Positions 1-52,569 of a stretch of 52,569 nt of DNA are shown one piece after another. The DNA is taken from positions 1 to 52,569 of the IMG/VR virus record IMGVR_UViG_3300020445_001331, one strand, 5' to 3'. Source of the DNA: a virus. Its lineage: Duplodnaviria; Caudoviricetes. Under the pieces are notes generated by a model. That model searched no databases, was not told where the DNA came from, and worked only from the letters and a program-made list of their open reading frames with translations. Numbering within the stretch: the stretch's first letter is position 1; the number at the start of each line of letters is the position of its first letter. The translations under genes and the position numbers were made by a program.

Positions 1-84
1 TATATTTTTCAACCATCTTTTAATCTTCCAACCTGTTATCCACATACAATTCCATATTCTTACTTTAATAATCCATAGCTTCAT
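1..84 (-). CDS. Partial ORF (MKLWIIKVRIWNCMWITGWKIKRWLKNI...), runs off the window start
   Basis: ATG at 84 overlaps the TGA of 81..737 (ATGA); frame is open to position 1; not in the ORF track. Confidence 0.5.
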   Translation of the reverse strand, partial: MKLWIIKVRIWNCMWITGWKIKRWLKNI

Positions 85-737
85 AGTAAATCCTCCGTCC
101 ATACTTTTCCATAGAGATGGATACGATCTGTACTGCCATTGTTTTCCACACTATGTGGAAGAGTTGTATTAACAAGATATGCCCAACCAGGTTCCATATG
201 AACTTCTTCTCCATCTATAATCCAATTACTATTAGGATTTGTATAGATAGGTATATGAACTCTAACTTTATCTGGGCTGTCTTGGTGTGTAATTAATTTA
301 GTGCCTGGCTTATGTATTGTTACTAACCACTTCTTACTACGTAAATGTAAATTTTCAACAAGCTCTAATCCGTAACCTGTAAAACATTTACGAGGATTAA
401 GTTCGTCATTATCATTATCTTTGTATTCGTCTTTTGCCATACCTTGTTCAAAAGGTTTAGGACCTTCGCTATCATCATTCCAACAAAGTGTATAGTAAGC
501 ATTATCTTCTGGCAAGTAATGTCCTGTCTTTGCTTCAGGATCACTTATAGGTTCTTTCCATACGTGATGATTTTCTCCTATAACAAACTTCCAGTCAGAG
601 TAGTTTTGTTCAAGGTCTTCAAACCATTCCTGTATTTTTCCTGGATCTACTCTCCACAGCTTTTGAACTTTAAACCCTAAATCAACGGGTTCATGTTTTT
701 CAATATACCGTTTGAAAGGTTGGGTGTTTTGTTCCAT
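81..737 (-). CDS. AspH-like Fe(II)/2-oxoglutarate-dependent hydroxylase
   Basis: HxD...H triad: LITHQDS...RVHIPIYTN...PHSVENNGSTDRIHL. Confidence 0.8.
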   Translation of the reverse strand: MEQNTQPFKRYIEKHEPVDLGFKVQKLWRVDPGKIQEWFEDLEQNYSDWKFVIGENHHVWKEPISDPEAKTGHYLPEDNAYYTLCWNDDSEGPKPFEQGMAKDEYKDNDNDELNPRKCFTGYGLELVENLHLRSKKWLVTIHKPGTKLITHQDSPDKVRVHIPIYTNPNSNWIIDGEEVHMEPGWAYLVNTTLPHSVENNGSTDRIHLYGKVWTEDLL

Positions 738-2265
738 TTGTGTTCCTTATACTTTCTCTTAAATCTATTGCAACGTAATCGTGTCCGTACAATATTAAAT
801 CATCTGGCACTAGTGACCTAAATTTTTTAAATTTATTTTCTAATACTTCTGGTTCTAAATTCCAATGTAACATTTCGCTTGACCAAATGTTAGTAGTCCA
901 TAATACTTTGTTGCCTTGGTGTGCATTTATTATATGAAATAAGTTTTCAGGTTCATTAACAATATCTATTTTATAATAAGAATGATCTAGCTGTACATAC
1001 CTATCCCATAGCTGTTTAAATGCTTCTCTACCGCCGTGTTCTTCAACTTCTTGTAGCCAAAATGACTCGTAATTGCCTCTATACGTTGAGCTGAAGTTAT
1101 ACTTTAGGTCGTGTTCCAGGAGCCAATGGTGTAAATCGTAACCATCCCACGTCTCTATTAAGTCTCTTTTGTATAATAAACTAGCATCACACCAATCAAA
1201 GTAGTGTACATGAGTGCCTGGGTGCTCCATTGTACGGTCATGAAACCTATTTGCATTTAAAATAGCAAGTGGTTTAAATCCTGCGGCCGCACTAAACAAA
1301 TGTTCAATAGGTTGTGTAGTACGTATGCCTTCTCCTGAAAGTGTTTCTGTATTAAACGCATAAACACGATTCTTTTCAATCTTTTCTTGGTAATCTAGTT
1401 TGCGTAACCAAGCCTTTTGACTTTGATTTAATTCATCTACTTGCCAATAATCTTTTTGTACCCAACTCTTTGATAGTACATCTGTTTTATTATAAGGATA
1501 TAAAAATATTTTACAAGCTCTCATATCACTTGTAAGGTTATCTATAGTAATATTATTTTTACAAGCCAAATCAATCCAATTAGACCCATCTGAAGTTACC
1601 TCCCATTCCTGTTCGCCTTTTTCTATATCTGCTCTAACCCACGCAGGAGTATAATCTGCGTGAACTGTTTCTTTGCTGAATACAAAATTACTTAATACAG
1701 GCTTTCTATCTTTATAAACACCTAGTTCATCAAACTCTGGACTACCTAGTTCTTGCCATTTCTTTAAATTTACAAATAGATATTGTCTATGTAACCCTGG
1801 ATATGAACCTTCTGTTAAATAATGCTGTTTCTTTTTATCCATGATATGCCCTATAACAAAGAAGTTAGGATTTCCTTCTGCATATTTTAAACTTTGATCT
1901 AAAAGACTTGGTCCTCTAGTAAGTAATAAGCCTTGTGCGGCAATCATACAGTATTCTTTATTTTCTTTTATAGCATTTTCTAAAATAGTCTTTACACTAT
2001 TACTAAAACCAACGTACTTACAATAGCCCATCTTAATCATACGATTAATATAAAAGTATGTCATATCAAAGCAACGTTTTTGTACAAATTTATTTGGGAT
2101 ATCTCTTGAAATGTCTAGTATACCGATAGCAACTTTGTTACCTACATTAAGAGTATCATAGTATCTATCTACAGTAACACTATTCCAGTCTTTTAGGATA
2201 GACATATTGTCCGCTACAATACCTCCTCTTGGGTATCTCTCGTCTGCTGTTGGAAATCTTTCCAT
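700..2265 (-). CDS. Hypothetical protein (521 aa), probably an enzyme
   Basis: Long ORF with SD AGAGGA, start 1 nt after the upstream stop; no motif I can confidently name. Confidence 0.75.
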   Translation of the reverse strand: MERFPTADERYPRGGIVADNMSILKDWNSVTVDRYYDTLNVGNKVAIGILDISRDIPNKFVQKRCFDMTYFYINRMIKMGYCKYVGFSNSVKTILENAIKENKEYCMIAAQGLLLTRGPSLLDQSLKYAEGNPNFFVIGHIMDKKKQHYLTEGSYPGLHRQYLFVNLKKWQELGSPEFDELGVYKDRKPVLSNFVFSKETVHADYTPAWVRADIEKGEQEWEVTSDGSNWIDLACKNNITIDNLTSDMRACKIFLYPYNKTDVLSKSWVQKDYWQVDELNQSQKAWLRKLDYQEKIEKNRVYAFNTETLSGEGIRTTQPIEHLFSAAAGFKPLAILNANRFHDRTMEHPGTHVHYFDWCDASLLYKRDLIETWDGYDLHHWLLEHDLKYNFSSTYRGNYESFWLQEVEEHGGREAFKQLWDRYVQLDHSYYKIDIVNEPENLFHIINAHQGNKVLWTTNIWSSEMLHWNLEPEVLENKFKKFRSLVPDDLILYGHDYVAIDLRESIRNTNGTKHPTFQTVY

Positions 2266-2266
2266 A

Positions 2267-2962
2267 CTATCCTCTATTCGTATAGTAACTTTGTCTTAAT
2301 ACATAAAAGAAATCTCTAATTCTTCTTCCTAATTCGTAATGTATAATCATATGTATACGAGGTTTATCACTTCTATTCCATACACTATGAACGTTACTAA
2401 TATCCATTAAGAAAGCACTACCTTCATCTTCAAAAGGAACTTTGCCTCCGTCTTTAAAAACAAAATCACAACCTTCTGGATTGTTTAAACTAATATTGCA
2501 AACACTTAAACGTTTTTCTGTATCGGCTCTGTCTTGATGTGGTAAAATATAACCACCTGGTTCAAGTAACATAAAACGTACACGATTTAAATACTCTGCT
2601 GGCCATACATCTGTTAAAAACTTTTTAGTTTCAGGACATTTATCTGCTACCCAAGTCCAATCTAATTCTTTAATAGAGTCTTTTCTATCTCCATAGCTAT
2701 CAAGACTTTGTGTATCTTCATTTAATCCGTGTAGTGTTAAACTTTTCCACCCTTTACCATATTCTTCTCTATGTTCATGAAATGAATCAAGTAAATTTTC
2801 AGCTTCAATATACATACCTTTCCAAGGTTGGTTATCTAAAGCACTTAAACGGAAATAAGGCCACTCACTTTCCATAACAATCCATTTAGGATCAAACTGT
2901 TCTGGATACTTTTGAGCTTTTATTTCACCGTTTGTATCATGAAATTGGTGTAGTTCTTGCAT
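2267..2962 (-). CDS. AspH-like Fe(II)/2OG hydroxylase (231 aa; start revised to 2962)
   Basis: RVRFMLLEPGGYILPHQD...HSVWNRSDKPRIHMIIH; the longer 3211 start would overlap the divergent rSAM gene. Confidence 0.82.
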   Translation of the reverse strand: MQELHQFHDTNGEIKAQKYPEQFDPKWIVMESEWPYFRLSALDNQPWKGMYIEAENLLDSFHEHREEYGKGWKSLTLHGLNEDTQSLDSYGDRKDSIKELDWTWVADKCPETKKFLTDVWPAEYLNRVRFMLLEPGGYILPHQDRADTEKRLSVCNISLNNPEGCDFVFKDGGKVPFEDEGSAFLMDISNVHSVWNRSDKPRIHMIIHYELGRRIRDFFYVLRQSYYTNRG

Positions 2963-2967
2963 ACGTA

Positions 2968-3016
2968 TATTTACCGAGCCAGGGTAGTTAAATACTCGGT
3001 TAATGGGCGGTAAATA
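2968..3016. promoter_or_regulatory. Back-to-back late-promoter-like CGGTAAATA motifs (9-bp perfect inverted repeat)
   Basis: TATTTACCG 2968-2976 and CGGTAAATA 3008-3016, with 5 nt and 4 nt between motif and ATG (2962 minus, 3021 plus); resembles T4 late TATAAATA. Confidence 0.6.
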
Positions 3017-3020
3017 CAGT

Positions 3021-4016
3021 ATGCCATTCTTACGAGTAAAGGACATAGATACTGTAACAGTAGATTTCACTAGCCATTGTAATGCTATGTGTGGTAATTG
3101 TAGCAGAAACATAGGAGGAACTGAAGTAAACCCTAGAATGCCTCTTGAACATATGAGACCCAATACGTGGAAACACTTATTCACAGAAGAAGTATGCGAG
3201 AATATAAACAAGATTGTTTTAAATGGAGCATACGGAGATCCGTTGCGTAATCCTTATATCTTTGAATGTATTAATTATTTAAAAAATTATAAAATGCCAG
3301 AAATTAATATACATACAAACGGGGGCATGAATGGCCCTAAATTTTTTGCGGAACTGGCAGAGTGTTTAAAACCTTTTCCTTTTCCAACTCATGTAGTGTT
3401 TAGTATTGATGGGTTAGAAGATACTAATCACTTATATAGAAGAAATGTGTTATGGCATAAAGTTATGGAAAACGCACAGGCATTTATAGACGCAGGTGGA
3501 TTAGCACGTTGGCGTATGTTAGTATTCAAACATAATGCACACCAATTAGAAGAGTGCGAAGCATTAAGTAAAAAGATGGGCTTTGGAAAGTTTGATATTA
3601 ATGGCGGTTATAGTTTTAGTGCATTAGATAGTGTAGTTAGTGAAGCAGTAGAAAAGTTTAAAGCAAGTAAAAAAGATCAAGCACGTACTATTACATACGA
3701 CGATAAACATTTAGATAATGTAGAACGTATGAAAGGGTTAGTTGAAAAAGGATTTGAGAATAGCACTATTAAATGTCAGTGGCAAATAAAGAATAAGGTA
3801 CAAGTTAGTCATATGGGAGAAGTATTTCCTTGCTGTCATACACTAGCTGATAGGTATCCTAAAGATGTTGATAGTATATATGGAAAAGAAGTAAACACTA
3901 TTAGTTGGTTAAACGTAAACGATATGCCATTAGTTGATATATTAGAAAGTAATACATTAACAGATCCAGCTGATAAAAGATTTAAACTATGTGAGGTAAC
4001 TTGCGGTGAAGTGTAA
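3021..4016 (+). CDS. Radical SAM protein with C-terminal SPASM/twitch-like Cys motif (start revised to 3021)
   Basis: CNAMCGNC; NGAYGDP; HTNGG; FSIDGL; C-terminal C...VFPCC...CEVTC; paralog of 15243..16235. Confidence 0.88.
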   Translation: MPFLRVKDIDTVTVDFTSHCNAMCGNCSRNIGGTEVNPRMPLEHMRPNTWKHLFTEEVCENINKIVLNGAYGDPLRNPYIFECINYLKNYKMPEINIHTNGGMNGPKFFAELAECLKPFPFPTHVVFSIDGLEDTNHLYRRNVLWHKVMENAQAFIDAGGLARWRMLVFKHNAHQLEECEALSKKMGFGKFDINGGYSFSALDSVVSEAVEKFKASKKDQARTITYDDKHLDNVERMKGLVEKGFENSTIKCQWQIKNKVQVSHMGEVFPCCHTLADRYPKDVDSIYGKEVNTISWLNVNDMPLVDILESNTLTDPADKRFKLCEVTCGEV

Positions 4017-5076
4017 GTATTTAGAACATCAAATTTGTACAAGATCAGACGGTCAATATCGTTTGTGTTGTACTTCCTTTGAACCTGATAACAAAGAAAC
4101 CATATACACTCATACACCACAACAATGGCACGATAGTGATTTCCATAGAGGTGTGCGTGAACAATTAGATCGTGATGAATGGCCTGAGGCTTGTATTAAA
4201 TGTCAAGAAGCAGAAGAAAAAGGTTTAGAGAGTATGCGTACTAAAGTTAAAGAAGATGGTACTAGATACGTTAGAAATCACTTTGGTCCAGGACTTTCGC
4301 ATTGGGATCTTCGCTTTGGTAATAGTTGTAACTTAAGATGTATTAGTTGTTTCCATTTATCTAGTAGTAGTTTAGCCGAAGAGGCTATTGCTATGCAGAA
4401 AGCAGGAGTGCAACCACTTCATATGCCTTTATTAGATGAGCCTAACTTTAATTGGGTTACTGAAGAAACATTAAAACACTTTGAAAACTTGCCTGATATG
4501 AAAGAAGTTTACTTAACAGGTGGCGAACCTATGATGGTTAAACACTTACCTGGCTTTTTAGATAGACTAGATCCTACTGTATGTGTAAGATTTAATACTA
4601 ATGGAACATTATGGAACCCCAAAGTATCAAAGATATTAAAAAAGTTCCGTACAGTAATTATGAGTATGAGTATTGATGCAGTAGATCATAAAATAGATTA
4701 TATTAGACACGGAAGTGATTGGGATATTATATCAGAAAATACACAAAGGTATGCAGAGTTTTGTACTGTAGATGTTACTCCAACCACTAGTGTATTAAAT
4801 GCAATATATGATGACGAAATAAGAGAGTATTGTGCAAAGAATCGTTTTAAAATTTATGATAACTTACTAATAACTCCTTATTGGTTACACGTAAGAAATG
4901 CACCTGACGAATTAAAGAAACGTTTTACAGGAAACATAGCCAAGTGGGCTGACGTTGATGCTGACCCTGAATGGCAAGATAAGTTTAGAGAATATATAAC
5001 AAAATTAGATAACTGGAGAGGTATGCATATTAAAGATTACCTACCAGAGGTAGCAAAGGCTTATGGACTTAATTAA
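4006..5076 (+). CDS. Radical SAM protein with N-terminal twitch-like domain
   Basis: N-terminal C...DGQYRLCC...CIKC, then CNLRCISC, TGGEP, NTNGT, SIDA; GTG start. Confidence 0.88.
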   Translation: MKCKYLEHQICTRSDGQYRLCCTSFEPDNKETIYTHTPQQWHDSDFHRGVREQLDRDEWPEACIKCQEAEEKGLESMRTKVKEDGTRYVRNHFGPGLSHWDLRFGNSCNLRCISCFHLSSSSLAEEAIAMQKAGVQPLHMPLLDEPNFNWVTEETLKHFENLPDMKEVYLTGGEPMMVKHLPGFLDRLDPTVCVRFNTNGTLWNPKVSKILKKFRTVIMSMSIDAVDHKIDYIRHGSDWDIISENTQRYAEFCTVDVTPTTSVLNAIYDDEIREYCAKNRFKIYDNLLITPYWLHVRNAPDELKKRFTGNIAKWADVDADPEWQDKFREYITKLDNWRGMHIKDYLPEVAKAYGLN

Positions 5077-5518
5077 AAAGAATATAGAAAAGAAACGTGA
5101 AGTTTATAAACTTGAAGATAGATATCGTAAAGTTTGGTATGATATTGATTTAGATAGATTAGAAGAACACGTTACTATATTAAATGAAGTTATTCCTGGT
5201 TATGTTTTAGACTATGGTAAAACTGAAAACAGTATGTACATAGACTATCACATTGTTCCTGGTACACCTGCCAATGAGTTTGCACATACTCCGCAGTTCA
5301 TTAAAAGGATACACGACTTTTGTGTAGAAACATTAGATCAAACAATGCCTTATGCACACTACGATTGGGTGTTAAGTAATATTATGATAGATGGCGAGAA
5401 TACATACTTTGTTGATTGGGATAACATAGGAATTTATTCGCCAGAAGAAATTAAAACAAAGTTAGAAGCAGATTTAAAATCAGCTTTTGGAGGAGCATAT
5501 GACCCCACAAGCATTTAG
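5063..5518 (+). CDS. Minimal protein-kinase-like phosphotransferase (APH/choline kinase/RIO-like fold)
   Basis: Catalytic loop HYDWVLSN (HxDxxxxN) followed by metal-binding FVDWD. Confidence 0.65.
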   Translation: MDLIKKNIEKKREVYKLEDRYRKVWYDIDLDRLEEHVTILNEVIPGYVLDYGKTENSMYIDYHIVPGTPANEFAHTPQFIKRIHDFCVETLDQTMPYAHYDWVLSNIMIDGENTYFVDWDNIGIYSPEEIKTKLEADLKSAFGGAYDPTSI

Positions 5519-6731
5519 CTATCCAATAGTAGCAAACAATGGAATGATTTATATTCCGCCATTTGGCTTAACAGAGTCTATTGACTATATGTTAAAGTTT
5601 AATCCTAAAGACGAAACGTTTACAAGAATTAAGTTAGACGTTAGCGATTGTACAGAAAAATGGATATGGGGAACTGCTTGGAGAAACAAAATTATTGTAC
5701 TACCTTACAACGAAGATAATATTCTTATTATAGATACAGACGATGATAGTGTAGAGTATAGTGAAGTAGAAAAAGGAAAAGGAAAATATATACAAGGTCA
5801 CATACACGGAGATAATTTATTTGCTTTACCTTATGGTGAACACGAACCATATGACTACGTATTAAATTTAGCTTTACCTTATATGTATCCAGACCAAGAA
5901 AAATTAAAGTTACCTACTAACGATTGTAAGAAGTGGCATACTACACAAATAATAGATGGAATTATATATGGGTTACCTAGAGGTGAAAGTTTAGATAATA
6001 GCTTTAATTATAGAATAGAATTTGATTGTAGTAATGAAGAATATGAATTAACAGATATGCTACCTGAATGGGAAGACTATGAACACGATGGCTTTAATAA
6101 TAAAAAGTATACTACAATGGCTAAGGTTGGCAATAGATTATATGCTCCGCCTTATAGTGAAAACCCTAACTTTGACGTATTAACTAAATTTGTTGATGGC
6201 AAATGGATTACTGAACGTACAGGTATTAAAGGAACAAGCAGAACATACTTTGCTCATAGTGTTGCAAGTAATGGTAAAATATTTTGCCCTCCAGCAGGAC
6301 ACGAAGAAACGTGGAGTGAAATGTTAGTTATAGACCCTTCAGCAGATAACGGTCATGATACATATTGGCACACAATTAATTTAGGTATAGGAAAAGAAAG
6401 TAAAAAATTCTTTGCAGGTGTTGAAAACAGTAAAGGATATCTTTACTTTATGCCAAGAGGTGGTTGCGTATGCGAACCTGAAAGTACTTGGAAAAGTCAA
6501 GGTGACTTAACAGAAATACTTAAACTAGATATTAGAACAGAAGAGTTTACTACAATAGATGTAAGCAAATTATTTAAAGATGATACAAGTATTGAAAAAT
6601 ATAATAAGTGCGTAATTTTAGATGACGTAATATATGCTTTCCCTTACGGACAATCTGAAGACTTTCATAAACTTTTAATATTTGATACTCTTACGGAGAA
6701 AGCAAGGACAGTGGATTTAAGAGATGTATAA
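5499..6731 (+). CDS. Repeat protein, predicted beta-propeller (about 8 blades; start revised to 5499)
   Basis: Repeats NGMIYIPPFG, NKIIVLPYN, DNLFALPYG, GIIYGLPRG, NRLYAPPYS, GKIFCPPAG, GYLYFMPRG, DVIYAFPYG; SD GGAGG before ATG 5499. Confidence 0.7.
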   Translation: MTPQAFSYPIVANNGMIYIPPFGLTESIDYMLKFNPKDETFTRIKLDVSDCTEKWIWGTAWRNKIIVLPYNEDNILIIDTDDDSVEYSEVEKGKGKYIQGHIHGDNLFALPYGEHEPYDYVLNLALPYMYPDQEKLKLPTNDCKKWHTTQIIDGIIYGLPRGESLDNSFNYRIEFDCSNEEYELTDMLPEWEDYEHDGFNNKKYTTMAKVGNRLYAPPYSENPNFDVLTKFVDGKWITERTGIKGTSRTYFAHSVASNGKIFCPPAGHEETWSEMLVIDPSADNGHDTYWHTINLGIGKESKKFFAGVENSKGYLYFMPRGGCVCEPESTWKSQGDLTEILKLDIRTEEFTTIDVSKLFKDDTSIEKYNKCVILDDVIYAFPYGQSEDFHKLLIFDTLTEKARTVDLRDV

Positions 6732-7863
6732 AGCATTTGAAGATCATTATAGAGAACTAGACATTAAGCATTTGTTATTAGCAGAGCATGATGGTGAGTT
6801 AATATCTCCACCCTTTGCAACTGAACTTTGTAAAGATTATAGTAAGGTGGCGGTTTTTGGGAATTCTGTTTCCTATATAGATTTAGATTTACCTCCTGTT
6901 ACAAGTAAAATTAATGCTACTGCAAGAGTTAATGGTAGCACTTGGTTAATTCCATATGGCTATTGGGACGAGTTTAGAACAGTAGTAGAGTTAAAAGGTA
7001 CTACACCTATATACCATACACTAGACAAAGGTGGTATGGGACAATTTTATGGTTGTGCTTCTAACGGAACTACTGCTTGTAGTTTTCCTTTAGGAACTTC
7101 TAATACATCTTTTTTACTATACATTGATGAAAAAGGATTGCATACACAAGACTTTGATGCTGAAATGAGAAAGAGTCATATGGGTACTGCATACTGTAAT
7201 GGAAGATATTGGAGTATGCCTAGAGGTGACTTTAGAAACTATAATGTATTAGTAAGTTATGACGGCAAAGATATAGTAAAGTATCCTATACCTGTTGACC
7301 ATACTTTAAGTAGAAAGTTTACAGATTTAATTCCAGTAGGAGATACGTTATACAGTTTGCCTTATGGTGAAACAGCAGGACTTACTCAAGTTGTAGAATT
7401 TAATACAGAATACAATAGTGTATCTACACACGAACTAAACGTTCCAGACTTTGCTAAAAAATATAATGCTCAAGTTTTAGTTGACGAAACTATTATTGGT
7501 GTACCATATGGTGACGGAGATGACTTTGAAAGTAAGTACGGTGTTGTATTTGATACAGTAACAAAACAAAGTAGACCTTTTGATATTGAAATAGGCTACG
7601 GTGGCAAGTATAGATTTAAATGCGGTATTGCATATAAAGGCAGAGCAATATTTTTGCCTAGTGGAACTCCTGGCTTACCTATTATAAGTGTAGCAACAGA
7701 TGGTACGTTTCATGCAACAAAAACGGACAACTCAAAGTTGTTTGGAAGACCTATTATATATAAAGAAAAACTTTATACCTTGGTTTTCAACACAATTGAT
7801 AACAGCCATTCTTTGGTTGAAATAGACGAATGGTTAAGGGTAAATGAGGTTACCAAAATATGA
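6724..7863 (+). CDS. Second predicted beta-propeller, divergent paralog of the upstream gene
   Basis: Same repeat type: GELISPPFA, STWLIPYG, ACSFPLG, RYWSMPRG, TLYSLPYG, TIIGVPYG, RAIFLPSG. Confidence 0.65.
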   Translation: MYKAFEDHYRELDIKHLLLAEHDGELISPPFATELCKDYSKVAVFGNSVSYIDLDLPPVTSKINATARVNGSTWLIPYGYWDEFRTVVELKGTTPIYHTLDKGGMGQFYGCASNGTTACSFPLGTSNTSFLLYIDEKGLHTQDFDAEMRKSHMGTAYCNGRYWSMPRGDFRNYNVLVSYDGKDIVKYPIPVDHTLSRKFTDLIPVGDTLYSLPYGETAGLTQVVEFNTEYNSVSTHELNVPDFAKKYNAQVLVDETIIGVPYGDGDDFESKYGVVFDTVTKQSRPFDIEIGYGGKYRFKCGIAYKGRAIFLPSGTPGLPIISVATDGTFHATKTDNSKLFGRPIIYKEKLYTLVFNTIDNSHSLVEIDEWLRVNEVTKI

Positions 7864-8978
7864 AATGTTTAGCCCCATGGCACAGCATTTTGGTACGTTT
7901 TAATGGTGATATTGTACCAGACGGAGTGTACAAAAATCGCTATGGTAACGTGCTTAAATCGTCTTTAAATGACGTCTTAGACAGCTTTACAGCGTCATAC
8001 ACTAAAGATTCTTTGCGTATGGGTCAACTACCACCCGAGTGCGAACAATGTGCTTTAAAAGAAGGTTCTGTAGGTCATAGTAGACGTTTATTCTTCCGTG
8101 ATATACTTAATCCAATGGTTGAAAATTTGGATTATGACTACTCAAAAAACTTCACAGATATAATGTTTTTGGAGTTTAATATGAGTAATATTTGTAACTT
8201 AAAATGCCGTATGTGTAATGGTATAAGTTCAAGTGCTTGGGTTAAAGAAGAAAAGAAATTGGCATCAATATCAGCTGATTATCAACGTCCTGTAGAACAT
8301 CCTGAGTTTGGTTATACAAATAAAAGTGAAGAAATTGTTGCTAGACTTTTTGAAGATCCAACACCATTTAAGAACTTACGTTACCTAAGTATTAAAGGTG
8401 GCGAACCTTATATGGAACCTGCTAATAAAATTATACTTAAGAAATTTATTGATTTAGGTATTGCTAAAAACGTTACTATCGATTGGACTACTAATGGAAC
8501 TATGGTAGATGAAGAAGTTGCCGACTTGGCAAAACAATACGGTCATACTAAATGGACAGTAAGTTTAGAAGGTACTGACGGACTTTATGAATACATTAGA
8601 GGCGGTAAGAACTTTAGCTTTGAACAACTTAATACCAACTTACAACAATATGACTTTGATAGAATAATAATTGCTGTAACTGTAATGACATACAATATTG
8701 CACACTTACACGAAATACAAAAATGGTTTGATAAAAATAAAAAGAGTAACTGGTCAATTTACTTTAACAATGTAGTGGCTACTCCGGCTTACTTAAATCC
8801 AAGAGTTTTACCTAATGATATTTTACAAGATATCAATCCTAAATTAAAAAATATAAATTATACAAATAACGGAAGTAACTTATTAGATACTTTTGTAAAT
8901 TATACAAAAGATTTAGATAAAATTAGAAACGACAATGTATTAGATCATTGTCCTGAGCTTACTAGGCTTTTTGTATAG
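7860..8978 (+). CDS. Radical SAM protein with degenerate N-terminal twitch-like domain
   Basis: MKCLAPW...CEQC, CNLKCRMC, KGGEP, TTNGT, SLEG. Confidence 0.88.
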   Translation: MKCLAPWHSILVRFNGDIVPDGVYKNRYGNVLKSSLNDVLDSFTASYTKDSLRMGQLPPECEQCALKEGSVGHSRRLFFRDILNPMVENLDYDYSKNFTDIMFLEFNMSNICNLKCRMCNGISSSAWVKEEKKLASISADYQRPVEHPEFGYTNKSEEIVARLFEDPTPFKNLRYLSIKGGEPYMEPANKIILKKFIDLGIAKNVTIDWTTNGTMVDEEVADLAKQYGHTKWTVSLEGTDGLYEYIRGGKNFSFEQLNTNLQQYDFDRIIIAVTVMTYNIAHLHEIQKWFDKNKKSNWSIYFNNVVATPAYLNPRVLPNDILQDINPKLKNINYTNNGSNLLDTFVNYTKDLDKIRNDNVLDHCPELTRLFV

Positions 8979-9510
8979 GATCCATACACACGTAATGAAT
9001 GTTTATGTGTTGTGGTTGATCTATTAACCACTTAACATATTTTCCAGCTTCTAATAAACTAATTTTATTTTTGCCGTCTTCACGTGCTTGTTGACTTTGA
9101 CTGTTTAGTTGACCAAATGCTATGTTAGTAACTCTTATATCACTATTACCCCAACAAGAGTCTTGACTCATCTTTTTACTCATGCCGTCTAGCATTAATT
9201 TGTTTTCTTTATAATTTTTAGGACTATATCCGCCTTCCCAATAAACACTTGTACTACTAATGTTTATAATATGTCCTTTTTCAAACTGATTATAAACTGC
9301 TTCTAGTATTTTATACTGTTGTCCATCAGGTCCATAAAGACTGTTTACAAATACATCATAATCTTTTGCATAGTTGGCGACTTTTTGTGCATCGTTCATA
9401 TCCCAACCGTTATGACGTCCTATAAACTCTACCATATTACGATTGTAGGCTTCCCATATACCTTTGCATAATCCTTCATAATTAGGATTACCTGTAATTA
9501 AAATTTTCAT
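8962..9510 (-). CDS. Short-chain dehydrogenase/reductase (SDR)-like protein (start revised to 9510)
   Basis: MKILITG..., DVFVN, IINISS, YKENK (YxxxK); ATGA overlap with the upstream stop. Confidence 0.75.
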   Translation of the reverse strand: MKILITGNPNYEGLCKGIWEAYNRNMVEFIGRHNGWDMNDAQKVANYAKDYDVFVNSLYGPDGQQYKILEAVYNQFEKGHIINISSTSVYWEGGYSPKNYKENKLMLDGMSKKMSQDSCWGNSDIRVTNIAFGQLNSQSQQAREDGKNKISLLEAGKYVKWLIDQPQHINIHYVCMDPIQKA

Positions 9511-9848
9511 GAAAAGTCCATTCTCCAAGGTAACATTGTATAACCCATTGGTGATAAAACGTATGTTTCAGTACAGTAAAGTATCACTAATGCAAATATA
9601 CTTTTAGCCCACCAAGGCCATTTTTTTACTCTGCTTAATAGTGGTCCTAATATCCATTCTAGTAATCTACTATATGCTGACCAAAAACGATCACTAATAC
9701 TATAAGGAGGAGTTTTTAATATTATAAGACCAAATGCTATCCACCATACCCAAGTTGGGTGTTCTTCACTTACTCCATATCCAAACATAAAAGGCAACAC
9801 TAATGCTGTTAGATATAATCCTATATATTTTCTTAAATGCTTAACCAT
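9507..9848 (-). CDS. Small multi-pass membrane protein
   Basis: About 3 hydrophobic, Trp-rich segments; overlaps both neighbours. Confidence 0.65.
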   Translation of the reverse strand: MVKHLRKYIGLYLTALVLPFMFGYGVSEEHPTWVWWIAFGLIILKTPPYSISDRFWSAYSRLLEWILGPLLSRVKKWPWWAKSIFALVILYCTETYVLSPMGYTMLPWRMDFS

Positions 9849-10041
9849 AATATTTGTCGTTTCCTTTGTGCCAACCTATATCTTGTATTGCGTCTGGCTG
9901 TGAACACTTTGGACATACCCACCATTCCTCTATGTTGTCATTGGTATTTAACTCTTGTGCTACTCCTCGCCAACCACAATGGCCGCATAACCAATTCCAT
10001 ATTTGATTCATGCCTTCTGCTAATGCTACGTTGTCGTCCAT
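9841..10041 (-). CDS. Small zinc-ribbon-like protein (66 aa)
   Basis: WLCGHCG...WVCPKCS (two CxxC); ATG at 10041. Confidence 0.6.
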   Translation of the reverse strand: MDDNVALAEGMNQIWNWLCGHCGWRGVAQELNTNDNIEEWWVCPKCSQPDAIQDIGWHKGNDKYYG

Positions 10042-10967
10042 TCCTCTTGTTCCTTCCTTATGTAGATGTCGCTTAAACAACTACAAATTTCTTTGCCACA
10101 AGTTATAGGTTCTGTTGGTAACTTGTATCTTTCTAAATTTCCTAAAGGTCCACCAAACTGGCAATCTGCTCGATACATATTTCCCCACATATCTATATTA
10201 ACACCATCTAAGCCAGCCCAACATTTCCAACCTCTAAACTTATTTTTTTCATCTAAGATTAATTGATTAGCATCAACTTCTTGATTCTCTTTAAACCAAT
10301 CACTAAATTGTATTTCCATTGAACCTCTGTGTAAGTCTTTATCGTTAATCTTTCTAGTAAAAGGCCAATTTTTTATTAAGTCTTTTTGCTTTGGTGTATA
10401 TGCAACTACTTCGTTTGTAATGTTATCGCTATACGTTTTATCAACAATTACTTTAGGCCATATTGTACAATTACTTGTATTACTAAAGATTTTTTCTGAT
10501 ACTGCAAATGCTTCATCAAAATCATCTGGTAGTAACATCATATTAATTATTGTTGTAATTTTAGATTCGTTTATTACTTCTATAAAATGATCTGGGTCTG
10601 CGTATGCTTTATGATAACTTAACATCATAGCATCTGTAAAAGGAGCAATACGTTTAAAGTACTCTGCACTTTGACTGCCGTTAGATACAAATGTAAATTT
10701 GTGTCCTTGCTCTTTAACACACTCAGCCATGTCTATAAAATGTTTCCAGTATGTAGGTTCTCCGCCACTAATTCTAAAGCAAATAGTTTTATCTTTTTGT
10801 TTAAAGTTTTGTATAAATCGTTCTACTGTTGACCACAAAGGTTGTCCTGTACTTCCGTTATGTAATATGTCTGGACAATATTCACAACGATAGTTACACT
10901 TATTAGAAAGTGTCCAACTGACTAGAAACCAGTCTTTTTTTGTAGGATCTTTGTAGCCTAACCTCAT
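10026..10967 (-). CDS. Radical SAM protein with short C-terminal Cys cluster
   Basis: CNYRCEYC, SGGEPT, SNGS; C-terminal CWAG...ADC...C...CSCLSD; paralog of 16228..17190. Confidence 0.88.
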   Translation of the reverse strand: MRLGYKDPTKKDWFLVSWTLSNKCNYRCEYCPDILHNGSTGQPLWSTVERFIQNFKQKDKTICFRISGGEPTYWKHFIDMAECVKEQGHKFTFVSNGSQSAEYFKRIAPFTDAMMLSYHKAYADPDHFIEVINESKITTIINMMLLPDDFDEAFAVSEKIFSNTSNCTIWPKVIVDKTYSDNITNEVVAYTPKQKDLIKNWPFTRKINDKDLHRGSMEIQFSDWFKENQEVDANQLILDEKNKFRGWKCWAGLDGVNIDMWGNMYRADCQFGGPLGNLERYKLPTEPITCGKEICSCLSDIYIRKEQEEWTTT

Positions 10968-11614
10968 TCGCTCATACTATGTTTAATGATCAAATCGTGT
11001 GTGCGTTCATTTAATTTTACAGTTAATATTAATGCGTGTAAATCATTTGAAAAGCTAAACACACTATGATCAAGTTGAAAGTTAATAAAATATAAAAAGC
11101 CTGGGTCAGGATAGAAAGGTTTTCCATCTAACATATGAACAAAGTTCTCTGGCTTACAACTTCCAAACACACATAGTAATCTAAAGTATTCCGGGTCAGG
11201 ACCTGGGAAGTCTCTGTGTGGTGGAAAGAATCCACCTTGATCTACTCTTAATAAATGTACTCTACCTATATCAGGTGCAAATACATCTACAAGTTTTGCT
11301 AGATCTGGAATTTCTTTATACACTTCTGTTGGAGTAGTAAAGTTTTCTTCCTTCATCTCAACGTCATGGTAACGTTGCATATAGCCGAAGCTGTTTAAGT
11401 GATAGTTGTCCATTACATCGCCTGAATGACTAGTAATAGGTAATCCCCATCTGTTGTTTACTGTATCCTTCTTTACGTTGTAAGGACACCAGTTGTCTGC
11501 GAACTTGTCTTTTAGTTGACGTTCGACAAGGTATGGATCTATCTTTAATTTAAGTTTTACTGTATCACCTAAATTAGTAAGACTGTTCCATAACATAGCT
11601 CTATTCATGTCCAT
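10964..11614 (-). CDS. AspH-like Fe(II)/2OG hydroxylase
   Basis: GRVHLLRVDQGGFFPPHRD...DHSVFS. Confidence 0.75.
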   Translation of the reverse strand: MDMNRAMLWNSLTNLGDTVKLKLKIDPYLVERQLKDKFADNWCPYNVKKDTVNNRWGLPITSHSGDVMDNYHLNSFGYMQRYHDVEMKEENFTTPTEVYKEIPDLAKLVDVFAPDIGRVHLLRVDQGGFFPPHRDFPGPDPEYFRLLCVFGSCKPENFVHMLDGKPFYPDPGFLYFINFQLDHSVFSFSNDLHALILTVKLNERTHDLIIKHSMSE

Positions 11615-12929
11615 TTATAAATTCTCCTAATTCTTTAAAAGTTTTGGTGTAATCTAACCCTCTAGTTTTATCGGTTACGGCCAAATACTCACGCAAAGCA
11701 GGTAGCTTATGACTCCAATCTTCTTGCATCATGTATTTAATCAGCCCTAACCATCTATCTCTGCCATATGGATTGTTACAAAACTCAAAATTAAACTTTT
11801 GTCTATCCACAAATGTTGTTATCTTATCTTTAACCCACAATTTTGCAGGTTCTGGTAACACTCTTACATTTAAGTAAGATGGCAAGTAAACTAAATGTGT
11901 TCCTATTATACCACCGCCGAACATTGATGGATTAATTTTACTAAATCCTTGATCCATTTTCCATTCAGCTAGTTCATCGATATAACCTGCGTTTAGTAAT
12001 TGTACTGCACAGGCAATATTAATAACTGTATTATCCTTTGTATTCTCGTCTAGTCTTTTTAAATTCTTTGTTATAGTTTCCCACTTACTAGGATAACGAA
12101 TATAGTCATTACGTTCACCAATAGCATCTATACTAAAGTTAAAACGTACTTCTTTAAAATGTCTCCATAAGTCAAACAACTTATCTGGTAGTTCTACTCC
12201 ATTTGAGTTGTATCTTAAATTACAATCTTTTGCATATCCTTCTTCAACCATAAACTCTAATATTTTATAATGCTCTGGTATTAGTAATGGCTCGCCACCT
12301 GCAAAATATAATTCTTGTATATTAAATGCTTGGTGTTTCATAGAATCTATAAACGATCCTTTTTTGTACCAAGTATAATCATATTGATCGTCCCAACCTT
12401 GGTCAGCAATTAAGTCTTTATTTTTATACTGCGGAGTTTGTATTTTCCATTCTTTAATCCAACTTGAACTATCGTGTGGGCTACACATTATACATTTAAG
12501 TTGACATAAGTTACCTAAACGTAAATCAAAGTAAGGAATGTCTACAGGTAAACTACCATCGTCTTTTGTACTAGCAATAAGTTTATCAAAGTCTACACGT
12601 TCTTGCCATTCTCTTGTTTCCCATTTACGTTTACTCATCATACCTTTTGCTTCTTCATTAAAACATTTTACGCAACTAGCAGGTATTTCGTTATTAAGCA
12701 TTTGAAGTCTAGTTCTTCTCATATGTTCGCTGTTCCATACTTCTTCTATTGTATGGTCACGTAGGTTCATAGCAATACCGTCTTTCTTAACAAGTCCTGC
12801 TGTTTTTACATCTGATAAATCATCTAGTATACCTGCACCACTGGCATTGGCAGTACAACAAACTCTAACATCTCCGTTAGGTCGTGTTGCTAAATGTAAC
12901 CAGGGTAATGGGCAAAATGTTTTATTCAT
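11601..12929 (-). CDS. Radical SAM protein with N-terminal twitch-like domain
   Basis: FCPLPW...NGDVRVCC...CVKC, CQLKCIMC, AGGEP, NSNG, SIDA. Confidence 0.9.
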   Translation of the reverse strand: MNKTFCPLPWLHLATRPNGDVRVCCTANASGAGILDDLSDVKTAGLVKKDGIAMNLRDHTIEEVWNSEHMRRTRLQMLNNEIPASCVKCFNEEAKGMMSKRKWETREWQERVDFDKLIASTKDDGSLPVDIPYFDLRLGNLCQLKCIMCSPHDSSSWIKEWKIQTPQYKNKDLIADQGWDDQYDYTWYKKGSFIDSMKHQAFNIQELYFAGGEPLLIPEHYKILEFMVEEGYAKDCNLRYNSNGVELPDKLFDLWRHFKEVRFNFSIDAIGERNDYIRYPSKWETITKNLKRLDENTKDNTVINIACAVQLLNAGYIDELAEWKMDQGFSKINPSMFGGGIIGTHLVYLPSYLNVRVLPEPAKLWVKDKITTFVDRQKFNFEFCNNPYGRDRWLGLIKYMMQEDWSHKLPALREYLAVTDKTRGLDYTKTFKELGEFINGHE

Positions 12930-13762
12930 TTTATTTGTTTACCTACAAGCTCTCCTAACTTTTTATAATCAAGCATTTTTCCTGTAAGTTTATACTCTTT
13001 CATATTTTCATAATTAATTGCTTCTAACGTAATACAGTCTCCTGTAATTTGTGCAAGTACACCTACGGCACTATGACAGTTACCATCTAATACTTTCATT
13101 ACAGTGAGTTCTGCCATTGCACAATAAAACGTTTCTAAATGATTTATTTGTCTTATTAAAGCTGTATATGGACTCATTGTACGTGTTTGCATAGCAATAA
13201 CTCCTTGTCCAACAGCTGGTAACATTTTATCAAAGCCAAACGTATGTGAAATATGGTCTATTAATCCTAATACTTCTACTCCGGCTCTTGCTAAAACAAC
13301 TGCATCATATTCACCGTCTTTTACTTTTCTAATTCTTGTTGGTACGTTACCTCTAATATGTTTTACTTCTAATGATTCATCTATTAAAGTAAGCTGTTCT
13401 AATCTTCTTGGAGATCCTGTTCCTACTACTGCACCAGGATGTAAACTTCCTACTACACACTCTCTAGGATCATTACGTTTTAAAACACCTGCAATAATTA
13501 ATTCCTTTGGCATTATAGTTGGCAAGTCTTTAAAACTATGTACTGCTACATCAATTGATCCAGCTTCTAATTCATCTTCTATTTTTTTACAAAATACTCC
13601 TTTGCCTCCAATGTCAGCTATAACAGATTCCTTATGAATGTCGCCGTCTGATTTAATAGGTACAATAGTTACTTTACAATCCAACTGTTCAAGTTTTTTT
13701 GTAACACTTTCAGCATATAATAATGCTAACTCACTACCTCTGCAACCTATTCGTACGTTCAT
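12926..13762 (-). CDS. hemC: Hydroxymethylbilane synthase (porphobilinogen deaminase)
   Basis: IGCRGSELAL, GGKGVF, DVAVHSFKDLP, VGTGSPRR, IRGNVPTR, PAVGQG, cofactor Cys in LDGNCHSAVG. Confidence 0.93.
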   Translation of the reverse strand: MNVRIGCRGSELALLYAESVTKKLEQLDCKVTIVPIKSDGDIHKESVIADIGGKGVFCKKIEDELEAGSIDVAVHSFKDLPTIMPKELIIAGVLKRNDPRECVVGSLHPGAVVGTGSPRRLEQLTLIDESLEVKHIRGNVPTRIRKVKDGEYDAVVLARAGVEVLGLIDHISHTFGFDKMLPAVGQGVIAMQTRTMSPYTALIRQINHLETFYCAMAELTVMKVLDGNCHSAVGVLAQITGDCITLEAINYENMKEYKLTGKMLDYKKLGELVGKQIK

Positions 13763-14367
13763 TTGTCCTTCCGTCCTATAATCATAAATCTTGTATACTT
13801 TTCTAACTTTAATTCAGCTTCGTCTGTAATACGTAATTTAGATCTTGTTTTAAACTGTTGTAAATCTTCACAGCAATTAATATGTTCTGGGTGATCAAAG
13901 TAATTGTTACTTTGTAAAATAATTTGACAACCTTCTGGAACATTTTCTAACCATTGATTATATTGATCACGTGTAATATGTTCGCAACTTGTATTAATAA
14001 TAAAGTATGGATGTCTAGTATATTCATAAGTTACCATATCGGCAGTTACAGCTTCAAATCTACCTTCTATCTCTTGACGTTTATTCATTGTTGTTGCTAT
14101 CTCTTTACATTTAGGATCAATGTCAACACTTGTAATATGTTTTATACCTAACTCACTATTAAAAATCATACTTGATAGTAATCCATTCCAGCCGCCAAAG
14201 ATAACAACTTCAGCATTTCTAATTTGCTTATGTTTTTCTAATGCGTCTATTAAGAATAGTTTAGATTGGATTTGTCCGCCCCAGAAACTTTCAAGAGTTC
14301 TGTCCCTATCTTCGCTATTGCGAATTGCGTCCATCCAAAATTTAATATCTTCAATCTCTATTTTCAT
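13759..14367 (-). CDS. Class I SAM-dependent methyltransferase-like protein
   Basis: VVIFGGWNG motif I, SVDIDP motif II, ADM, INTSCEH. Confidence 0.7.
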   Translation of the reverse strand: MKIEIEDIKFWMDAIRNSEDRDRTLESFWGGQIQSKLFLIDALEKHKQIRNAEVVIFGGWNGLLSSMIFNSELGIKHITSVDIDPKCKEIATTMNKRQEIEGRFEAVTADMVTYEYTRHPYFIINTSCEHITRDQYNQWLENVPEGCQIILQSNNYFDHPEHINCCEDLQQFKTRSKLRITDEAELKLEKYTRFMIIGRKDK

Positions 14368-15166
14368 TCCAAGCCTCAGGGCATATACTTTTCATTGCAT
14401 CTACAATTTCTGTTGTCACGTTTCTACGCACCTTTTCGTTATATTCTAGTGTTTCTTTTAACAAGGATAAATCTACATTTTCTTGTTGAGCAGAATGTAT
14501 TATTGCCTTAATATCTTTAGGAAAACAATGCCCACCAAAGCCACGTTCTCCTGTAACTTCAGTATGACTCGCTCCTATACGTGTATCTGCTCCTACACCT
14601 TTAGCAACTGCTTCATAGTCAATACCAACTGCTTTGCATAAATCGTATATTTGATTAAAGAAAGCAACTTTATTTGCTAAAAAGCTATTTCTAAAGTATT
14701 TAATCAGAATTAATTGGCGTGGATCTGCTAACATAAAGCTAGTACCACTGCCTAATGTAGTAGCAAACACTTTTTGCCAGAACTCTGTATTACCACCACC
14801 TAAAAATAAGTCTTTTGTGTTTAATAAGTCTTCTACTGATGTTGCATTACGTAAAAACTCTGGACTAAATGTAATTTCCTTCTGTGGAAATGCGTCTATA
14901 ATTGTTTCCCAGCCTTCTAAACTAATTGTACTTTTAATTAATATAGGGACATCTGGTGATTTTTCAATGCATTCATATACACTATTAACACTACACGCAC
15001 CATTCTCAAAAGAAGGTGTTGCTGTGCATATAATTACTGCATCAGTATCACTACTAAAACTTTTATGTCCTTTATATGGATCATATATTTCAACATCAAC
15101 GAAACTTCCTAATAATTGTTCGTGTGCTTGACCTACTGCTCCATATCCTGCTATTGTTATCTTCAT
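14351..15166 (-). CDS. UDP-glucose/GDP-mannose dehydrogenase family protein, lacking the C-terminal domain (271 aa; start revised to 15166)
   Basis: MKITIAGYGAVG, ICTATP, IKST, FSPEFLR, IKYFRNSFLA, GFGGHCFPKD. Confidence 0.85.
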   Translation of the reverse strand: MKITIAGYGAVGQAHEQLLGSFVDVEIYDPYKGHKSFSSDTDAVIICTATPSFENGACSVNSVYECIEKSPDVPILIKSTISLEGWETIIDAFPQKEITFSPEFLRNATSVEDLLNTKDLFLGGGNTEFWQKVFATTLGSGTSFMLADPRQLILIKYFRNSFLANKVAFFNQIYDLCKAVGIDYEAVAKGVGADTRIGASHTEVTGERGFGGHCFPKDIKAIIHSAQQENVDLSLLKETLEYNEKVRRNVTTEIVDAMKSICPEAWNENRD

Positions 15167-15246
15167 CTTTTCCTCGTTATTTTCTTTAGTAGCCATGTAG
15201 CAAACGCCATAATGGCCGCAACTAAGACTCCTATTCCTATTTTCAT
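15163..15246 (-). CDS. 27-aa membrane micropeptide MKIGIGVLVAAIMAFATWLLKKITRKR
   Basis: Fills the gap exactly with ATGA overlaps at both ends; hydrophobic helix plus basic tail. Confidence 0.65.
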   Translation of the reverse strand: MKIGIGVLVAAIMAFATWLLKKITRKR

Positions 15247-16235
15247 TTCTTCTCCACAAATTGTTCACGTAACTTATCAAAGCTACCACATTGTTTTGAA
15301 CATTCTTTTAATCCACAAGTTGTCCATTGACTGCTTATTAAGTCAAAGAACCCACTATCAAATATTTCTTTTAAACTTTCGTCGTGTAAGTTAGGAAACC
15401 TTTTAACTTTCATCATATAATCCATCTTACTTGGAAACAGTTGAGGCATCCATTTTAAATCTAACCAACAGCAAGGAGCAACATCACCACCTGCACTAAT
15501 ATATAACATATGATCTTCAACTGCTTTACAATTAATCTTTGGTAATTTTTCTTCTCTGGCCGCTTCAGCTGGTGCTATCATTTCTAAACTTTTATCTGAC
15601 GGATATAACGTATCAACTTTATTCCATTTTTCATCTATAACATCAAACTTTCCATCTCTAAAACGTGTTGTATGTTTTACTTGAAATTCTTTAAAGCCTA
15701 ATTCTTTAGATAATGCACGACAGTCTTCAAGTTGATGTTGATTGTGTTGAAAGACTAACATATCCCAACGTGCTTCTCCGCCAGCTTCAATAAATGTTTT
15801 TGCATTTTCTATAATTTTATCCCAATTGGTGTTTACTCTATATCTAGAATGTGTATCTGCTAATCCGTCAATACCAAATGCCGCTACAACTTTTATTTTT
15901 GCAAGTTCTCTCCACCATTGTGCTACACGACCACTTCCGTTAGTGTGCATTGTTAAACCCATTGTTTCATTATTTCTTCTTAAGTATTGATATATTTCTA
16001 ATGTATCTTTTGCTACAATAGGATCGCCTAGGTTACCACACATATTTAGGTGCCATAGTTGTTTTATAAATTCAGGACTAAACCATTTTTTAAATAATTC
16101 TATATCAACTTCTGCCAAAGTAATAGAGTCAAGTAGAGGACCACCATGCACACGTCTAGCACACATAGGACATTTCGCTTGGCATTTAGAAGTAACTTCT
16201 AAGTGTATCGATTTTATGTCTTCTAACTTATACAT
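15243..16235 (-). CDS. Radical SAM protein with C-terminal SPASM/twitch-like motif (start revised to 16235)
   Basis: CQAKCPMC, CGNLGDP, HTNGS, FGIDGL; C...VAPCC...CSKQC. Confidence 0.88.
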   Translation of the reverse strand: MYKLEDIKSIHLEVTSKCQAKCPMCARRVHGGPLLDSITLAEVDIELFKKWFSPEFIKQLWHLNMCGNLGDPIVAKDTLEIYQYLRRNNETMGLTMHTNGSGRVAQWWRELAKIKVVAAFGIDGLADTHSRYRVNTNWDKIIENAKTFIEAGGEARWDMLVFQHNQHQLEDCRALSKELGFKEFQVKHTTRFRDGKFDVIDEKWNKVDTLYPSDKSLEMIAPAEAAREEKLPKINCKAVEDHMLYISAGGDVAPCCWLDLKWMPQLFPSKMDYMMKVKRFPNLHDESLKEIFDSGFFDLISSQWTTCGLKECSKQCGSFDKLREQFVEKK

Positions 16236-17190
16236 TCTTTTCCTTTGGTATCTTACTATCTGCACTACTAACACACGTTGGAGTTATGCAAGGCATTGGT
16301 GCTTTAAATAGTTCAAAGCCTTCGTCTAACGTTCCTAAAGGTTCATCATGACAACTATAACTACGTTTTACTTCACCGCCTGGTTCACGTATAATACAGC
16401 TTTGATATCCTGACCAACAATTCCAACCTTTAAACTTATTAAAGCCATAAGCATTTAATCTTTCTGCTTGGTCAATCCAATACTCTACTCCATCATCGTC
16501 TTTGAGTACGATCTGAGGTTCATCTTGATTGTTTTCATTTTGGAGTATTTCTTTTTGTTTAGCCGTATAGCCAGACACCACAAAACTAGCAGTAGGATCG
16601 GACTGAGGTTTAAGAGTGACATGAAGACCAAGGTCACTAAATCTTTTACTTCTATCATAATATTCCTTCCATAACTTTGGTACCATAACTTGATTAATAG
16701 TTACTAGTACTCCATTATCTTGCAAATATAAAAGTTTATCTGCAAACTCTTCTTCATTGGCAAATTCGGCATGAAAACTCGCAGTAATACTTCTTCTATG
16801 AAGTACATCTGTTGCATCAAGCCAGCGTTTCCACCAACGCTTACTCGGGCTACAATTAGTTGTCATATGAATACTAAGGTATTTGCTTTGTATATCATTA
16901 GCATAATGTTCAATTAGCTGTAACAACTTCTTATATGCTGTAGGTTCACCGCCACTAAAACTAAAATGAAAATCATTAAAGCCGTTTTCTCTTGCTTGTC
17001 TTTTTATTTCATCTATATTTTTAGTATATACTTCTAATGGTCTGTGATCTAAAATTTTACTTCTAGCATAAGGCCAACAATAACTGCAATCGTAGTTACA
17101 AAAACGTCCAAGGATCCAGGACACAGAAAATACTTTGTTTTCTAACATATTTTTTTGTCCTAGTTTTACAACCTTGTTAAATGGAATCAT
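16228..17190 (-). CDS. Radical SAM protein with short C-terminal Cys cluster
   Basis: CNYDCSYC, SGGEPT, TTN; CWSG...SYSC...C...CVSSAD. Confidence 0.88.
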   Translation of the reverse strand: MIPFNKVVKLGQKNMLENKVFSVSWILGRFCNYDCSYCWPYARSKILDHRPLEVYTKNIDEIKRQARENGFNDFHFSFSGGEPTAYKKLLQLIEHYANDIQSKYLSIHMTTNCSPSKRWWKRWLDATDVLHRRSITASFHAEFANEEEFADKLLYLQDNGVLVTINQVMVPKLWKEYYDRSKRFSDLGLHVTLKPQSDPTASFVVSGYTAKQKEILQNENNQDEPQIVLKDDDGVEYWIDQAERLNAYGFNKFKGWNCWSGYQSCIIREPGGEVKRSYSCHDEPLGTLDEGFELFKAPMPCITPTCVSSADSKIPKEKNV

Positions 17191-17860
17191 TCATTTCCTC
17201 CATTTCGAACTGTCGTAGTAACCAATCGAAGTCATTTATTAACCCCAGATCCACCCCGTCAGAAAGGCCAAACCGCATACCAGCATTAGCACCTCGAATC
17301 GCAAACTCACAAAATCTTCCATTAGCTTTAGTAGTCCATACTTTGAGTCTTTCATTTGTTTCTCCTTCTTCTTGTCTATCTATAACTTTGCTACTTAATT
17401 TTGCACATTCTCTAAAAGCACTTTTCCAAGTGCTAAAAGGATCTGAATTGAAACTAGTAACATTACTCACGAATGGCATAGCCTTAAACCTATCAGATAT
17501 ACTTGTAGTCATATCAGGACTACTAACATCTACGTTCATAGTGAGTCGTCGTGGTAGGAGTTTAACACCACCATAACCGTAAATGAGATTGTTGATAGGA
17601 TTTCGGCTACGCCAAACATGGACACAATCTAAATCATATTCATTTACTTTATGATCTAAATTGAATTCTGGTAATAAATCTGCATCGCCATCGATAACCC
17701 AAAACATTTTTGTTGAACATTTCTTCGCGGCGGCAATGTGAGCTTGATGTATTCCTTTAACACCATGTATTCTTTTAGTATTAGGATAACGTTCTAGTAA
17801 ACGTTTATATCTTTCATCAGCATCAGGTTCATTATAACTTATAAAAACTACATCATACAT
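17177..17860 (-). CDS. GT-A-fold glycosyltransferase-like protein
   Basis: DVVFISYNEP...AH...C...FWVIDGD (DxD), YGGVKL, W..AFRE; paralog of 23487..24377. Confidence 0.65.
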   Translation of the reverse strand: MYDVVFISYNEPDADERYKRLLERYPNTKRIHGVKGIHQAHIAAAKKCSTKMFWVIDGDADLLPEFNLDHKVNEYDLDCVHVWRSRNPINNLIYGYGGVKLLPRRLTMNVDVSSPDMTTSISDRFKAMPFVSNVTSFNSDPFSTWKSAFRECAKLSSKVIDRQEEGETNERLKVWTTKANGRFCEFAIRGANAGMRFGLSDGVDLGLINDFDWLLRQFEMEEMNDSI

Positions 17861-18752
17861 AAGGGTCTAGCTCGTGTGCCAGTTGCTCCTGTAAAGTTCT
17901 ATCCGGGTGACAGTTATCAGGAAACAATGGGCTCTCCTCCATAATTTTAATTACTGCTTCGTAATCATCAACTATGGCTTTAAATTCGTTTTCCGGTCCT
18001 TGCGGTATGTTAGGTATATTAAGTTCTGGTTTTTGTCTTTGGAACAAACGCAAACTTTCCGCGGCACTTTCCGTTAAGTCTGGTCTACGTCTTCTAATAT
18101 TATCTACAGTCTGCCAACTACTAAACATTGGTACAGGTCTTTTAATAATATTGGCCATCCAGTCTTTATGAATATGTTTTACAAACGTATGATGTTCCTT
18201 TAATTCTACTTTAGTCCAACCTTCTATGATTATCCAAGGTATGTTAGTTTCTTCATATATTTTTTGAGCACCATCTAATGCGTGTTGTAATAATCCGTCA
18301 TTTATTTCTTTTATTGTTTTTGCGTTTTGCACAAGATTATTTGTAGCTTCGTAGTATTTGTCTAAATCATATAGTCCTGCTTCATCTGATAATTTGTTTA
18401 AATCTCTACAAGGTTCAGTGATCATCCATACAATACAATCAGGATTGTAAAATGTAGGACTTGTAAAGCAAGGTGCTAGTCCTAGTGCTTCTTCTACTTT
18501 GTATAATGCTTGAAAGTTACCACAACCACCAAACGCATAATTAACTGTTGCGTGACCTTTTTGATCTAAGTAATAACCAAAGCCTGGCCATACAACTTGA
18601 AAAGGTTTAGGGTGTTGAGTTTCTAAATACTTGTCTTTGTTCCAAGGACGAAACACTTCTGGGTGGTCAGGATTTGCACAACTAGGTCCTGGTATTATTG
18701 TACCCCATTCTCCTAGTGCGTTACTATCACCTGCTATTAATATTTTGCTCAT
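17853..18752 (-). CDS. SGNH/GDSL hydrolase or acyltransferase-like protein
   Basis: ILIAGDS block I, GGCGN block II, C-terminal DNCHP. Confidence 0.6.
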   Translation of the reverse strand: MSKILIAGDSNALGEWGTIIPGPSCANPDHPEVFRPWNKDKYLETQHPKPFQVVWPGFGYYLDQKGHATVNYAFGGCGNFQALYKVEEALGLAPCFTSPTFYNPDCIVWMITEPCRDLNKLSDEAGLYDLDKYYEATNNLVQNAKTIKEINDGLLQHALDGAQKIYEETNIPWIIIEGWTKVELKEHHTFVKHIHKDWMANIIKRPVPMFSSWQTVDNIRRRRPDLTESAAESLRLFQRQKPELNIPNIPQGPENEFKAIVDDYEAVIKIMEESPLFPDNCHPDRTLQEQLAHELDPYV

Positions 18753-19870
18753 CTAGTGTTACCGTAATAAATTACCTTATTAGGTCCTTTATAAGTTCTC
18801 CATGGATCAAATACAGTAACGCCTTCAGGGGTCCAATCGTTTTCGTGTACTAATACGTATATGTGTGGTTTCTCTGTTACAATATAACCACCATGTTGTT
18901 TTACATAATGTTGAACTAATAAACTATAACTTCCGTCAACATATTTTACTCCCGGCTTATAACTGTCGCTACTAAACCTAATTCTATTTCCATACTTTAA
19001 CATTTCAATAGCCATGTTTTCAGCTTGTTTTTCTCTTGCATTCATTACAGCGTCAAATATGTCGTAACCTAATCCAAGTTCTTTTGCCATGTATCGTAAC
19101 GCAATATTGTCACGTGGGTGACAAGCACCTCCATCTCCCATTCCTGCTTTCATATAAGCACGACTAATAATTCTTTGTGTTGATTCTGCAAGTGCTTTAG
19201 TAACTACATCAACATTAATGTTACCTTGCTTTTGTGCTACGTCCTGCATCATATTAACAAGACCAATCTTTGTACTAATAAATGTATTATAGAAAACTTT
19301 AATACACTCACACTCGTCCCAAGTACCTACTTCATAACGTGGATTATTTTCCATACACGTTTCATAAAAGTCTTTAAGTTGTTTTGCATCACCTGTTAGT
19401 GAACCGTCTTCAGTTCCAATCATTACCATCTCTGGGTTAACCATATCCCAAGCAACTGTACCCATAGCAATAAGATATGGATTATAAACAAAGCGAGTGT
19501 TAGTTACTATTGGCACAAATTCTCTACGTGTTGTTCCAGGTAATACTGTACTAATAAGAACAAGCAACTGGTCTTTAGTCATAAATTTGTTTGCTTCTTC
19601 TAAACACTCTTTTACAATTTTGTAGGAAAAATCTTTAGGTTCTAAATGGGCCGTAGGAGCTCTGCCATCATAGGCTGGGTCGTGTGGTGTAGGAACAGCA
19701 ACAAACACTATGTCTTGACCTGCTACTGCTTCTGCGATAGTATCTTTTACTTGTATATGATCGCTAGTTACTTTTACAATGTCGTAACCGCTTACTGTAT
19801 GTCCTTTTTGTGCTACTGCTTCTGCACAAGGTAAACCTAATTTACCTAATCCGATAAAACTAATCTTCAC
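18749..19870 (-). CDS. UDP-glucose/GDP-mannose dehydrogenase family protein (GTG start)
   Basis: IGLGKLG, FVAVPTP, ISTVLPGTT, IKVFYNTF, GDGGACHPRD; SD GGTAGGAG. Confidence 0.88.
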   Translation of the reverse strand: MKISFIGLGKLGLPCAEAVAQKGHTVSGYDIVKVTSDHIQVKDTIAEAVAGQDIVFVAVPTPHDPAYDGRAPTAHLEPKDFSYKIVKECLEEANKFMTKDQLLVLISTVLPGTTRREFVPIVTNTRFVYNPYLIAMGTVAWDMVNPEMVMIGTEDGSLTGDAKQLKDFYETCMENNPRYEVGTWDECECIKVFYNTFISTKIGLVNMMQDVAQKQGNINVDVVTKALAESTQRIISRAYMKAGMGDGGACHPRDNIALRYMAKELGLGYDIFDAVMNAREKQAENMAIEMLKYGNRIRFSSDSYKPGVKYVDGSYSLLVQHYVKQHGGYIVTEKPHIYVLVHENDWTPEGVTVFDPWRTYKGPNKVIYYGNTR

Positions 19871-19876
19871 ACTAAT

Positions 19877-19924
19877 CTCCTACCATTAAATGCGTATATA
19901 AATATAGTAGTATTTATGGTAGGA
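19877..19924. promoter_or_regulatory. Face-to-face late-promoter-like motifs inside an inverted repeat whose arms are the two RBSs
   Basis: TATAAATA (+) 19897-19904; CATAAATA (-) 19911-19918; arms TCCTACCATTAAAT 19878-19891 and ATTTATGGTAGGA 19912-19924. Confidence 0.65.
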
Positions 19925-19932
19925 AATCTGAT

Positions 19933-21243
19933 ATGAAACAGCTTCATGGCTTTTTAGAAATGAACCAATATGTGACAGATCCCTTGTCTATCCAAACTCA
20001 GGTTAATTTACAAGAGGCTTTTGACACTTTGGGCATACCAAATGACGATATTACGGTAATGTCTGTATTAATTCAGTATCCTACGTGGAAAAAAGATACC
20101 GATTTCTATAGATTTATAAAGCCAAAAGTTAGAAAACAACTACGCAAAGATCCAAAAACATTTTTCTTCTTTGATGCAAGTACTGAAGGATTTAGTACTA
20201 TCTATAGTGAGCCATATTATCATATTCTATATAAAATGATACGTGATTGTAATATTGATCCTAAAAGAGTATTTTTTGTTTCAAGTAATATGCGTGATCA
20301 ACAAAACCTTATAAGATTTAATATGGAAGAAAAAATACTTGATGTTGAACCATTTAATGTAATTTCTTATCATAACTTTGAAAGAATGATATTTGGCGTT
20401 GAAGGGCAAAAAGAAATAGAGATGGATCCTGGAAAATATAATGTAACTTCTGATGCTACTACTGATGCTATTGTTAGAACTAGATTTAAAAAGGCAGTAA
20501 AAAATACAAGAAGATTATATCGTGATAAAGTACATAACAAAGTAGGATTAGCTTTAAGTAGATTAGTTAGACCACATAGAACTTATAGTGCTATGGATAT
20601 ATTTCATAGCGATGAATTTAAAGATATGTATGTAAGTCATGCTACTTTAGATGGAACTAATTTAGATTGGTTAATAAACCAGCCACCATTTAGAAATAGC
20701 AAATTTACTAAAGCAGATCTAAATATATTTAAACGTCAAGTTGTACCTTTAGTAGTAGATACAGATGACTTTAAAACTAATCATGCTATGGCATTACACA
20801 GTAATTTAAATGATCAAACATTGTTTCAAATAGTACAAGAAACGCATATAGACGATTGGCAAGGCACTAGTTTATTTTATAGTGAAAAAACTTTTAGAGC
20901 AATATACCATATGGAACCTTTTGTAATATGGGGACAGCCTGGGTGTAATAAACGTTTAGTAGATTATGGTTATAAAACTTATGGTGATTGGTTTGATTTA
21001 AGTTTTGATGATATACATGATCCAGCAAAAAGGTGGGAAGCTCTATGGAAAGAAGTTAGAAGTAAGATTAAACTTATACGTGAAATGAAAAGTGTAGAAG
21101 ACCAAATACAATGGAAATTTAAAAATGAACAAGTCCTAATGGAGAACTTCCGTACACTACTTGAAGGTAAGTATAGTAAAGATATTTTTAAAGAAACAGC
21201 AAAGAAAATGAGAGAAATAGCAGATGCAACAACAACTGTATAA
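19933..21243 (+). CDS. Putative glycosyltransferase-like protein (GT10-like C-terminal motif)
   Basis: ET...FYSEKTFRAI...PFVIWG resembles the SEK...P..WG motif of GT10 fucosyltransferases; family call uncertain. Confidence 0.5.
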   Translation: MKQLHGFLEMNQYVTDPLSIQTQVNLQEAFDTLGIPNDDITVMSVLIQYPTWKKDTDFYRFIKPKVRKQLRKDPKTFFFFDASTEGFSTIYSEPYYHILYKMIRDCNIDPKRVFFVSSNMRDQQNLIRFNMEEKILDVEPFNVISYHNFERMIFGVEGQKEIEMDPGKYNVTSDATTDAIVRTRFKKAVKNTRRLYRDKVHNKVGLALSRLVRPHRTYSAMDIFHSDEFKDMYVSHATLDGTNLDWLINQPPFRNSKFTKADLNIFKRQVVPLVVDTDDFKTNHAMALHSNLNDQTLFQIVQETHIDDWQGTSLFYSEKTFRAIYHMEPFVIWGQPGCNKRLVDYGYKTYGDWFDLSFDDIHDPAKRWEALWKEVRSKIKLIREMKSVEDQIQWKFKNEQVLMENFRTLLEGKYSKDIFKETAKKMREIADATTTV

Positions 21244-22120
21244 TATACAACCTAAAAGATTGTTTACTTTTGGGTGCAGTTTTACAAATTATACTTGGGG
21301 AACTTGGGCTAATTGCTTGGCACAAGAACTAGGGGATATTGAGTTTGTAAACTTAGGTAGAAGTGGAGCAGGTAATCATTATATCTTTAATACACTTATG
21401 CAGGCTGACGCTTTATATGACTTTACTCATGAAGATCTTGTAGTAGTACAATGGACTAATGTATGTAGAGAAGATAGATTTTTACCACAAAATAAATCAC
21501 AAGGTCCTTGGGTTACTCCAGGAAACATATATTCACAAGAAGTATATAACGAAGAATTTGTAAGAAAGTACTTTAGTGAAGAAGGTGCGTATGTAAGAGA
21601 TCTTGCGTTTATTAAGGCCGCTTATGAAATGTTAAAACATAAAGCACAATGGCACTTCTTACAAATGTGTGATATTATAAAACAACCTAATCAATGGGAC
21701 GATAGCCAAGGAAACTTTGATCCTAGAGAAACAAGTCAAAGATTAGATGATGCAATAAAGTTTTATCATGAACCTTTAAGTTTTTTAAGACCTAGCTTTT
21801 ATGAAATACTTTGGCACCAAAATTTACAAACTAAATTTAGTGCTGATAGAAAACTAATAGGTAAAAACTTCTTTGACGGACATCCTAGTCCATTAGAACA
21901 TTACAAATATCTTAAAGGTGTATTTAAACATAACTGGAAAAACGAAACAGATAGACAAGTAGAAAAAACACAAGAAGTTTGGATTAAACTGTTGCGTGAT
22001 GCTAGTAAAGATAAAAAAGGATTTAATGTATCACAAATGAAACAACGTTGGCAAGATATGTTGTTTTATGAAACTAAAGTTAAAGGTCCTAGTTATATGG
22101 ATCAAAGGTTGCTTGATTAA
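21224..22120 (+). CDS. SGNH-like hydrolase or acyltransferase
   Basis: LFTFGCSFT, NLGRSGAGN, VVVQWT, DGHPSP. Confidence 0.6.
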   Translation: MQQQLYNIQPKRLFTFGCSFTNYTWGTWANCLAQELGDIEFVNLGRSGAGNHYIFNTLMQADALYDFTHEDLVVVQWTNVCREDRFLPQNKSQGPWVTPGNIYSQEVYNEEFVRKYFSEEGAYVRDLAFIKAAYEMLKHKAQWHFLQMCDIIKQPNQWDDSQGNFDPRETSQRLDDAIKFYHEPLSFLRPSFYEILWHQNLQTKFSADRKLIGKNFFDGHPSPLEHYKYLKGVFKHNWKNETDRQVEKTQEVWIKLLRDASKDKKGFNVSQMKQRWQDMLFYETKVKGPSYMDQRLLD

Positions 22121-23490
22121 GCACAATTATTAAAGAACGTTTCCAACTCTGGAAAAGCTTCAACTAAATTACAGTCCCTACGTTTATCGTGTTCTGAAAA
22201 CCAACGATGAAAATCTCTACGTGCTAGTTCTCTTTTAGCAGGTTCAAATTCTGTTGTACGCATATACTCAACTACACGTCTAAATTTTTCTACTTCTAAA
22301 CTACTAAATTTTGTTCTGTCCCTATCATCTTGATACTCGTGCATAAATTGTAAATGACTTTCCATATAAGGCATAAACTCTTTTTTAGGTAATATATTCA
22401 TATCGTACATATGAGGTTCTTTTAAGTGTGGAGTATCAAACTGTACTTTTTGCCATCTTACTTGAGGCTCTGTTATTCCATTATACTTGTAACGCCACTC
22501 TAGTATCTTTTCTAATAAGTGATTAAATCCTACTACACTAAAGATATTAAATGTAATCATAAAGATAACAGAAAAAGGAGTTTTACTTAAAAAGTAATCT
22601 AAATTCTTTTCCCATAATTCTAAGTCTAAACCTGTACGAATATACTCTGCTTTAGGACCCCAATTATCTATACTTGTATATAATTTAAAACTTTTAATAC
22701 AATTCTTTTCTTTTAATCTTAATACAGTTTCAGTTAACTTTTGTACTAATGAATGTTTGACACCCATATTACTATTAACTTCAATTTGTATATGTGGCTT
22801 TGGATCTGCTTCTAGTTTATCAAATAGTTCCCATAAACTTTTATGCATTAAAGGTTCTCCGCCAGTAATACGCAAAATGTTTAATGTCTTACTAACTTCA
22901 GGCCACCATTCCCACCATGCATCTACATATGGATTCTCTTCTTCTTTTTTATAAACTTTAAACCAATCAATATCTTGTCTATGTTTAGTAGACATACTAT
23001 ATGGTCCGTGTTGTTTTATTTCATTCCAATATCTACTTGATGCTTTAGGGTGACAATAACCGCATTTAAAGTTACACTCATTACTAAAGCTAATTTCTAT
23101 ATACTCAGGATTTACGTTTAAATCCGCACCATTTTGTTTTATTTCCGCTAGTCTTTCTTTATTATAAATGCTAGTTGTTTTAATATGTCTATCACTTACA
23201 AAGTCTTTACCCATAGCTTCAATTTTCCAACAGTAACTACAACCATCTGGCTTTTCACCACATAACATTTTTTTACGTTGGTCTTTCTTTTCTATAGTAT
23301 TATGTAAAGCACTAGGATTGTCTTTTAATTCTTCTAATGGTATAGGGTGTGGAGCAGGGTGGTAACAACTATGTGTTTCACCTGTTGCTAGATATATTGT
23401 TGTATGATGCCATTTGGCTAAACAAAAGGTAGGCGAAGTTTGCTCTTCGATTACCGGCATTAATTCTTTTATTTTTTCAAGTTCGCTCAT
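22117..23490 (-). CDS. Radical SAM protein with N-terminal twitch-like domain
   Basis: FCLAKW...HSCYHP...CSYC, CNFKCGYC, TGGEP, NSN, TSID. Confidence 0.9.
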   Translation of the reverse strand: MSELEKIKELMPVIEEQTSPTFCLAKWHHTTIYLATGETHSCYHPAPHPIPLEELKDNPSALHNTIEKKDQRKKMLCGEKPDGCSYCWKIEAMGKDFVSDRHIKTTSIYNKERLAEIKQNGADLNVNPEYIEISFSNECNFKCGYCHPKASSRYWNEIKQHGPYSMSTKHRQDIDWFKVYKKEEENPYVDAWWEWWPEVSKTLNILRITGGEPLMHKSLWELFDKLEADPKPHIQIEVNSNMGVKHSLVQKLTETVLRLKEKNCIKSFKLYTSIDNWGPKAEYIRTGLDLELWEKNLDYFLSKTPFSVIFMITFNIFSVVGFNHLLEKILEWRYKYNGITEPQVRWQKVQFDTPHLKEPHMYDMNILPKKEFMPYMESHLQFMHEYQDDRDRTKFSSLEVEKFRRVVEYMRTTEFEPAKRELARRDFHRWFSEHDKRRDCNLVEAFPELETFFNNCA

Positions 23491-24377
23491 CTACCTAATA
23501 CACGGTCAGAGTTAATGTAGACCGTTTTAAAGAATTTGCTTTGCTCTTCGTCTAGAGCTTTATTACTAATAGGTAGTCCTTGTCCTTGTAATACTTCTCC
23601 GTACTCTGCAATCATACGTTCTACGTCAAAGTCTTTAATTTCTTCCCAATATTCATTAAGCCATTTAAAATCTCTTGTTACAGAATGATCCCAATCAGTT
23701 GCTAGTATTTTTTGACAACCATCTCTTGCACCCATTATAGCATACAATCCGTTTTCAACATCTGCACCAACGTTCATCCATACAAGAAGTCTATGATAAT
23801 TTTGCCACCAAGTGTTGTTTGCAAGGTCTTCTACTTTTGCACCTCTGTTTAATGACATCTTAACACCTTCTCTAAATCCTGCTCTCCAGGCTTGATGTGG
23901 TGTTGCACTTATAATACTTGTACTAAAGTTTTCATTTAACTGATAGTAATTGTCAAAGTAACAAAACTCTATAACATTTTCATCTTTACCATCATTGTTT
24001 TCGTGTGTTTTCATATCACGAACAAAGTCTTTAGTCCACATTTTTAAACTACCATTGCCGTACTTTAATCCGTTAATGTCAATATTACCACACCAACTAA
24101 ACTGATAATCATCATCTACGCCTAGTTCGTCTAAGTCTAATACTACATCTAAAAACTTTTGATTAATAATTGTATCGCCATCTACAGTAACAAAGTGTTT
24201 TGTATCACTTAACTCTGCACAGGCTTTATGTGCCGCATCTGAACCATGTACACCATGCACACGTTTAGCCCATGGCACTTTGTTAACTAAATCAACATAG
24301 TTCTTTTCACAATTAGGTTCATCATAACTTAAAAATATAATATCCTGTTCTGCTATATTGATCTTGTTTTCACTCAT
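23487..24377 (-). CDS. GT-A-fold glycosyltransferase-like protein
   Basis: DIIFLSYDEP...AHKAC...FVTVDGD, YGNGSLK, AWRAGFREG. Confidence 0.65.
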   Translation of the reverse strand: MSENKINIAEQDIIFLSYDEPNCEKNYVDLVNKVPWAKRVHGVHGSDAAHKACAELSDTKHFVTVDGDTIINQKFLDVVLDLDELGVDDDYQFSWCGNIDINGLKYGNGSLKMWTKDFVRDMKTHENNDGKDENVIEFCYFDNYYQLNENFSTSIISATPHQAWRAGFREGVKMSLNRGAKVEDLANNTWWQNYHRLLVWMNVGADVENGLYAIMGARDGCQKILATDWDHSVTRDFKWLNEYWEEIKDFDVERMIAEYGEVLQGQGLPISNKALDEEQSKFFKTVYINSDRVLGR

Positions 24378-24961
24378 ATTATTTCCTCATACTTATAACT
24401 GTCAAACTTCTTAATAGTATACACTGAAATTGGCTCGTTGTCAAACTCAAATTTCTCGCTAAATGGTAATACAAAGTATTTTCCATCAATTAGTTTATCA
24501 AAAGAAAACTTTAATGTCTTATATAAGATATTTGGATCGTTTTTCTTTGTACAACTAAAGCTAATTGCTGAATTTGTTAAACTAATTTTTTGAGCTAATA
24601 TATTCATTTCTAAATCGCCGCCTACTGTAAACTTCCAACAAGTATCTTTAACATTTTTAGTTACTGTAATATCTGGGTTTTCTGCTTCTGCTGGTAGTTC
24701 GTGTATTAAGTCATCTACAAAGTAACTGTCTATATCATGATTAGTACGTTGTCTAAGTTCATATGTTTTAGTTCTTTTAACATAATGTACATAATAGAAG
24801 TTCATGCTTTCTTTACCTTCTATTATTCCTTTAACTTCATCGTCAGCAATAGAAATATAACTTCCTTCTGTTGGCTTTACGTTAGGTAAAGATAGTAGTT
24901 CTCCTGTTATAGGATCAAATACTGCATAACGTTCATTAACTACTGTAATAGATAGTTTCAT
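24374..24961 (-). CDS. Hypothetical protein
   Basis: 195-aa ORF with ATGA overlaps on both sides. Confidence 0.7.
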   Translation of the reverse strand: MKLSITVVNERYAVFDPITGELLSLPNVKPTEGSYISIADDEVKGIIEGKESMNFYYVHYVKRTKTYELRQRTNHDIDSYFVDDLIHELPAEAENPDITVTKNVKDTCWKFTVGGDLEMNILAQKISLTNSAISFSCTKKNDPNILYKTLKFSFDKLIDGKYFVLPFSEKFEFDNEPISVYTIKKFDSYKYEEII

Positions 24962-25893
24962 CTAAAGTCCTTTACAGTTTGTACAAAGTTTCTAACATTT
25001 TCTACAGGAGTTTCTTTATTCACTCCGTGTGCTAGATTAACTACATATGGTTTATCTTTCATTTTTTGTAGCATTGGCGTAATGTCGCCATTAACTAATA
25101 ATTCGTTAATTGGAATACCACCTTGTAATACAAGTTTAGTAGTTACATCTTCTACAGGTATGTCATCACTTAAATTAATACAATCAGGTATTACAACGTT
25201 TGCAAAATCATTTATGTTTTTACCTATTAGTCTTGGAAAAGCAATTATACTAACTTCAGGATATAACTCTCTTATATCGCTTACTATGTGTGCTGTTGGG
25301 AAATAACATAAAGTATCTAATTCTTCTTCTGTTAAATCTCCTGCCCAACTATCAAAAATTTGTATTGTATCACAACCTGCTTTTATTTGTTGTACTAAAT
25401 GTTCAACAATAAAAGGAACTAGTTTATCTACAACATTTTGATCTTTAGTTTGTGTCATATACTTACAAAGTGTATAAGGTGCTCCAGCAAATCCTATTAA
25501 ACTTTTACTACTATCTAGTTCTTGTCTAGTTTGTTTAATTGCATCATATACAGGTTGACATCTTTCTATAAAAGTTATCATATCTGTTTCAAACATTTTA
25601 TCGTAAAAAGGTCCTAGTACTGGTGCAGGAGTATAATCTAACTCTTGGCCAAGTGCATACGGAATAATAAGTATGTCAGAGAAGATTATGGCCGCATCCA
25701 TATCAAATGCTTTAATAGGTTGCATAGTTATTTCTTTTGCTTTACTTGGTGTAAGAGCCATATCTAAAAACCCATTACTGTTTTGTTTCATTTGCATATA
25801 CTCAGGCATATATCTTCCAGCCTGACGCATTAACCAAACAGGGTATAAGTTTGTTTCTCTATCTTTAATAGTTCTCTGCAATATAGTTTTCAT
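24958..25893 (-). CDS. hemE: Uroporphyrinogen III decarboxylase
   Basis: PVWLMRQAGRYMPEY signature, DAAIIFSDIL, LIGFAGAPYTL..Y, QIFDSWAG, NLAHG. Confidence 0.93.
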   Translation of the reverse strand: MKTILQRTIKDRETNLYPVWLMRQAGRYMPEYMQMKQNSNGFLDMALTPSKAKEITMQPIKAFDMDAAIIFSDILIIPYALGQELDYTPAPVLGPFYDKMFETDMITFIERCQPVYDAIKQTRQELDSSKSLIGFAGAPYTLCKYMTQTKDQNVVDKLVPFIVEHLVQQIKAGCDTIQIFDSWAGDLTEEELDTLCYFPTAHIVSDIRELYPEVSIIAFPRLIGKNINDFANVVIPDCINLSDDIPVEDVTTKLVLQGGIPINELLVNGDITPMLQKMKDKPYVVNLAHGVNKETPVENVRNFVQTVKDFR

Positions 25894-26704
25894 ATTTTTT
25901 AATTTTCTCGTCTGTTAAAAACTCTTTTTCTGTATAGTGAAAGATTCCTGACTGTAAATGATTACCTATTTTAAGTGTTAAATCATCTGTAAGGTATGAA
26001 CCTACTCTGCTACGCCAAGTAGCACTTCCATTTTTCCAACCTTGTATATGAGTTTTCATATGTGTAAACGTTGGAAACTTAACACGTTTATTTGTAATCC
26101 TATCTTCACAATCTAATATCTTTGTTACAATAGCTGTACTTGTATCTACACTTAAATATTTTTGATAGCTTTCTTTAGCAAACTTACCATAAAATAATTC
26201 CCAGTTATTCATTACAATTTCTAATAATGTATAAAACTCTTTAGCAAAGTCGCACTTTTTAAAGTAATGAAATCCTGCATATACATTAGGCAATTTATTT
26301 GCTTTGTAAGTTTTTCTATAATAGTTATCTACAACTTTCTCACCTCTGTATGTATATACATTAGAAGTATAAAACACTTCATAATTACTTAAAAAGTCCC
26401 ACCAAGTATCTAAGTTTTGTAATACAAGCATATCTGTATCTAATACAATAGTTTCATCATACGGACTTGCATGATATAACTTCCAACGATTATCTACTTT
26501 CCAATTATTGTCTTTAGCATCGTCTGACCAAGGTATAGGTTTAATAATATCAAACAATTTCTCGTACCTAGATGGCACTTTATCGTTGGTTATTAAACAA
26601 ATGTTGGCATCATTAGTAGCTTTAATACTCATAGCTAACACACACGCCTGTTGTACGTAATCGTATTCGCTATTCTGTGCTATTAATACAAATCCTCTAG
26701 TCAT
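25865..26704 (-). CDS. GT-A glycosyltransferase-like protein (GT8-like)
   Basis: GFVLIA...LAMSIK...KLYHASPYDETIVLDTDML (DxD). Confidence 0.65.
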   Translation of the reverse strand: MTRGFVLIAQNSEYDYVQQACVLAMSIKATNDANICLITNDKVPSRYEKLFDIIKPIPWSDDAKDNNWKVDNRWKLYHASPYDETIVLDTDMLVLQNLDTWWDFLSNYEVFYTSNVYTYRGEKVVDNYYRKTYKANKLPNVYAGFHYFKKCDFAKEFYTLLEIVMNNWELFYGKFAKESYQKYLSVDTSTAIVTKILDCEDRITNKRVKFPTFTHMKTHIQGWKNGSATWRSRVGSYLTDDLTLKIGNHLQSGIFHYTEKEFLTDEKIKKYENYIAENY

Positions 26705-26882
26705 TTTTACTTTCTAATACATACTTTAATGCATCTTTGCCTTTGTAACGTTTACCGCTATGAAATACATTTTCTCTTTGCCATGCCATTGCCATATTGT
26801 TTGGACAAGAACATTGGTATCTACGAACTGCATCACATCTTCTACAAAATCTTGATCTAATTCTACTGTCTACGTTATGCAC
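26697..26882 (-). CDS. Small basic Cys-rich protein (61 aa)
   Basis: CRRC...CSC; GTG start; overlaps both neighbours. Confidence 0.55.
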   Translation of the reverse strand: MHNVDSRIRSRFCRRCDAVRRYQCSCPNNMAMAWQRENVFHSGKRYKGKDALKYVLESKND

Positions 26883-27063
26883 CTATACTATCCTTTGGTT
26901 GACATTTATAAATTATACTATCCCACTTACCATCTGTTGGTATTAGTTCGTGTGCTACTTGTGAAGATATACATTTATCTTCTGATAAAAACTCTTTTAC
27001 TTCTTGCGTTACACATTTTTGAGATGTGCAAACTGATAATAATAAAACCCAGATTATTTCCAT
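26875..27063 (-). CDS. Small protein with hydrophobic N-terminus and 4 Cys (62 aa)
   Basis: MEIIWVLLLSVC...C...C...C; SD AGGAG; TAATG coupling. Confidence 0.6.
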   Translation of the reverse strand: MEIIWVLLLSVCTSQKCVTQEVKEFLSEDKCISSQVAHELIPTDGKWDSIIYKCQPKDSIGA

Positions 27064-27920
27064 TACAACACTCCTCTATCTATAATACGATTTAAACTAA
27101 ACTTATTCATTACGTGTATATTACTACCTTTTATACGCAATGGTGTGTATTCACCTAGGTGTGCTTCTTTTTCTAACAAAAAGAAAAAGTTATCACCTTC
27201 TAAATCCCATAAAATATCTCTATCAGCAGTATAATACTTTGTGCCTGGCATCTTATGAGCAAAATCTCCTGATTGATAACCATTCATTATATGTATTGCT
27301 ACACTAAACACATGGTCATTACGGAAAAGACCTCTATTGACTTGGAATATACTATTATAGTGATCCCAGTTTTCCTGAATGTGTTTTGTTAAATCAAAAA
27401 ATATTTTGTTTTCTGGTGACTTTCTAAAAAATATAACAGTAGCCCAATAAAAGTCTACACTTGTATCACTTATTTTTTGAAACTCATCTGTATTACGATG
27501 ACCAGTTAAGTCTTTTGCATCTTTAAATATTAAAAAATCATGATCTTGAGTAAAACAATGTTTGAATAAACTGTTTGCTATAATGTAATCACTATCTAAC
27601 AGTATTGTTTCATCATATGGACTTAACTCATATGCGTTTGTACGCATATCGTTTTTAAATTGTAAATGTTTTGCTACACCAGATCCATCAAAGTATCTTT
27701 TAGTAGTTGAGTTTGTTGTAAAAGGAACTTCTATTACTTGATCAAATACTTCTTTGTAATCTTTGTATTCGTTTTTAAGATATTCTATGCTATCAGTAAC
27801 GATAGTTGTAGGAATGTCTAAATATTTTTTGATTCTTTTTGCTGAATAGTGAGCTTGTTTAATATAATCAATTTGTGCGTTATTCCTTGCAAAAATTAAT
27901 GCACCTTTACTCTTCGTCAT
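27063..27920 (-). CDS. GT-A glycosyltransferase-like protein, paralog of 25865..26704
   Basis: GALIFA...AYELSPYDETILLDSDY...RND. Confidence 0.65.
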   Translation of the reverse strand: MTKSKGALIFARNNAQIDYIKQAHYSAKRIKKYLDIPTTIVTDSIEYLKNEYKDYKEVFDQVIEVPFTTNSTTKRYFDGSGVAKHLQFKNDMRTNAYELSPYDETILLDSDYIIANSLFKHCFTQDHDFLIFKDAKDLTGHRNTDEFQKISDTSVDFYWATVIFFRKSPENKIFFDLTKHIQENWDHYNSIFQVNRGLFRNDHVFSVAIHIMNGYQSGDFAHKMPGTKYYTADRDILWDLEGDNFFFLLEKEAHLGEYTPLRIKGSNIHVMNKFSLNRIIDRGVL

Positions 27921-28266
27921 GTTCTACCAACCCGGAGACCTTACGTTTAGATCTAAGTTTTTCATACTCCGTTTGGTATTCGTTTGCTGATACAAAATAT
28001 ATATTCATAATATCATCGAGAAATTCATTTAAATCTTTAATTCGAATGGGAGTATCGTTATCATCGATAATAACAATATTATTAGTATCGTCTTTTTCGC
28101 ACAGCATACCAACGAAAGTTAAAAGTTCTTGTGTTACAGAAAACTGACCTCCATTAAAATAATGGATTCTAGCTTCATAGAACTTTTCTTTAAGCACTCT
28201 TTTTTGGTTATTAAGAGTAACCATGTAATTAGAAAAATCTAAGGCTTTTTTTAAACGTTCGTCCAT
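27907..28266 (-). CDS. Hypothetical protein
   Basis: 119 aa with SD AGGAG; first gene after the 28267-28322 gap. Confidence 0.75.
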   Translation of the reverse strand: MDERLKKALDFSNYMVTLNNQKRVLKEKFYEARIHYFNGGQFSVTQELLTFVGMLCEKDDTNNIVIIDDNDTPIRIKDLNEFLDDIMNIYFVSANEYQTEYEKLRSKRKVSGLVEHDEE

Positions 28267-28290
28267 AATAGTCTCCTATGCTATAAGCAT

Positions 28291-28319
28291 ATTATACACT
28301 ATTTAGACAAAAAAATCAA
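28291..28319 (-). promoter_or_regulatory. Sigma70-like promoter TTGATT-N17-TATAAT with a CTAAATA motif in the spacer
   Basis: -35 at 28314-28319, -10 at 28291-28296, CTAAATA at 28300-28306. Confidence 0.5.
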
Positions 28320-28322
28320 CTG

Positions 28323-29213
28323 TTAGGTTAAGTTTGAACTGCCGTTTGTTGTATGTGTTGGGGTAGGTACTACAACGTATGTTCCAGTAGCACGTAATTG
28401 AGTAACTGTACTGTTTACAGTACCTAGTACATCTTCATCGTAGTTTGGATTTCCAGTATTTGCGTCATTCCATTCAGCTTGGAATTGGATTTGAGTAGTT
28501 CCAACTAGTTTAGCTTTTAGTGTCCAGTTGTTGGCCGCATACAAACCTGTACCATTTTTAGTGAAAAGTGTTTGTAAAGTAGTTGTAAGATCATGAAATC
28601 CTAAAGTTGATCCTGAACCTGACCCTGTTGCACTTGTTGAAGTGTAACCCATTTTAACTGTACCCATATTAACAAGCATAGTCATCCAATCAATAGTCTT
28701 TGCCGCGGCACCTACGTATGTAATATTACTTGCAAAACGTATTTCTCCACCTGCATTAAAAAATTGTCTTCTATGATCTGCTGTACTAAACGTAACATCT
28801 AATATATGAGTTAATGTTCCGTTCCAGCTTGTAGTATAACTAGCTGTTTTGGCCGCTTCTGCTGTACCTTGAGTACCGTGTATTTGAAATTTTTCGTTCT
28901 CTAAAGTAGTTGTTAAGTTTTCGAATTGAGCAACACCTTTTTTATTAACAGTATCGCTATCTAAAATTGTTGAACCTGCACCAATTATAGCTATTTCTGT
29001 AGGAGCAGTACCAGTTTGGTGTACTCTACCATTTGCTATATCAGTATAAAGTGTTGACATATGACTAGCAGTGATCGTAGTTGACGCACCTACTTGACTA
29101 GAATTCAATGCTTGACCATATCCGTCATCACCTGAACCTGTACCTAGGATTGTTTCTACTCTTGATTGCAAGTTGTTGTACCTTGCCGCTGTAATAATAT
29201 CACCAATTGCCAT
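28323..29213 (-). CDS. Putative virion structural protein
   Basis: Thr/Gly/Ser-rich composition; last gene of the structural run. Confidence 0.65.
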   Translation of the reverse strand: MAIGDIITAARYNNLQSRVETILGTGSGDDGYGQALNSSQVGASTTITASHMSTLYTDIANGRVHQTGTAPTEIAIIGAGSTILDSDTVNKKGVAQFENLTTTLENEKFQIHGTQGTAEAAKTASYTTSWNGTLTHILDVTFSTADHRRQFFNAGGEIRFASNITYVGAAAKTIDWMTMLVNMGTVKMGYTSTSATGSGSGSTLGFHDLTTTLQTLFTKNGTGLYAANNWTLKAKLVGTTQIQFQAEWNDANTGNPNYDEDVLGTVNSTVTQLRATGTYVVVPTPTHTTNGSSNLT

Positions 29214-29217
29214 TAGT

Positions 29218-30708
29218 TTAAACCTTTAATAATACTTCAACTAATTTTTCTTCTTCGTCTTCTTTAGTTTCTAAGGCAATACCCATTACTTGTCCGTCAT
29301 CGTGTATTTGTGTTCCTACACCATCAACGTTTGCATAGATTGGCTTACCTTTGAAAATAGGTCCTGTACATCTTACTGGAACTCTACCTTTTAAAGCAAC
29401 TGCTTGACCGTCTGCATCTGCATTCATCAAGTAAGCTGGTTTCTCTGATATAACTCCTACTGGAATATCTGTCATCTCACATGGTTTAAGTTCTTCACTT
29501 ATATCAGCATCTTCTAAACCATCTGCAACTGCAACAATAGTTCCAACTGCTAAATCACCTGTATGAGTTGTATATTTCTCTGCCAAGTCAGCATATTGAG
29601 CCTGTGAAGCTGTTCCTGTAAATATGTTTGCTACTAAATTTCCTGATCCATCTCTAACTGCTACTGTATTATTAGTAGCTGAAGTAGATCCTGAACGATT
29701 GTTTGCACCTACTTGTAAAGTAGAAGCTGTAGAAGCCGTTCCGCTAAATGTAGTTGCGTACATTGTGTTAAATTTAGCTGTTGAAGTTCCTATGTTAAAC
29801 GTATTATCAGCTGATGGTCTCATATCAGTTGAATATATGTGTAAAGGATCATATGGAGCACCGCCCATATTGTCAACTCTAAACTTAATAACTGTACCTA
29901 CGTCATTTTGTATAACGCCTTCGTTATCGTTTTCAATAAAAATCTTAAGATCGTTACTGTCACCTATTGAAATACCAGCATCTGCAAAGTTAACTAGTGA
30001 AGTAAATGATCCTGAACCTGCTAATGCAAAGTCTGAAGCACTATATCCACCAAGTTTTAATGAGTTACTAGCAGTTCCCCAATAGTAATCTGTTGAACTT
30101 GTAACACCGCCTGTTGCGTTTTGTGTATTTCTTAGGGTTAAACCTTTTTTAACAACGTCAAATCCTGTAACTGCATTACTAGGATCTGTTGAATCAATAG
30201 TAAATGCAACTGAACTAATCATGTAAATTACTTCGTCACTAACAATGGCTTGAATGACTACTCTATTTGTATTAGTTGTATCTCTGATTGTTACAGTTTT
30301 CATCTGTGTTACAGTAGTACCTGAACCTTGTGGTCCAACTAATACGTAACCAGTTCCGTTGTATGCGTATAATTGTTCGTTTGTGCTATCCCACCATAAA
30401 TCACCAGTAGCTAAACCAGCCGGTTGTGTTGCACTTACTTCTGCTCCACCTGTAGTTCTAAACTTAGAACCATCATAAAATTTAAGTTTAGATGCTGTTG
30501 CATCAAACCAAATTTGCCCTGAAATTGCTTTAGGTGGTTGTGAAGTTCCGCTAAAATTCTCTAGCAGATGTAAAAAATTCTCATTCTGTATCTCACCGTA
30601 TCCTGCGTAGTTTTTACCTACTAGCTTGATATCGGTAGTTTGATCTACGGTACCATCTTCAACTGTTGTTAAAGTTACTCCGCTGTATCTATCTATAGTA
30701 TATGCCAT
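29218..30708 (-). CDS. Tail/baseplate fibre protein with C-terminal ADLAEKY (peptidase G2/chaperone-like) domain
   Basis: Shared N-terminus GKNY.GYGE..NENFL.LLENF...GQ.W.D; C-terminal YADLAEKY...GVIS..PAYLMN...VALKGRVPV. Confidence 0.65.
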   Translation of the reverse strand: MAYTIDRYSGVTLTTVEDGTVDQTTDIKLVGKNYAGYGEIQNENFLHLLENFSGTSQPPKAISGQIWFDATASKLKFYDGSKFRTTGGAEVSATQPAGLATGDLWWDSTNEQLYAYNGTGYVLVGPQGSGTTVTQMKTVTIRDTTNTNRVVIQAIVSDEVIYMISSVAFTIDSTDPSNAVTGFDVVKKGLTLRNTQNATGGVTSSTDYYWGTASNSLKLGGYSASDFALAGSGSFTSLVNFADAGISIGDSNDLKIFIENDNEGVIQNDVGTVIKFRVDNMGGAPYDPLHIYSTDMRPSADNTFNIGTSTAKFNTMYATTFSGTASTASTLQVGANNRSGSTSATNNTVAVRDGSGNLVANIFTGTASQAQYADLAEKYTTHTGDLAVGTIVAVADGLEDADISEELKPCEMTDIPVGVISEKPAYLMNADADGQAVALKGRVPVRCTGPIFKGKPIYANVDGVGTQIHDDGQVMGIALETKEDEEEKLVEVLLKV

Positions 30709-30729
30709 TGTTATTAACCCCTATGTTAG

Positions 30730-30737
30730 TATTTATC
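30730..30737 (-). promoter_or_regulatory. Late-promoter-like GATAAATA
   Basis: In a 31-bp gap, upstream of SD AGGGG and the ATG at 30708. Confidence 0.55.
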
Positions 30738-30739
30738 TT

Positions 30740-32557
30740 TTACCATAGCCCGCCGCTACTACCTAAATCAGTGTCAAACACCCAGGCACTTGCTTGTACT
30801 TTGAACCGCTTTAATCCTCTAGCAACTGATGAACTTACAGTACCAGAGGCGTTACTAAACGCAATATCCTGTAAAACGCTCTCGTTTTGTACACCATTGG
30901 CATCTACAGCGATAAAAGACTTACTAGCAACCGTGTTTATATCAATACCACTTACAGTAGCACCTGTTAATGTGCTTGTTGGTACATAAGCATATGAACC
31001 CGTCTTTTTAGTTGCCGCCGGATAAATGTCCTCAATAATTGTAGCAATATTGGCATTACTTAATCCTGTAATATCTAATGGTACAATTACTGGCTCATTA
31101 TCCAGTGAGTCGTCTACGTAAAATTTTGTTGCCGCATCTTGGTCAGCAGTTGGATTAGCCATACCAGATATTTTCTGGTTATTAGTAATAGATATTGCAC
31201 CATCACTTGTTATTTGTAATCCGCTACCTGATGTTGTTATAGCATAATTATTAATTGTAACGTTATCAACTGATAATGTAGATAATGTTCCAACTTGAGT
31301 AAGTCCTAATGCTTGAGTTACACTAGAACCTAGTGCAGTTTCAGTTAAAACTGTGTTACCGTTAACTTTGTAACCTCTAGTTGCTCCTAAATCAATGTTT
31401 TCACTTGATGTCCAAGCCTGCTCTGCATTACGCCATATAAATTCTTTATCTAAATCTGAAGATTTTAAAATAATACCACCACCGTCTACTGCGGCGTTAT
31501 CACCTGTTGAACTATCTGATTGTATAGCAAGTTCAATGTTTTTATCTTCAACTCTTAAGTTACCAACATCTACGTTAAATGTTGAACCTAATACTTTTAA
31601 GTTACCATCAATAGTTGCATCACCGCCAACGTGTAAAGTTGCTGTTGGAGTAGTTTTAAATATTCCCATATATGATACATCTGTATCAATTACAATAGCA
31701 TCAACGTAACCTGTAGTTTTTCTAACTCTAACTTTCCAGTCATGATTGGATAGTTGGTTTTCACTTACATATGAAGTTCCTACAATCTTTTGAATATTAT
31801 TTTGTGCAGGACCTACTGTAAGTCCTCCACTATTACTAATTGTTAATGCACCTGTTGTAGTTCCTGATGCATCAGCTGGTAAAAACTGTGCCGCACTTTT
31901 CTCAACGCCTTGTGCGTTAATTAAGTTAAGTGCCGCATTTGATACACCTCTGTAAACTGTACCTGTTGATGTTGAATCAATAGGTGTAAATCCTTTTTTA
32001 ATATTTCCAGTAATTCCTGATATAGTATAACCTACTGCTGGAGTAAATTCTTCGTTAGCCCAAACACCCATTAATGTACCACCTATGTACATTTTAATAA
32101 GCACCTTGCTATTGTTTTGTGTATCTAATGCTGTAAATGTTTCAAATCCTGTTTTACCTTGCTGTGCAGTATAAACTGGACCTGCTAATTCTAAATCAGT
32201 TCCATCATAAAAGTAAAGTTGGTTAGTTAAACTGTTTAACCAAAGGTCACCTGCAACTAAACTACTTGGTTGAGCTGTTGCAACAATAGGTCCACCACTT
32301 TCTCTAAATGATGTTCCATCATAAACTTTAATTCTTCCCTGTGACTTATCATACCATAGTTGTCCTATTAAAGGAACACTAGGTGCTGAAGTGTTAGCAA
32401 AATTTTCTAACATCTTGATTTGGTTTTCGTTTAACGTTTCACCAAACCCTGAATAGTTCTTTCCAATAAGACCAATACTTGTTGTAGTAGTATCTAATGA
32501 ACCATCAACTAAATCTACGAGTAATGTGCCGTCAGTTTTGTTTAGCTTATAACTCAT
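30740..32557 (-). CDS. Tail/baseplate fibre-like structural protein
   Basis: Same N-terminal domain (GKNYSGFGETLNEN...GQLWYD); fibre-type motif PTADQDAATKFYVD. Confidence 0.65.
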   Translation of the reverse strand: MSYKLNKTDGTLLVDLVDGSLDTTTTSIGLIGKNYSGFGETLNENQIKMLENFANTSAPSVPLIGQLWYDKSQGRIKVYDGTSFRESGGPIVATAQPSSLVAGDLWLNSLTNQLYFYDGTDLELAGPVYTAQQGKTGFETFTALDTQNNSKVLIKMYIGGTLMGVWANEEFTPAVGYTISGITGNIKKGFTPIDSTSTGTVYRGVSNAALNLINAQGVEKSAAQFLPADASGTTTGALTISNSGGLTVGPAQNNIQKIVGTSYVSENQLSNHDWKVRVRKTTGYVDAIVIDTDVSYMGIFKTTPTATLHVGGDATIDGNLKVLGSTFNVDVGNLRVEDKNIELAIQSDSSTGDNAAVDGGGIILKSSDLDKEFIWRNAEQAWTSSENIDLGATRGYKVNGNTVLTETALGSSVTQALGLTQVGTLSTLSVDNVTINNYAITTSGSGLQITSDGAISITNNQKISGMANPTADQDAATKFYVDDSLDNEPVIVPLDITGLSNANIATIIEDIYPAATKKTGSYAYVPTSTLTGATVSGIDINTVASKSFIAVDANGVQNESVLQDIAFSNASGTVSSSVARGLKRFKVQASAWVFDTDLGSSGGLW

Positions 32558-34581
32558 ATCGCTGTGTTCTCCCCTGCGTACATAATATAGTTAACAGTCA
32601 TGTACGGATTCATTATGTCTACTGCTGTACCTAATGCGTTGTTTGTTAGTACTCCACCTGATGTAGCATACGCCTGACCTTGGCCAGTTCCTGTTGGAGC
32701 GTCATATTGTATACCTTGTGGATCGTTTGGAACGCCACTAATATCTCTTATTGTGTAATATTGATCTCCACTTGGTCCTCTTAAATCGTGTTCGTGTTCT
32801 GGTAAGTTAGTAACTGCAAGACTTCTGTTCTGTTGTCCTTCAACTGAACCTATTGTGTCTGCCGCCGCTGATGTAACAACGTTAGCTGAACCACCGCCCA
32901 TGTTATCTTTACCTAATGCAAATCTACCTCTTAAATCAGGTAATGCAAATTTACCTGCCGCTACAAGTGATTGATCTTTAAAGTTGTAACCTATTACATT
33001 AAACAAGTTTTGATATTCTGCAATAGTAACTTCTTGTCCATAACATAATACCCAATCAGTTGGAGCAGTATCTCCACCATATGGAGTTATCATTCCAATT
33101 GGTAATGTAGGAATTGATTTAAACAAGTTAGTTCTTGAAATTTTATAAACGCCTGTGTCACCAGTAACTCTATTAACTAATATTTCATCTGAAGTTAATG
33201 AGCTTGATAATTCTGTTTTATTTGCAACAAAGCTATTTGAAATAGATGTTGTAAATGTTTTAGTACTTGCATCTTGTCCGTCAAATGTAAATGACGGTGC
33301 AGTTACATCACCATTCATTTGGAATGTTGTTGAACTTGCAAGTTTGTCTGTTGATCCAGAACGTCCTGAAACTGTTCCTGTAACGTTACCTGTTACGTTA
33401 CCTATAAAGTTTTGTGAATAAACATTTAACCATTGTTCGTTAGCTGTACCTAAATTACGTGCTGTATTTGAATTAGGAACAATGTTTTGTGTTGTTAATA
33501 GTCCTGCTATATTTGAATCACCGCCAACAAATAATTTTTTAGCAATACCAACACCACCTTTAGTAATAATACTACCTGTTGCTATTGTTGAAGCATCTGT
33601 TGTACCGTCAACTAATAAAGCACTATCAGTTTGAATATTACCTGAAACGTCTAATGCTTGGTCTGGACTTAAATTATTAATACCAACTTTAGAAGTTGAA
33701 TCAAATCTCATTACAGTAGTTGTTGTACCGTTGTTGTTAACTCTAATGTCAATGTTTGAACCTGAAGTATTATGTCCTATAATACCTGCTTGTCCTTCAA
33801 TGCCCATAGTTAACGTACTTGATGCACCAACAGTTATACCACCGTTATTTTTTACAGTTATAGGATACAAACTTTGTGAGTTTGCATCGTTACGCATAAA
33901 GTTAGAAGCCGCTACTGAAGTTCCTCCAACAACTAATGCTTCTGCCTTTTCTGCCGTACCGTAATATTTTCCTGCACCAGCACCTGTAATATCTGCTGAA
34001 CTTAAATTAAATCCTGGATTAATAGTTGTGAAACCTGTAATTGTTGTCTTAGGTGTAAACGCCGCCGTTGAATAAATTGCTAATGTCTTTGCACTAACTT
34101 CAACAACTAAACAAGTGTAACTAACATTGTTAGTTCCTACTATTGTATCTGCTTTAACACCTGTTGATAATCCATCACTGAATGACGGACCAACTAGCAC
34201 CCAACCTGAACCTGTGTATAAAAATAATTGTTGGTTATCAGTATCAACCCAAAGGTCACCTGTTACTGATTGTGCCGCACCTGGTTGTGTTGTTGCTTTC
34301 TTTAATCCTGATGCACTAATCCATGTAGTACCATCGTAAAGTTTTAATTGATCAACACCTGGTGTATTATCATACCACAGTTGTCCTTCAACTGGGTTAC
34401 CTGGTGCTGTACTATTTGTAAAATTCTCTAATAAGTGTAAAAAGTTTTCAGCAATGGCTGTTCCATAGGCAGTTGTATTTCTACCTGGTAGTGACAAAGA
34501 CGTTGTTTGGTTAAGTGTATTATCCTCAACCGTTATGCTACCTTTGTTAGCTAGGTCTGTATGGTTTACTGTATAAGCCAT
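32554..34581 (-). CDS. Tail fibre protein with C-terminal phage tail-collar domain
   Basis: PIGMITPYGG..AP..WVLCYGQ...LF.VIG...FALPDLRGRF...NLPEHEH...NPYMTVNYIM. Confidence 0.8.
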   Translation of the reverse strand: MAYTVNHTDLANKGSITVEDNTLNQTTSLSLPGRNTTAYGTAIAENFLHLLENFTNSTAPGNPVEGQLWYDNTPGVDQLKLYDGTTWISASGLKKATTQPGAAQSVTGDLWVDTDNQQLFLYTGSGWVLVGPSFSDGLSTGVKADTIVGTNNVSYTCLVVEVSAKTLAIYSTAAFTPKTTITGFTTINPGFNLSSADITGAGAGKYYGTAEKAEALVVGGTSVAASNFMRNDANSQSLYPITVKNNGGITVGASSTLTMGIEGQAGIIGHNTSGSNIDIRVNNNGTTTTVMRFDSTSKVGINNLSPDQALDVSGNIQTDSALLVDGTTDASTIATGSIITKGGVGIAKKLFVGGDSNIAGLLTTQNIVPNSNTARNLGTANEQWLNVYSQNFIGNVTGNVTGTVSGRSGSTDKLASSTTFQMNGDVTAPSFTFDGQDASTKTFTTSISNSFVANKTELSSSLTSDEILVNRVTGDTGVYKISRTNLFKSIPTLPIGMITPYGGDTAPTDWVLCYGQEVTIAEYQNLFNVIGYNFKDQSLVAAGKFALPDLRGRFALGKDNMGGGSANVVTSAAADTIGSVEGQQNRSLAVTNLPEHEHDLRGPSGDQYYTIRDISGVPNDPQGIQYDAPTGTGQGQAYATSGGVLTNNALGTAVDIMNPYMTVNYIMYAGENTAI

Positions 34582-34584
34582 TTA

Positions 34585-35199
34585 TTACGCCTCGTTAAAA
34601 CCAGTTAAACTCTGTACTCTTACAGTATAGTCTATCTGAATTAGTCTGTTTAAACTTTTCTGTACCGGGTGGAATATAACGTGTGTTAGTAATCTACCTG
34701 TACCACTTGTTGCATAACTTACTAAACCTAACTCATCAAATACATACAAGCTGTTTGAACCTGTTGCATTATCTAAAGCATCTTGTCCACTTGGCTCACC
34801 ATAATCTAATAAGCAAGTAGCAACAATGTCTGTATAGTTTGTACCGCTAACGTGACGTGTTTCAATCTTATTTCTTGTAGGATCTGTGTTATTGATCGAA
34901 TTGTCATCTATTACTTTAGTGTAAGTTTGGTTGTACAAACTAGCATTTGTGCCTGTTGAGTTGGGTGAAAGGTATGTTATGATACCAGTTGGATCGACTG
35001 ATGTTCCACCATTACCAAAGTTCATGGAATATACCATTCCTTGCCCTTGGTTTGCTAAACTTTCTGCTAACGAAATACTCATGTTTTCGTAGTGTATAGC
35101 ATTACGTTTATCAACCAGAATTTCTCCGGTTTCCGGGTTATGTATCTTTATGTGTCCTTGCAAAAGAACTCCTGAATTATCTTTAAAATTGTCTATCAT
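34585..35199 (-). CDS. Putative virion/baseplate protein
   Basis: 204 aa within the structural operon; SD AGGA. Confidence 0.6.
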   Translation of the reverse strand: MIDNFKDNSGVLLQGHIKIHNPETGEILVDKRNAIHYENMSISLAESLANQGQGMVYSMNFGNGGTSVDPTGIITYLSPNSTGTNASLYNQTYTKVIDDNSINNTDPTRNKIETRHVSGTNYTDIVATCLLDYGEPSGQDALDNATGSNSLYVFDELGLVSYATSGTGRLLTHVIFHPVQKSLNRLIQIDYTVRVQSLTGFNEA

Positions 35200-35217
35200 A
35201 TTAATATCCTACAAGTG

Positions 35218-35225
35218 TATTTATT
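35218..35225 (-). promoter_or_regulatory. Late-promoter-like AATAAATA overlapping the stop of the giant ORF
   Basis: TAAATAAATAC upstream of the SD and ATG at 35199. Confidence 0.45.
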
Positions 35226-38200
35226 TAGGTAGCGCCACCTCTTTGTTCCTTAAGAACCGTCCAATGTCATTTTCTTGTAATCTCAATGGAGTTCCTGGGT
35301 CAGTCCACTTCTTACCTATGCGTCTAACCACTGTTATCTTGGTGTTAATCGCCGGTGTATCTGTTAGTGTTACTACTGGATTTACTCCATCAACACTAAA
35401 TTCTGCTGGTAATGTAGAATCTCCCTCTGGACTGTCCAAATCAGTGCTTGGATTGAAGGAACTTATCGCATTTTTGCGTAATCTACGTCCACCTACAAAA
35501 ATTTCAAATTCATTTACGTTATTCGGTGTAAAGTCTACAGTAACAGCTTTAGTTGAGCCATCTGCTGTAAACGTCTGTGTTCTAGTTTCGTCTTTATAAG
35601 GTACAGTTTGATATACACTCTGATCTAATACTTGCACTCCTGCTTTATGTATTGTTTTGATACCTGTTCCTAGTGTACCTCTACGCAACTGTCTAATTGC
35701 ACCATCTTCTTTTAAGAAATATTCAATACGTTCTCCTCCTATAAAGAGTATACCTGGAATTCCTTTAGCTCTATTTGGCTCAGGCAAAGTATCTACGTTT
35801 GTTATAAAGATTTTAGTATCGTACCAGTTTAAGTTTTCTGCAAGTGTGTATTCCACATTATCACCTAAACGTTTAAAGTGTGTTCTGTTCAACATATCTT
35901 TAAACTGTCTATAACCAAACTTACCAGTAATTGTGCTATTTGAGAAATGTATTAGCTCTAGGCTATCATTTGTTGCAACATCTACTACCATTCTAATTGA
36001 CTGTTTATCATCTTGTAAGTAGTAATCAATACTTGGAGTTAATAATGCTCCGTTTTTAGTAATCCAAACGTATTCAGCATCTATGGCCGCTTTACGTAAT
36101 TTAATAATTCCTTTTGTAAGCTGGTGGTATTCAGTATAATTATCTGTACCAACTGTAATTGGGTTTCTTGTAACTATGTCTAAGTTTTCTCTTTCAATTT
36201 TTCTAACATCATGATTAGTTAATTGATAAACTGTTACACTTTCATTAAGTGCTGGAGGAGTAGTTAAGTAAACTTTATCTGGAGTTTCTACCCATAAGCC
36301 ATTACCACCTAAGTAACCAAATGCATATTCGCCATTGTTAATTACATAAACATCTAACACATCACCGTCAACACCTACATCTGAAAATAGTTGTATCTCT
36401 GCATTAAAGGTATCCCAGTTCCAAGACTTAGAAATAAACACTTCTGTTCCATTTAGGAATGCTCTTACTTCGTTACCACCAACACCAGCTTGAGTAATTT
36501 GATAATCTCTTAACTTGTAATTTCTAGTTGCTGTTTTAACATTAAACGATTGATTGTATCCTGCATTTAAAATTTTGTTTCCAACTTTAACAATTACATT
36601 ATGCTCTAATGGTTTTTGATTTAATGGAGTTTGTGCAAGTGTAAAGTTATCAGTAGTACCGTCACCTGTAAATGTATCTGTTGCAATTTGTGAGAATGAT
36701 TTAGCGGCACTATCAAATATTGCATATTGTATTACAGCATTGTTATCAGGAGCAGTACCTATTTTAAATACACATAAACCTTTTCCTACATTATAAGTTG
36801 CATCTGTTTCTGCCATATCAACGTTTACAGTTTTTCCATCAACTGTTAAGAAGAAACTTAAAGTAGATTTGTATTTGATTGATGTAACATATAATGAAGT
36901 TGAACCGTCACCTATAAATTGATCAACATCTAATATATGCTCACCATTATTACTCATTGTAATAATATGTACTTGTTGCTGATCTCCAGGAGCAGTTGTT
37001 AATTTAATTTTTTTGTTTTGATAGTCTACAGTAAATTGTGTATCAGATAAAACTGTGCCATGTACTTTTACCCATACATCTTTTTGACTCATTGGTACAT
37101 AATTAACATCAAAGTCTTTATTACTTCCGTCACCTAAATAATTGTAACTATGCAATACACTAGAACCATCTCCAGTTCTTTCATAAACTTTAATATCAAG
37201 TGTATCTAATACTTGTCCTGGAACAAGTTCTTCAGGTCCTTTTGAAGTTAGTGGTGTAACAAAACTGTCACCGTCAACAACAATCTCTTCTGCATTAATT
37301 CCTCTTGCAGTTGAGTATGCCATATCGCCACCTTGTAATAATGTATCGTATCCATCTGGATCTGGAATAAATGAACCATCGCTTGATGCTTTTCTAATTA
37401 CTATAACATCATTTGCTACTGTCGGAATTTTAGTTTCGTCTAGTGTAATTGTACTTTGTCCTGCTCCAGTAATACTTTCCATTACTGCATTTGTATTTGT
37501 TAATACTGTACTTCCATCATAGTCTGGATCATCTACTCTTACACCGTTTTTGTAAACATTATAAACTATTCCTGCTTCTAATGGTTTAGCTAACGTGAAT
37601 ACATTTGTACTTCCGTCTAAAGTAAAGACTTCATCTTCGTAAGTATTATCGTATGTGTCCCAAGTAGTAGTGTAGTAAGGTTCACTTGACCAACCTGTAC
37701 CTGAACCAAACGTGAAACTCTTAACTTCAATTCCACCATAGTCAACACCGTCCATTACTTGTGAAACATCATTTCCTAACATACCTGTTGTTGGACTATA
37801 GAATAAATTAATTCTATCTTGTGCTTGTAGCATAGTAATAGATTTAGAATACTTAACAACAATCGTTGCACCTGTTATTGGAGGTTCGTTAAATGTTATA
37901 AGTCCTCTTTGTCTTGTGTATGACTTATCTGTGTAATCTTTATTATCAGTTGTATATTCACTTTGTAGTGATTCAATACCGTTTACTGTAATTTCAATTT
38001 GTGTAGTTCTTAAATCCATTGGATACTTAAGATCAAATGTTGTTTGACTACCTGTACCAGTAAAGTTTTCTGTTTGTGTTAATGTAGTAATTAAGAACGT
38101 ACCTGTTGTTCTATCAAACTTGGAAATATGATGTATGCTTCTTACTTTACTATTACCTATTTGTGCTGTTATTCTAGCCGCAGTAGAACCTGTTGACTGT

Positions 38201-41200
38201 GTACCTTCAATAGTTATAGTTGGAGCAGATAAGTATCCGCTACCTGGATTAGTAATTGTTATATATTTTATAGATCCACCACTACCAAGTGTAGCTGTTG
38301 CTTTAGCACCAGTTCCGCCACCGCCACTAAATTTAACTTGTGGTACTTCTAAATATCCTGTTCCACCAGTTTTAATATTAGCTTTAGTAACTTCAAAGCC
38401 AACATTGTTAGCCCAGTACTTGTTAGGATAAGTTGTAATAGTTGCATCTTGTCCGTAAATTAAATCGTCTTTAACTTTTAAACTTGCAGGAACAATTTTA
38501 CCAGCATCAACACTATAAGCTGGTGGCATATCAAAGTCTGTTACACCAGTATTAGTTGGATCTGTTTTTGTGTACGAACTTATATACTCTCTAAGTTTTG
38601 CTTTATAAGGTTTAGCTTCTTCAACAAATTTTTCATAACTAGGTAAGCTATCGTTTTGGAAAGTAATTTTTTGTGTTAAATCACCTGCATTGTGTCTAGC
38701 TTTTAAGAAACTAGTTTTAAATGCCCAATCAACGTTTGGTTGTTCTGCAAACGCATAACGCATACTTGAGAAGAATAAGTTATTATATTCAACAGCAAGA
38801 TCGTTAATGAAAATATGATCTCTTAAACCTGTTAATATATTTCTTAATTCAATAGTAGGTTGATCGTCATAGAATGAAGTATCATAACTTAATCCATCAT
38901 ATCCAATATTACTATTTGCTGGATTGTACAATGATGTTTTTAAGTTTATAGTTCCGTTCTCTCTACCTACTGTTTTATATTTTGTAGTATAGTCTGTACC
39001 GTCATTACTAATTTTTTCTAGTAATAACCAACCACCTGATCCAATAGTAGATATTTTAACTATATCTCCTACGTCATCATTTAATCCTTCTAACTGATAA
39101 GAGTAATCAATTAAGTAATCTGTTTCTGTAAATTCACTATAACCTGTGTCATACCAATCAGTATAATTCCACCAAGTAGTTGTATCGTAACTTGAACTTG
39201 AAGTTCTTTCCCAAAGTTTAGTTGAACTATTGTAGGCATATATTGCCCATTTACTATTAACTGTTTCATCTACAGTAACTAATACACTATATCTTCTTAC
39301 TTCTAAACCAGTTGTACTTGCATATCCTGAACCTGAATTTTTAACAGTTGCATTAGTAATAGTACCTGCTGAACTCATTGTTAATATAAGTTCTGCTCCG
39401 CTACCTGCTCCGTAATTTTTAAATTCGTAAGTTGGAACAGTTACATAACCTTTACCGCCATTAGTAACATCAACTCTTGTAAGTTTTCCGTTAACAAATA
39501 CAGGAGTTAGTACTGCTGGAATAACATTAGATACACCAACAAAGTTTAATTCTGCATTAGTTGTTACTGACTTATCAAACTTTTTACCTAGCAACGTTGG
39601 AGTTGCATCTTTACTTAAGAAGTTTGATAAATTGTATTCATCAACAATTAAGTTTTTCTTTAATACATCGTTAGCTCTTTCAACAACTTGTTTTAGAGCC
39701 TCTACACGATTTTTAAACATACCTTGTCTTGGTCTATCTAAAATACCGTATCTTTGTTTATCACTTAATATAGGATCTGGAACTTGTCTGTCATTTGTAT
39801 CAACACCTATTAAACTATCGTACCATTTACGTTCTAGTTCTGCGTTAGGTTTACTTGTACCTAATCCTTCAGACATAATCTGATATTGATTATGAATATT
39901 AATATCTTTATTATCTATTTTCCAATAACGGAAGTTAATTGCATTTTCTGATCCACTTACAAGTGATTGACAGTTATATAATCCAAATCTATCATTTGAA
40001 TACATAGCAACAAATCTTTGTCCTTGTGCCGCAGGATCACTAATTAATTGTGAAACGTCATACGCAGAAGCATTTCTCCATTCTACGTTTGGAATAATTT
40101 TAGTATTTTTAACCCAATAGTAAAACTTGTTAAAGAAGCCTTTCGATACAGTATCGTATTTCTGTATTTGTACATAAGTGTTTACATCTTTAGCTGTACC
40201 ACTAATACCGTCAACAAGTCCTTCTTCTGTATCTGCTATTGCGTTCCATTGAGTAGGTGTAAGTTTTGTTTCAACCCATTCGTAAATATCTATTGACGCA
40301 CCTGTAAATAATTTGTTCCAGTTTGCTGTATTGTAAATTATGTTTCCTTGATAAGGATTTACAAATTTAGCTGTACTTAAATCCCACCATAGTCTACCAA
40401 CATTAGTAACGTCCCAATAGTTTTCTGGATCAATTACTGTTGATGGAGAAGCTGTTCCGTTTGTGTAAACAGCAGGATCGTAATGTGTTTTATAAGTTAA
40501 TTCTTCTTCAGCCGCACCTGCAATTTTTCCTTGTATAGGATCAATGTAGTCTATTGTTTGTGCAACAGGATTAGAAGTTATATTGTAAATGAACACACCT
40601 CTAAATTTATCTAAATCAACTTGTTCTATTGGAGTACGTAATTCTTTCCAAGGACTAGTATCTCTAGTTCTCTTATAATCTAATAGTGTTCCAATGTAGT
40701 TGTTATCTGTAACAGAAAGTTCTGGCATTGGTACATACACGTGGTTTTCGTTAAACAGTAAGTACTCGCCGAATCTTTCAGTTGAAGCATTTTTGTAATT
40801 AAACTTCTCTGCATATAATAATTTGTTTTTAACTTTCTGATACATAAACACTTGACCACTATCTGCATTAACACTTTCAAACTGTGTTAAGTTATTGTCA
40901 AATGTAGTTGTAAGGTTATCATAAGTTGTACTAGTTACAAGGTCACCACCTTTAGAACTTACAATTAAGTCATTACCTTCAAAGTCTAGTGATGCTCCAA
41001 ATCTTTCTGCAACATCATTTTCTGGACTATAAAGAGTTTGCGTAACTGTAAATGTTCCAGCAGTACTTGTATAAATGTAAACTTTACCATTGTCGTTTGA
41101 TCTATCATCTGCTAAAGGAGCCCCAACGGCTAACATATCTCCGTCATCATTTAAGCTAACTGAAGAACCGTATCCAACGCCTATCTTAGGAGCACTAATC

Positions 41201-44200
41201 ATTTGTGATAATTCATAATGCCCATTGTTTAATCTGTAAATTATAACGTAAGGATCACTATTATTAAAGTCTGCCACAGTTGCAATTACTTCTGCACTCT
41301 TACTAATACAGAATGGGTGTGCATACTGTATTAATGCTGACTTATCAAACGTACTATCATCATTAACATCTAAACTAGAATCATTTGGAATATATCCTAT
41401 GTAATCTATATGAGAAGTTAATGCTGTCCAGTAAGCTATATCCCAAGCACCTGGTGTTAAATTAGTTTTTGCTTTATAAAATGCACCTAAGTATAATACA
41501 ATATCATTTGTGTAATAAGTTAATGTAACATCAAATGCACCTTTAAAGTTTATGTTTTTACTTCTAGCCCACTCGTAAACTGTGCCGTCAGCATCAGTAC
41601 CATGGTTAATAAAGTGTATTCTACCACTGTTAGAAGTAGATGCATTTCCTGGAGCACTTACAAACAATCTATAAAAACTATCTAGTGTACTAGACTTATG
41701 AAGTTCTATTTGAGTACCTAAATATCTATTTGATTCTCTTTGTGGGTTAGTGTAACCAAATTGGAAACTAAACAATCCTGAACCCATTTTTTCATAAACA
41801 AAATATGCACCTTCATTAGTGTATGCACTTGCTGAACCATCTGCATCTGCCTTAATTGCTGAAACTTGTTGCCAGTCTTTATTAAGTGGATTAGGATAGT
41901 TAGGTGTTCTAGCTATACCACTTACTGTTCTGTTATTATGAATATTAATTTCAATTTCGTTTTTAAATGTAGGTGATGTTACAGGCAACATAGTTGAGTC
42001 AGTAAATCTAACAACAACTAATTTACCAGTTGTTGCACTTGACATATCTGAAGCATCTAATCTTCCTGATAATCTATCAATACCTGCACTTACTCCATTT
42101 TTAATTGCAATAGTACTAGTATCACTATTAGTATGACCAAACTTAAATGTTCCTGTTCTATTTTTAACATACAATCTACAATCTAATAATTGTTCTTGTA
42201 AGTAAATAACTTCTGCTTCTGCATTAGAAAGTTGGTCTACAATAACATCTCCTATTTGTGGAATATAAGGATCACCATTATTATCAAAGTTTGTAAATGT
42301 TACATCAACGTAACCGTCCCATAAATCAAATACATTATGTCCACCTACTTGATTTGTATATGCTGTATCTATTCCTAACGTTGCTGGATCATAAACAGTA
42401 CCTAAACTATTTCTAATTTTATTAACGTGCATTTTGAAGTTATCGCCATTAGTTAAAGTATCTGTCCAAGCCTTGTTACCTCTAAAGAACCAGTAAGGAC
42501 TTAAATCAGGCATTCCTTGTTTATTGTAGAAACTTAAATGTCCTATCTTACCACCCATTGTTGGATCAGTAACTTGATTCAACGCATAAACATCGTCCAT
42601 TGTATTGTAATAAACTTCAGGTGTTTTACTTTCGTTTTGTGTAATAATATCCTGTACTACAAACTGTGGAGTTGTAACTTCTTTAGTAGATGAAGTAAAA
42701 CTAGTTAAACCAGTAATTTTCCACCAACCACCAAAGTCACTTGCTCTGTTTAAAGGATTAACTGCAACATAAGTTCCCATTGCAAGTGTTCCAAGCATAG
42801 CTGAACCACTATCACTAAACGTACCGTTAGCATCTCTAACATAAACAGTTGCTTGGTTTACGTTTGCAACATGAATATAATCTACTGTACCTAATCCTGT
42901 ATCTGTTGAAAGTATATCTCCAACATTAGGAGTTCTTAATAAGTTGTCGAAGTAAAGTATTGCATCAATTTTACCTGCAATAGTTTTACTTCCATCAAAC
43001 TGTGCCACACCTGGGCCGTTACTACCAAATGGTAATATTCCGTTTGGATAATTCTGTGAATACTGTTTCCAGTTTAATACAAGTGTATCACCAACTGCTG
43101 ATCCTTCAAATTGAGCCACTGGTGCTCTAATTAACATATGATCAGTTGGAACGTTAAAGTTATAATTTCCTCTTATAGCATAAACAACTTCTGGATATGC
43201 TGAGCCATTCCAAGACGCTTCAGCTATTGTGGCTGTGTCATAAAAACTATCAAATGTTAATGTACCTTGTGCCGCCGATATAGGAAATAGAGCTTCCCAG
43301 AAGTTTTCTTGATAGTTTACAATATCATCTTTAGCATAACTTACGTTACCTGTAAAGTTTCCAGCAAATTTAGTTTTTAAATTACTAGCCTGTGGAGCAC
43401 CTACAACTAACCACTTATCATCTCTTGATAATGCTAGTCCTGTTCCAAACTTACCATCTCCTGTGTATAAGCCTGTTGGAGCTTCAATTGTTTGTGCGTG
43501 AAGATATTGTCCTGTATCACTTGATCTACTATAAACATAAACTTTGTTTGATTCACTTGCACCAACAATTAGTGTTACGTTTCTTTCATCACAAGCAATT
43601 ACTTTACCAAAGTTTGTACTTGCATCACCTGTTTCAACGTTTGAAATAACTTGATGTTGTGAGTGTGTTGGATTATTTTGTAATACTATCCAACGACTGT
43701 TACTGTCATCATCAATCCAAATGTTTTCGCCTACTTTAAGTTGATCATTAATTAATCTTGTGTTAGCATCTTCTAGTGATGCAACTCTAGATGATATAAA
43801 GTTAGTAACAAATCCAAAGTTAGCTGATTGATCTTGTGCTTCTTCTAAGTCTGGTGTTACACCATTTGCATAACAAACAATAGTTCCTAGAACACATTCT
43901 TTTACTTTATAAAACTTCTCGGCATCAGGGGCATCAATAACACCTATAATATCATTAGGAACAAATGTTGCTTGTTGACCTGCTTTTAAATTAAATGTAG
44001 TTGTACCAGCTTCAGTATCTGAACTAATAGATTTAACTTGGAAGTCTGTACGTGTGTATTTTAATACGTCCCAACTTAAAGATGCTTTACTTGTACCAGT
44101 CCATATATAATCACCAATGTTATAATCAGTTAAAGTTAATGCTAATATGTCATCATACTTTGCTACTTGCGTCTTAACATCTGCTGAATTAACATAACCA

Positions 44201-47200
44201 GCAGTTTGTATATAATCTGTATCTTTATACTTTGTAGGGAAAGGTTTATGATTATATCCATCTGGTTTTAAATAAGTTTCAAATGGTCTTTGTCTGTAAA
44301 TTAAATCTGTTTCTTTACCTGTTATACTAGATACAAGTTCTACAGGTTGTGGACTTAATCTAAATTTAGCTTCGTCAAGTTTGTATTCAACTTCATCATA
44401 AGATTGTGCTGATCCTAATTGACCTAATCTAATTGCCCACTCTTCGTAAAACTCTACACTATCGCTTGTTGTATTTGATAATGCATCAAATAGTTTTGTT
44501 AAAGAATTCTTTGTACCTTTATCTTGAATAAATCCTTGATAGAATTTATACTGTGAAACATCATCATTAATAATGTTTTCTAAATACTGACGTTTTTGAT
44601 AACCAATTAAATGCTGTGCAACTCTTTGTTGACTTTCATCAAAGTTATCTGTATCTAAATCATAGAAGTCGCCAAACTGTTTTGCTTTATAGTCTAAGTT
44701 TGCAATTAATCCTGACTGTGGTTTTTCATTTAAACGTTCCCAGAATTTAGCATCAAATACATCTGAACCTGTTACTTTTACTTTAGCAACATAATAAAAT
44801 TCTTTATACTTAACTGTATCGCCTATTGCATAATCTTGCCAAGGTTCCCATTCAGTAACTTTAGCATCATCAAAAACAAATCCTGGAATATTAAATCCAC
44901 CAGTCCATTTATCAGTTCTGTATCCTAATACTTTAATTCTTTCTTGTCTATATCCTGGCTCTAAATCATAAATGTAATCTTTGAATACAGTTGTGTTATC
45001 AAGTAATACAACGTGTTCAATTTGTACTAAAGGAATCTTAACAGCATAAATTCCGTCTGTTGTATTCTTTGTACTAATTTCCATATAGTTGTCGTTATCT
45101 CTATATGTGTTAATAAATGCTTTTAGTAATTTTTTACCATCTGCTTTAAACATATTGTAACCATAGAAGTTATCAAAAATGTTATCTGCTACATGGTTCT
45201 CTCTAGCAAAGCAAAGTCTGTTTGCACCAGCACTTAAAGTTATTACACTATTTGCCGCCCAGTTCTGTGTAGTCCAGAACATAAATTCTCTTGCACTTAA
45301 AGACCAATCTTCAACTTGATTAATTTCTGTATTGTATTGCTCAAATCTAAATCCTACGGATTTTAAATATCTTTCGTAACCTAATATAAAGTCAACTACT
45401 TCTTGAATAGTTCTAAACATTGTACCGTAAGCTAACTCAACCGGTTCGTCATTAATTCCTTCATTCCATTGTCTATGGAAAACTGCTGTTCTTCCACCTG
45501 TTACAGGAAGTTCTGCTAATTTTACAAATTTAGTTTGATCAAATGTGTCCTCGGCTGTATGTAAAGTTTCAGTCATATAGTATTGACCACCAAACTCTGC
45601 AATTAGTCCTGGGCTATAAGTTTCTCCACCTTTCCAAGTTACATAATCTTCAGAAGTTCCTCCAACTACTACTGTTGGATCATCTGCTAATGAAACTGGA
45701 GTAAAATATTTAAAGTATGGATTATTATAATTGTAACCTCTAACAATAAATCCTGATGGAACTTTTTCTATAATTACACCACTATATGGAACAAGGTCAA
45801 TTACACTACTCTGGTTAAGGAATACTTGATAGTTTTCATCTGGAACAAATACATTACCTTCATTAAGAGGAGTTCTTGAATCAAGTAATAATTTAAATTT
45901 ATTCTTATCTGTGTATCCACCAATTTTTAATCCTAATTGGTTAGTAACATTTTTTAAATCAGTTTTATATTGCGTGTAATACTTAATAGTCTTGCTATTC
46001 ATGTATTCAGCAACATAGTTAACAAACCCTGAAGTCATTACTCTTGATGTATCTTCTGTTGTATTAGGAAATACTAAATCTTCAAGTCTTAATCTTTTAT
46101 TAGTTGCACTATAGATAACTTCTTTTGCAGGATTACGTTTAATTCTTGCTCTATCAAATCCTAGTCCCATAATTTTAGTTGGTTGGTTTAATAACCAAGC
46201 TATCATTAATGCAAAAGGATATTCTGAACTTCTACGCCAAGCTGTTTCAGTAGGTGATTCATCACCAAACACAAATGGATTTTGTGTTCTATTACTAATA
46301 TAATTTTTTGCATAGTTAGAATCTAATGGACTTATTAAATCTCCAGCATCGTTAACTGGAATATGCTTTGTAATATTTGCTCTTGCATACTTACTATTAT
46401 AAGTTACAGGCTCATTAGGTATTCTATATGCACCCTTTTCTATGTCTTGCCATAGAATTTTGTTTTCACTTGTATAAGGTGCCGCACCATAAACAGTTTC
46501 CCACCAAGTTGGTTGTTCACTATATCCTAATATTTCCCAAGGATGTGAATGAGGACGGTCTGTATCATATGCTTCTTTATATACAGCTCTCCAATATCCA
46601 GCATTCTTTTTACCTGTTGGTGAATTAGTGTTGCTGTAATTAAATGTAAAGCTGTTAGTTCTTTCCCAGAAACTATAATCTGAATAGTCTGGACTTCCTA
46701 ATGCATTATTCCATTCAATAAACTCAGGTAGTAATGCTTTATCTCTTGCCCATTTAGTAAATCCTGTATCTCTATTTTCTCCGCCAATGAATTCGTGTAT
46801 ATTGATCATTGTAGCGTCATAGTCTACTTTAATATTATTGTAAATTCTTTTTTCTAACTCTAATAATAAGTCATCTCTAAAGTCATTGTATGCAACAAAT
46901 ATATTTCCATCGTGTCCTTGTATAACTTTTACAGGAGATTGATAAGTTGTATCTGTAAATATCTCAGGTTTAAATTTAGGATATAAACCTAATTTAGTTG
47001 GCGTAGCTGGAATATATGAACCGTCAGTATTTTCGTATTCGTATATGTCAATAGTATCACCAACAACTTTAGTTTTTGTAATTGTTACAAAGCCACTATA
47101 ATTACTTTCAAACTTATAATCTGTTCCATGAATAAGTTGTACTCCGTTTATATAAATGTTTACAGCTCTATTAGTACAAGTTGTAAGGTCAAATGCTTTG

Positions 47201-49947
47201 TTTAATGCATAATATTGTGTACTTGCGTTTTGTACAACGTGTGTTGATTTTTTAGGACTTAAATATCCAATCATGTCACTAAAGTAAAATGACATTTCAC
47301 TGGAATTATACTTGTTAAGTTTTTCCATCACTTTATCAAAGTGAATTTTATTTTGTCCGTCGAATCCTAAAGTATCTGCTGTTTGTAAAAATAGTTTTCT
47401 AAATTTACCATATTCTTTTTTAGCATATTGTAATGCTTTGATAATGTTAGCATCTTTATTTGTTATGTGATAGTTTGCTAAATTAAAAGGTCCACTATGC
47501 TGTACAAATTTTGTACCATAAGATGCTAGTGTTCCTAAATCTCTTAAATTACCTGTTCCTGGAAAGTCACCTACAAAGTCATCACGTAATTCACAAATAC
47601 TTAAAACGTGATCATTAACTTCACCTAACGTAAAAGACCCAATGTTATTATTAAGTGGGTTACGTTCTAAGTTTGATGCTAATTCATAAACACCATTTGC
47701 ATTTTTCTTTGTAGCACTTTTAGTTTTAATTACAAGTATATCGTCTTTTGTTAAATCATTAGTAAAAGTAACGTATGCAATTTTATTAATTCTATTAATT
47801 GTATAGTCTGTAAGATTTTTCTTTCTTATATTGTTTACATAAACTCTTACCCATAAGTCATTAAGATCACCACTATTATTATAAACATCAATTGGAAAGT
47901 CATTGTACTTTGTATCAACAATATATTGTCTATTAACTAACTGCTTACTATCTTCATAGCCTTTAGTCCAACCAGATGTATATGTAAATGTAGTTCTATC
48001 TGTGTACTCTCTTAAAAGACCTACTTCTGTTTTTGCTGTTGTATTTGCGTAAGTAGTTTGATACGTAAATGTATCTTGCAACAAATTAAAATCAAATACA
48101 ATATCGCCTGTATTTTCTAATGCTCTATATGTTAAAGGAAATCCTAATGTAGTATCATTAGCACCTGATCCTTTTTTGTAAGAGAATAATTTAGTTCCTG
48201 CAAAAGTTGAACCTGGATAAGTTGTTGCATCATTAAAGTCATTTCCACTTTGGTCATACAAATCAAACGTTGGTGCTTGGTTAACTGCTGTCTTATCTTG
48301 TCCAGCTTTCCATTTAGTTCCAGTATAGTACCATACTTTACCTTTGTAGTCTGTACCGTCTGTAATTAATACTGTTTCGTTTTCTAATGGATCTGTATCT
48401 GCTTCATCTACTAAACTAATTTGTCTTACGTTATTATGTGTAATAAATTTAACTTTAAAAATTTTACCTGCAACTCTTGTGTCAGGGTCAGCAGTAAATA
48501 GAATTCTCATTCCGTCTGCAACATCTACGCCATCAATGTTATATCCTAACGAACCTTCAATAGTTGAAAATACATCTTTAGTATATGTGTCTAATAAGTG
48601 AACATCACCTTTAGCATAAGTTCCGTAATTCCATAACTTTAGCTTTGCACCAAATTCAATAATTGGTCTTGTTGCTCTACCTGTTTGATTAACATCACTA
48701 GGTTCGTCATTAATTAATGCTGTTGTTTCTAGTACTGACTTATGGAACCATTTGTTATATCTTGCCCAAGCACTTTTACTAGTTGATGCTCTGTTCTGTA
48801 CAAGGTAATCTTTGTCCGTTGCCCAGGCGTTAGCATGAGAGAACGGAGCTCTATCAAACTTTTTACTATCAAATAGTATTGCTTCACTAGTGCTTACTGT
48901 TCCTGGAACTTCAATATCTTTTTCTGCAATTAATTTAATTTCTTCACCAACACCTTCAACATACCAGTTACCTTCTGCATACTTGTCTGGTGTTACTGTA
49001 CCTTTAAAATTAACTTTCATACCGTTTGACATTTCGTAACCGTTTGTCATTGAGTATGTTTTCTTACCAACTATTTCTGCTTCTACATCAATAGCTGTAT
49101 TATCTAAAATATCATAAACTTGTATTAATCCACTTGCATTAATATCATTACCATTTACATAATATAATGTATCAGGTGCAAGTATATCAACTGTAAATTC
49201 AATAGTTCCTACATCTGTGCTATGTGTACTATCACTAATACCTACACTATAATTGTAATCTGGATCTAATGTTCTAGCAGTTTTAATTGACATAGGCATA
49301 CCAGGAGTATTAATCTCAAACTTGTATGTCTGTCCTCTATATAATTTTAAAGTAGGGTTAGGAGTTTGTCCATCAGGTGTAAAAAGATATGATTTATTAT
49401 CTAAATTGTCTACACTTGTAACTGTGTAAGTACTTGTTAATCCTTTTGCTTGTCCAACAACAGGAATACTTAAAGGTCCATTTTCTAACCAATAGTAATC
49501 TCTAAAGTTTGTAAACTTATCCCAATCAATATTAGGGTTCCAAGCATAATACTCTTGGCTAAACAATGTACTGTCGTTATCAACAGTACCGTTGAATGCT
49601 TTAATTTGATTTTTTAAATCGTTGTAGTCTTTGTAGAACGTTACGTTATCTAAATTGTCTTTAATAACAGTAGCAGGTTCTAATTGATAATTTTCTCTTT
49701 GTGTGCTTACATCACTAACGTAAGTATCTGCGGCCTTACGTGCTTTAGCAATTCTTCTACCATAGTAAGAACTGATTTTTTCTGCAACACCTGGATTTAA
49801 TAATTGATCAAGTGTAGCACTTAAAAACTTTTTATTGTGTGCAGTTCTGAAATATCTTGGAAGGTGCTCGGCACTAGTCCTTACACGGCCAGTGTCGTTA
49901 GTGCCAGCCGGTAATGGATATTCGTTTTGATTATCATCATATGCCAT
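35221..49947 (-). CDS. Giant (4908 aa) virion structural protein, probably baseplate/tail associated
   Basis: 14.7-kb uninterrupted ORF coupled (TAATG) to the gp6-like gene; FG-GAP, CBM5/12-like, GSGY..P and F.GDG repeats. Confidence 0.85.
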   Translation of the reverse strand: MAYDDNQNEYPLPAGTNDTGRVRTSAEHLPRYFRTAHNKKFLSATLDQLLNPGVAEKISSYYGRRIAKARKAADTYVSDVSTQRENYQLEPATVIKDNLDNVTFYKDYNDLKNQIKAFNGTVDNDSTLFSQEYYAWNPNIDWDKFTNFRDYYWLENGPLSIPVVGQAKGLTSTYTVTSVDNLDNKSYLFTPDGQTPNPTLKLYRGQTYKFEINTPGMPMSIKTARTLDPDYNYSVGISDSTHSTDVGTIEFTVDILAPDTLYYVNGNDINASGLIQVYDILDNTAIDVEAEIVGKKTYSMTNGYEMSNGMKVNFKGTVTPDKYAEGNWYVEGVGEEIKLIAEKDIEVPGTVSTSEAILFDSKKFDRAPFSHANAWATDKDYLVQNRASTSKSAWARYNKWFHKSVLETTALINDEPSDVNQTGRATRPIIEFGAKLKLWNYGTYAKGDVHLLDTYTKDVFSTIEGSLGYNIDGVDVADGMRILFTADPDTRVAGKIFKVKFITHNNVRQISLVDEADTDPLENETVLITDGTDYKGKVWYYTGTKWKAGQDKTAVNQAPTFDLYDQSGNDFNDATTYPGSTFAGTKLFSYKKGSGANDTTLGFPLTYRALENTGDIVFDFNLLQDTFTYQTTYANTTAKTEVGLLREYTDRTTFTYTSGWTKGYEDSKQLVNRQYIVDTKYNDFPIDVYNNSGDLNDLWVRVYVNNIRKKNLTDYTINRINKIAYVTFTNDLTKDDILVIKTKSATKKNANGVYELASNLERNPLNNNIGSFTLGEVNDHVLSICELRDDFVGDFPGTGNLRDLGTLASYGTKFVQHSGPFNLANYHITNKDANIIKALQYAKKEYGKFRKLFLQTADTLGFDGQNKIHFDKVMEKLNKYNSSEMSFYFSDMIGYLSPKKSTHVVQNASTQYYALNKAFDLTTCTNRAVNIYINGVQLIHGTDYKFESNYSGFVTITKTKVVGDTIDIYEYENTDGSYIPATPTKLGLYPKFKPEIFTDTTYQSPVKVIQGHDGNIFVAYNDFRDDLLLELEKRIYNNIKVDYDATMINIHEFIGGENRDTGFTKWARDKALLPEFIEWNNALGSPDYSDYSFWERTNSFTFNYSNTNSPTGKKNAGYWRAVYKEAYDTDRPHSHPWEILGYSEQPTWWETVYGAAPYTSENKILWQDIEKGAYRIPNEPVTYNSKYARANITKHIPVNDAGDLISPLDSNYAKNYISNRTQNPFVFGDESPTETAWRRSSEYPFALMIAWLLNQPTKIMGLGFDRARIKRNPAKEVIYSATNKRLRLEDLVFPNTTEDTSRVMTSGFVNYVAEYMNSKTIKYYTQYKTDLKNVTNQLGLKIGGYTDKNKFKLLLDSRTPLNEGNVFVPDENYQVFLNQSSVIDLVPYSGVIIEKVPSGFIVRGYNYNNPYFKYFTPVSLADDPTVVVGGTSEDYVTWKGGETYSPGLIAEFGGQYYMTETLHTAEDTFDQTKFVKLAELPVTGGRTAVFHRQWNEGINDEPVELAYGTMFRTIQEVVDFILGYERYLKSVGFRFEQYNTEINQVEDWSLSAREFMFWTTQNWAANSVITLSAGANRLCFARENHVADNIFDNFYGYNMFKADGKKLLKAFINTYRDNDNYMEISTKNTTDGIYAVKIPLVQIEHVVLLDNTTVFKDYIYDLEPGYRQERIKVLGYRTDKWTGGFNIPGFVFDDAKVTEWEPWQDYAIGDTVKYKEFYYVAKVKVTGSDVFDAKFWERLNEKPQSGLIANLDYKAKQFGDFYDLDTDNFDESQQRVAQHLIGYQKRQYLENIINDDVSQYKFYQGFIQDKGTKNSLTKLFDALSNTTSDSVEFYEEWAIRLGQLGSAQSYDEVEYKLDEAKFRLSPQPVELVSSITGKETDLIYRQRPFETYLKPDGYNHKPFPTKYKDTDYIQTAGYVNSADVKTQVAKYDDILALTLTDYNIGDYIWTGTSKASLSWDVLKYTRTDFQVKSISSDTEAGTTTFNLKAGQQATFVPNDIIGVIDAPDAEKFYKVKECVLGTIVCYANGVTPDLEEAQDQSANFGFVTNFISSRVASLEDANTRLINDQLKVGENIWIDDDSNSRWIVLQNNPTHSQHQVISNVETGDASTNFGKVIACDERNVTLIVGASESNKVYVYSRSSDTGQYLHAQTIEAPTGLYTGDGKFGTGLALSRDDKWLVVGAPQASNLKTKFAGNFTGNVSYAKDDIVNYQENFWEALFPISAAQGTLTFDSFYDTATIAEASWNGSAYPEVVYAIRGNYNFNVPTDHMLIRAPVAQFEGSAVGDTLVLNWKQYSQNYPNGILPFGSNGPGVAQFDGSKTIAGKIDAILYFDNLLRTPNVGDILSTDTGLGTVDYIHVANVNQATVYVRDANGTFSDSGSAMLGTLAMGTYVAVNPLNRASDFGGWWKITGLTSFTSSTKEVTTPQFVVQDIITQNESKTPEVYYNTMDDVYALNQVTDPTMGGKIGHLSFYNKQGMPDLSPYWFFRGNKAWTDTLTNGDNFKMHVNKIRNSLGTVYDPATLGIDTAYTNQVGGHNVFDLWDGYVDVTFTNFDNNGDPYIPQIGDVIVDQLSNAEAEVIYLQEQLLDCRLYVKNRTGTFKFGHTNSDTSTIAIKNGVSAGIDRLSGRLDASDMSSATTGKLVVVRFTDSTMLPVTSPTFKNEIEINIHNNRTVSGIARTPNYPNPLNKDWQQVSAIKADADGSASAYTNEGAYFVYEKMGSGLFSFQFGYTNPQRESNRYLGTQIELHKSSTLDSFYRLFVSAPGNASTSNSGRIHFINHGTDADGTVYEWARSKNINFKGAFDVTLTYYTNDIVLYLGAFYKAKTNLTPGAWDIAYWTALTSHIDYIGYIPNDSSLDVNDDSTFDKSALIQYAHPFCISKSAEVIATVADFNNSDPYVIIYRLNNGHYELSQMISAPKIGVGYGSSVSLNDDGDMLAVGAPLADDRSNDNGKVYIYTSTAGTFTVTQTLYSPENDVAERFGASLDFEGNDLIVSSKGGDLVTSTTYDNLTTTFDNNLTQFESVNADSGQVFMYQKVKNKLLYAEKFNYKNASTERFGEYLLFNENHVYVPMPELSVTDNNYIGTLLDYKRTRDTSPWKELRTPIEQVDLDKFRGVFIYNITSNPVAQTIDYIDPIQGKIAGAAEEELTYKTHYDPAVYTNGTASPSTVIDPENYWDVTNVGRLWWDLSTAKFVNPYQGNIIYNTANWNKLFTGASIDIYEWVETKLTPTQWNAIADTEEGLVDGISGTAKDVNTYVQIQKYDTVSKGFFNKFYYWVKNTKIIPNVEWRNASAYDVSQLISDPAAQGQRFVAMYSNDRFGLYNCQSLVSGSENAINFRYWKIDNKDINIHNQYQIMSEGLGTSKPNAELERKWYDSLIGVDTNDRQVPDPILSDKQRYGILDRPRQGMFKNRVEALKQVVERANDVLKKNLIVDEYNLSNFLSKDATPTLLGKKFDKSVTTNAELNFVGVSNVIPAVLTPVFVNGKLTRVDVTNGGKGYVTVPTYEFKNYGAGSGAELILTMSSAGTITNATVKNSGSGYASTTGLEVRRYSVLVTVDETVNSKWAIYAYNSSTKLWERTSSSSYDTTTWWNYTDWYDTGYSEFTETDYLIDYSYQLEGLNDDVGDIVKISTIGSGGWLLLEKISNDGTDYTTKYKTVGRENGTINLKTSLYNPANSNIGYDGLSYDTSFYDDQPTIELRNILTGLRDHIFINDLAVEYNNLFFSSMRYAFAEQPNVDWAFKTSFLKARHNAGDLTQKITFQNDSLPSYEKFVEEAKPYKAKLREYISSYTKTDPTNTGVTDFDMPPAYSVDAGKIVPASLKVKDDLIYGQDATITTYPNKYWANNVGFEVTKANIKTGGTGYLEVPQVKFSGGGGTGAKATATLGSGGSIKYITITNPGSGYLSAPTITIEGTQSTGSTAARITAQIGNSKVRSIHHISKFDRTTGTFLITTLTQTENFTGTGSQTTFDLKYPMDLRTTQIEITVNGIESLQSEYTTDNKDYTDKSYTRQRGLITFNEPPITGATIVVKYSKSITMLQAQDRINLFYSPTTGMLGNDVSQVMDGVDYGGIEVKSFTFGSGTGWSSEPYYTTTWDTYDNTYEDEVFTLDGSTNVFTLAKPLEAGIVYNVYKNGVRVDDPDYDGSTVLTNTNAVMESITGAGQSTITLDETKIPTVANDVIVIRKASSDGSFIPDPDGYDTLLQGGDMAYSTARGINAEEIVVDGDSFVTPLTSKGPEELVPGQVLDTLDIKVYERTGDGSSVLHSYNYLGDGSNKDFDVNYVPMSQKDVWVKVHGTVLSDTQFTVDYQNKKIKLTTAPGDQQQVHIITMSNNGEHILDVDQFIGDGSTSLYVTSIKYKSTLSFFLTVDGKTVNVDMAETDATYNVGKGLCVFKIGTAPDNNAVIQYAIFDSAAKSFSQIATDTFTGDGTTDNFTLAQTPLNQKPLEHNVIVKVGNKILNAGYNQSFNVKTATRNYKLRDYQITQAGVGGNEVRAFLNGTEVFISKSWNWDTFNAEIQLFSDVGVDGDVLDVYVINNGEYAFGYLGGNGLWVETPDKVYLTTPPALNESVTVYQLTNHDVRKIERENLDIVTRNPITVGTDNYTEYHQLTKGIIKLRKAAIDAEYVWITKNGALLTPSIDYYLQDDKQSIRMVVDVATNDSLELIHFSNSTITGKFGYRQFKDMLNRTHFKRLGDNVEYTLAENLNWYDTKIFITNVDTLPEPNRAKGIPGILFIGGERIEYFLKEDGAIRQLRRGTLGTGIKTIHKAGVQVLDQSVYQTVPYKDETRTQTFTADGSTKAVTVDFTPNNVNEFEIFVGGRRLRKNAISSFNPSTDLDSPEGDSTLPAEFSVDGVNPVVTLTDTPAINTKITVVRRIGKKWTDPGTPLRLQENDIGRFLRNKEVALPK

Positions 49948-52569
49948 TAATAACTACTCCCAGAGCTGTTACTTGAAGAACTTTGAACTGTTGCCGCTGT
50001 ATAACTAGATCCACTTGCAACACCACTTGTTGATGCAGTTGTTCCTGTAACAATATTACCTGATGCTTTTAACTTACTTGCCGTAATAGCATCTATAATT
50101 GCTACATCATCAACTGTTGCTCCACTTACAAAAACTTCATCTGATTCAGATTTAATTTCATAAAGACTTCCAAATACTTGTGAGTCTTGTTTAGGAACAA
50201 TTACAATGTTTACTAGATCAGGTGCAACTTGCGTCATAACATAAGTAGCCATCTCTGAGAAATGAAAGGTATCACCGAAATCCCAATTTTCTAAAGCAAA
50301 GTATTCGTCTATTGCCGCTATTACTCTTGCTTTAATGTCATTATCGTTAACAACCTGATCTGGATTTTTTACAATCTTAATATTAGCTTGTACTTGAGCA
50401 TCAGCTTTAGATCCAAATAACACTTTATATTTTACTGGATGATAAATTACATCATCACTTATGGACTTAATTTTAGAAATTTCAGAACCATAGTTGTTAA
50501 ACAAATTATCACTACTTGGTGGTAAAGGTTTAGATGTAATTGTATCATTTAAGTATTTTCTAAACTCTGTATCGTAAGTTCTTGTTAGCAAGTAAGTATC
50601 AATAATATTACTTGAACTAGGATCTATTCTGCTGTCATCGTCTGCGGCGTGTACATAATGAAATTTAAGTCCGCTTCTGCCTACGTATGCTTTGTAGTCG
50701 GTTGTCAATGATAATGTTCCTGCTGTTGAGCTATACACTTTAAATACATCTTCAACAACTAGATAAAACACTTGTCCATCTGTGTATGAGCTTAATGCTC
50801 CAACTAAACTTTCGTTTTGTTTTACTAATACTGCATTTGCGGAATTGTCCATGTATTTGTAATCATCAATTCCATCTGATGTTGTGTATTTTTTAAGGAA
50901 CACATATTTTGTTAATGCGTTTGTAGTTTCGTCTACTAAAGTAACAAAAGTTTCAGGATCATCTACAACTCCATCTGAATCAGAGTCATAAAAACTTACT
51001 TCAACTTTTTTACTATCAACATATCCATCGCCATCTCTAAATTCTTTAGATACTTCCCAAGGATAATTTACTGTAAACGGACTTGTACTATCTGGTTGTG
51101 TATTAATACTTAATACATCAATTTTGTCTTTAATAATTTTTCCTGTTTTATTATCAAATATTTTACTTGTACTATCATAATAAAATCTAATTTCTTCGTT
51201 ACTCTCAAATACATATCTTTGAGCTCTTGAAGTAACTGTGTATTTTTCACCATCAGTTTCAAACAATACTAACCAACTTGCATCTAAGGCTTGGTCTGTA
51301 ACGTCACCTGTTTTACCTGTACTAAAATCACTTGTAATGTCTAAGTTATTTTCTGTAATCATACGCCATTGTCTTAATGCACTATCATATCTTAAACCAA
51401 ATGTTTTGTAAGCAAAAATTTGATCAGTAATTTGTGATTGTACATCAGTTAATAACGTTTTACTAAACTTAGGTTTTAATTCTGAAAGAATTGCATCGGA
51501 CGGAATAATATCATTTAATACAATTGGTCCTGTACCATCTGTATTGTCAGTTCTTCCATCTCCTGTAACACTTACAACTTTAACCCATTTATAACTAATT
51601 GCGTTAGAATGGTCTGCGTTTCCAGACATTAACTTATTATTGTCATTAGCCATAAAGTGTTTGCCTGTTGGAGCAGTAAATTTAATTAATGTTCCAGCTT
51701 CAATATATTTTAATCCACTACTTGTAAATGTACCTACTTGCATTTTAGTACTGTTAGAATCAACAAACGAACCTGTTGATTGATTTGTTGCAGTAGTTGA
51801 ACTTGACCATTTAGCACCTAAGTCAGCAACTAACGTTTTAGGAAAGTTAGTCAAATAATAATTTAACATTTGTTTTTGACTTAGAATAGGTGTTATAGTG
51901 TTTACAATAACTCCTTGTACATCTGTTTTAGTTGTAAACGTAAATGATGTTTTTTCAGTAAATGAATCTTTATAAACAACACCATCTGCACCGTACAAGT
52001 TAGTACTTGAATATTTTCCAGTAGCATCTAGTAAATCATAGTATCTTGAAATACCACTTGATGTTCTGTTTACACTTTTTACTTTAATAATTTCTTGACT
52101 TATGCTTAATGGACTAACTTGATAGTCTTCACCAGTAACCATTCTGTTCTGTGTGTAATATGTACTTGGAGCATTAGTTCTAATACTTTCATTACTTTCA
52201 GAAATAGTTGCATTGTCAACTGTATATTTTAATTCAAAAGAAAGTGTAATATTTTCTTGGTTACCTGCTTTTGAAGTGTAAGGTATAGTAGCACTAATAG
52301 AAACTAAATCTGCAGGAACAATATTATATTGATCATTTATACTTGTTCTGTAATAAACTCTAAATTGTCCTTGCGGTAAGTTACCAAACGTACCATCACT
52401 AAAAATTAAATCTACTTTATCTTGTGTTTTACTTAATACACCAAAAATATTTCTAACACTTTTTCTTAAACTGTTATAAACAATATTGTTACCTTCAACT
52501 GCATCAACTTTTGTCCATTGTTCATCTTCAGCACCAATTGAATTTAATTTGTAAAGCCAAATGTCCGAA
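49947..52569 (-). CDS. T4 gp6-like baseplate wedge protein, N-terminus beyond the window
   Basis: Frame appears open upstream of 52142 to the window end; ES..SIR.NAP..Y..QNRMVT..DY matches the gp6/baseplate J motif. Confidence 0.75.
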   Translation of the reverse strand, partial: SDIWLYKLNSIGAEDEQWTKVDAVEGNNIVYNSLRKSVRNIFGVLSKTQDKVDLIFSDGTFGNLPQGQFRVYYRTSINDQYNIVPADLVSISATIPYTSKAGNQENITLSFELKYTVDNATISESNESIRTNAPSTYYTQNRMVTGEDYQVSPLSISQEIIKVKSVNRTSSGISRYYDLLDATGKYSSTNLYGADGVVYKDSFTEKTSFTFTTKTDVQGVIVNTITPILSQKQMLNYYLTNFPKTLVADLGAKWSSSTTATNQSTGSFVDSNSTKMQVGTFTSSGLKYIEAGTLIKFTAPTGKHFMANDNNKLMSGNADHSNAISYKWVKVVSVTGDGRTDNTDGTGPIVLNDIIPSDAILSELKPKFSKTLLTDVQSQITDQIFAYKTFGLRYDSALRQWRMITENNLDITSDFSTGKTGDVTDQALDASWLVLFETDGEKYTVTSRAQRYVFESNEEIRFYYDSTSKIFDNKTGKIIKDKIDVLSINTQPDSTSPFTVNYPWEVSKEFRDGDGYVDSKKVEVSFYDSDSDGVVDDPETFVTLVDETTNALTKYVFLKKYTTSDGIDDYKYMDNSANAVLVKQNESLVGALSSYTDGQVFYLVVEDVFKVYSSTAGTLSLTTDYKAYVGRSGLKFHYVHAADDDSRIDPSSSNIIDTYLLTRTYDTEFRKYLNDTITSKPLPPSSDNLFNNYGSEISKIKSISDDVIYHPVKYKVLFGSKADAQVQANIKIVKNPDQVVNDNDIKARVIAAIDEYFALENWDFGDTFHFSEMATYVMTQVAPDLVNIVIVPKQDSQVFGSLYEIKSESDEVFVSGATVDDVAIIDAITASKLKASGNIVTGTTASTSGVASGSSYTAATVQSSSSNSSGSSY

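What the first reader, a model, noticed from the sequence alone, without database searches (positions are those of the whole stretch)
81..28266. 28-kb phage-encoded radical-SAM/oxygenase/glycosyltransferase cluster attached to the tail-baseplate module
Seen: about 35 tightly overlapping genes encode 8 rSAM enzymes, 3 Fe/2OG hydroxylases, 2 nucleotide-sugar dehydrogenases, about 5 GT-like proteins, 2 SGNH proteins, an MTase, an SDR and a kinase. They lie directly downstream of and mostly co-oriented with the fibre genes, and share their TAAATA motif. Known: twitch-type rSAMs such as BtrN and NeoN act on sugars or aminocyclitols, and giant eukaryotic viruses glycosylate their own virions. Inference: a late pathway builds and heavily tailors a glycan or other modification, most plausibly on the Ser/Thr-rich virion proteins, alternatively on the host surface or on DNA. 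I know of no characterised phage pathway of this complexity.
Basis: partly seen in the sequence, partly recalled or inferred. Interest (0 to 1): 0.9.

Follow-up and report, generated by a model that had tools for sequence, protein, structure and literature searches.

The report
Radical-SAM enzyme module between phage fibre genes
A family of very large ocean phages carries, wedged between its tail-fibre genes, a conserved block of about 35 kb of unusual enzymes whose closest cellular counterparts are in predatory Bdellovibrio-like bacteria; it probably builds or decorates a sugar-containing surface structure, but its product is unknown.

Summary
The cluster is real and is not a chimera. In 81-28266 I count 31 genes. 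Eight are radical-SAM enzymes with CX3CX2C, and four of these are NF033640 'N-terminal twitch' members.

The block keeps its order next to the fibre genes in 49 of 54 related IMG/VR loci. It is also present in a 268-kb relative, where it runs on for about 35 kb to a second fibre gene. A mini-version sits beside the fibre genes of the cultured Ralstonia phage RsoM2USA.

A TAAATA element lies at a fixed distance before both fibre and cluster operons in 201 of 203 upstream regions. This argues for co-regulation.

A five-gene core (three rSAM, one MTase-like, one GT-A-fold) recurs in Bdellovibrionota genomes, which hold 7-16 N-twitch rSAMs each.

HemC and HemE are portable tetrapyrrole genes, not core parts.

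GT calls are only partly supported: GT-A fold for g20/g26 and a weak GT8 signal for g29/g30. SGNH, SDR and kinase calls are sub-threshold.

Best reading is a late glycoconjugate-tailoring pathway, most likely acting on virion fibres (about 0.4). The product is unknown.

The parts
81..737 (-). g01, cupin Asp/Asn-beta-hydroxylase-like Fe(II)/2OG oxygenase
   Evidence: PF05118 47.4 bits against cut-off 22.6
700..2265 (-). g02, unknown 521-aa partner of the hydroxylase; the C-terminal half may be MTase-like
   Evidence: No Pfam, PHROG or NCBIfam hit. Fused to an AspH-like domain in both orders in two bacterial proteins. Poor AF2 model, pLDDT 53.8, with weak CheR/NNMT matches at E 3e-3 or worse
2267..3211 (-). 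g03, Asp/Asn-beta-hydroxylase-like oxygenase
   Evidence: PF05118 54 bits. The TTG start overlaps g04, so the true start is probably further in: relatives match 245 of 314 aa
3003..4016 (+). g04, radical SAM with C-terminal SPASM
   Evidence: CNAMCGNC; PF04055 32.6 bits and PF13186 23.3 bits
4006..5076 (+). g05, N-terminal-twitch radical SAM (NF033640)
   Evidence: 228.1 bits against cut-off 170
5063..5518 (+). g06, small kinase-like protein (sub-threshold)
   Evidence: PF01636 16.1 bits against 23.2
5487..7863 (+). g07 and g08, paralogous repeat proteins (P-Y/F/R-G motif about every 45-50 aa), possibly beta-propellers; phage-only
   Evidence: No family hit. Alignment A10. Absent from the bacterial loci
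7860..8978 (+). g09, N-terminal-twitch radical SAM
   Evidence: NF033640 221.9 bits
8962..9528 (-). g10, Rossmann/SDR-like (sub-threshold)
   Evidence: PF00106 17.6 bits against 26.6. Homologues in the bacterial cassettes at 27-31% identity
9507..9848 (-). g11, small hydrophobic protein; lineage-specific
   Evidence: Sequence. Not matched in G001 or G006
10026..10967 (-). g12, radical SAM (paralogue of g19)
   Evidence: CNYRCEYC; PF04055 42 bits
10964..11614 (-). g13, putative cupin oxygenase
   Evidence: hhalign against the AspH-like set over the HxD...H region, E 8e-4, probability 24%. Bacterial homologues at 34-36% identity
11601..12929 (-). g14, N-terminal-twitch radical SAM; core-cassette member
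   Evidence: NF033640 406.7 bits. 44-50% identical over full length to Bdellovibrionota proteins
12926..13762 (-). g15, HemC (hydroxymethylbilane synthase); inserted tetrapyrrole auxiliary gene
   Evidence: TIGR00212 256.8 bits against 164. Catalytic Asp, cofactor Cys and Arg pairs are aligned with 4htg. Absent from G006-G010
13759..14367 (-). g16, MTase-like Rossmann protein of a large family that Pfam does not recognise; core cassette
   Evidence: 1576 representative homologues. 1 of 70 scanned hits a Pfam MTase, at E 3e-4. NCBIfam hits at E 0.02-0.2
14351..15289 (-). g17, UDP-glucose/GDP-mannose dehydrogenase-like; lineage-specific
   Evidence: PF00984 92.9 bits. Not matched in G006
15243..16274 (-). 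g18, radical SAM with C-terminal SPASM; core cassette
   Evidence: CQAKCPMC; PF13186 27 bits. Bacterial homologues at 35-40% identity
16228..17190 (-). g19, radical SAM; core cassette
   Evidence: PF04055 52.7 bits. Bacterial homologues at 47-54% identity
17177..17860 (-). g20, GT-A-fold putative glycosyltransferase; core cassette
   Evidence: AF2 pLDDT 89.8. Foldseek hits RmlT, WrtF, ArnC, GtrB, ppGalNAc-T and SunS at E 1.7e-5 to 2e-3, TM 0.35-0.46
17853..18752 (-). g21, unknown; N-terminal GDS motif (SGNH not verified)
   Evidence: Sequence. No hits
18749..19870 (-). g22, nucleotide-sugar dehydrogenase-like
   Evidence: PF00984 66.6 bits and PF03721 66 bits
19871..19932 (.). Divergent promoter-like region with two facing TAAATA elements (g22 and g23)
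   Evidence: Conserved in 33 of 33 (g22) and 30 of 30 (g23) loci
19933..22120 (+). g23 (unknown family) and g24 (unknown, GCS motif)
   Evidence: g23: 186 homologues, none of the 120 listed with a Pfam domain. No PDB match
22117..23490 (-). g25, N-terminal-twitch radical SAM; universal core
   Evidence: NF033640 314 bits. 36% identical to RsoM2USA ORF349
23487..24377 (-). g26, paralogue of g20 (GT-A-like); universal core
   Evidence: 29% identical to g20 in alignment A3. 42% identical to RsoM2USA ORF350
24374..24961 (-). g27, unknown, conserved
   Evidence: Present in relatives at 55-84% identity. No family hit
24958..25893 (-). g28, HemE (uroporphyrinogen decarboxylase); inserted auxiliary gene
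   Evidence: PF01208 223.6 bits. TIGR01464 246.7 bits against 302.95. Motifs aligned with 2eja. Present in only 3 of 54 related loci
25865..27920 (-). g29 and g30, GT8-like putative glycosyltransferases (DxD motif)
   Evidence: Profile A4 against glycogenin-1, E about 1e-3. phrog_1903. 35-37% identical to RsoM2USA ORF352/353
27907..28266 (-). g31, small unknown protein; first gene of the cluster operon, behind a conserved TAAATA
   Evidence: 36% identical to RsoM2USA ORF354
28323..35199 (-). g32-g36, fibre, tail-collar and virion proteins
   Evidence: PF07484 62.6 bits; PHROG tail-fibre families; phrog_11259. The RsoM2USA gene at the syntenic position (ORF356; I did not test its similarity to g36) is MS-confirmed in virions (PMC8504454)
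35221..49947 (-). g37, 4908-aa giant structural protein
   Evidence: 59-85% conserved in relatives. Weakly similar RsoM2USA ORF361 is MS-confirmed in virions
49947..52142 (-). g38, baseplate wedge
   Evidence: phrog_10646, 6.8e-136. tblastn gives 93 records, the best about 30-33% identical to jumbo phages SCTP-2, Phosso, Atu_ph07 and the Rak2 group

Best explanation
The window is part of a roughly 370-kb marine jumbo myophage. Between two sets of tail-fibre genes it carries a conserved enzyme module of about 35 kb. The window holds 28 kb of it and is cut at the left end.

Shown:
- The module is inherited together with the fibre genes across the whole clade.
- Its operons start behind the same conserved TAAATA element as the fibre genes.
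- A smaller core lies beside the fibre genes of a distant cultured phage. That core is g31, two GT8-like proteins, two GT-A-fold proteins, one N-twitch radical-SAM enzyme and one MTase-like protein.
- A five-gene core (g14, g18, g19, g16, g20) also exists as a cassette in Bdellovibrionota chromosomes.

Inferred:
- The module is expressed late, together with the fibres.
- It assembles a glycoconjugate. The nucleotide-sugar dehydrogenase-like g17/g22 would supply precursors. The GT-A-like g20/g26 and GT8-like g29/g30 would transfer sugars.
- It then tailors that glycoconjugate heavily. The radical-SAM enzymes would carry out C-H chemistry, the cupin oxygenases hydroxylation, and g16 (perhaps also g02) methylation.
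- The most likely acceptor is a virion fibre or baseplate protein such as g32-g35.

HemC and HemE are separate tetrapyrrole auxiliary genes. They landed inside the module in this sub-lineage and act on host porphyrin flux, not on the module's product.
For: - Eight rSAM enzymes, four of them in NF033640.
- Synteny with fibre genes. g31 follows g32 in 49 of 54 loci. 40 of 54 loci reach g25; 13 of the rest end earlier, and one (L080) shows g26 then g20 with no g25 match.
- Full order g31 to g01, then three more cupins, a Trp-halogenase-like gene (PF04820, 6.6e-69), an AMP-binding fragment and an Mtd_N fibre gene in G001 and G006.
- RsoM2USA ORF347-355 repeats the core next to its fibre and giant-protein genes. 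It was the only matching record of 50,697 in each of two searches, one with g25 and one with g30.
- TAAATA lies about 25-45 nt upstream in 48 of 49 (g31), 49 of 50 (g33), 41 of 41 (g36), 33 of 33 (g22) and 30 of 30 (g23) loci, while the flanking bases vary.
- GT-A fold for g20. GT8 signal for g29/g30. UDPG_MGDP_dh domains.
- HemC/HemE independence. Both are absent from G006, and HemC is absent from G006-G010. In another viral lineage, 15 of 16 loci (L150-L165) hold HemC and HemE side by side. In the one locus annotated (L156) the pair sits beside ribonucleotide reductase, with no rSAM found among its 10 scanned ORFs.
- Both enzymes keep their catalytic motifs.
Against: - No protein reaches a curated glycosyltransferase threshold. 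The g20 fold match has low TM (0.35-0.46), and GT8 support is E about 1e-3 over about 100 residues.
- No glycan, acceptor or timing has been observed.
- SPASM/twitch rSAMs plus Asp/Asn-hydroxylase-like cupins are at least as typical of peptide or protein modification as of sugar chemistry.
- In Bdellovibrionota the cassette is not generally next to fibre genes. Only 1 of 6 Peptidase_S74 genes in 5 genomes is adjacent. The chemistry is therefore not intrinsically fibre-bound.
- Only RsoM2USA among cultured phages has the core, so related jumbo phages assemble virions without it.
- A paper on pelagimyophages proposes host O-antigen modification for analogous fibre-side GT genes (PMC7029224, passages seen).
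Confidence: 0.4

Rival explanations
1. Host-envelope remodelling. The module modifies the infected cell's LPS, capsule or another surface glycan late in infection. This would block superinfection or stop progeny from re-adsorbing to lysing cells. The target is not the virion.
For: - The same enzyme types (GT8-like, GT-A, nucleotide-sugar dehydrogenases; LpxO is a PF05118-type lipid-A hydroxylase, recalled) fit envelope chemistry.
- PMC7029224 (passages) describes fibre-side 'host recognition clusters' with GT8, UDP-glucose dehydrogenase and radical-SAM cassettes in pelagimyophages, and proposes O-chain modification.
- The cassette occurs in free-living Bdellovibrionota, where it would act on the cell's own surface.
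Against: - The module is conserved, not hypervariable.
- Its core is shared by phages of very different habitats: marine water and the soil phage of Ralstonia. That is unexpected for host-specific glycan editing.
- Apart from the small hydrophobic g11, no transporter, flippase or polymerase family was found in any of the 37 window proteins scanned against Pfam.
Confidence: 0.25
2. Peptide or protein maturation without a glycan focus. SPASM/twitch rSAMs, six or more Asp/Asn-hydroxylase-like cupins, a flavin halogenase and an adenylating enzyme modify a protein (cross-links, hydroxylation, halogenation). The substrate could be the fibres themselves or the g07/g08 repeat proteins. Alternatively they make a RiPP-like small molecule or cofactor, with GT and MTase steps as in mycofactocin (recalled).
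For: - g04 and g18 have C-terminal SPASM domains.
- The weak NCBIfam neighbours are mostly peptide maturases and cofactor rSAMs. The best solved relative is SkfB.
- PF05118 cupins: g01 and g03 in the window, plus three more just beyond it in relatives.
- A Trp-halogenase-like gene and an AMP-binding gene lie at the far end.
- Hydroxylase-g02 fusions occur in both orders in bacteria.
Against: - No conserved precursor-like small ORF. The two larger intergenic gaps are lineage-specific.
- No RRE/PqqD-type or peptidase family was found.
- All NCBIfam peptide-maturase scores are far below their cut-offs.
- g07/g08 are missing from some relatives that keep the rSAMs.
Confidence: 0.2
3. Modified-tetrapyrrole pathway. 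HemC and HemE feed a porphyrinogen to rSAM enzymes acting like HemN, AhbC/D or NirJ.
For: - HemC sits inside the rSAM cassette between g14 and g16.
- There are weak NirJ/AhbD hits among many others.
- PMC7029224 reports HemC with a 'coproporphyrinogen oxidase' in one pelagimyophage.
Against: - The rSAM module exists without HemC or HemE in G006, in RsoM2USA and in the bacterial loci.
- HemC-HemE pairs occur elsewhere with no match to any of this cluster's rSAMs.
- NirJ/Ahb scores are 17-33 bits against cut-offs of 500-650.
- No HemB, HemD, HemF or HemH was found in the window.
Confidence: 0.05
4. DNA hypermodification (glycosylated or otherwise decorated bases).
For: Phage GTs and rSAMs are known in DNA modification pathways (recalled; Pyle et al. 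2024 is cited in PMC12619734, seen).
Against: - The module lies between fibre genes behind the fibre-type promoter element.
- No hydroxymethylase, nucleotide kinase or DNA-binding family was found in the window.
- The cassette is also chromosomal in bacteria.
Confidence: 0.04
5. Assembly chimera of phage and bacterial DNA.
For: Zero PHROG hits for the first 10 cluster proteins tested. No DNA match to known phages.
Against: - The same junction and order appear in dozens of contigs from different samples, including contigs of 71, 125, 185, 186 and 268 kb.
- GC is uniform at 0.30-0.37.
- The promoter motif is shared across the junction.
Confidence: 0.01

Closest known systems
'Host recognition cluster' of pelagimyophages and cyanomyophages (Zaragoza-Solas et al. 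2020, PMC7029224; passages read)
   Same: It is a large block beside the tail-fibre genes of marine myophages. It holds glycosyltransferases (GT8), UDP-glucose dehydrogenase, radical-SAM cassettes and Asp/Asn-beta-hydroxylases. One ecotype has HemC.
   Different: That region is described as hypervariable and sits in T4-like phages of about 150-200 kb. Here the block is conserved in order across a jumbo-phage clade down to about 40% identity. It is dominated by N-twitch rSAMs and has a cellular counterpart. g14 found only 3 weak matches (23-25% identity) in 50,697 phage records, and g25 and g30 found only RsoM2USA.
Ralstonia phage RsoM2USA ORF347-355 (MG752970; PMC8504454, passages read)
   Same: It has the same core order next to the fibre and giant structural genes: homologues of g31, g30, g29, g26, g25, g20 and g16 at 30-42% identity. 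The phage is cultured, and its neighbours ORF356 and ORF361 are MS-confirmed virion proteins.
   Different: It has only about 8 genes and one rSAM. It has no cupins, HemC/E, dehydrogenases or g07/g08. All of these ORFs are annotated as hypothetical in the record. In the passages of the paper that I searched they do not appear among the ORFs given a function, and 'radical' occurs 0 times.
N-twitch radical-SAM islands of Bdellovibrionota (uncharacterised; NCBIfam NF033640)
   Same: Homologues of g14 (44-50%), g19 (47-54%), g18 (35-40%), g20/g26 (36-44%) and g16 (31-40%) are clustered. Homologues of g13, g10, g12, g25, g02 and g03 lie nearby.
   Different: The islands are chromosomal. They hold 7-16 N-twitch copies per genome in islands of up to about 36 kb. 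They have no homologues of g07/g08, g21, g23 (beyond one weak partial match), g24, g27 or g29-g31. They are not generally next to fibre genes.
Virion glycosylation of mycobacteriophages (Freeman et al. 2023; seen only as a citation) and of chloroviruses (recalled)
   Same: Virus-encoded GTs placed with the structural genes decorate virion proteins.
   Different: Those systems use a few GTs. None is reported with radical-SAM, cupin or halogenase tailoring (recalled). No glycan has been shown here.
Twitch/SPASM radical-SAM enzymes with solved structures (SkfB, MoaA, viperin, BlsE)
   Same: Shared radical-SAM core and auxiliary Cys-rich domain.
   Different: The auxiliary domain is N-terminal here. 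Similarity is limited to the core (5e-10 at best).

Membership tests
Radical SAM superfamily (PF04055) | CX3CX2C cluster-binding motif, and a Pfam score above the gathering cut-off | tested here: met
   8 of the 38 window proteins examined have the motif. All 8 score 32.6-52.7 bits against 29.5
NF033640 N-terminal-twitch radical SAM | Whole-protein score at or above 170 bits, covering the model end to end | tested here: met
   g05 228.1, g09 221.9, g14 406.7 and g25 314.0 bits, each spanning the 398-position model nearly end to end (from position 1-5 to 396-397). g04, g12, g18 and g19 score 19.9-45.6 bits and are not members
SPASM domain (PF13186) | Score above 21.5 bits | tested here: met
   g04 23.3 and g18 27.0 (C-terminal); g14 34.9 (N-terminal). 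g09 scores 20.1, just below
   Profile A1 against all PDB chains lists SkfB, MoaA, viperin, the tetraether synthase and BlsE. No BtrN-type chain appears at E <= 0.1
HemC, hydroxymethylbilane synthase (TIGR00212) | Equivalog cut-off; catalytic Asp, cofactor Cys and substrate Arg residues | tested here: met
   256.8 bits against 164. In the alignment to 4htg the KD(L/V)P Asp, the RR and RGN..TR Arg motifs and the LDG.C Cys are kept (residue roles recalled)
HemE, uroporphyrinogen decarboxylase | Pfam PF01208 cut-off; NCBIfam equivalog cut-off; active-site motifs | tested here: inconclusive
   PF01208 223.6 bits against 23.9 is met. TIGR01464 246.7 bits against 302.95 is not met. MRQAGRY, FSDIL, GAP.TL, FDSW and NL.HG are aligned with 2eja (roles recalled)
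Asp/Asn beta-hydroxylase-like cupins (PF05118) | Pfam cut-off of 22.6 bits | tested here: met
   g01 47.4 and g03 54.0 bits. Three more lie just outside the window in G001: 22.8, 36.7 and 37.0 bits. g13 has no Pfam hit, only hhalign E 8e-4
UDP-glucose/GDP-mannose dehydrogenase | N-terminal NAD domain, central domain and C-terminal UDP-binding domain | tested here: inconclusive
   The central domain is met in g17 (92.9) and g22 (66.6). The N domain is met in g22 (66.0) but not in g17 (24.0 against 27). No C-terminal-domain hit is listed for either
Glycosyltransferase family 8 | Pfam or profile match; DxD motif in a GT-A fold | tested here: inconclusive
   No Pfam hit. Profile A4 hits glycogenin-1/2 at E 1e-3 to 2e-2 over the first 100 positions or so. 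D89 and D91 are invariant in A4
GT-A fold (GT2-like) glycosyltransferase, g20/g26 | Fold match to solved GT-A enzymes; Pfam GT2 | tested here: inconclusive
   Foldseek gives 35 matches at E <= 1e-3; all those listed are nucleotide-sugar-dependent enzymes, mostly GT-A glycosyltransferases, with probability about 1 but TM 0.35-0.46. No Pfam hit. The Atlas's nearest named cluster is GT2 at 0.87, a lead only
SGNH/GDSL hydrolase, g21 and g24 | Family profile match; the four conserved blocks | tested here: not met
   No Pfam, NCBIfam or PHROG hit. No PDB profile hit. Only an N-terminal GDS (g21) or GCS (g24) motif is seen
Hypervariable 'host recognition cluster' of marine T4-like phages | Lies beside the fibre genes; its content varies strongly between close relatives | tested here: not met
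   Adjacency is met. Variability is not: gene order is kept from 98% down to about 40% identity. Only HemC, HemE, g17, g11 and g07/g08 vary
T4-type late promoter | TATAAATA-like element upstream of late genes; a dedicated late sigma factor | tested here: inconclusive
   A conserved TAAATA lies 24-46 nt upstream of g22, g23, g31, g33 and g36 in the window and is kept in relatives. The consensus is recalled. The sigma factor and transcript starts were not tested

The most novel reading that the evidence does not exclude
Jumbo phages and predatory Bdellovibrionota, two kinds of entity that attack Gram-negative cells from outside, share a dedicated enzyme machinery of unknown chemistry. It is based on N-twitch radical-SAM enzymes plus cupin, MTase and GT-A partners. 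It covalently matures the proteins with which they recognise and grip their prey, by cross-linking, hydroxylating, methylating and glycosylating the fibres. The 7-16 paralogues per predator genome and the 8-9 per phage would then reflect many different fibre substrates.
Probability: 0.15. Interest if true: 0.9.

Novelty: new variant of a known kind. Interest (0 to 1): 0.72.

Why it matters
This would be the most enzyme-rich structural-module accessory pathway seen in a tailed phage: eight or nine iron-sulfur radical enzymes in an ocean where iron is scarce. It is conserved across a widespread marine jumbo-phage clade, which implies strong selection.

The work links three things that had not been connected:
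- an NCBIfam family with no known function (NF033640);
- large uncharacterised islands in predatory bacteria;
- phage fibre genes.

It also identifies a cultured phage and cultured Bdellovibrio isolates in which the question becomes testable.

Separately, short-form HemC and HemE emerge as recurrent marine viral auxiliary genes for porphyrin synthesis.

Tried and rejected
- Megablast of 20 kb against 50,697 phage records found no match.
- PHROG scans: 0 hits for 10 of 10 cluster proteins in the first batch, and only marginal hits for g27, g29 and g30 in the second.
- NCBIfam on 10 unassigned proteins gave nothing below E 0.01.
- PDB profile searches for g20/g26 (A3), g16 (A5), g21 (A7), g24 (A8) and g23 (A9) gave nothing meaningful.
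- The g02 structure model is poor (pLDDT 53.8). Its Foldseek matches (CheR at E 3e-3, other MTases weaker) are a lead only.
- The Atlas search for g20 returned only unnamed viral clusters.
- Transitive Pfam annotation of 70 of the 150 listed g16 homologues found no recurrent family. The hits on member 1 have no matched stretches and look spurious.
- The idea that g16 is HemD was rejected, because it has Rossmann/MTase-like motifs and no HEM4 hit.
- The idea of a fibre-linked cassette in bacteria is not general. One Bdellovibrio isolate has a 1355-aa Peptidase_S74 fibre-like gene at the island border. Across 5 genomes, though, only 1 of 6 S74 genes is adjacent. A BLAST of that protein found only two short matches in the other loci.
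- Precursor-peptide search: the small ORFs in the 177-nt and 358-nt gaps are not conserved.
- Host inference. The closest cellular-length HemC (311 aa, 41-43% identity) includes one protein named Candidatus Pelagibacter. Word-based candidate selection and AT bias make this weak. HemE relatives carry no taxon names. There are no tRNAs in the window. The host stays unknown.
- RNA evidence. Two marine metatranscriptome libraries hold short 100%-identical contigs on g20, g21, g25, g26, g32 and g33 in X2, and on g32 and g33 in X1. Contigs in an RNA library do not prove transcription and say nothing on timing. Parts without cover mean nothing.
- Literature searches found no paper describing this module, NF033640 function or the Bdellovibrionota islands. 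The moraphage paper (PMC12619734; outline and passages) concerns another lineage and does not mention radical SAM.
- The tree is a FastTree run. I printed no support values and rooted at midpoint, so I use it only to say that g14 and g25 each sit with different bacterial sequences.

Full report
WHAT IS IN THE WINDOW. The window is a complete public virus record of 52,569 bases with no further contigs. GC is even at 0.30-0.37. I defined 38 genes. Genes g32-g38 (28323-52142, minus strand) are phage structural genes:
- a tail-collar fibre (PF07484, 62.6 bits);
- fibre proteins sharing an N-terminal attachment region;
- phrog_11259;
- a 4908-aa giant protein;
- a baseplate wedge (phrog_10646, 6.8e-136).

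The wedge protein matches 93 phage records. The best are about 30-33% identical and belong to jumbo myophages: Salicola SCTP-2, Sinorhizobium Phosso, Agrobacterium Atu_ph07 and the Rak2 group. CheckV rates related contigs of 70.7 kb and 267.8 kb as 19% and 75% complete. The genome is therefore about 360-370 kb.

THE OBSERVATION. Genes g01-g31 fill 81-28266 with only 598 intergenic bases. 23 of the 31 are on the fibre strand.
- Eight proteins carry CX3CX2C, and all eight pass Pfam Radical_SAM.
- Four of them (g05, g09, g14, g25) are full-length members of NCBIfam NF033640, the 'twitch domain-containing radical SAM protein'. They score 222-407 bits against a cut-off of 170, and their Cys-rich auxiliary domain is N-terminal.
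- g04 and g18 have C-terminal SPASM domains. g12 and g19 are a third type.
- g01 and g03 are Asp/Asn-beta-hydroxylase-like cupins. g17 and g22 have UDP-glucose/GDP-mannose-dehydrogenase domains.

- No Pfam glycosyltransferase, SGNH or methyltransferase family is hit.
- The SDR (g10) and the kinase (g06) are below threshold.
- I could raise two GT calls. An AlphaFold model of g20 (pLDDT 89.8) matches GT-A enzymes: RmlT, WrtF, ArnC, GtrB, polypeptide GalNAc-transferases and SunS. There are 35 matches at E <= 1e-3, though TM is only 0.35-0.46. g26 is its paralogue.
- A profile of g29/g30 hits glycogenin (GT8) at E about 1e-3 across the region with the invariant DxD.
- g23, g21 and g24 stay unassigned.
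- g13 aligns weakly with the cupins over the metal motif.

- g15 is HemC, above the equivalog cut-off. Its catalytic Asp, cofactor Cys and Arg pairs are aligned to a solved structure.
- g28 is uroporphyrinogen decarboxylase with its motifs intact.

NOT A CHIMERA, AND NOT HYPERVARIABLE. A scan of IMG/VR with HemC gave 15 loci. A scan with g32 gave 54.
- In 49 of those 54, g31 follows g32; the other 5 end there.
- 40 of 54 run on through g30, g29, g27 and g26 to the rSAM g25. Of the rest, 13 end before g25, and L080 shows g26 then g20 without a g25 match.
- Whole contigs G001 and G003 repeat the window gene for gene at 55-98% identity.
- The 267.8-kb contig G006 keeps the order g31 to g01 at about 40-90% identity.

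In G001 and G006 the cluster continues beyond the window's left edge. It adds three more PF05118 cupins, a tryptophan-halogenase-like flavoenzyme (PF04820, 6.6e-69) and an AMP-binding fragment. It ends at another fibre gene (Mtd_N), followed by a DUF2201/VWA and AAA pair. The module is therefore about 35 kb and is flanked by fibre genes on both sides.

The variable members are HemC, HemE, g17, g11 and g07/g08.
- HemC is absent from 5 of 5 more distant large contigs.
- HemE is absent from 5 of 5 nearer relatives and occurs in only 3 of the 54 loci.

SHARED PROMOTER ELEMENT. TAAATA is over-represented in the window's scarce intergenic DNA (5 of 44 occurrences in 2.3% of the sequence). It lies 24-46 nt upstream of g22, g23, g31, g33 and g36. 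Across relatives it is kept at that position while neighbouring bases change:
- 48 of 49 loci for g31;
- 49 of 50 for g33;
- 41 of 41 for g36;
- 33 of 33 for g22;
- 30 of 30 for g23.

It resembles the T4 late-promoter core, which I recall. I did not test the sigma factor or transcript starts. This is the best available evidence that the cluster operons and the fibre genes are co-regulated.

A CULTURED RELATIVE. Each of two searches of 50,697 phage records, one with g25 and one with g30, matched only Ralstonia phage RsoM2USA. Its ORF354 to ORF347 are homologues of g31, g30, g29, (one unmatched ORF), g26, g25, g20 and g16 at 30-42% identity. They lie directly after a fibre gene that combines the g33-35 N-terminus with a g32-like end, and near a giant protein. 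The record annotates them all as hypothetical. In the passages of the paper that I searched they are not among the ORFs given a function, and the neighbours ORF356 and ORF361 were confirmed in virions by mass spectrometry (PMC8504454). Two GT8-like proteins, two GT-A-like proteins, one N-twitch rSAM, one MTase-like protein and g31 thus form a core that has stayed beside fibre genes in phages from quite different habitats.

A CELLULAR COUNTERPART. A scan of one genome per prokaryotic species with a g14 alignment returned 55 loci. The 31 best (44-50% identity, L095-L125, most over the full length) are Bdellovibrionota, except one bin labelled Dojkabacteria. Of the 43 loci I analysed:
- 40 hold g14-like genes;
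- 27 hold g19-like genes;
- 27 hold g18-like genes;
- 14 hold g16-like genes;
- 14 hold g20/g26-like genes.

These usually lie side by side. Homologues of g13, g10, g12, g25, g02 and g03 lie nearby. In the window the same five genes form the stretch g20-g14, with g17 and HemC inserted.

Five Bdellovibrionota genomes hold 7, 7, 7, 16 and 11 N-twitch rSAMs over the cut-off, partly in islands of up to about 36 kb. None of 14 control genomes has one.

In a FastTree tree, g14 and g25 group with different bacterial sequences (supports not examined). The paralogues therefore predate the phage-bacterium exchange.

Two bacterial proteins fuse a g02-like domain with a PF05118 cupin, in opposite orders. 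This ties g02 functionally to g03.

g16 belongs to a family of 1576 representative clusters that Pfam does not recognise.

Genes found only in the phages are g07/g08, g21, g23 (apart from one weak partial match), g24, g27 and g29-g31.

HEMC AND HEME. Short-form HemC (275-282 aa) occurs in several other marine viral lineages. In 15 of 16 loci of one lineage (L150-L165) it is directly followed by a HemE homologue. In the one such locus that I annotated (L156) the pair lies next to ribonucleotide reductase, far from any fibre gene or rSAM. Together with their patchy presence here, this makes them portable auxiliary genes for host porphyrin synthesis. They were inserted into the module and are not part of its chemistry. 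A pelagimyophage paper had already noted HemC in one ecotype (PMC7029224).

INTERPRETATION. What is shown:
- a conserved, fibre-flanked module rich in radical-SAM enzymes, carrying the fibres' promoter element;
- a minimal core of GT-like, N-twitch rSAM and MTase-like genes;
- an uncharacterised bacterial counterpart.

What is inferred is that the module builds and tailors a glycoconjugate late in infection. The most likely acceptor is a fibre or baseplate protein. These proteins contain 19-25% Ser+Thr against 8-15% in the enzymes, which is ordinary for fibres.

I give this 0.4. The alternatives:
- Host-envelope remodelling, 0.25. It fits the enzyme types and the published view of similar islands. 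It fits less well with conservation across phages of unrelated habitats.
- Peptide or protein maturation, or a RiPP-like product, 0.2. It fits the SPASM/twitch, cupin, halogenase and adenylation set, but lacks a precursor gene.
- A tetrapyrrole pathway. The distribution data nearly exclude it.
- DNA modification. The position of the module makes it unlikely.

NOVELTY. Fibre-side islands with GTs and radical-SAM cassettes are described for marine T4-like phages. Here the island is conserved and much larger. It is built around an enzyme family of unknown function and is shared with predatory bacteria. Seven literature searches found no description of it. I file it as a new variant of a known kind. 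If the rSAM chemistry on fibres or glycans proves real, the variant would be categorically new in mechanism.

Noticed in passing
window 35221-49947 (-): A single 4908-aa ORF (g37) lies between the baseplate wedge and the fibre genes. It is conserved at 59-85% identity in relatives, with weak similarity to the 2541-aa virion protein ORF361 of RsoM2USA.
   Followed up: partly
window 9841-10080 (-): A small ORF with two CxxC pairs (zinc-ribbon-like) lies between g12 and g11. The window's HemC sub-lineage also has a 358-nt gap (26705-27062) between g29 and g30. That gap is 190 nt in G001 and absent in G003.
   Followed up: partly
L016 (G001) 4546-12320; G006 178199-186002: Beyond the window's left end, relatives carry a Trp-halogenase-like flavoenzyme, a split AMP-binding enzyme, an Mtd_N-type fibre gene, and a DUF2201/VWA plus AAA pair. 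That pair is reminiscent of the cobT/cobS-like pairs of cyanophages (recalled).
   Followed up: partly
L150-L165, e.g. L156 7989-9802: Another marine viral lineage has HemC and HemE as adjacent genes (15 of 16 loci). In L156 they sit next to nrdA/nrdB, an SNase-like nuclease and two cell-wall hydrolases. A third group (L176-L194) has HemC alone.
   Followed up: partly
G011-G015 (handles), e.g. G014:C1 792-803 kb and 1068-1092 kb: Bdellovibrionota genomes of 1.9-3.9 Mb hold 7-16 NF033640 radical-SAM genes each. Tandem arrays reach eight copies within about 11 kb (G014, 792-803 kb). None of 14 control genomes has one over the cut-off.
   Followed up: partly
L109 17251-21318 (-): In Bdellovibrio sp. 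HCB2-146 a 1355-aa Ser/Thr/Gly/Asn-rich protein with a Peptidase_S74 chaperone domain (phage-fibre-like) sits at the edge of the rSAM island. This adjacency was not seen in the four other genomes.
   Followed up: yes
L119: A contig binned as Candidatus Dojkabacteria carries a g14 homologue (47% identity), DUF2201 and AAA homologues of the phage pair, and a 1508-aa fibre-like ORF. It looks like a phage contig in a bacterial bin. MAG labels (Flavobacteriaceae, Coraliomargarita) on short-form HemC may be similar mis-binnings.
   Followed up: no
window 5487-7863 compared with G001: g05, g07, g08 and g18 are 97-98% identical to G001, while neighbouring genes are 57-89% identical. This mosaic suggests recent recombination within the module.
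   Followed up: no
G006 151188-152342; many loci: Most relatives have an extra N-twitch rSAM between g25 and g24 that the window lacks.
   Followed up: no

Follow-up and report, generated by a model that had tools for sequence, protein, structure and literature searches.

What does a gene for a middle step of tetrapyrrole synthesis do in a marine phage? The tetrapyrrole genes known from phages belong mainly to the catabolic end of the pathway (heme oxygenase and bilin reductases), joined since 2024 by its first step, alaS. The window analysed here, the whole 52,569-nt stretch of IMG/VR virus record IMGVR_UViG_3300020445_001331, carries hemC, encoding a compact hydroxymethylbilane synthase (porphobilinogen deaminase). 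This is probably an auxiliary metabolic gene, by which the phage maintains flux through tetrapyrrole synthesis in infected cells.

The hemC gene is an ATG-to-TGA open reading frame of 278 aa on the minus strand (12926..13762). Upstream of it lies a 202-aa gene (13759..14367, minus strand) and downstream a 442-aa N-terminal-twitch radical SAM (rSAM) gene (11601..12929, minus strand; NF033640, PF04055, PF13186). As reported in a preliminary description of this DNA, the gene sits between them with no spacer: ATGA overlaps are seen in the reading frames at 13759..13762 (stop of the 202-aa gene and start of hemC, the left edge of the cassette) and at 12926..12929 (stop of hemC and start of the rSAM gene, the right edge), both on the minus strand. 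The same description named the neighbors as a methyltransferase and an rSAM gene. The second assignment is borne out, with a score of 406.7 bits against the N_Twi_rSAM model NF033640 (cut-off 170); the first is less secure. The 202-aa gene had zero matches in Pfam, NCBIfam or PHROG; the ESM Atlas linked it with viral "methyltransferase domain" clusters (score 0.99), and its low-confidence model (pLDDT 65.9) matched the NAS/MTase fold in Foldseek, among class I SAM-dependent transferases (TM about 0.5–0.57). It is probably a transferase of this class, with methyltransferase identity a fold-level lead. Around hemC extends a modular cluster (3003..23490) of radical SAM, nucleotide-sugar-dehydrogenase-like and unknown genes, including eight radical SAM genes (at 3003, 4006, 7860, 10026, 11601, 15243, 16228 and 22117) and two nucleotide-sugar-dehydrogenase-like genes (at 14351 and 18749). 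Start/stop overlaps between genes are the rule across the whole operon. Unlike cellular copies, this phage-encoded hemC lies far from other haem-pathway genes except for a distant hemE, encoding a uroporphyrinogen decarboxylase of 311 aa (24958..25893, minus strand), the second haem-pathway gene of the fragment. The hemE product scored 223.6 bits against PF01208 (cut-off 23.9) and 246.7 bits against TIGR01464, under the equivalog cut-off of 302.95.

The contig is an IMG/VR virus record and carries tail-fibre, tail-collar and baseplate-wedge PHROGs. That these structural genes share a contig with hemC, together with the junction support given below, establishes that the gene is genuinely phage-encoded. 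The closest relatives of the baseplate wedge are jumbo phages (31–33% identity) rather than cultured pelagimyophages, and CheckV estimated the 52.6-kb record to be 14% complete. These two observations argue against a classical pelagimyophage, and because of them the source is termed a large marine myovirus, for which a SAR11 bacterium is a possible host on the phylogeny given below.

The product had been called a clear porphobilinogen deaminase, and by family and fold it is one. It scored 256.8 bits against the NCBIfam hemC equivalog TIGR00212 (cut-off 164), 212.2 bits against PF01379 (cut-off 22.1) and 31.2 bits against PF03900 (cut-off 26). The AlphaFold (AF2) model (pLDDT 93, pTM 0.90) has the three-domain periplasmic-binding-protein-like fold with a C-terminal cofactor domain, as in cellular HemC, and aligned in Foldseek with E. 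coli 1PDA at a TM of 0.91 and an rmsd of 2.0 Å; the top 22 matches listed were all porphobilinogen deaminases. Like the cellular enzyme, it keeps the dipyrromethane-cofactor cysteine, as first described (C229, E. coli C242; invariant in alignment A1 and in a 108-sequence alignment), the catalytic aspartate (D79, E. coli D84) and the cofactor- and substrate-binding arginines (R8, R119, R120, R137 and R143, corresponding to E. coli R11, R131, R132, R149 and R155; E. coli numbering from the alignment and from passages of PMC3945110). Among 107 aligned homologues (27 viral and 80 cellular), 45 columns are at least 90% conserved, and 43 of these are retained, the residues just named among them. The label describes family and fold, not proven activity, because a near-universal arginine is replaced by leucine; conversion of porphobilinogen to hydroxymethylbilane is the predicted reaction.

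The enzyme is also short, as first noted. All 80 cellular genes sampled from the genome collection encode proteins of 302–344 aa, so that the window copy is 24–66 residues shorter, and the viral clade as a whole ranges from 273 to 296 aa. Four deletions are common to this clade and absent from cellular HemC: one after helix 1, one of 7 aa before GAVVGT, one of 4 aa in domain 3, and one in the C-terminal tail. The shortened loop before GAVVGT appears as a 7-residue gap in all 18 compact sequences relative to 6 of the Pelagibacter type (alignment A1). The GTGSPRR motif remarked on earlier is found in 14 of these 18 (as RTGSPRR in one), with GTSSPRR in the other four.

The trimmed clade is widespread: at least 227 IMG/VR stretches carry it (227 of the 239 stretches with the pattern encode a relative), in at least five genomic contexts. 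Context A, that of the window, is defined by the 202-aa gene and the rSAM gene; elsewhere hemC accompanies hemE/hemF/hemB, gp46/47-like genes with a SegE-type endonuclease, or ribonucleotide reductase genes, or lies near alaS. Comparison of 83 related viral hemC loci places hemE immediately after hemC in 26; in 12, hemF comes immediately before hemC, and hemB follows hemE. In 2 loci alaS lies two genes upstream of hemC (TIGR01821, 535 bits against 338.55). Five large hemC contigs carry hemE (3/5), heme oxygenase (3/5) and bilin reductase (2/5). The preliminary description considered such genes uncommon in phages, which holds for isolated phages but not for uncultured marine viral contigs (227/239). 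A tblastn search of INPHARED with HemC matched 10 records, all below 40% identity and two of them titled Salmonella enterica; HemC and HemE together gave matches below 40% identity only, several in records titled as or resembling bacterial contigs, and megablast of 12 kb in the cultured-phage search gave zero matches. No Pfam match to hemD (HEM4) was found at E ≤ 0.01 in the larger reading frames of the window, and none of the five related contigs scanned matched PF02602 (E ≤ 0.1); the fragments are 14–33% complete, too little for a negative result to prove absence. Since hemD was not found, the viral set would be unable to run the pathway alone. A 279-aa gene next to hemE was considered as hemD and rejected, its likeness in the ESM Atlas being to a nucleotide-sugar transferase.

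Phylogeny, proposed earlier as a way to find the donor or host lineage, groups the viral clade with Pelagibacteraceae. The best cellular matches belong to this family (39–45% identity), and no cellular HemC above 45% identity was found in the species collection genomes. In a careful tree the viral clade received support of 100/99 and its sister relationship to Pelagibacteraceae HemC 100/95, in an analysis with compositional warnings and a bootstrap not fully settled (correlation 0.984); a quick tree of 97 rows gave the same placement. Pairwise dN/dS among 10 context-A hemC genes was 0.07–0.28 in 45 of 45 pairs. By these sequence comparisons, hemC is a homologue of a host gene held under purifying selection in phages.

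The residue that sets the window allele apart is Leu219. It stands in place of the conserved domain-3 arginine (R232 in E. coli, R251 in the human enzyme), a residue present in all 107 aligned homologues, in the sister viral alleles and in 118 of the 120 best database matches, the two exceptions among these being one Leu, from the window's own 99% cluster, and one Gly. In passages of the literature, R232H is named among mutations detrimental to activity (PMC3945110, citing Jordan and Woodcock, 1991), and Arg251 is described as important for structural stability (PMC7907807) and as intermittently contacting the cofactor carboxylates (PMC7959689). The window allele might be relaxed or partly disabled, with loss of the arginine lowering or abolishing synthase activity in an otherwise active clade, and the gene persisting by linkage in a tight operon or for some residual function. 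The change took two base substitutions (CGT to CTC) and is accompanied by others at clade-conserved sites (D101E, L222M and D228N). The terminal branch is also longer (0.20–0.21 against 0.04 in the sister), with a dN/dS of about 0.24 against about 0.07, as obtained by three-taxon arithmetic on pairwise values. That value is nevertheless well under 1, the reading frame is intact, and the structural model is confident. A variant 99% identical to the window copy, P0001, keeps Leu219 and differs by four changes only (S/A, L/I, K/R and L/I), a pattern that fits a gene still under constraint. The allele is, moreover, identical in three assemblies, and at least 95% of the sampled words of the surrounding 3-kb stretch are present in 17 runs from 11 studies, dated 2014–2025. 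As the severity of changes at R232 is known from secondary passages, and given this persistence, we consider a disabled copy unlikely.

A second alternative has HemC co-opted, together with the SAM-dependent transferase and the twitch/SPASM rSAM enzymes, in making an altered pyrrole or tetrapyrrole instead of supplying host haem synthesis. The triad of 202-aa gene, hemC and rSAM gene is intact in 22 of 22 context-A loci having the upstream flank, both its junctions are ATGA overlaps, and the rSAM enzymes of the cluster faintly resemble tetrapyrrole-modifying enzymes of the NirJ/Ahb type, at scores far under cut-offs; the altered arginine could also signal a changed reaction. A 171-nt contig from a metatranscriptome, with no differences from the window, covers the hemC/rSAM junction (12884–13051) and so joins the two genes, DNA carry-over being possible. 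The RNA run that yielded it covered 3 of 30 bins, which is uninformative as to expression level, and the remaining RNA runs held 0.00–0.07 of the sampled words. The slot itself argues otherwise. Across 68 distinct sequences of the slot that hemC fills in the window, hemC is present in 13, nothing in 12 and other genes in 43, so that in 55 of 68 the same neighbors abut without hemC or flank unrelated genes; at empty sites the 202-aa gene abuts the rSAM gene through an ATGA overlap of its own. The same HemC clade occurs in four other contexts lacking both partners, and the overlaps, being general in the operon, do not single out this triad. Co-option thus appears very improbable. The same comparison upholds the earlier suggestion, to be checked by presence and absence among relatives, that hemC was inserted: a junction that is empty or otherwise filled in related contigs marks it as an optional cassette.

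The possibility that an error of assembly or binning attached a host hemC to phage DNA, as a metagenome-derived contig with a normally cellular gene might suggest, is effectively refuted by contigs of three independent assemblies crossing both junctions (all three DNA runs, which come from three studies, have one contig each, of 7.8–13.6 kb, across 11500–14500, differing from the window at 1, 3 and 5 positions and at none within hemC), by the recurrence of this gene order in at least 15 further viral loci in a first scan, by the ceiling of 45% identity to cellular HemC in the species collection, and by a uniform GC content (0.31–0.37).

Two published systems bear on the preferred reading, that hemC is an auxiliary metabolic gene. 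Wegner et al. (2024; PMC11480375) demonstrated that the viral alaS (valaS) is active and gave it the same interpretation. There, valaS and the viral hemO-pcyX/pcyA cassettes are, like hemC, tetrapyrrole auxiliary genes on marine phage contigs, carried singly or in small cassettes, and the nearest homologues of valaS are likewise in Pelagibacteraceae. The two sets also meet in our data, with alaS two genes from hemC in the two loci above and hemO and a bilin reductase on hemC contigs. The pathway step differs, however, and activity was shown for valaS, whereas it is predicted for viral hemC. The terms hemC, porphobilinogen deaminase and hydroxymethylbilane are absent from the main text and 11 supplementary files of PMC11480375. 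In a list of "deep ecotype" pelagimyophage genes, Zaragoza-Solas et al. (2020; PMC7029224) named porphobilinogen deaminase and coproporphyrinogen oxidase as found solely in one putative deep-water pelagimyophage. The host-recognition cluster that they describe, which has a giant protein and radical SAM cassettes, resembles the window. That paper gives the gene one sentence, without analysis, and hemC is unmentioned in its 10 supplementary files; this one line is the only mention of phage hemC known in print.

In the preferred account of an auxiliary metabolic gene, the trimmed HemC would polymerize four porphobilinogen molecules on its Cys-bound dipyrromethane cofactor to give hydroxymethylbilane during infection, keeping up or raising host tetrapyrrole flux to haem and probably, for this lineage of phages, on to bilins. 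The clade would descend from one acquisition from a SAR11-like (Pelagibacteraceae-related) alphaproteobacterium, followed by shortening. It would belong to a toolkit of alaS, hemB, hemC, hemE, hemF, heme oxygenase and a ferredoxin-dependent bilin reductase, moving among large marine myoviruses as cassettes of one or a few genes. In the window lineage the hemC cassette was placed precisely between the SAM-dependent-transferase-like gene and the radical SAM gene, and since the start/stop overlaps were kept we propose that it is expressed together with the operon. A broader reading, possible but on balance doubtful, joins these elements with the altered window HemC. In a lineage of large marine phages, mobile, trimmed cassettes would then make up most of the path that leads from glycine and succinyl-CoA as far as bilins, namely alaS, hemB, hemC, hemE, hemF, heme oxygenase and bilin reductase, with hemD, protoporphyrinogen oxidase and ferrochelatase alone supplied by the host. 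The viral clade would represent a HemC minimized in nature and, in the sub-lineage of the window, loss of the Arg232 equivalent would mark an altered reaction, such as changed chain elongation or product release, tied to the new home of the gene in the radical SAM cluster.

In summary, a phage haem-pathway gene set is widespread and barely described, and the window hemC is one member of it. The middle steps hemB, hemC, hemE and hemF are also encoded by uncultured phages of the sea; the genes occur on hundreds of contigs and frequently adjoin one another. The viral enzyme offers enzymology a naturally minimized HemC of about 275–280 aa and, in the window allele, a natural Arg232-to-Leu variant, while the filled and empty sites are a clean example of a single gene spliced into a phage operon with translational coupling kept. 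Why phages whose marine hosts are not photosynthetic should carry genes for making haem or bilins thereby becomes a testable question.

The gene at 12926-13762 on the minus strand is an ORF of 278 aa running from ATG to TGA, and its description as hemC is confirmed by both family models and fold. The protein scored above the Pfam cut-offs with PF01379 (212.2 bits) and PF03900 (31.2 bits) and above the cut-off of 164 with TIGR00212, the NCBIfam hemC equivalog (256.8 bits), and sequence searches matched it to porphobilinogen deaminases of known structure (Arabidopsis, Vibrio, E. coli, Bacillus, and human; E-values 2e-40 to 2e-30). An AlphaFold2 model from a 24-sequence alignment (mean pLDDT 93, pTM 0.90) superposed on E. 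coli 1PDA with a TM of 0.91 and an rmsd of 2.0 Å. The ATGA overlaps reported at both ends of hemC are present, the stop of the gene at 13759-14367 overlapping the hemC start and the hemC stop overlapping the start of the gene at 11601-12929. The latter is indeed a radical SAM (rSAM) gene, which NF033640 (406.7 bits versus 170) assigns to the N-terminal-twitch subfamily. For the upstream 202-aa gene, earlier called a methyltransferase, the name holds at the level of fold, while no Pfam, NCBIfam, or PHROG match was found. The ESM Atlas places the protein among viral clusters auto-named "methyltransferase domain-containing" (score 0.99), and a low-confidence model (pLDDT 65.9) matched class I SAM-dependent transferases, the best being nicotianamine synthase (TM 0.57), followed by many methyltransferases (about 0.5), so that "MTase" seems a reasonable fold-level label.

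The compactness noted in the preliminary description is a property of the clade. All 80 cellular hemC genes sampled from the species-genome collection encode 302-344 aa, whereas the clade of the window HemC consists of proteins of 275-282 aa and a few fragments. An alignment of 18 compact sequences with Pelagibacter-type HemC showed four deletions common to all 18: about 5 residues past helix 1, 7 before GAVVGT (the shortened loop already remarked upon), 4 in domain 3, and the C-terminal tail of 10-12 residues. The unusual GTGSPRR motif (or RTGSPRR) was present in 14 of the 18, with GTSSPRR in the other 4. No cellular HemC in the species-genome collection was more than 45% identical to the window protein, and its best cellular matches were Pelagibacteraceae. 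A quick tree of 97 rows supported the compact viral clade, the Pelagibacteraceae, and their union with SH-aLRT values of 98, 96, and 94. A donor phylogeny had been proposed as a check, and a more careful, unrooted tree of 58 of these rows (12 viral, 12 Pelagibacteraceae, 34 other) again joined the two groups, with ultrafast bootstrap/SH-aLRT values of 100/99 for the viral clade, 98/91 for the Pelagibacteraceae, and 100/95 for the union, at a bootstrap correlation of 0.984 (0.99 wanted) and with 12 listed rows and 12 more, named Pelagibacteraceae rows included, failing the composition test. Identity between the viral sub-clades is only 47-52%. The simplest reading of these sequences would be that the gene was acquired once, long ago, from a SAR11-related lineage and then diversified within phages.

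It is probable that hemC serves as an auxiliary metabolic gene whose product would act as a hydroxymethylbilane synthase during infection, its activity, timing, and benefit being inferred. When the window protein was aligned with 107 homologues (27 viral, 80 cellular), it retained 43 of the 45 columns conserved at 90% or more; among the residues kept are those matching E. coli R11, D84, R131, R132, R149, R155, and the cofactor Cys242, the cysteine as first described. The two columns it does not retain are L222M and R219L, of which R219L is the more serious. Position 219 is arginine in all 107 other aligned sequences, and among the 120 best database matches it is Arg in 118, Gly in 1, and Leu in 1, the last being the 99% cluster to which the window itself belongs. 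Alignment, together with counting back from Cys242, equates position 219 with E. coli Arg232 and human Arg251. In the literature, R232 is counted as an active-site residue and R232H as a mutation that harms activity (PMC3945110), Arg251 is described as important for structural stability (PMC7907807), and intermittent contacts between it and the cofactor carboxylates are reported (PMC7959689). R219L is a suspicious substitution, and it is the argument for a rather unlikely alternative, that the window's sub-lineage carries a relaxed or disabled allele. The change requires two base substitutions (CGT to CTC); Leu219 occurs also in an identical contig (L001) and a variant (P0001), and sister alleles keep CGT. 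In both trees the terminal branch of the window is five-fold longer than that of its sister (0.20 versus 0.04), and a three-taxon decomposition of pairwise values put the dN/dS of the window branch at about 0.24 and that of the sister branch at about 0.07. Among ten hemC genes sharing the window's gene order, dN/dS was 0.07-0.28 in all 45 pairs.

The surroundings of hemC bear on a second alternative, that the gene was co-opted into the chemistry of a radical SAM cluster. Eight radical SAM genes lie in about 20 kb (3003-23490), four of them of the N-terminal-twitch type (NF033640; at 4006, 7860, 11601, and 22117), together with two nucleotide-sugar-dehydrogenase-like genes and Asp/Asn-hydroxylase-like genes (81-737 and 2267-3211). 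Related contigs differ gene by gene in this cluster, which resembles a cassette array. Both neighbors of hemC are far commoner in IMG/VR than hemC in this gene order, with orthologues of the twitch rSAM on 163 stretches and of the 202-aa gene on at least 581. Presence and absence in relatives were compared in 117 locus entries with both genes on one strand, which gave 68 distinct interval sequences between them. The interval held hemC in 13 and was empty in 12, the two genes abutting or overlapping; 6 held a 52-aa zf-CHCC gene, 19 a 332-aa rSAM/SPASM gene, 11 an Asp/Asn-hydroxylase-like gene plus the 332-aa gene, and 7 larger inserts, including a PCMT-type methyltransferase. Where the site is empty, as in L180, the ATGA overlap lies between the 202-aa gene and the rSAM gene, and at filled sites ATGA overlaps occur at both hemC edges. 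Insertion with no spacer, as originally proposed, is therefore upheld: hemC is an optional cassette whose insertion left translational coupling intact. The neighboring genes can do without hemC, and the empty and alternative intervals weaken co-option, which we regard as improbable.

That hemC on a phage contig is an artefact is scarcely credible, since single contigs from three DNA runs of three studies span 11500-14500 and with it both junctions, giving the junctions support from separate assemblies; they differ from the window by 1, 3, and 5 letters, with none inside hemC, which indicates that the Leu allele is stable in nature. The same interval was found at 95% or more of sampled words in 17 runs from 11 studies (2014-2025), possibly including the source sample. 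A 171-nt RNA-library contig covers 12884-13051, across the hemC/rSAM junction, with 0 differences, a weak hint of co-transcription given that DNA carry-over is possible. In the three DNA runs, many short contigs of other organisms pile up at 13568-13612 (summed depth 31-258 versus a background of 8-15); the stretch encodes the universally conserved HemC lid motif GGKG(V/L)F and so is no phage feature.

The source of the window is inferred to be a large marine myovirus from its CheckV completeness of 14% as an IMG/VR virus record, its even GC (0.31-0.37), and its baseplate wedge, which among deposited phages is best matched by jumbo phages at 30-33% identity (Salicola SCTP-2, Sinorhizobium Phosso, Agrobacterium Atu_ph07, and RaK2-like). 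Window proteins match PHROGs for tail-fibre, tail-collar, and baseplate-wedge. A 4908-aa ORF at 35221-49947 (minus strand), downstream of the baseplate-wedge gene and directly upstream of tail-fibre-like genes, recalls the giant VrlC-like protein of pelagimyophage host-recognition clusters (PMC7029224). The window also encodes a 311-aa HemE (uroporphyrinogen decarboxylase) at 24958-25893 (minus strand), with 223.6 bits for PF01208 and 246.7 bits for TIGR01464, below the equivalog cut-off of 302.95. It is flanked by a glycosyltransferase-like 279-aa gene and a 195-aa gene with no assigned function; a large number of relatives share 56-100% identity with it and, fragments aside, are 304-343 aa long, and the next tier of matches, at about 40%, measures 333-363 aa.

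The window hemC is one of many such viral cassettes. A first IMG/VR scan found 15 loci at 71-100% identity, with gene order shared over more than 10 kb; a second, for which the more distant compact proteins were aligned, gave 239 pattern matches, 227 of them relatives, and 80 were kept. ORFs were called in 84 sources, the window and 83 loci (two duplicates dropped; one source with only an edge hemC fragment), and their products were clustered and representatives annotated with Pfam and NCBIfam. Upstream of hemC stood a gp46-like SMC/AAA protein, with a gp47-like phosphoesterase before it, in 25 of the 83 loci, the 202-aa gene in 22, hemF in 12, a DUF3307 protein in 10, and others in 14. Downstream stood hemE in 26, a 73-aa gene and then a SegE-type GIY-YIG endonuclease in 20, the twitch rSAM in 18, the endonuclease directly in 9, and others or the contig end in 10. 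The homing endonuclease just downstream may explain cassette mobility in the gp47/gp46-like context (L152-L166), where many hemC ORFs are only 245-247 aa and stop before the last part of domain 3 (e.g., L160:6790-7554). Twelve loci (L136-L139, L141-L143, L146-L150) have the order hemF-hemC-hemE-hemB (e.g., L139:7112-10641). These four genes are consecutive and all trimmed (272, 273, 325, and 282 aa), and the block adjoins a PRPP synthetase, with a fatty-acid desaturase and a lipase nearby. Five large contigs that carry hemC were searched with HMMs in six frames; they measure 71-128 kb and are rated 16-33% complete, implying that the genomes run to several hundred kb. The searches found hemE in three, hemB in one, hemF in one, heme oxygenase in three (the contigs of L122, L139, and L104), and in two a ferredoxin-dependent bilin reductase, which lies no more than about 300 bases from heme oxygenase; on these partial contigs, ferrochelatase was found in none and hemD in none at E ≤ 0.1.

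Little has been published on such genes. Porphobilinogen deaminase is named once in PMC7029224, among genes found only in a putative deep-water pelagimyophage, and is not mentioned in the supplementary files examined. Ferrochelatases occur in pelagipodophages (PMC9599517). Additional tetrapyrrole genes are suggested by pelagiphage and cyanophage sequences according to PMC11480375, whose text and examined supplementary files contain no hemC, porphobilinogen deaminase, or hydroxymethylbilane. Our search, with subscription journals largely outside it, found no paper on phage hemC as an auxiliary gene or on viral contigs, and none on pelagiphage uroporphyrinogen decarboxylase. As an auxiliary gene, hemC would belong to a phage toolkit reinforcing the pathway from 5-aminolevulinate to coproporphyrinogen/protoporphyrinogen, which heme oxygenase and bilin reductase would carry onward to bilins. 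The same logic of pathway support was proposed and partly demonstrated for viral alaS (PMC11480375). Two loci, L140 (5542-8850) and L151, carry four successive genes, an AlgH-like gene, alaS (TIGR01821, 535 bits versus 338.55), a 2OG-Fe(II) oxygenase gene, and hemC (285 aa), joining the published viral alaS and hemC on one contig.
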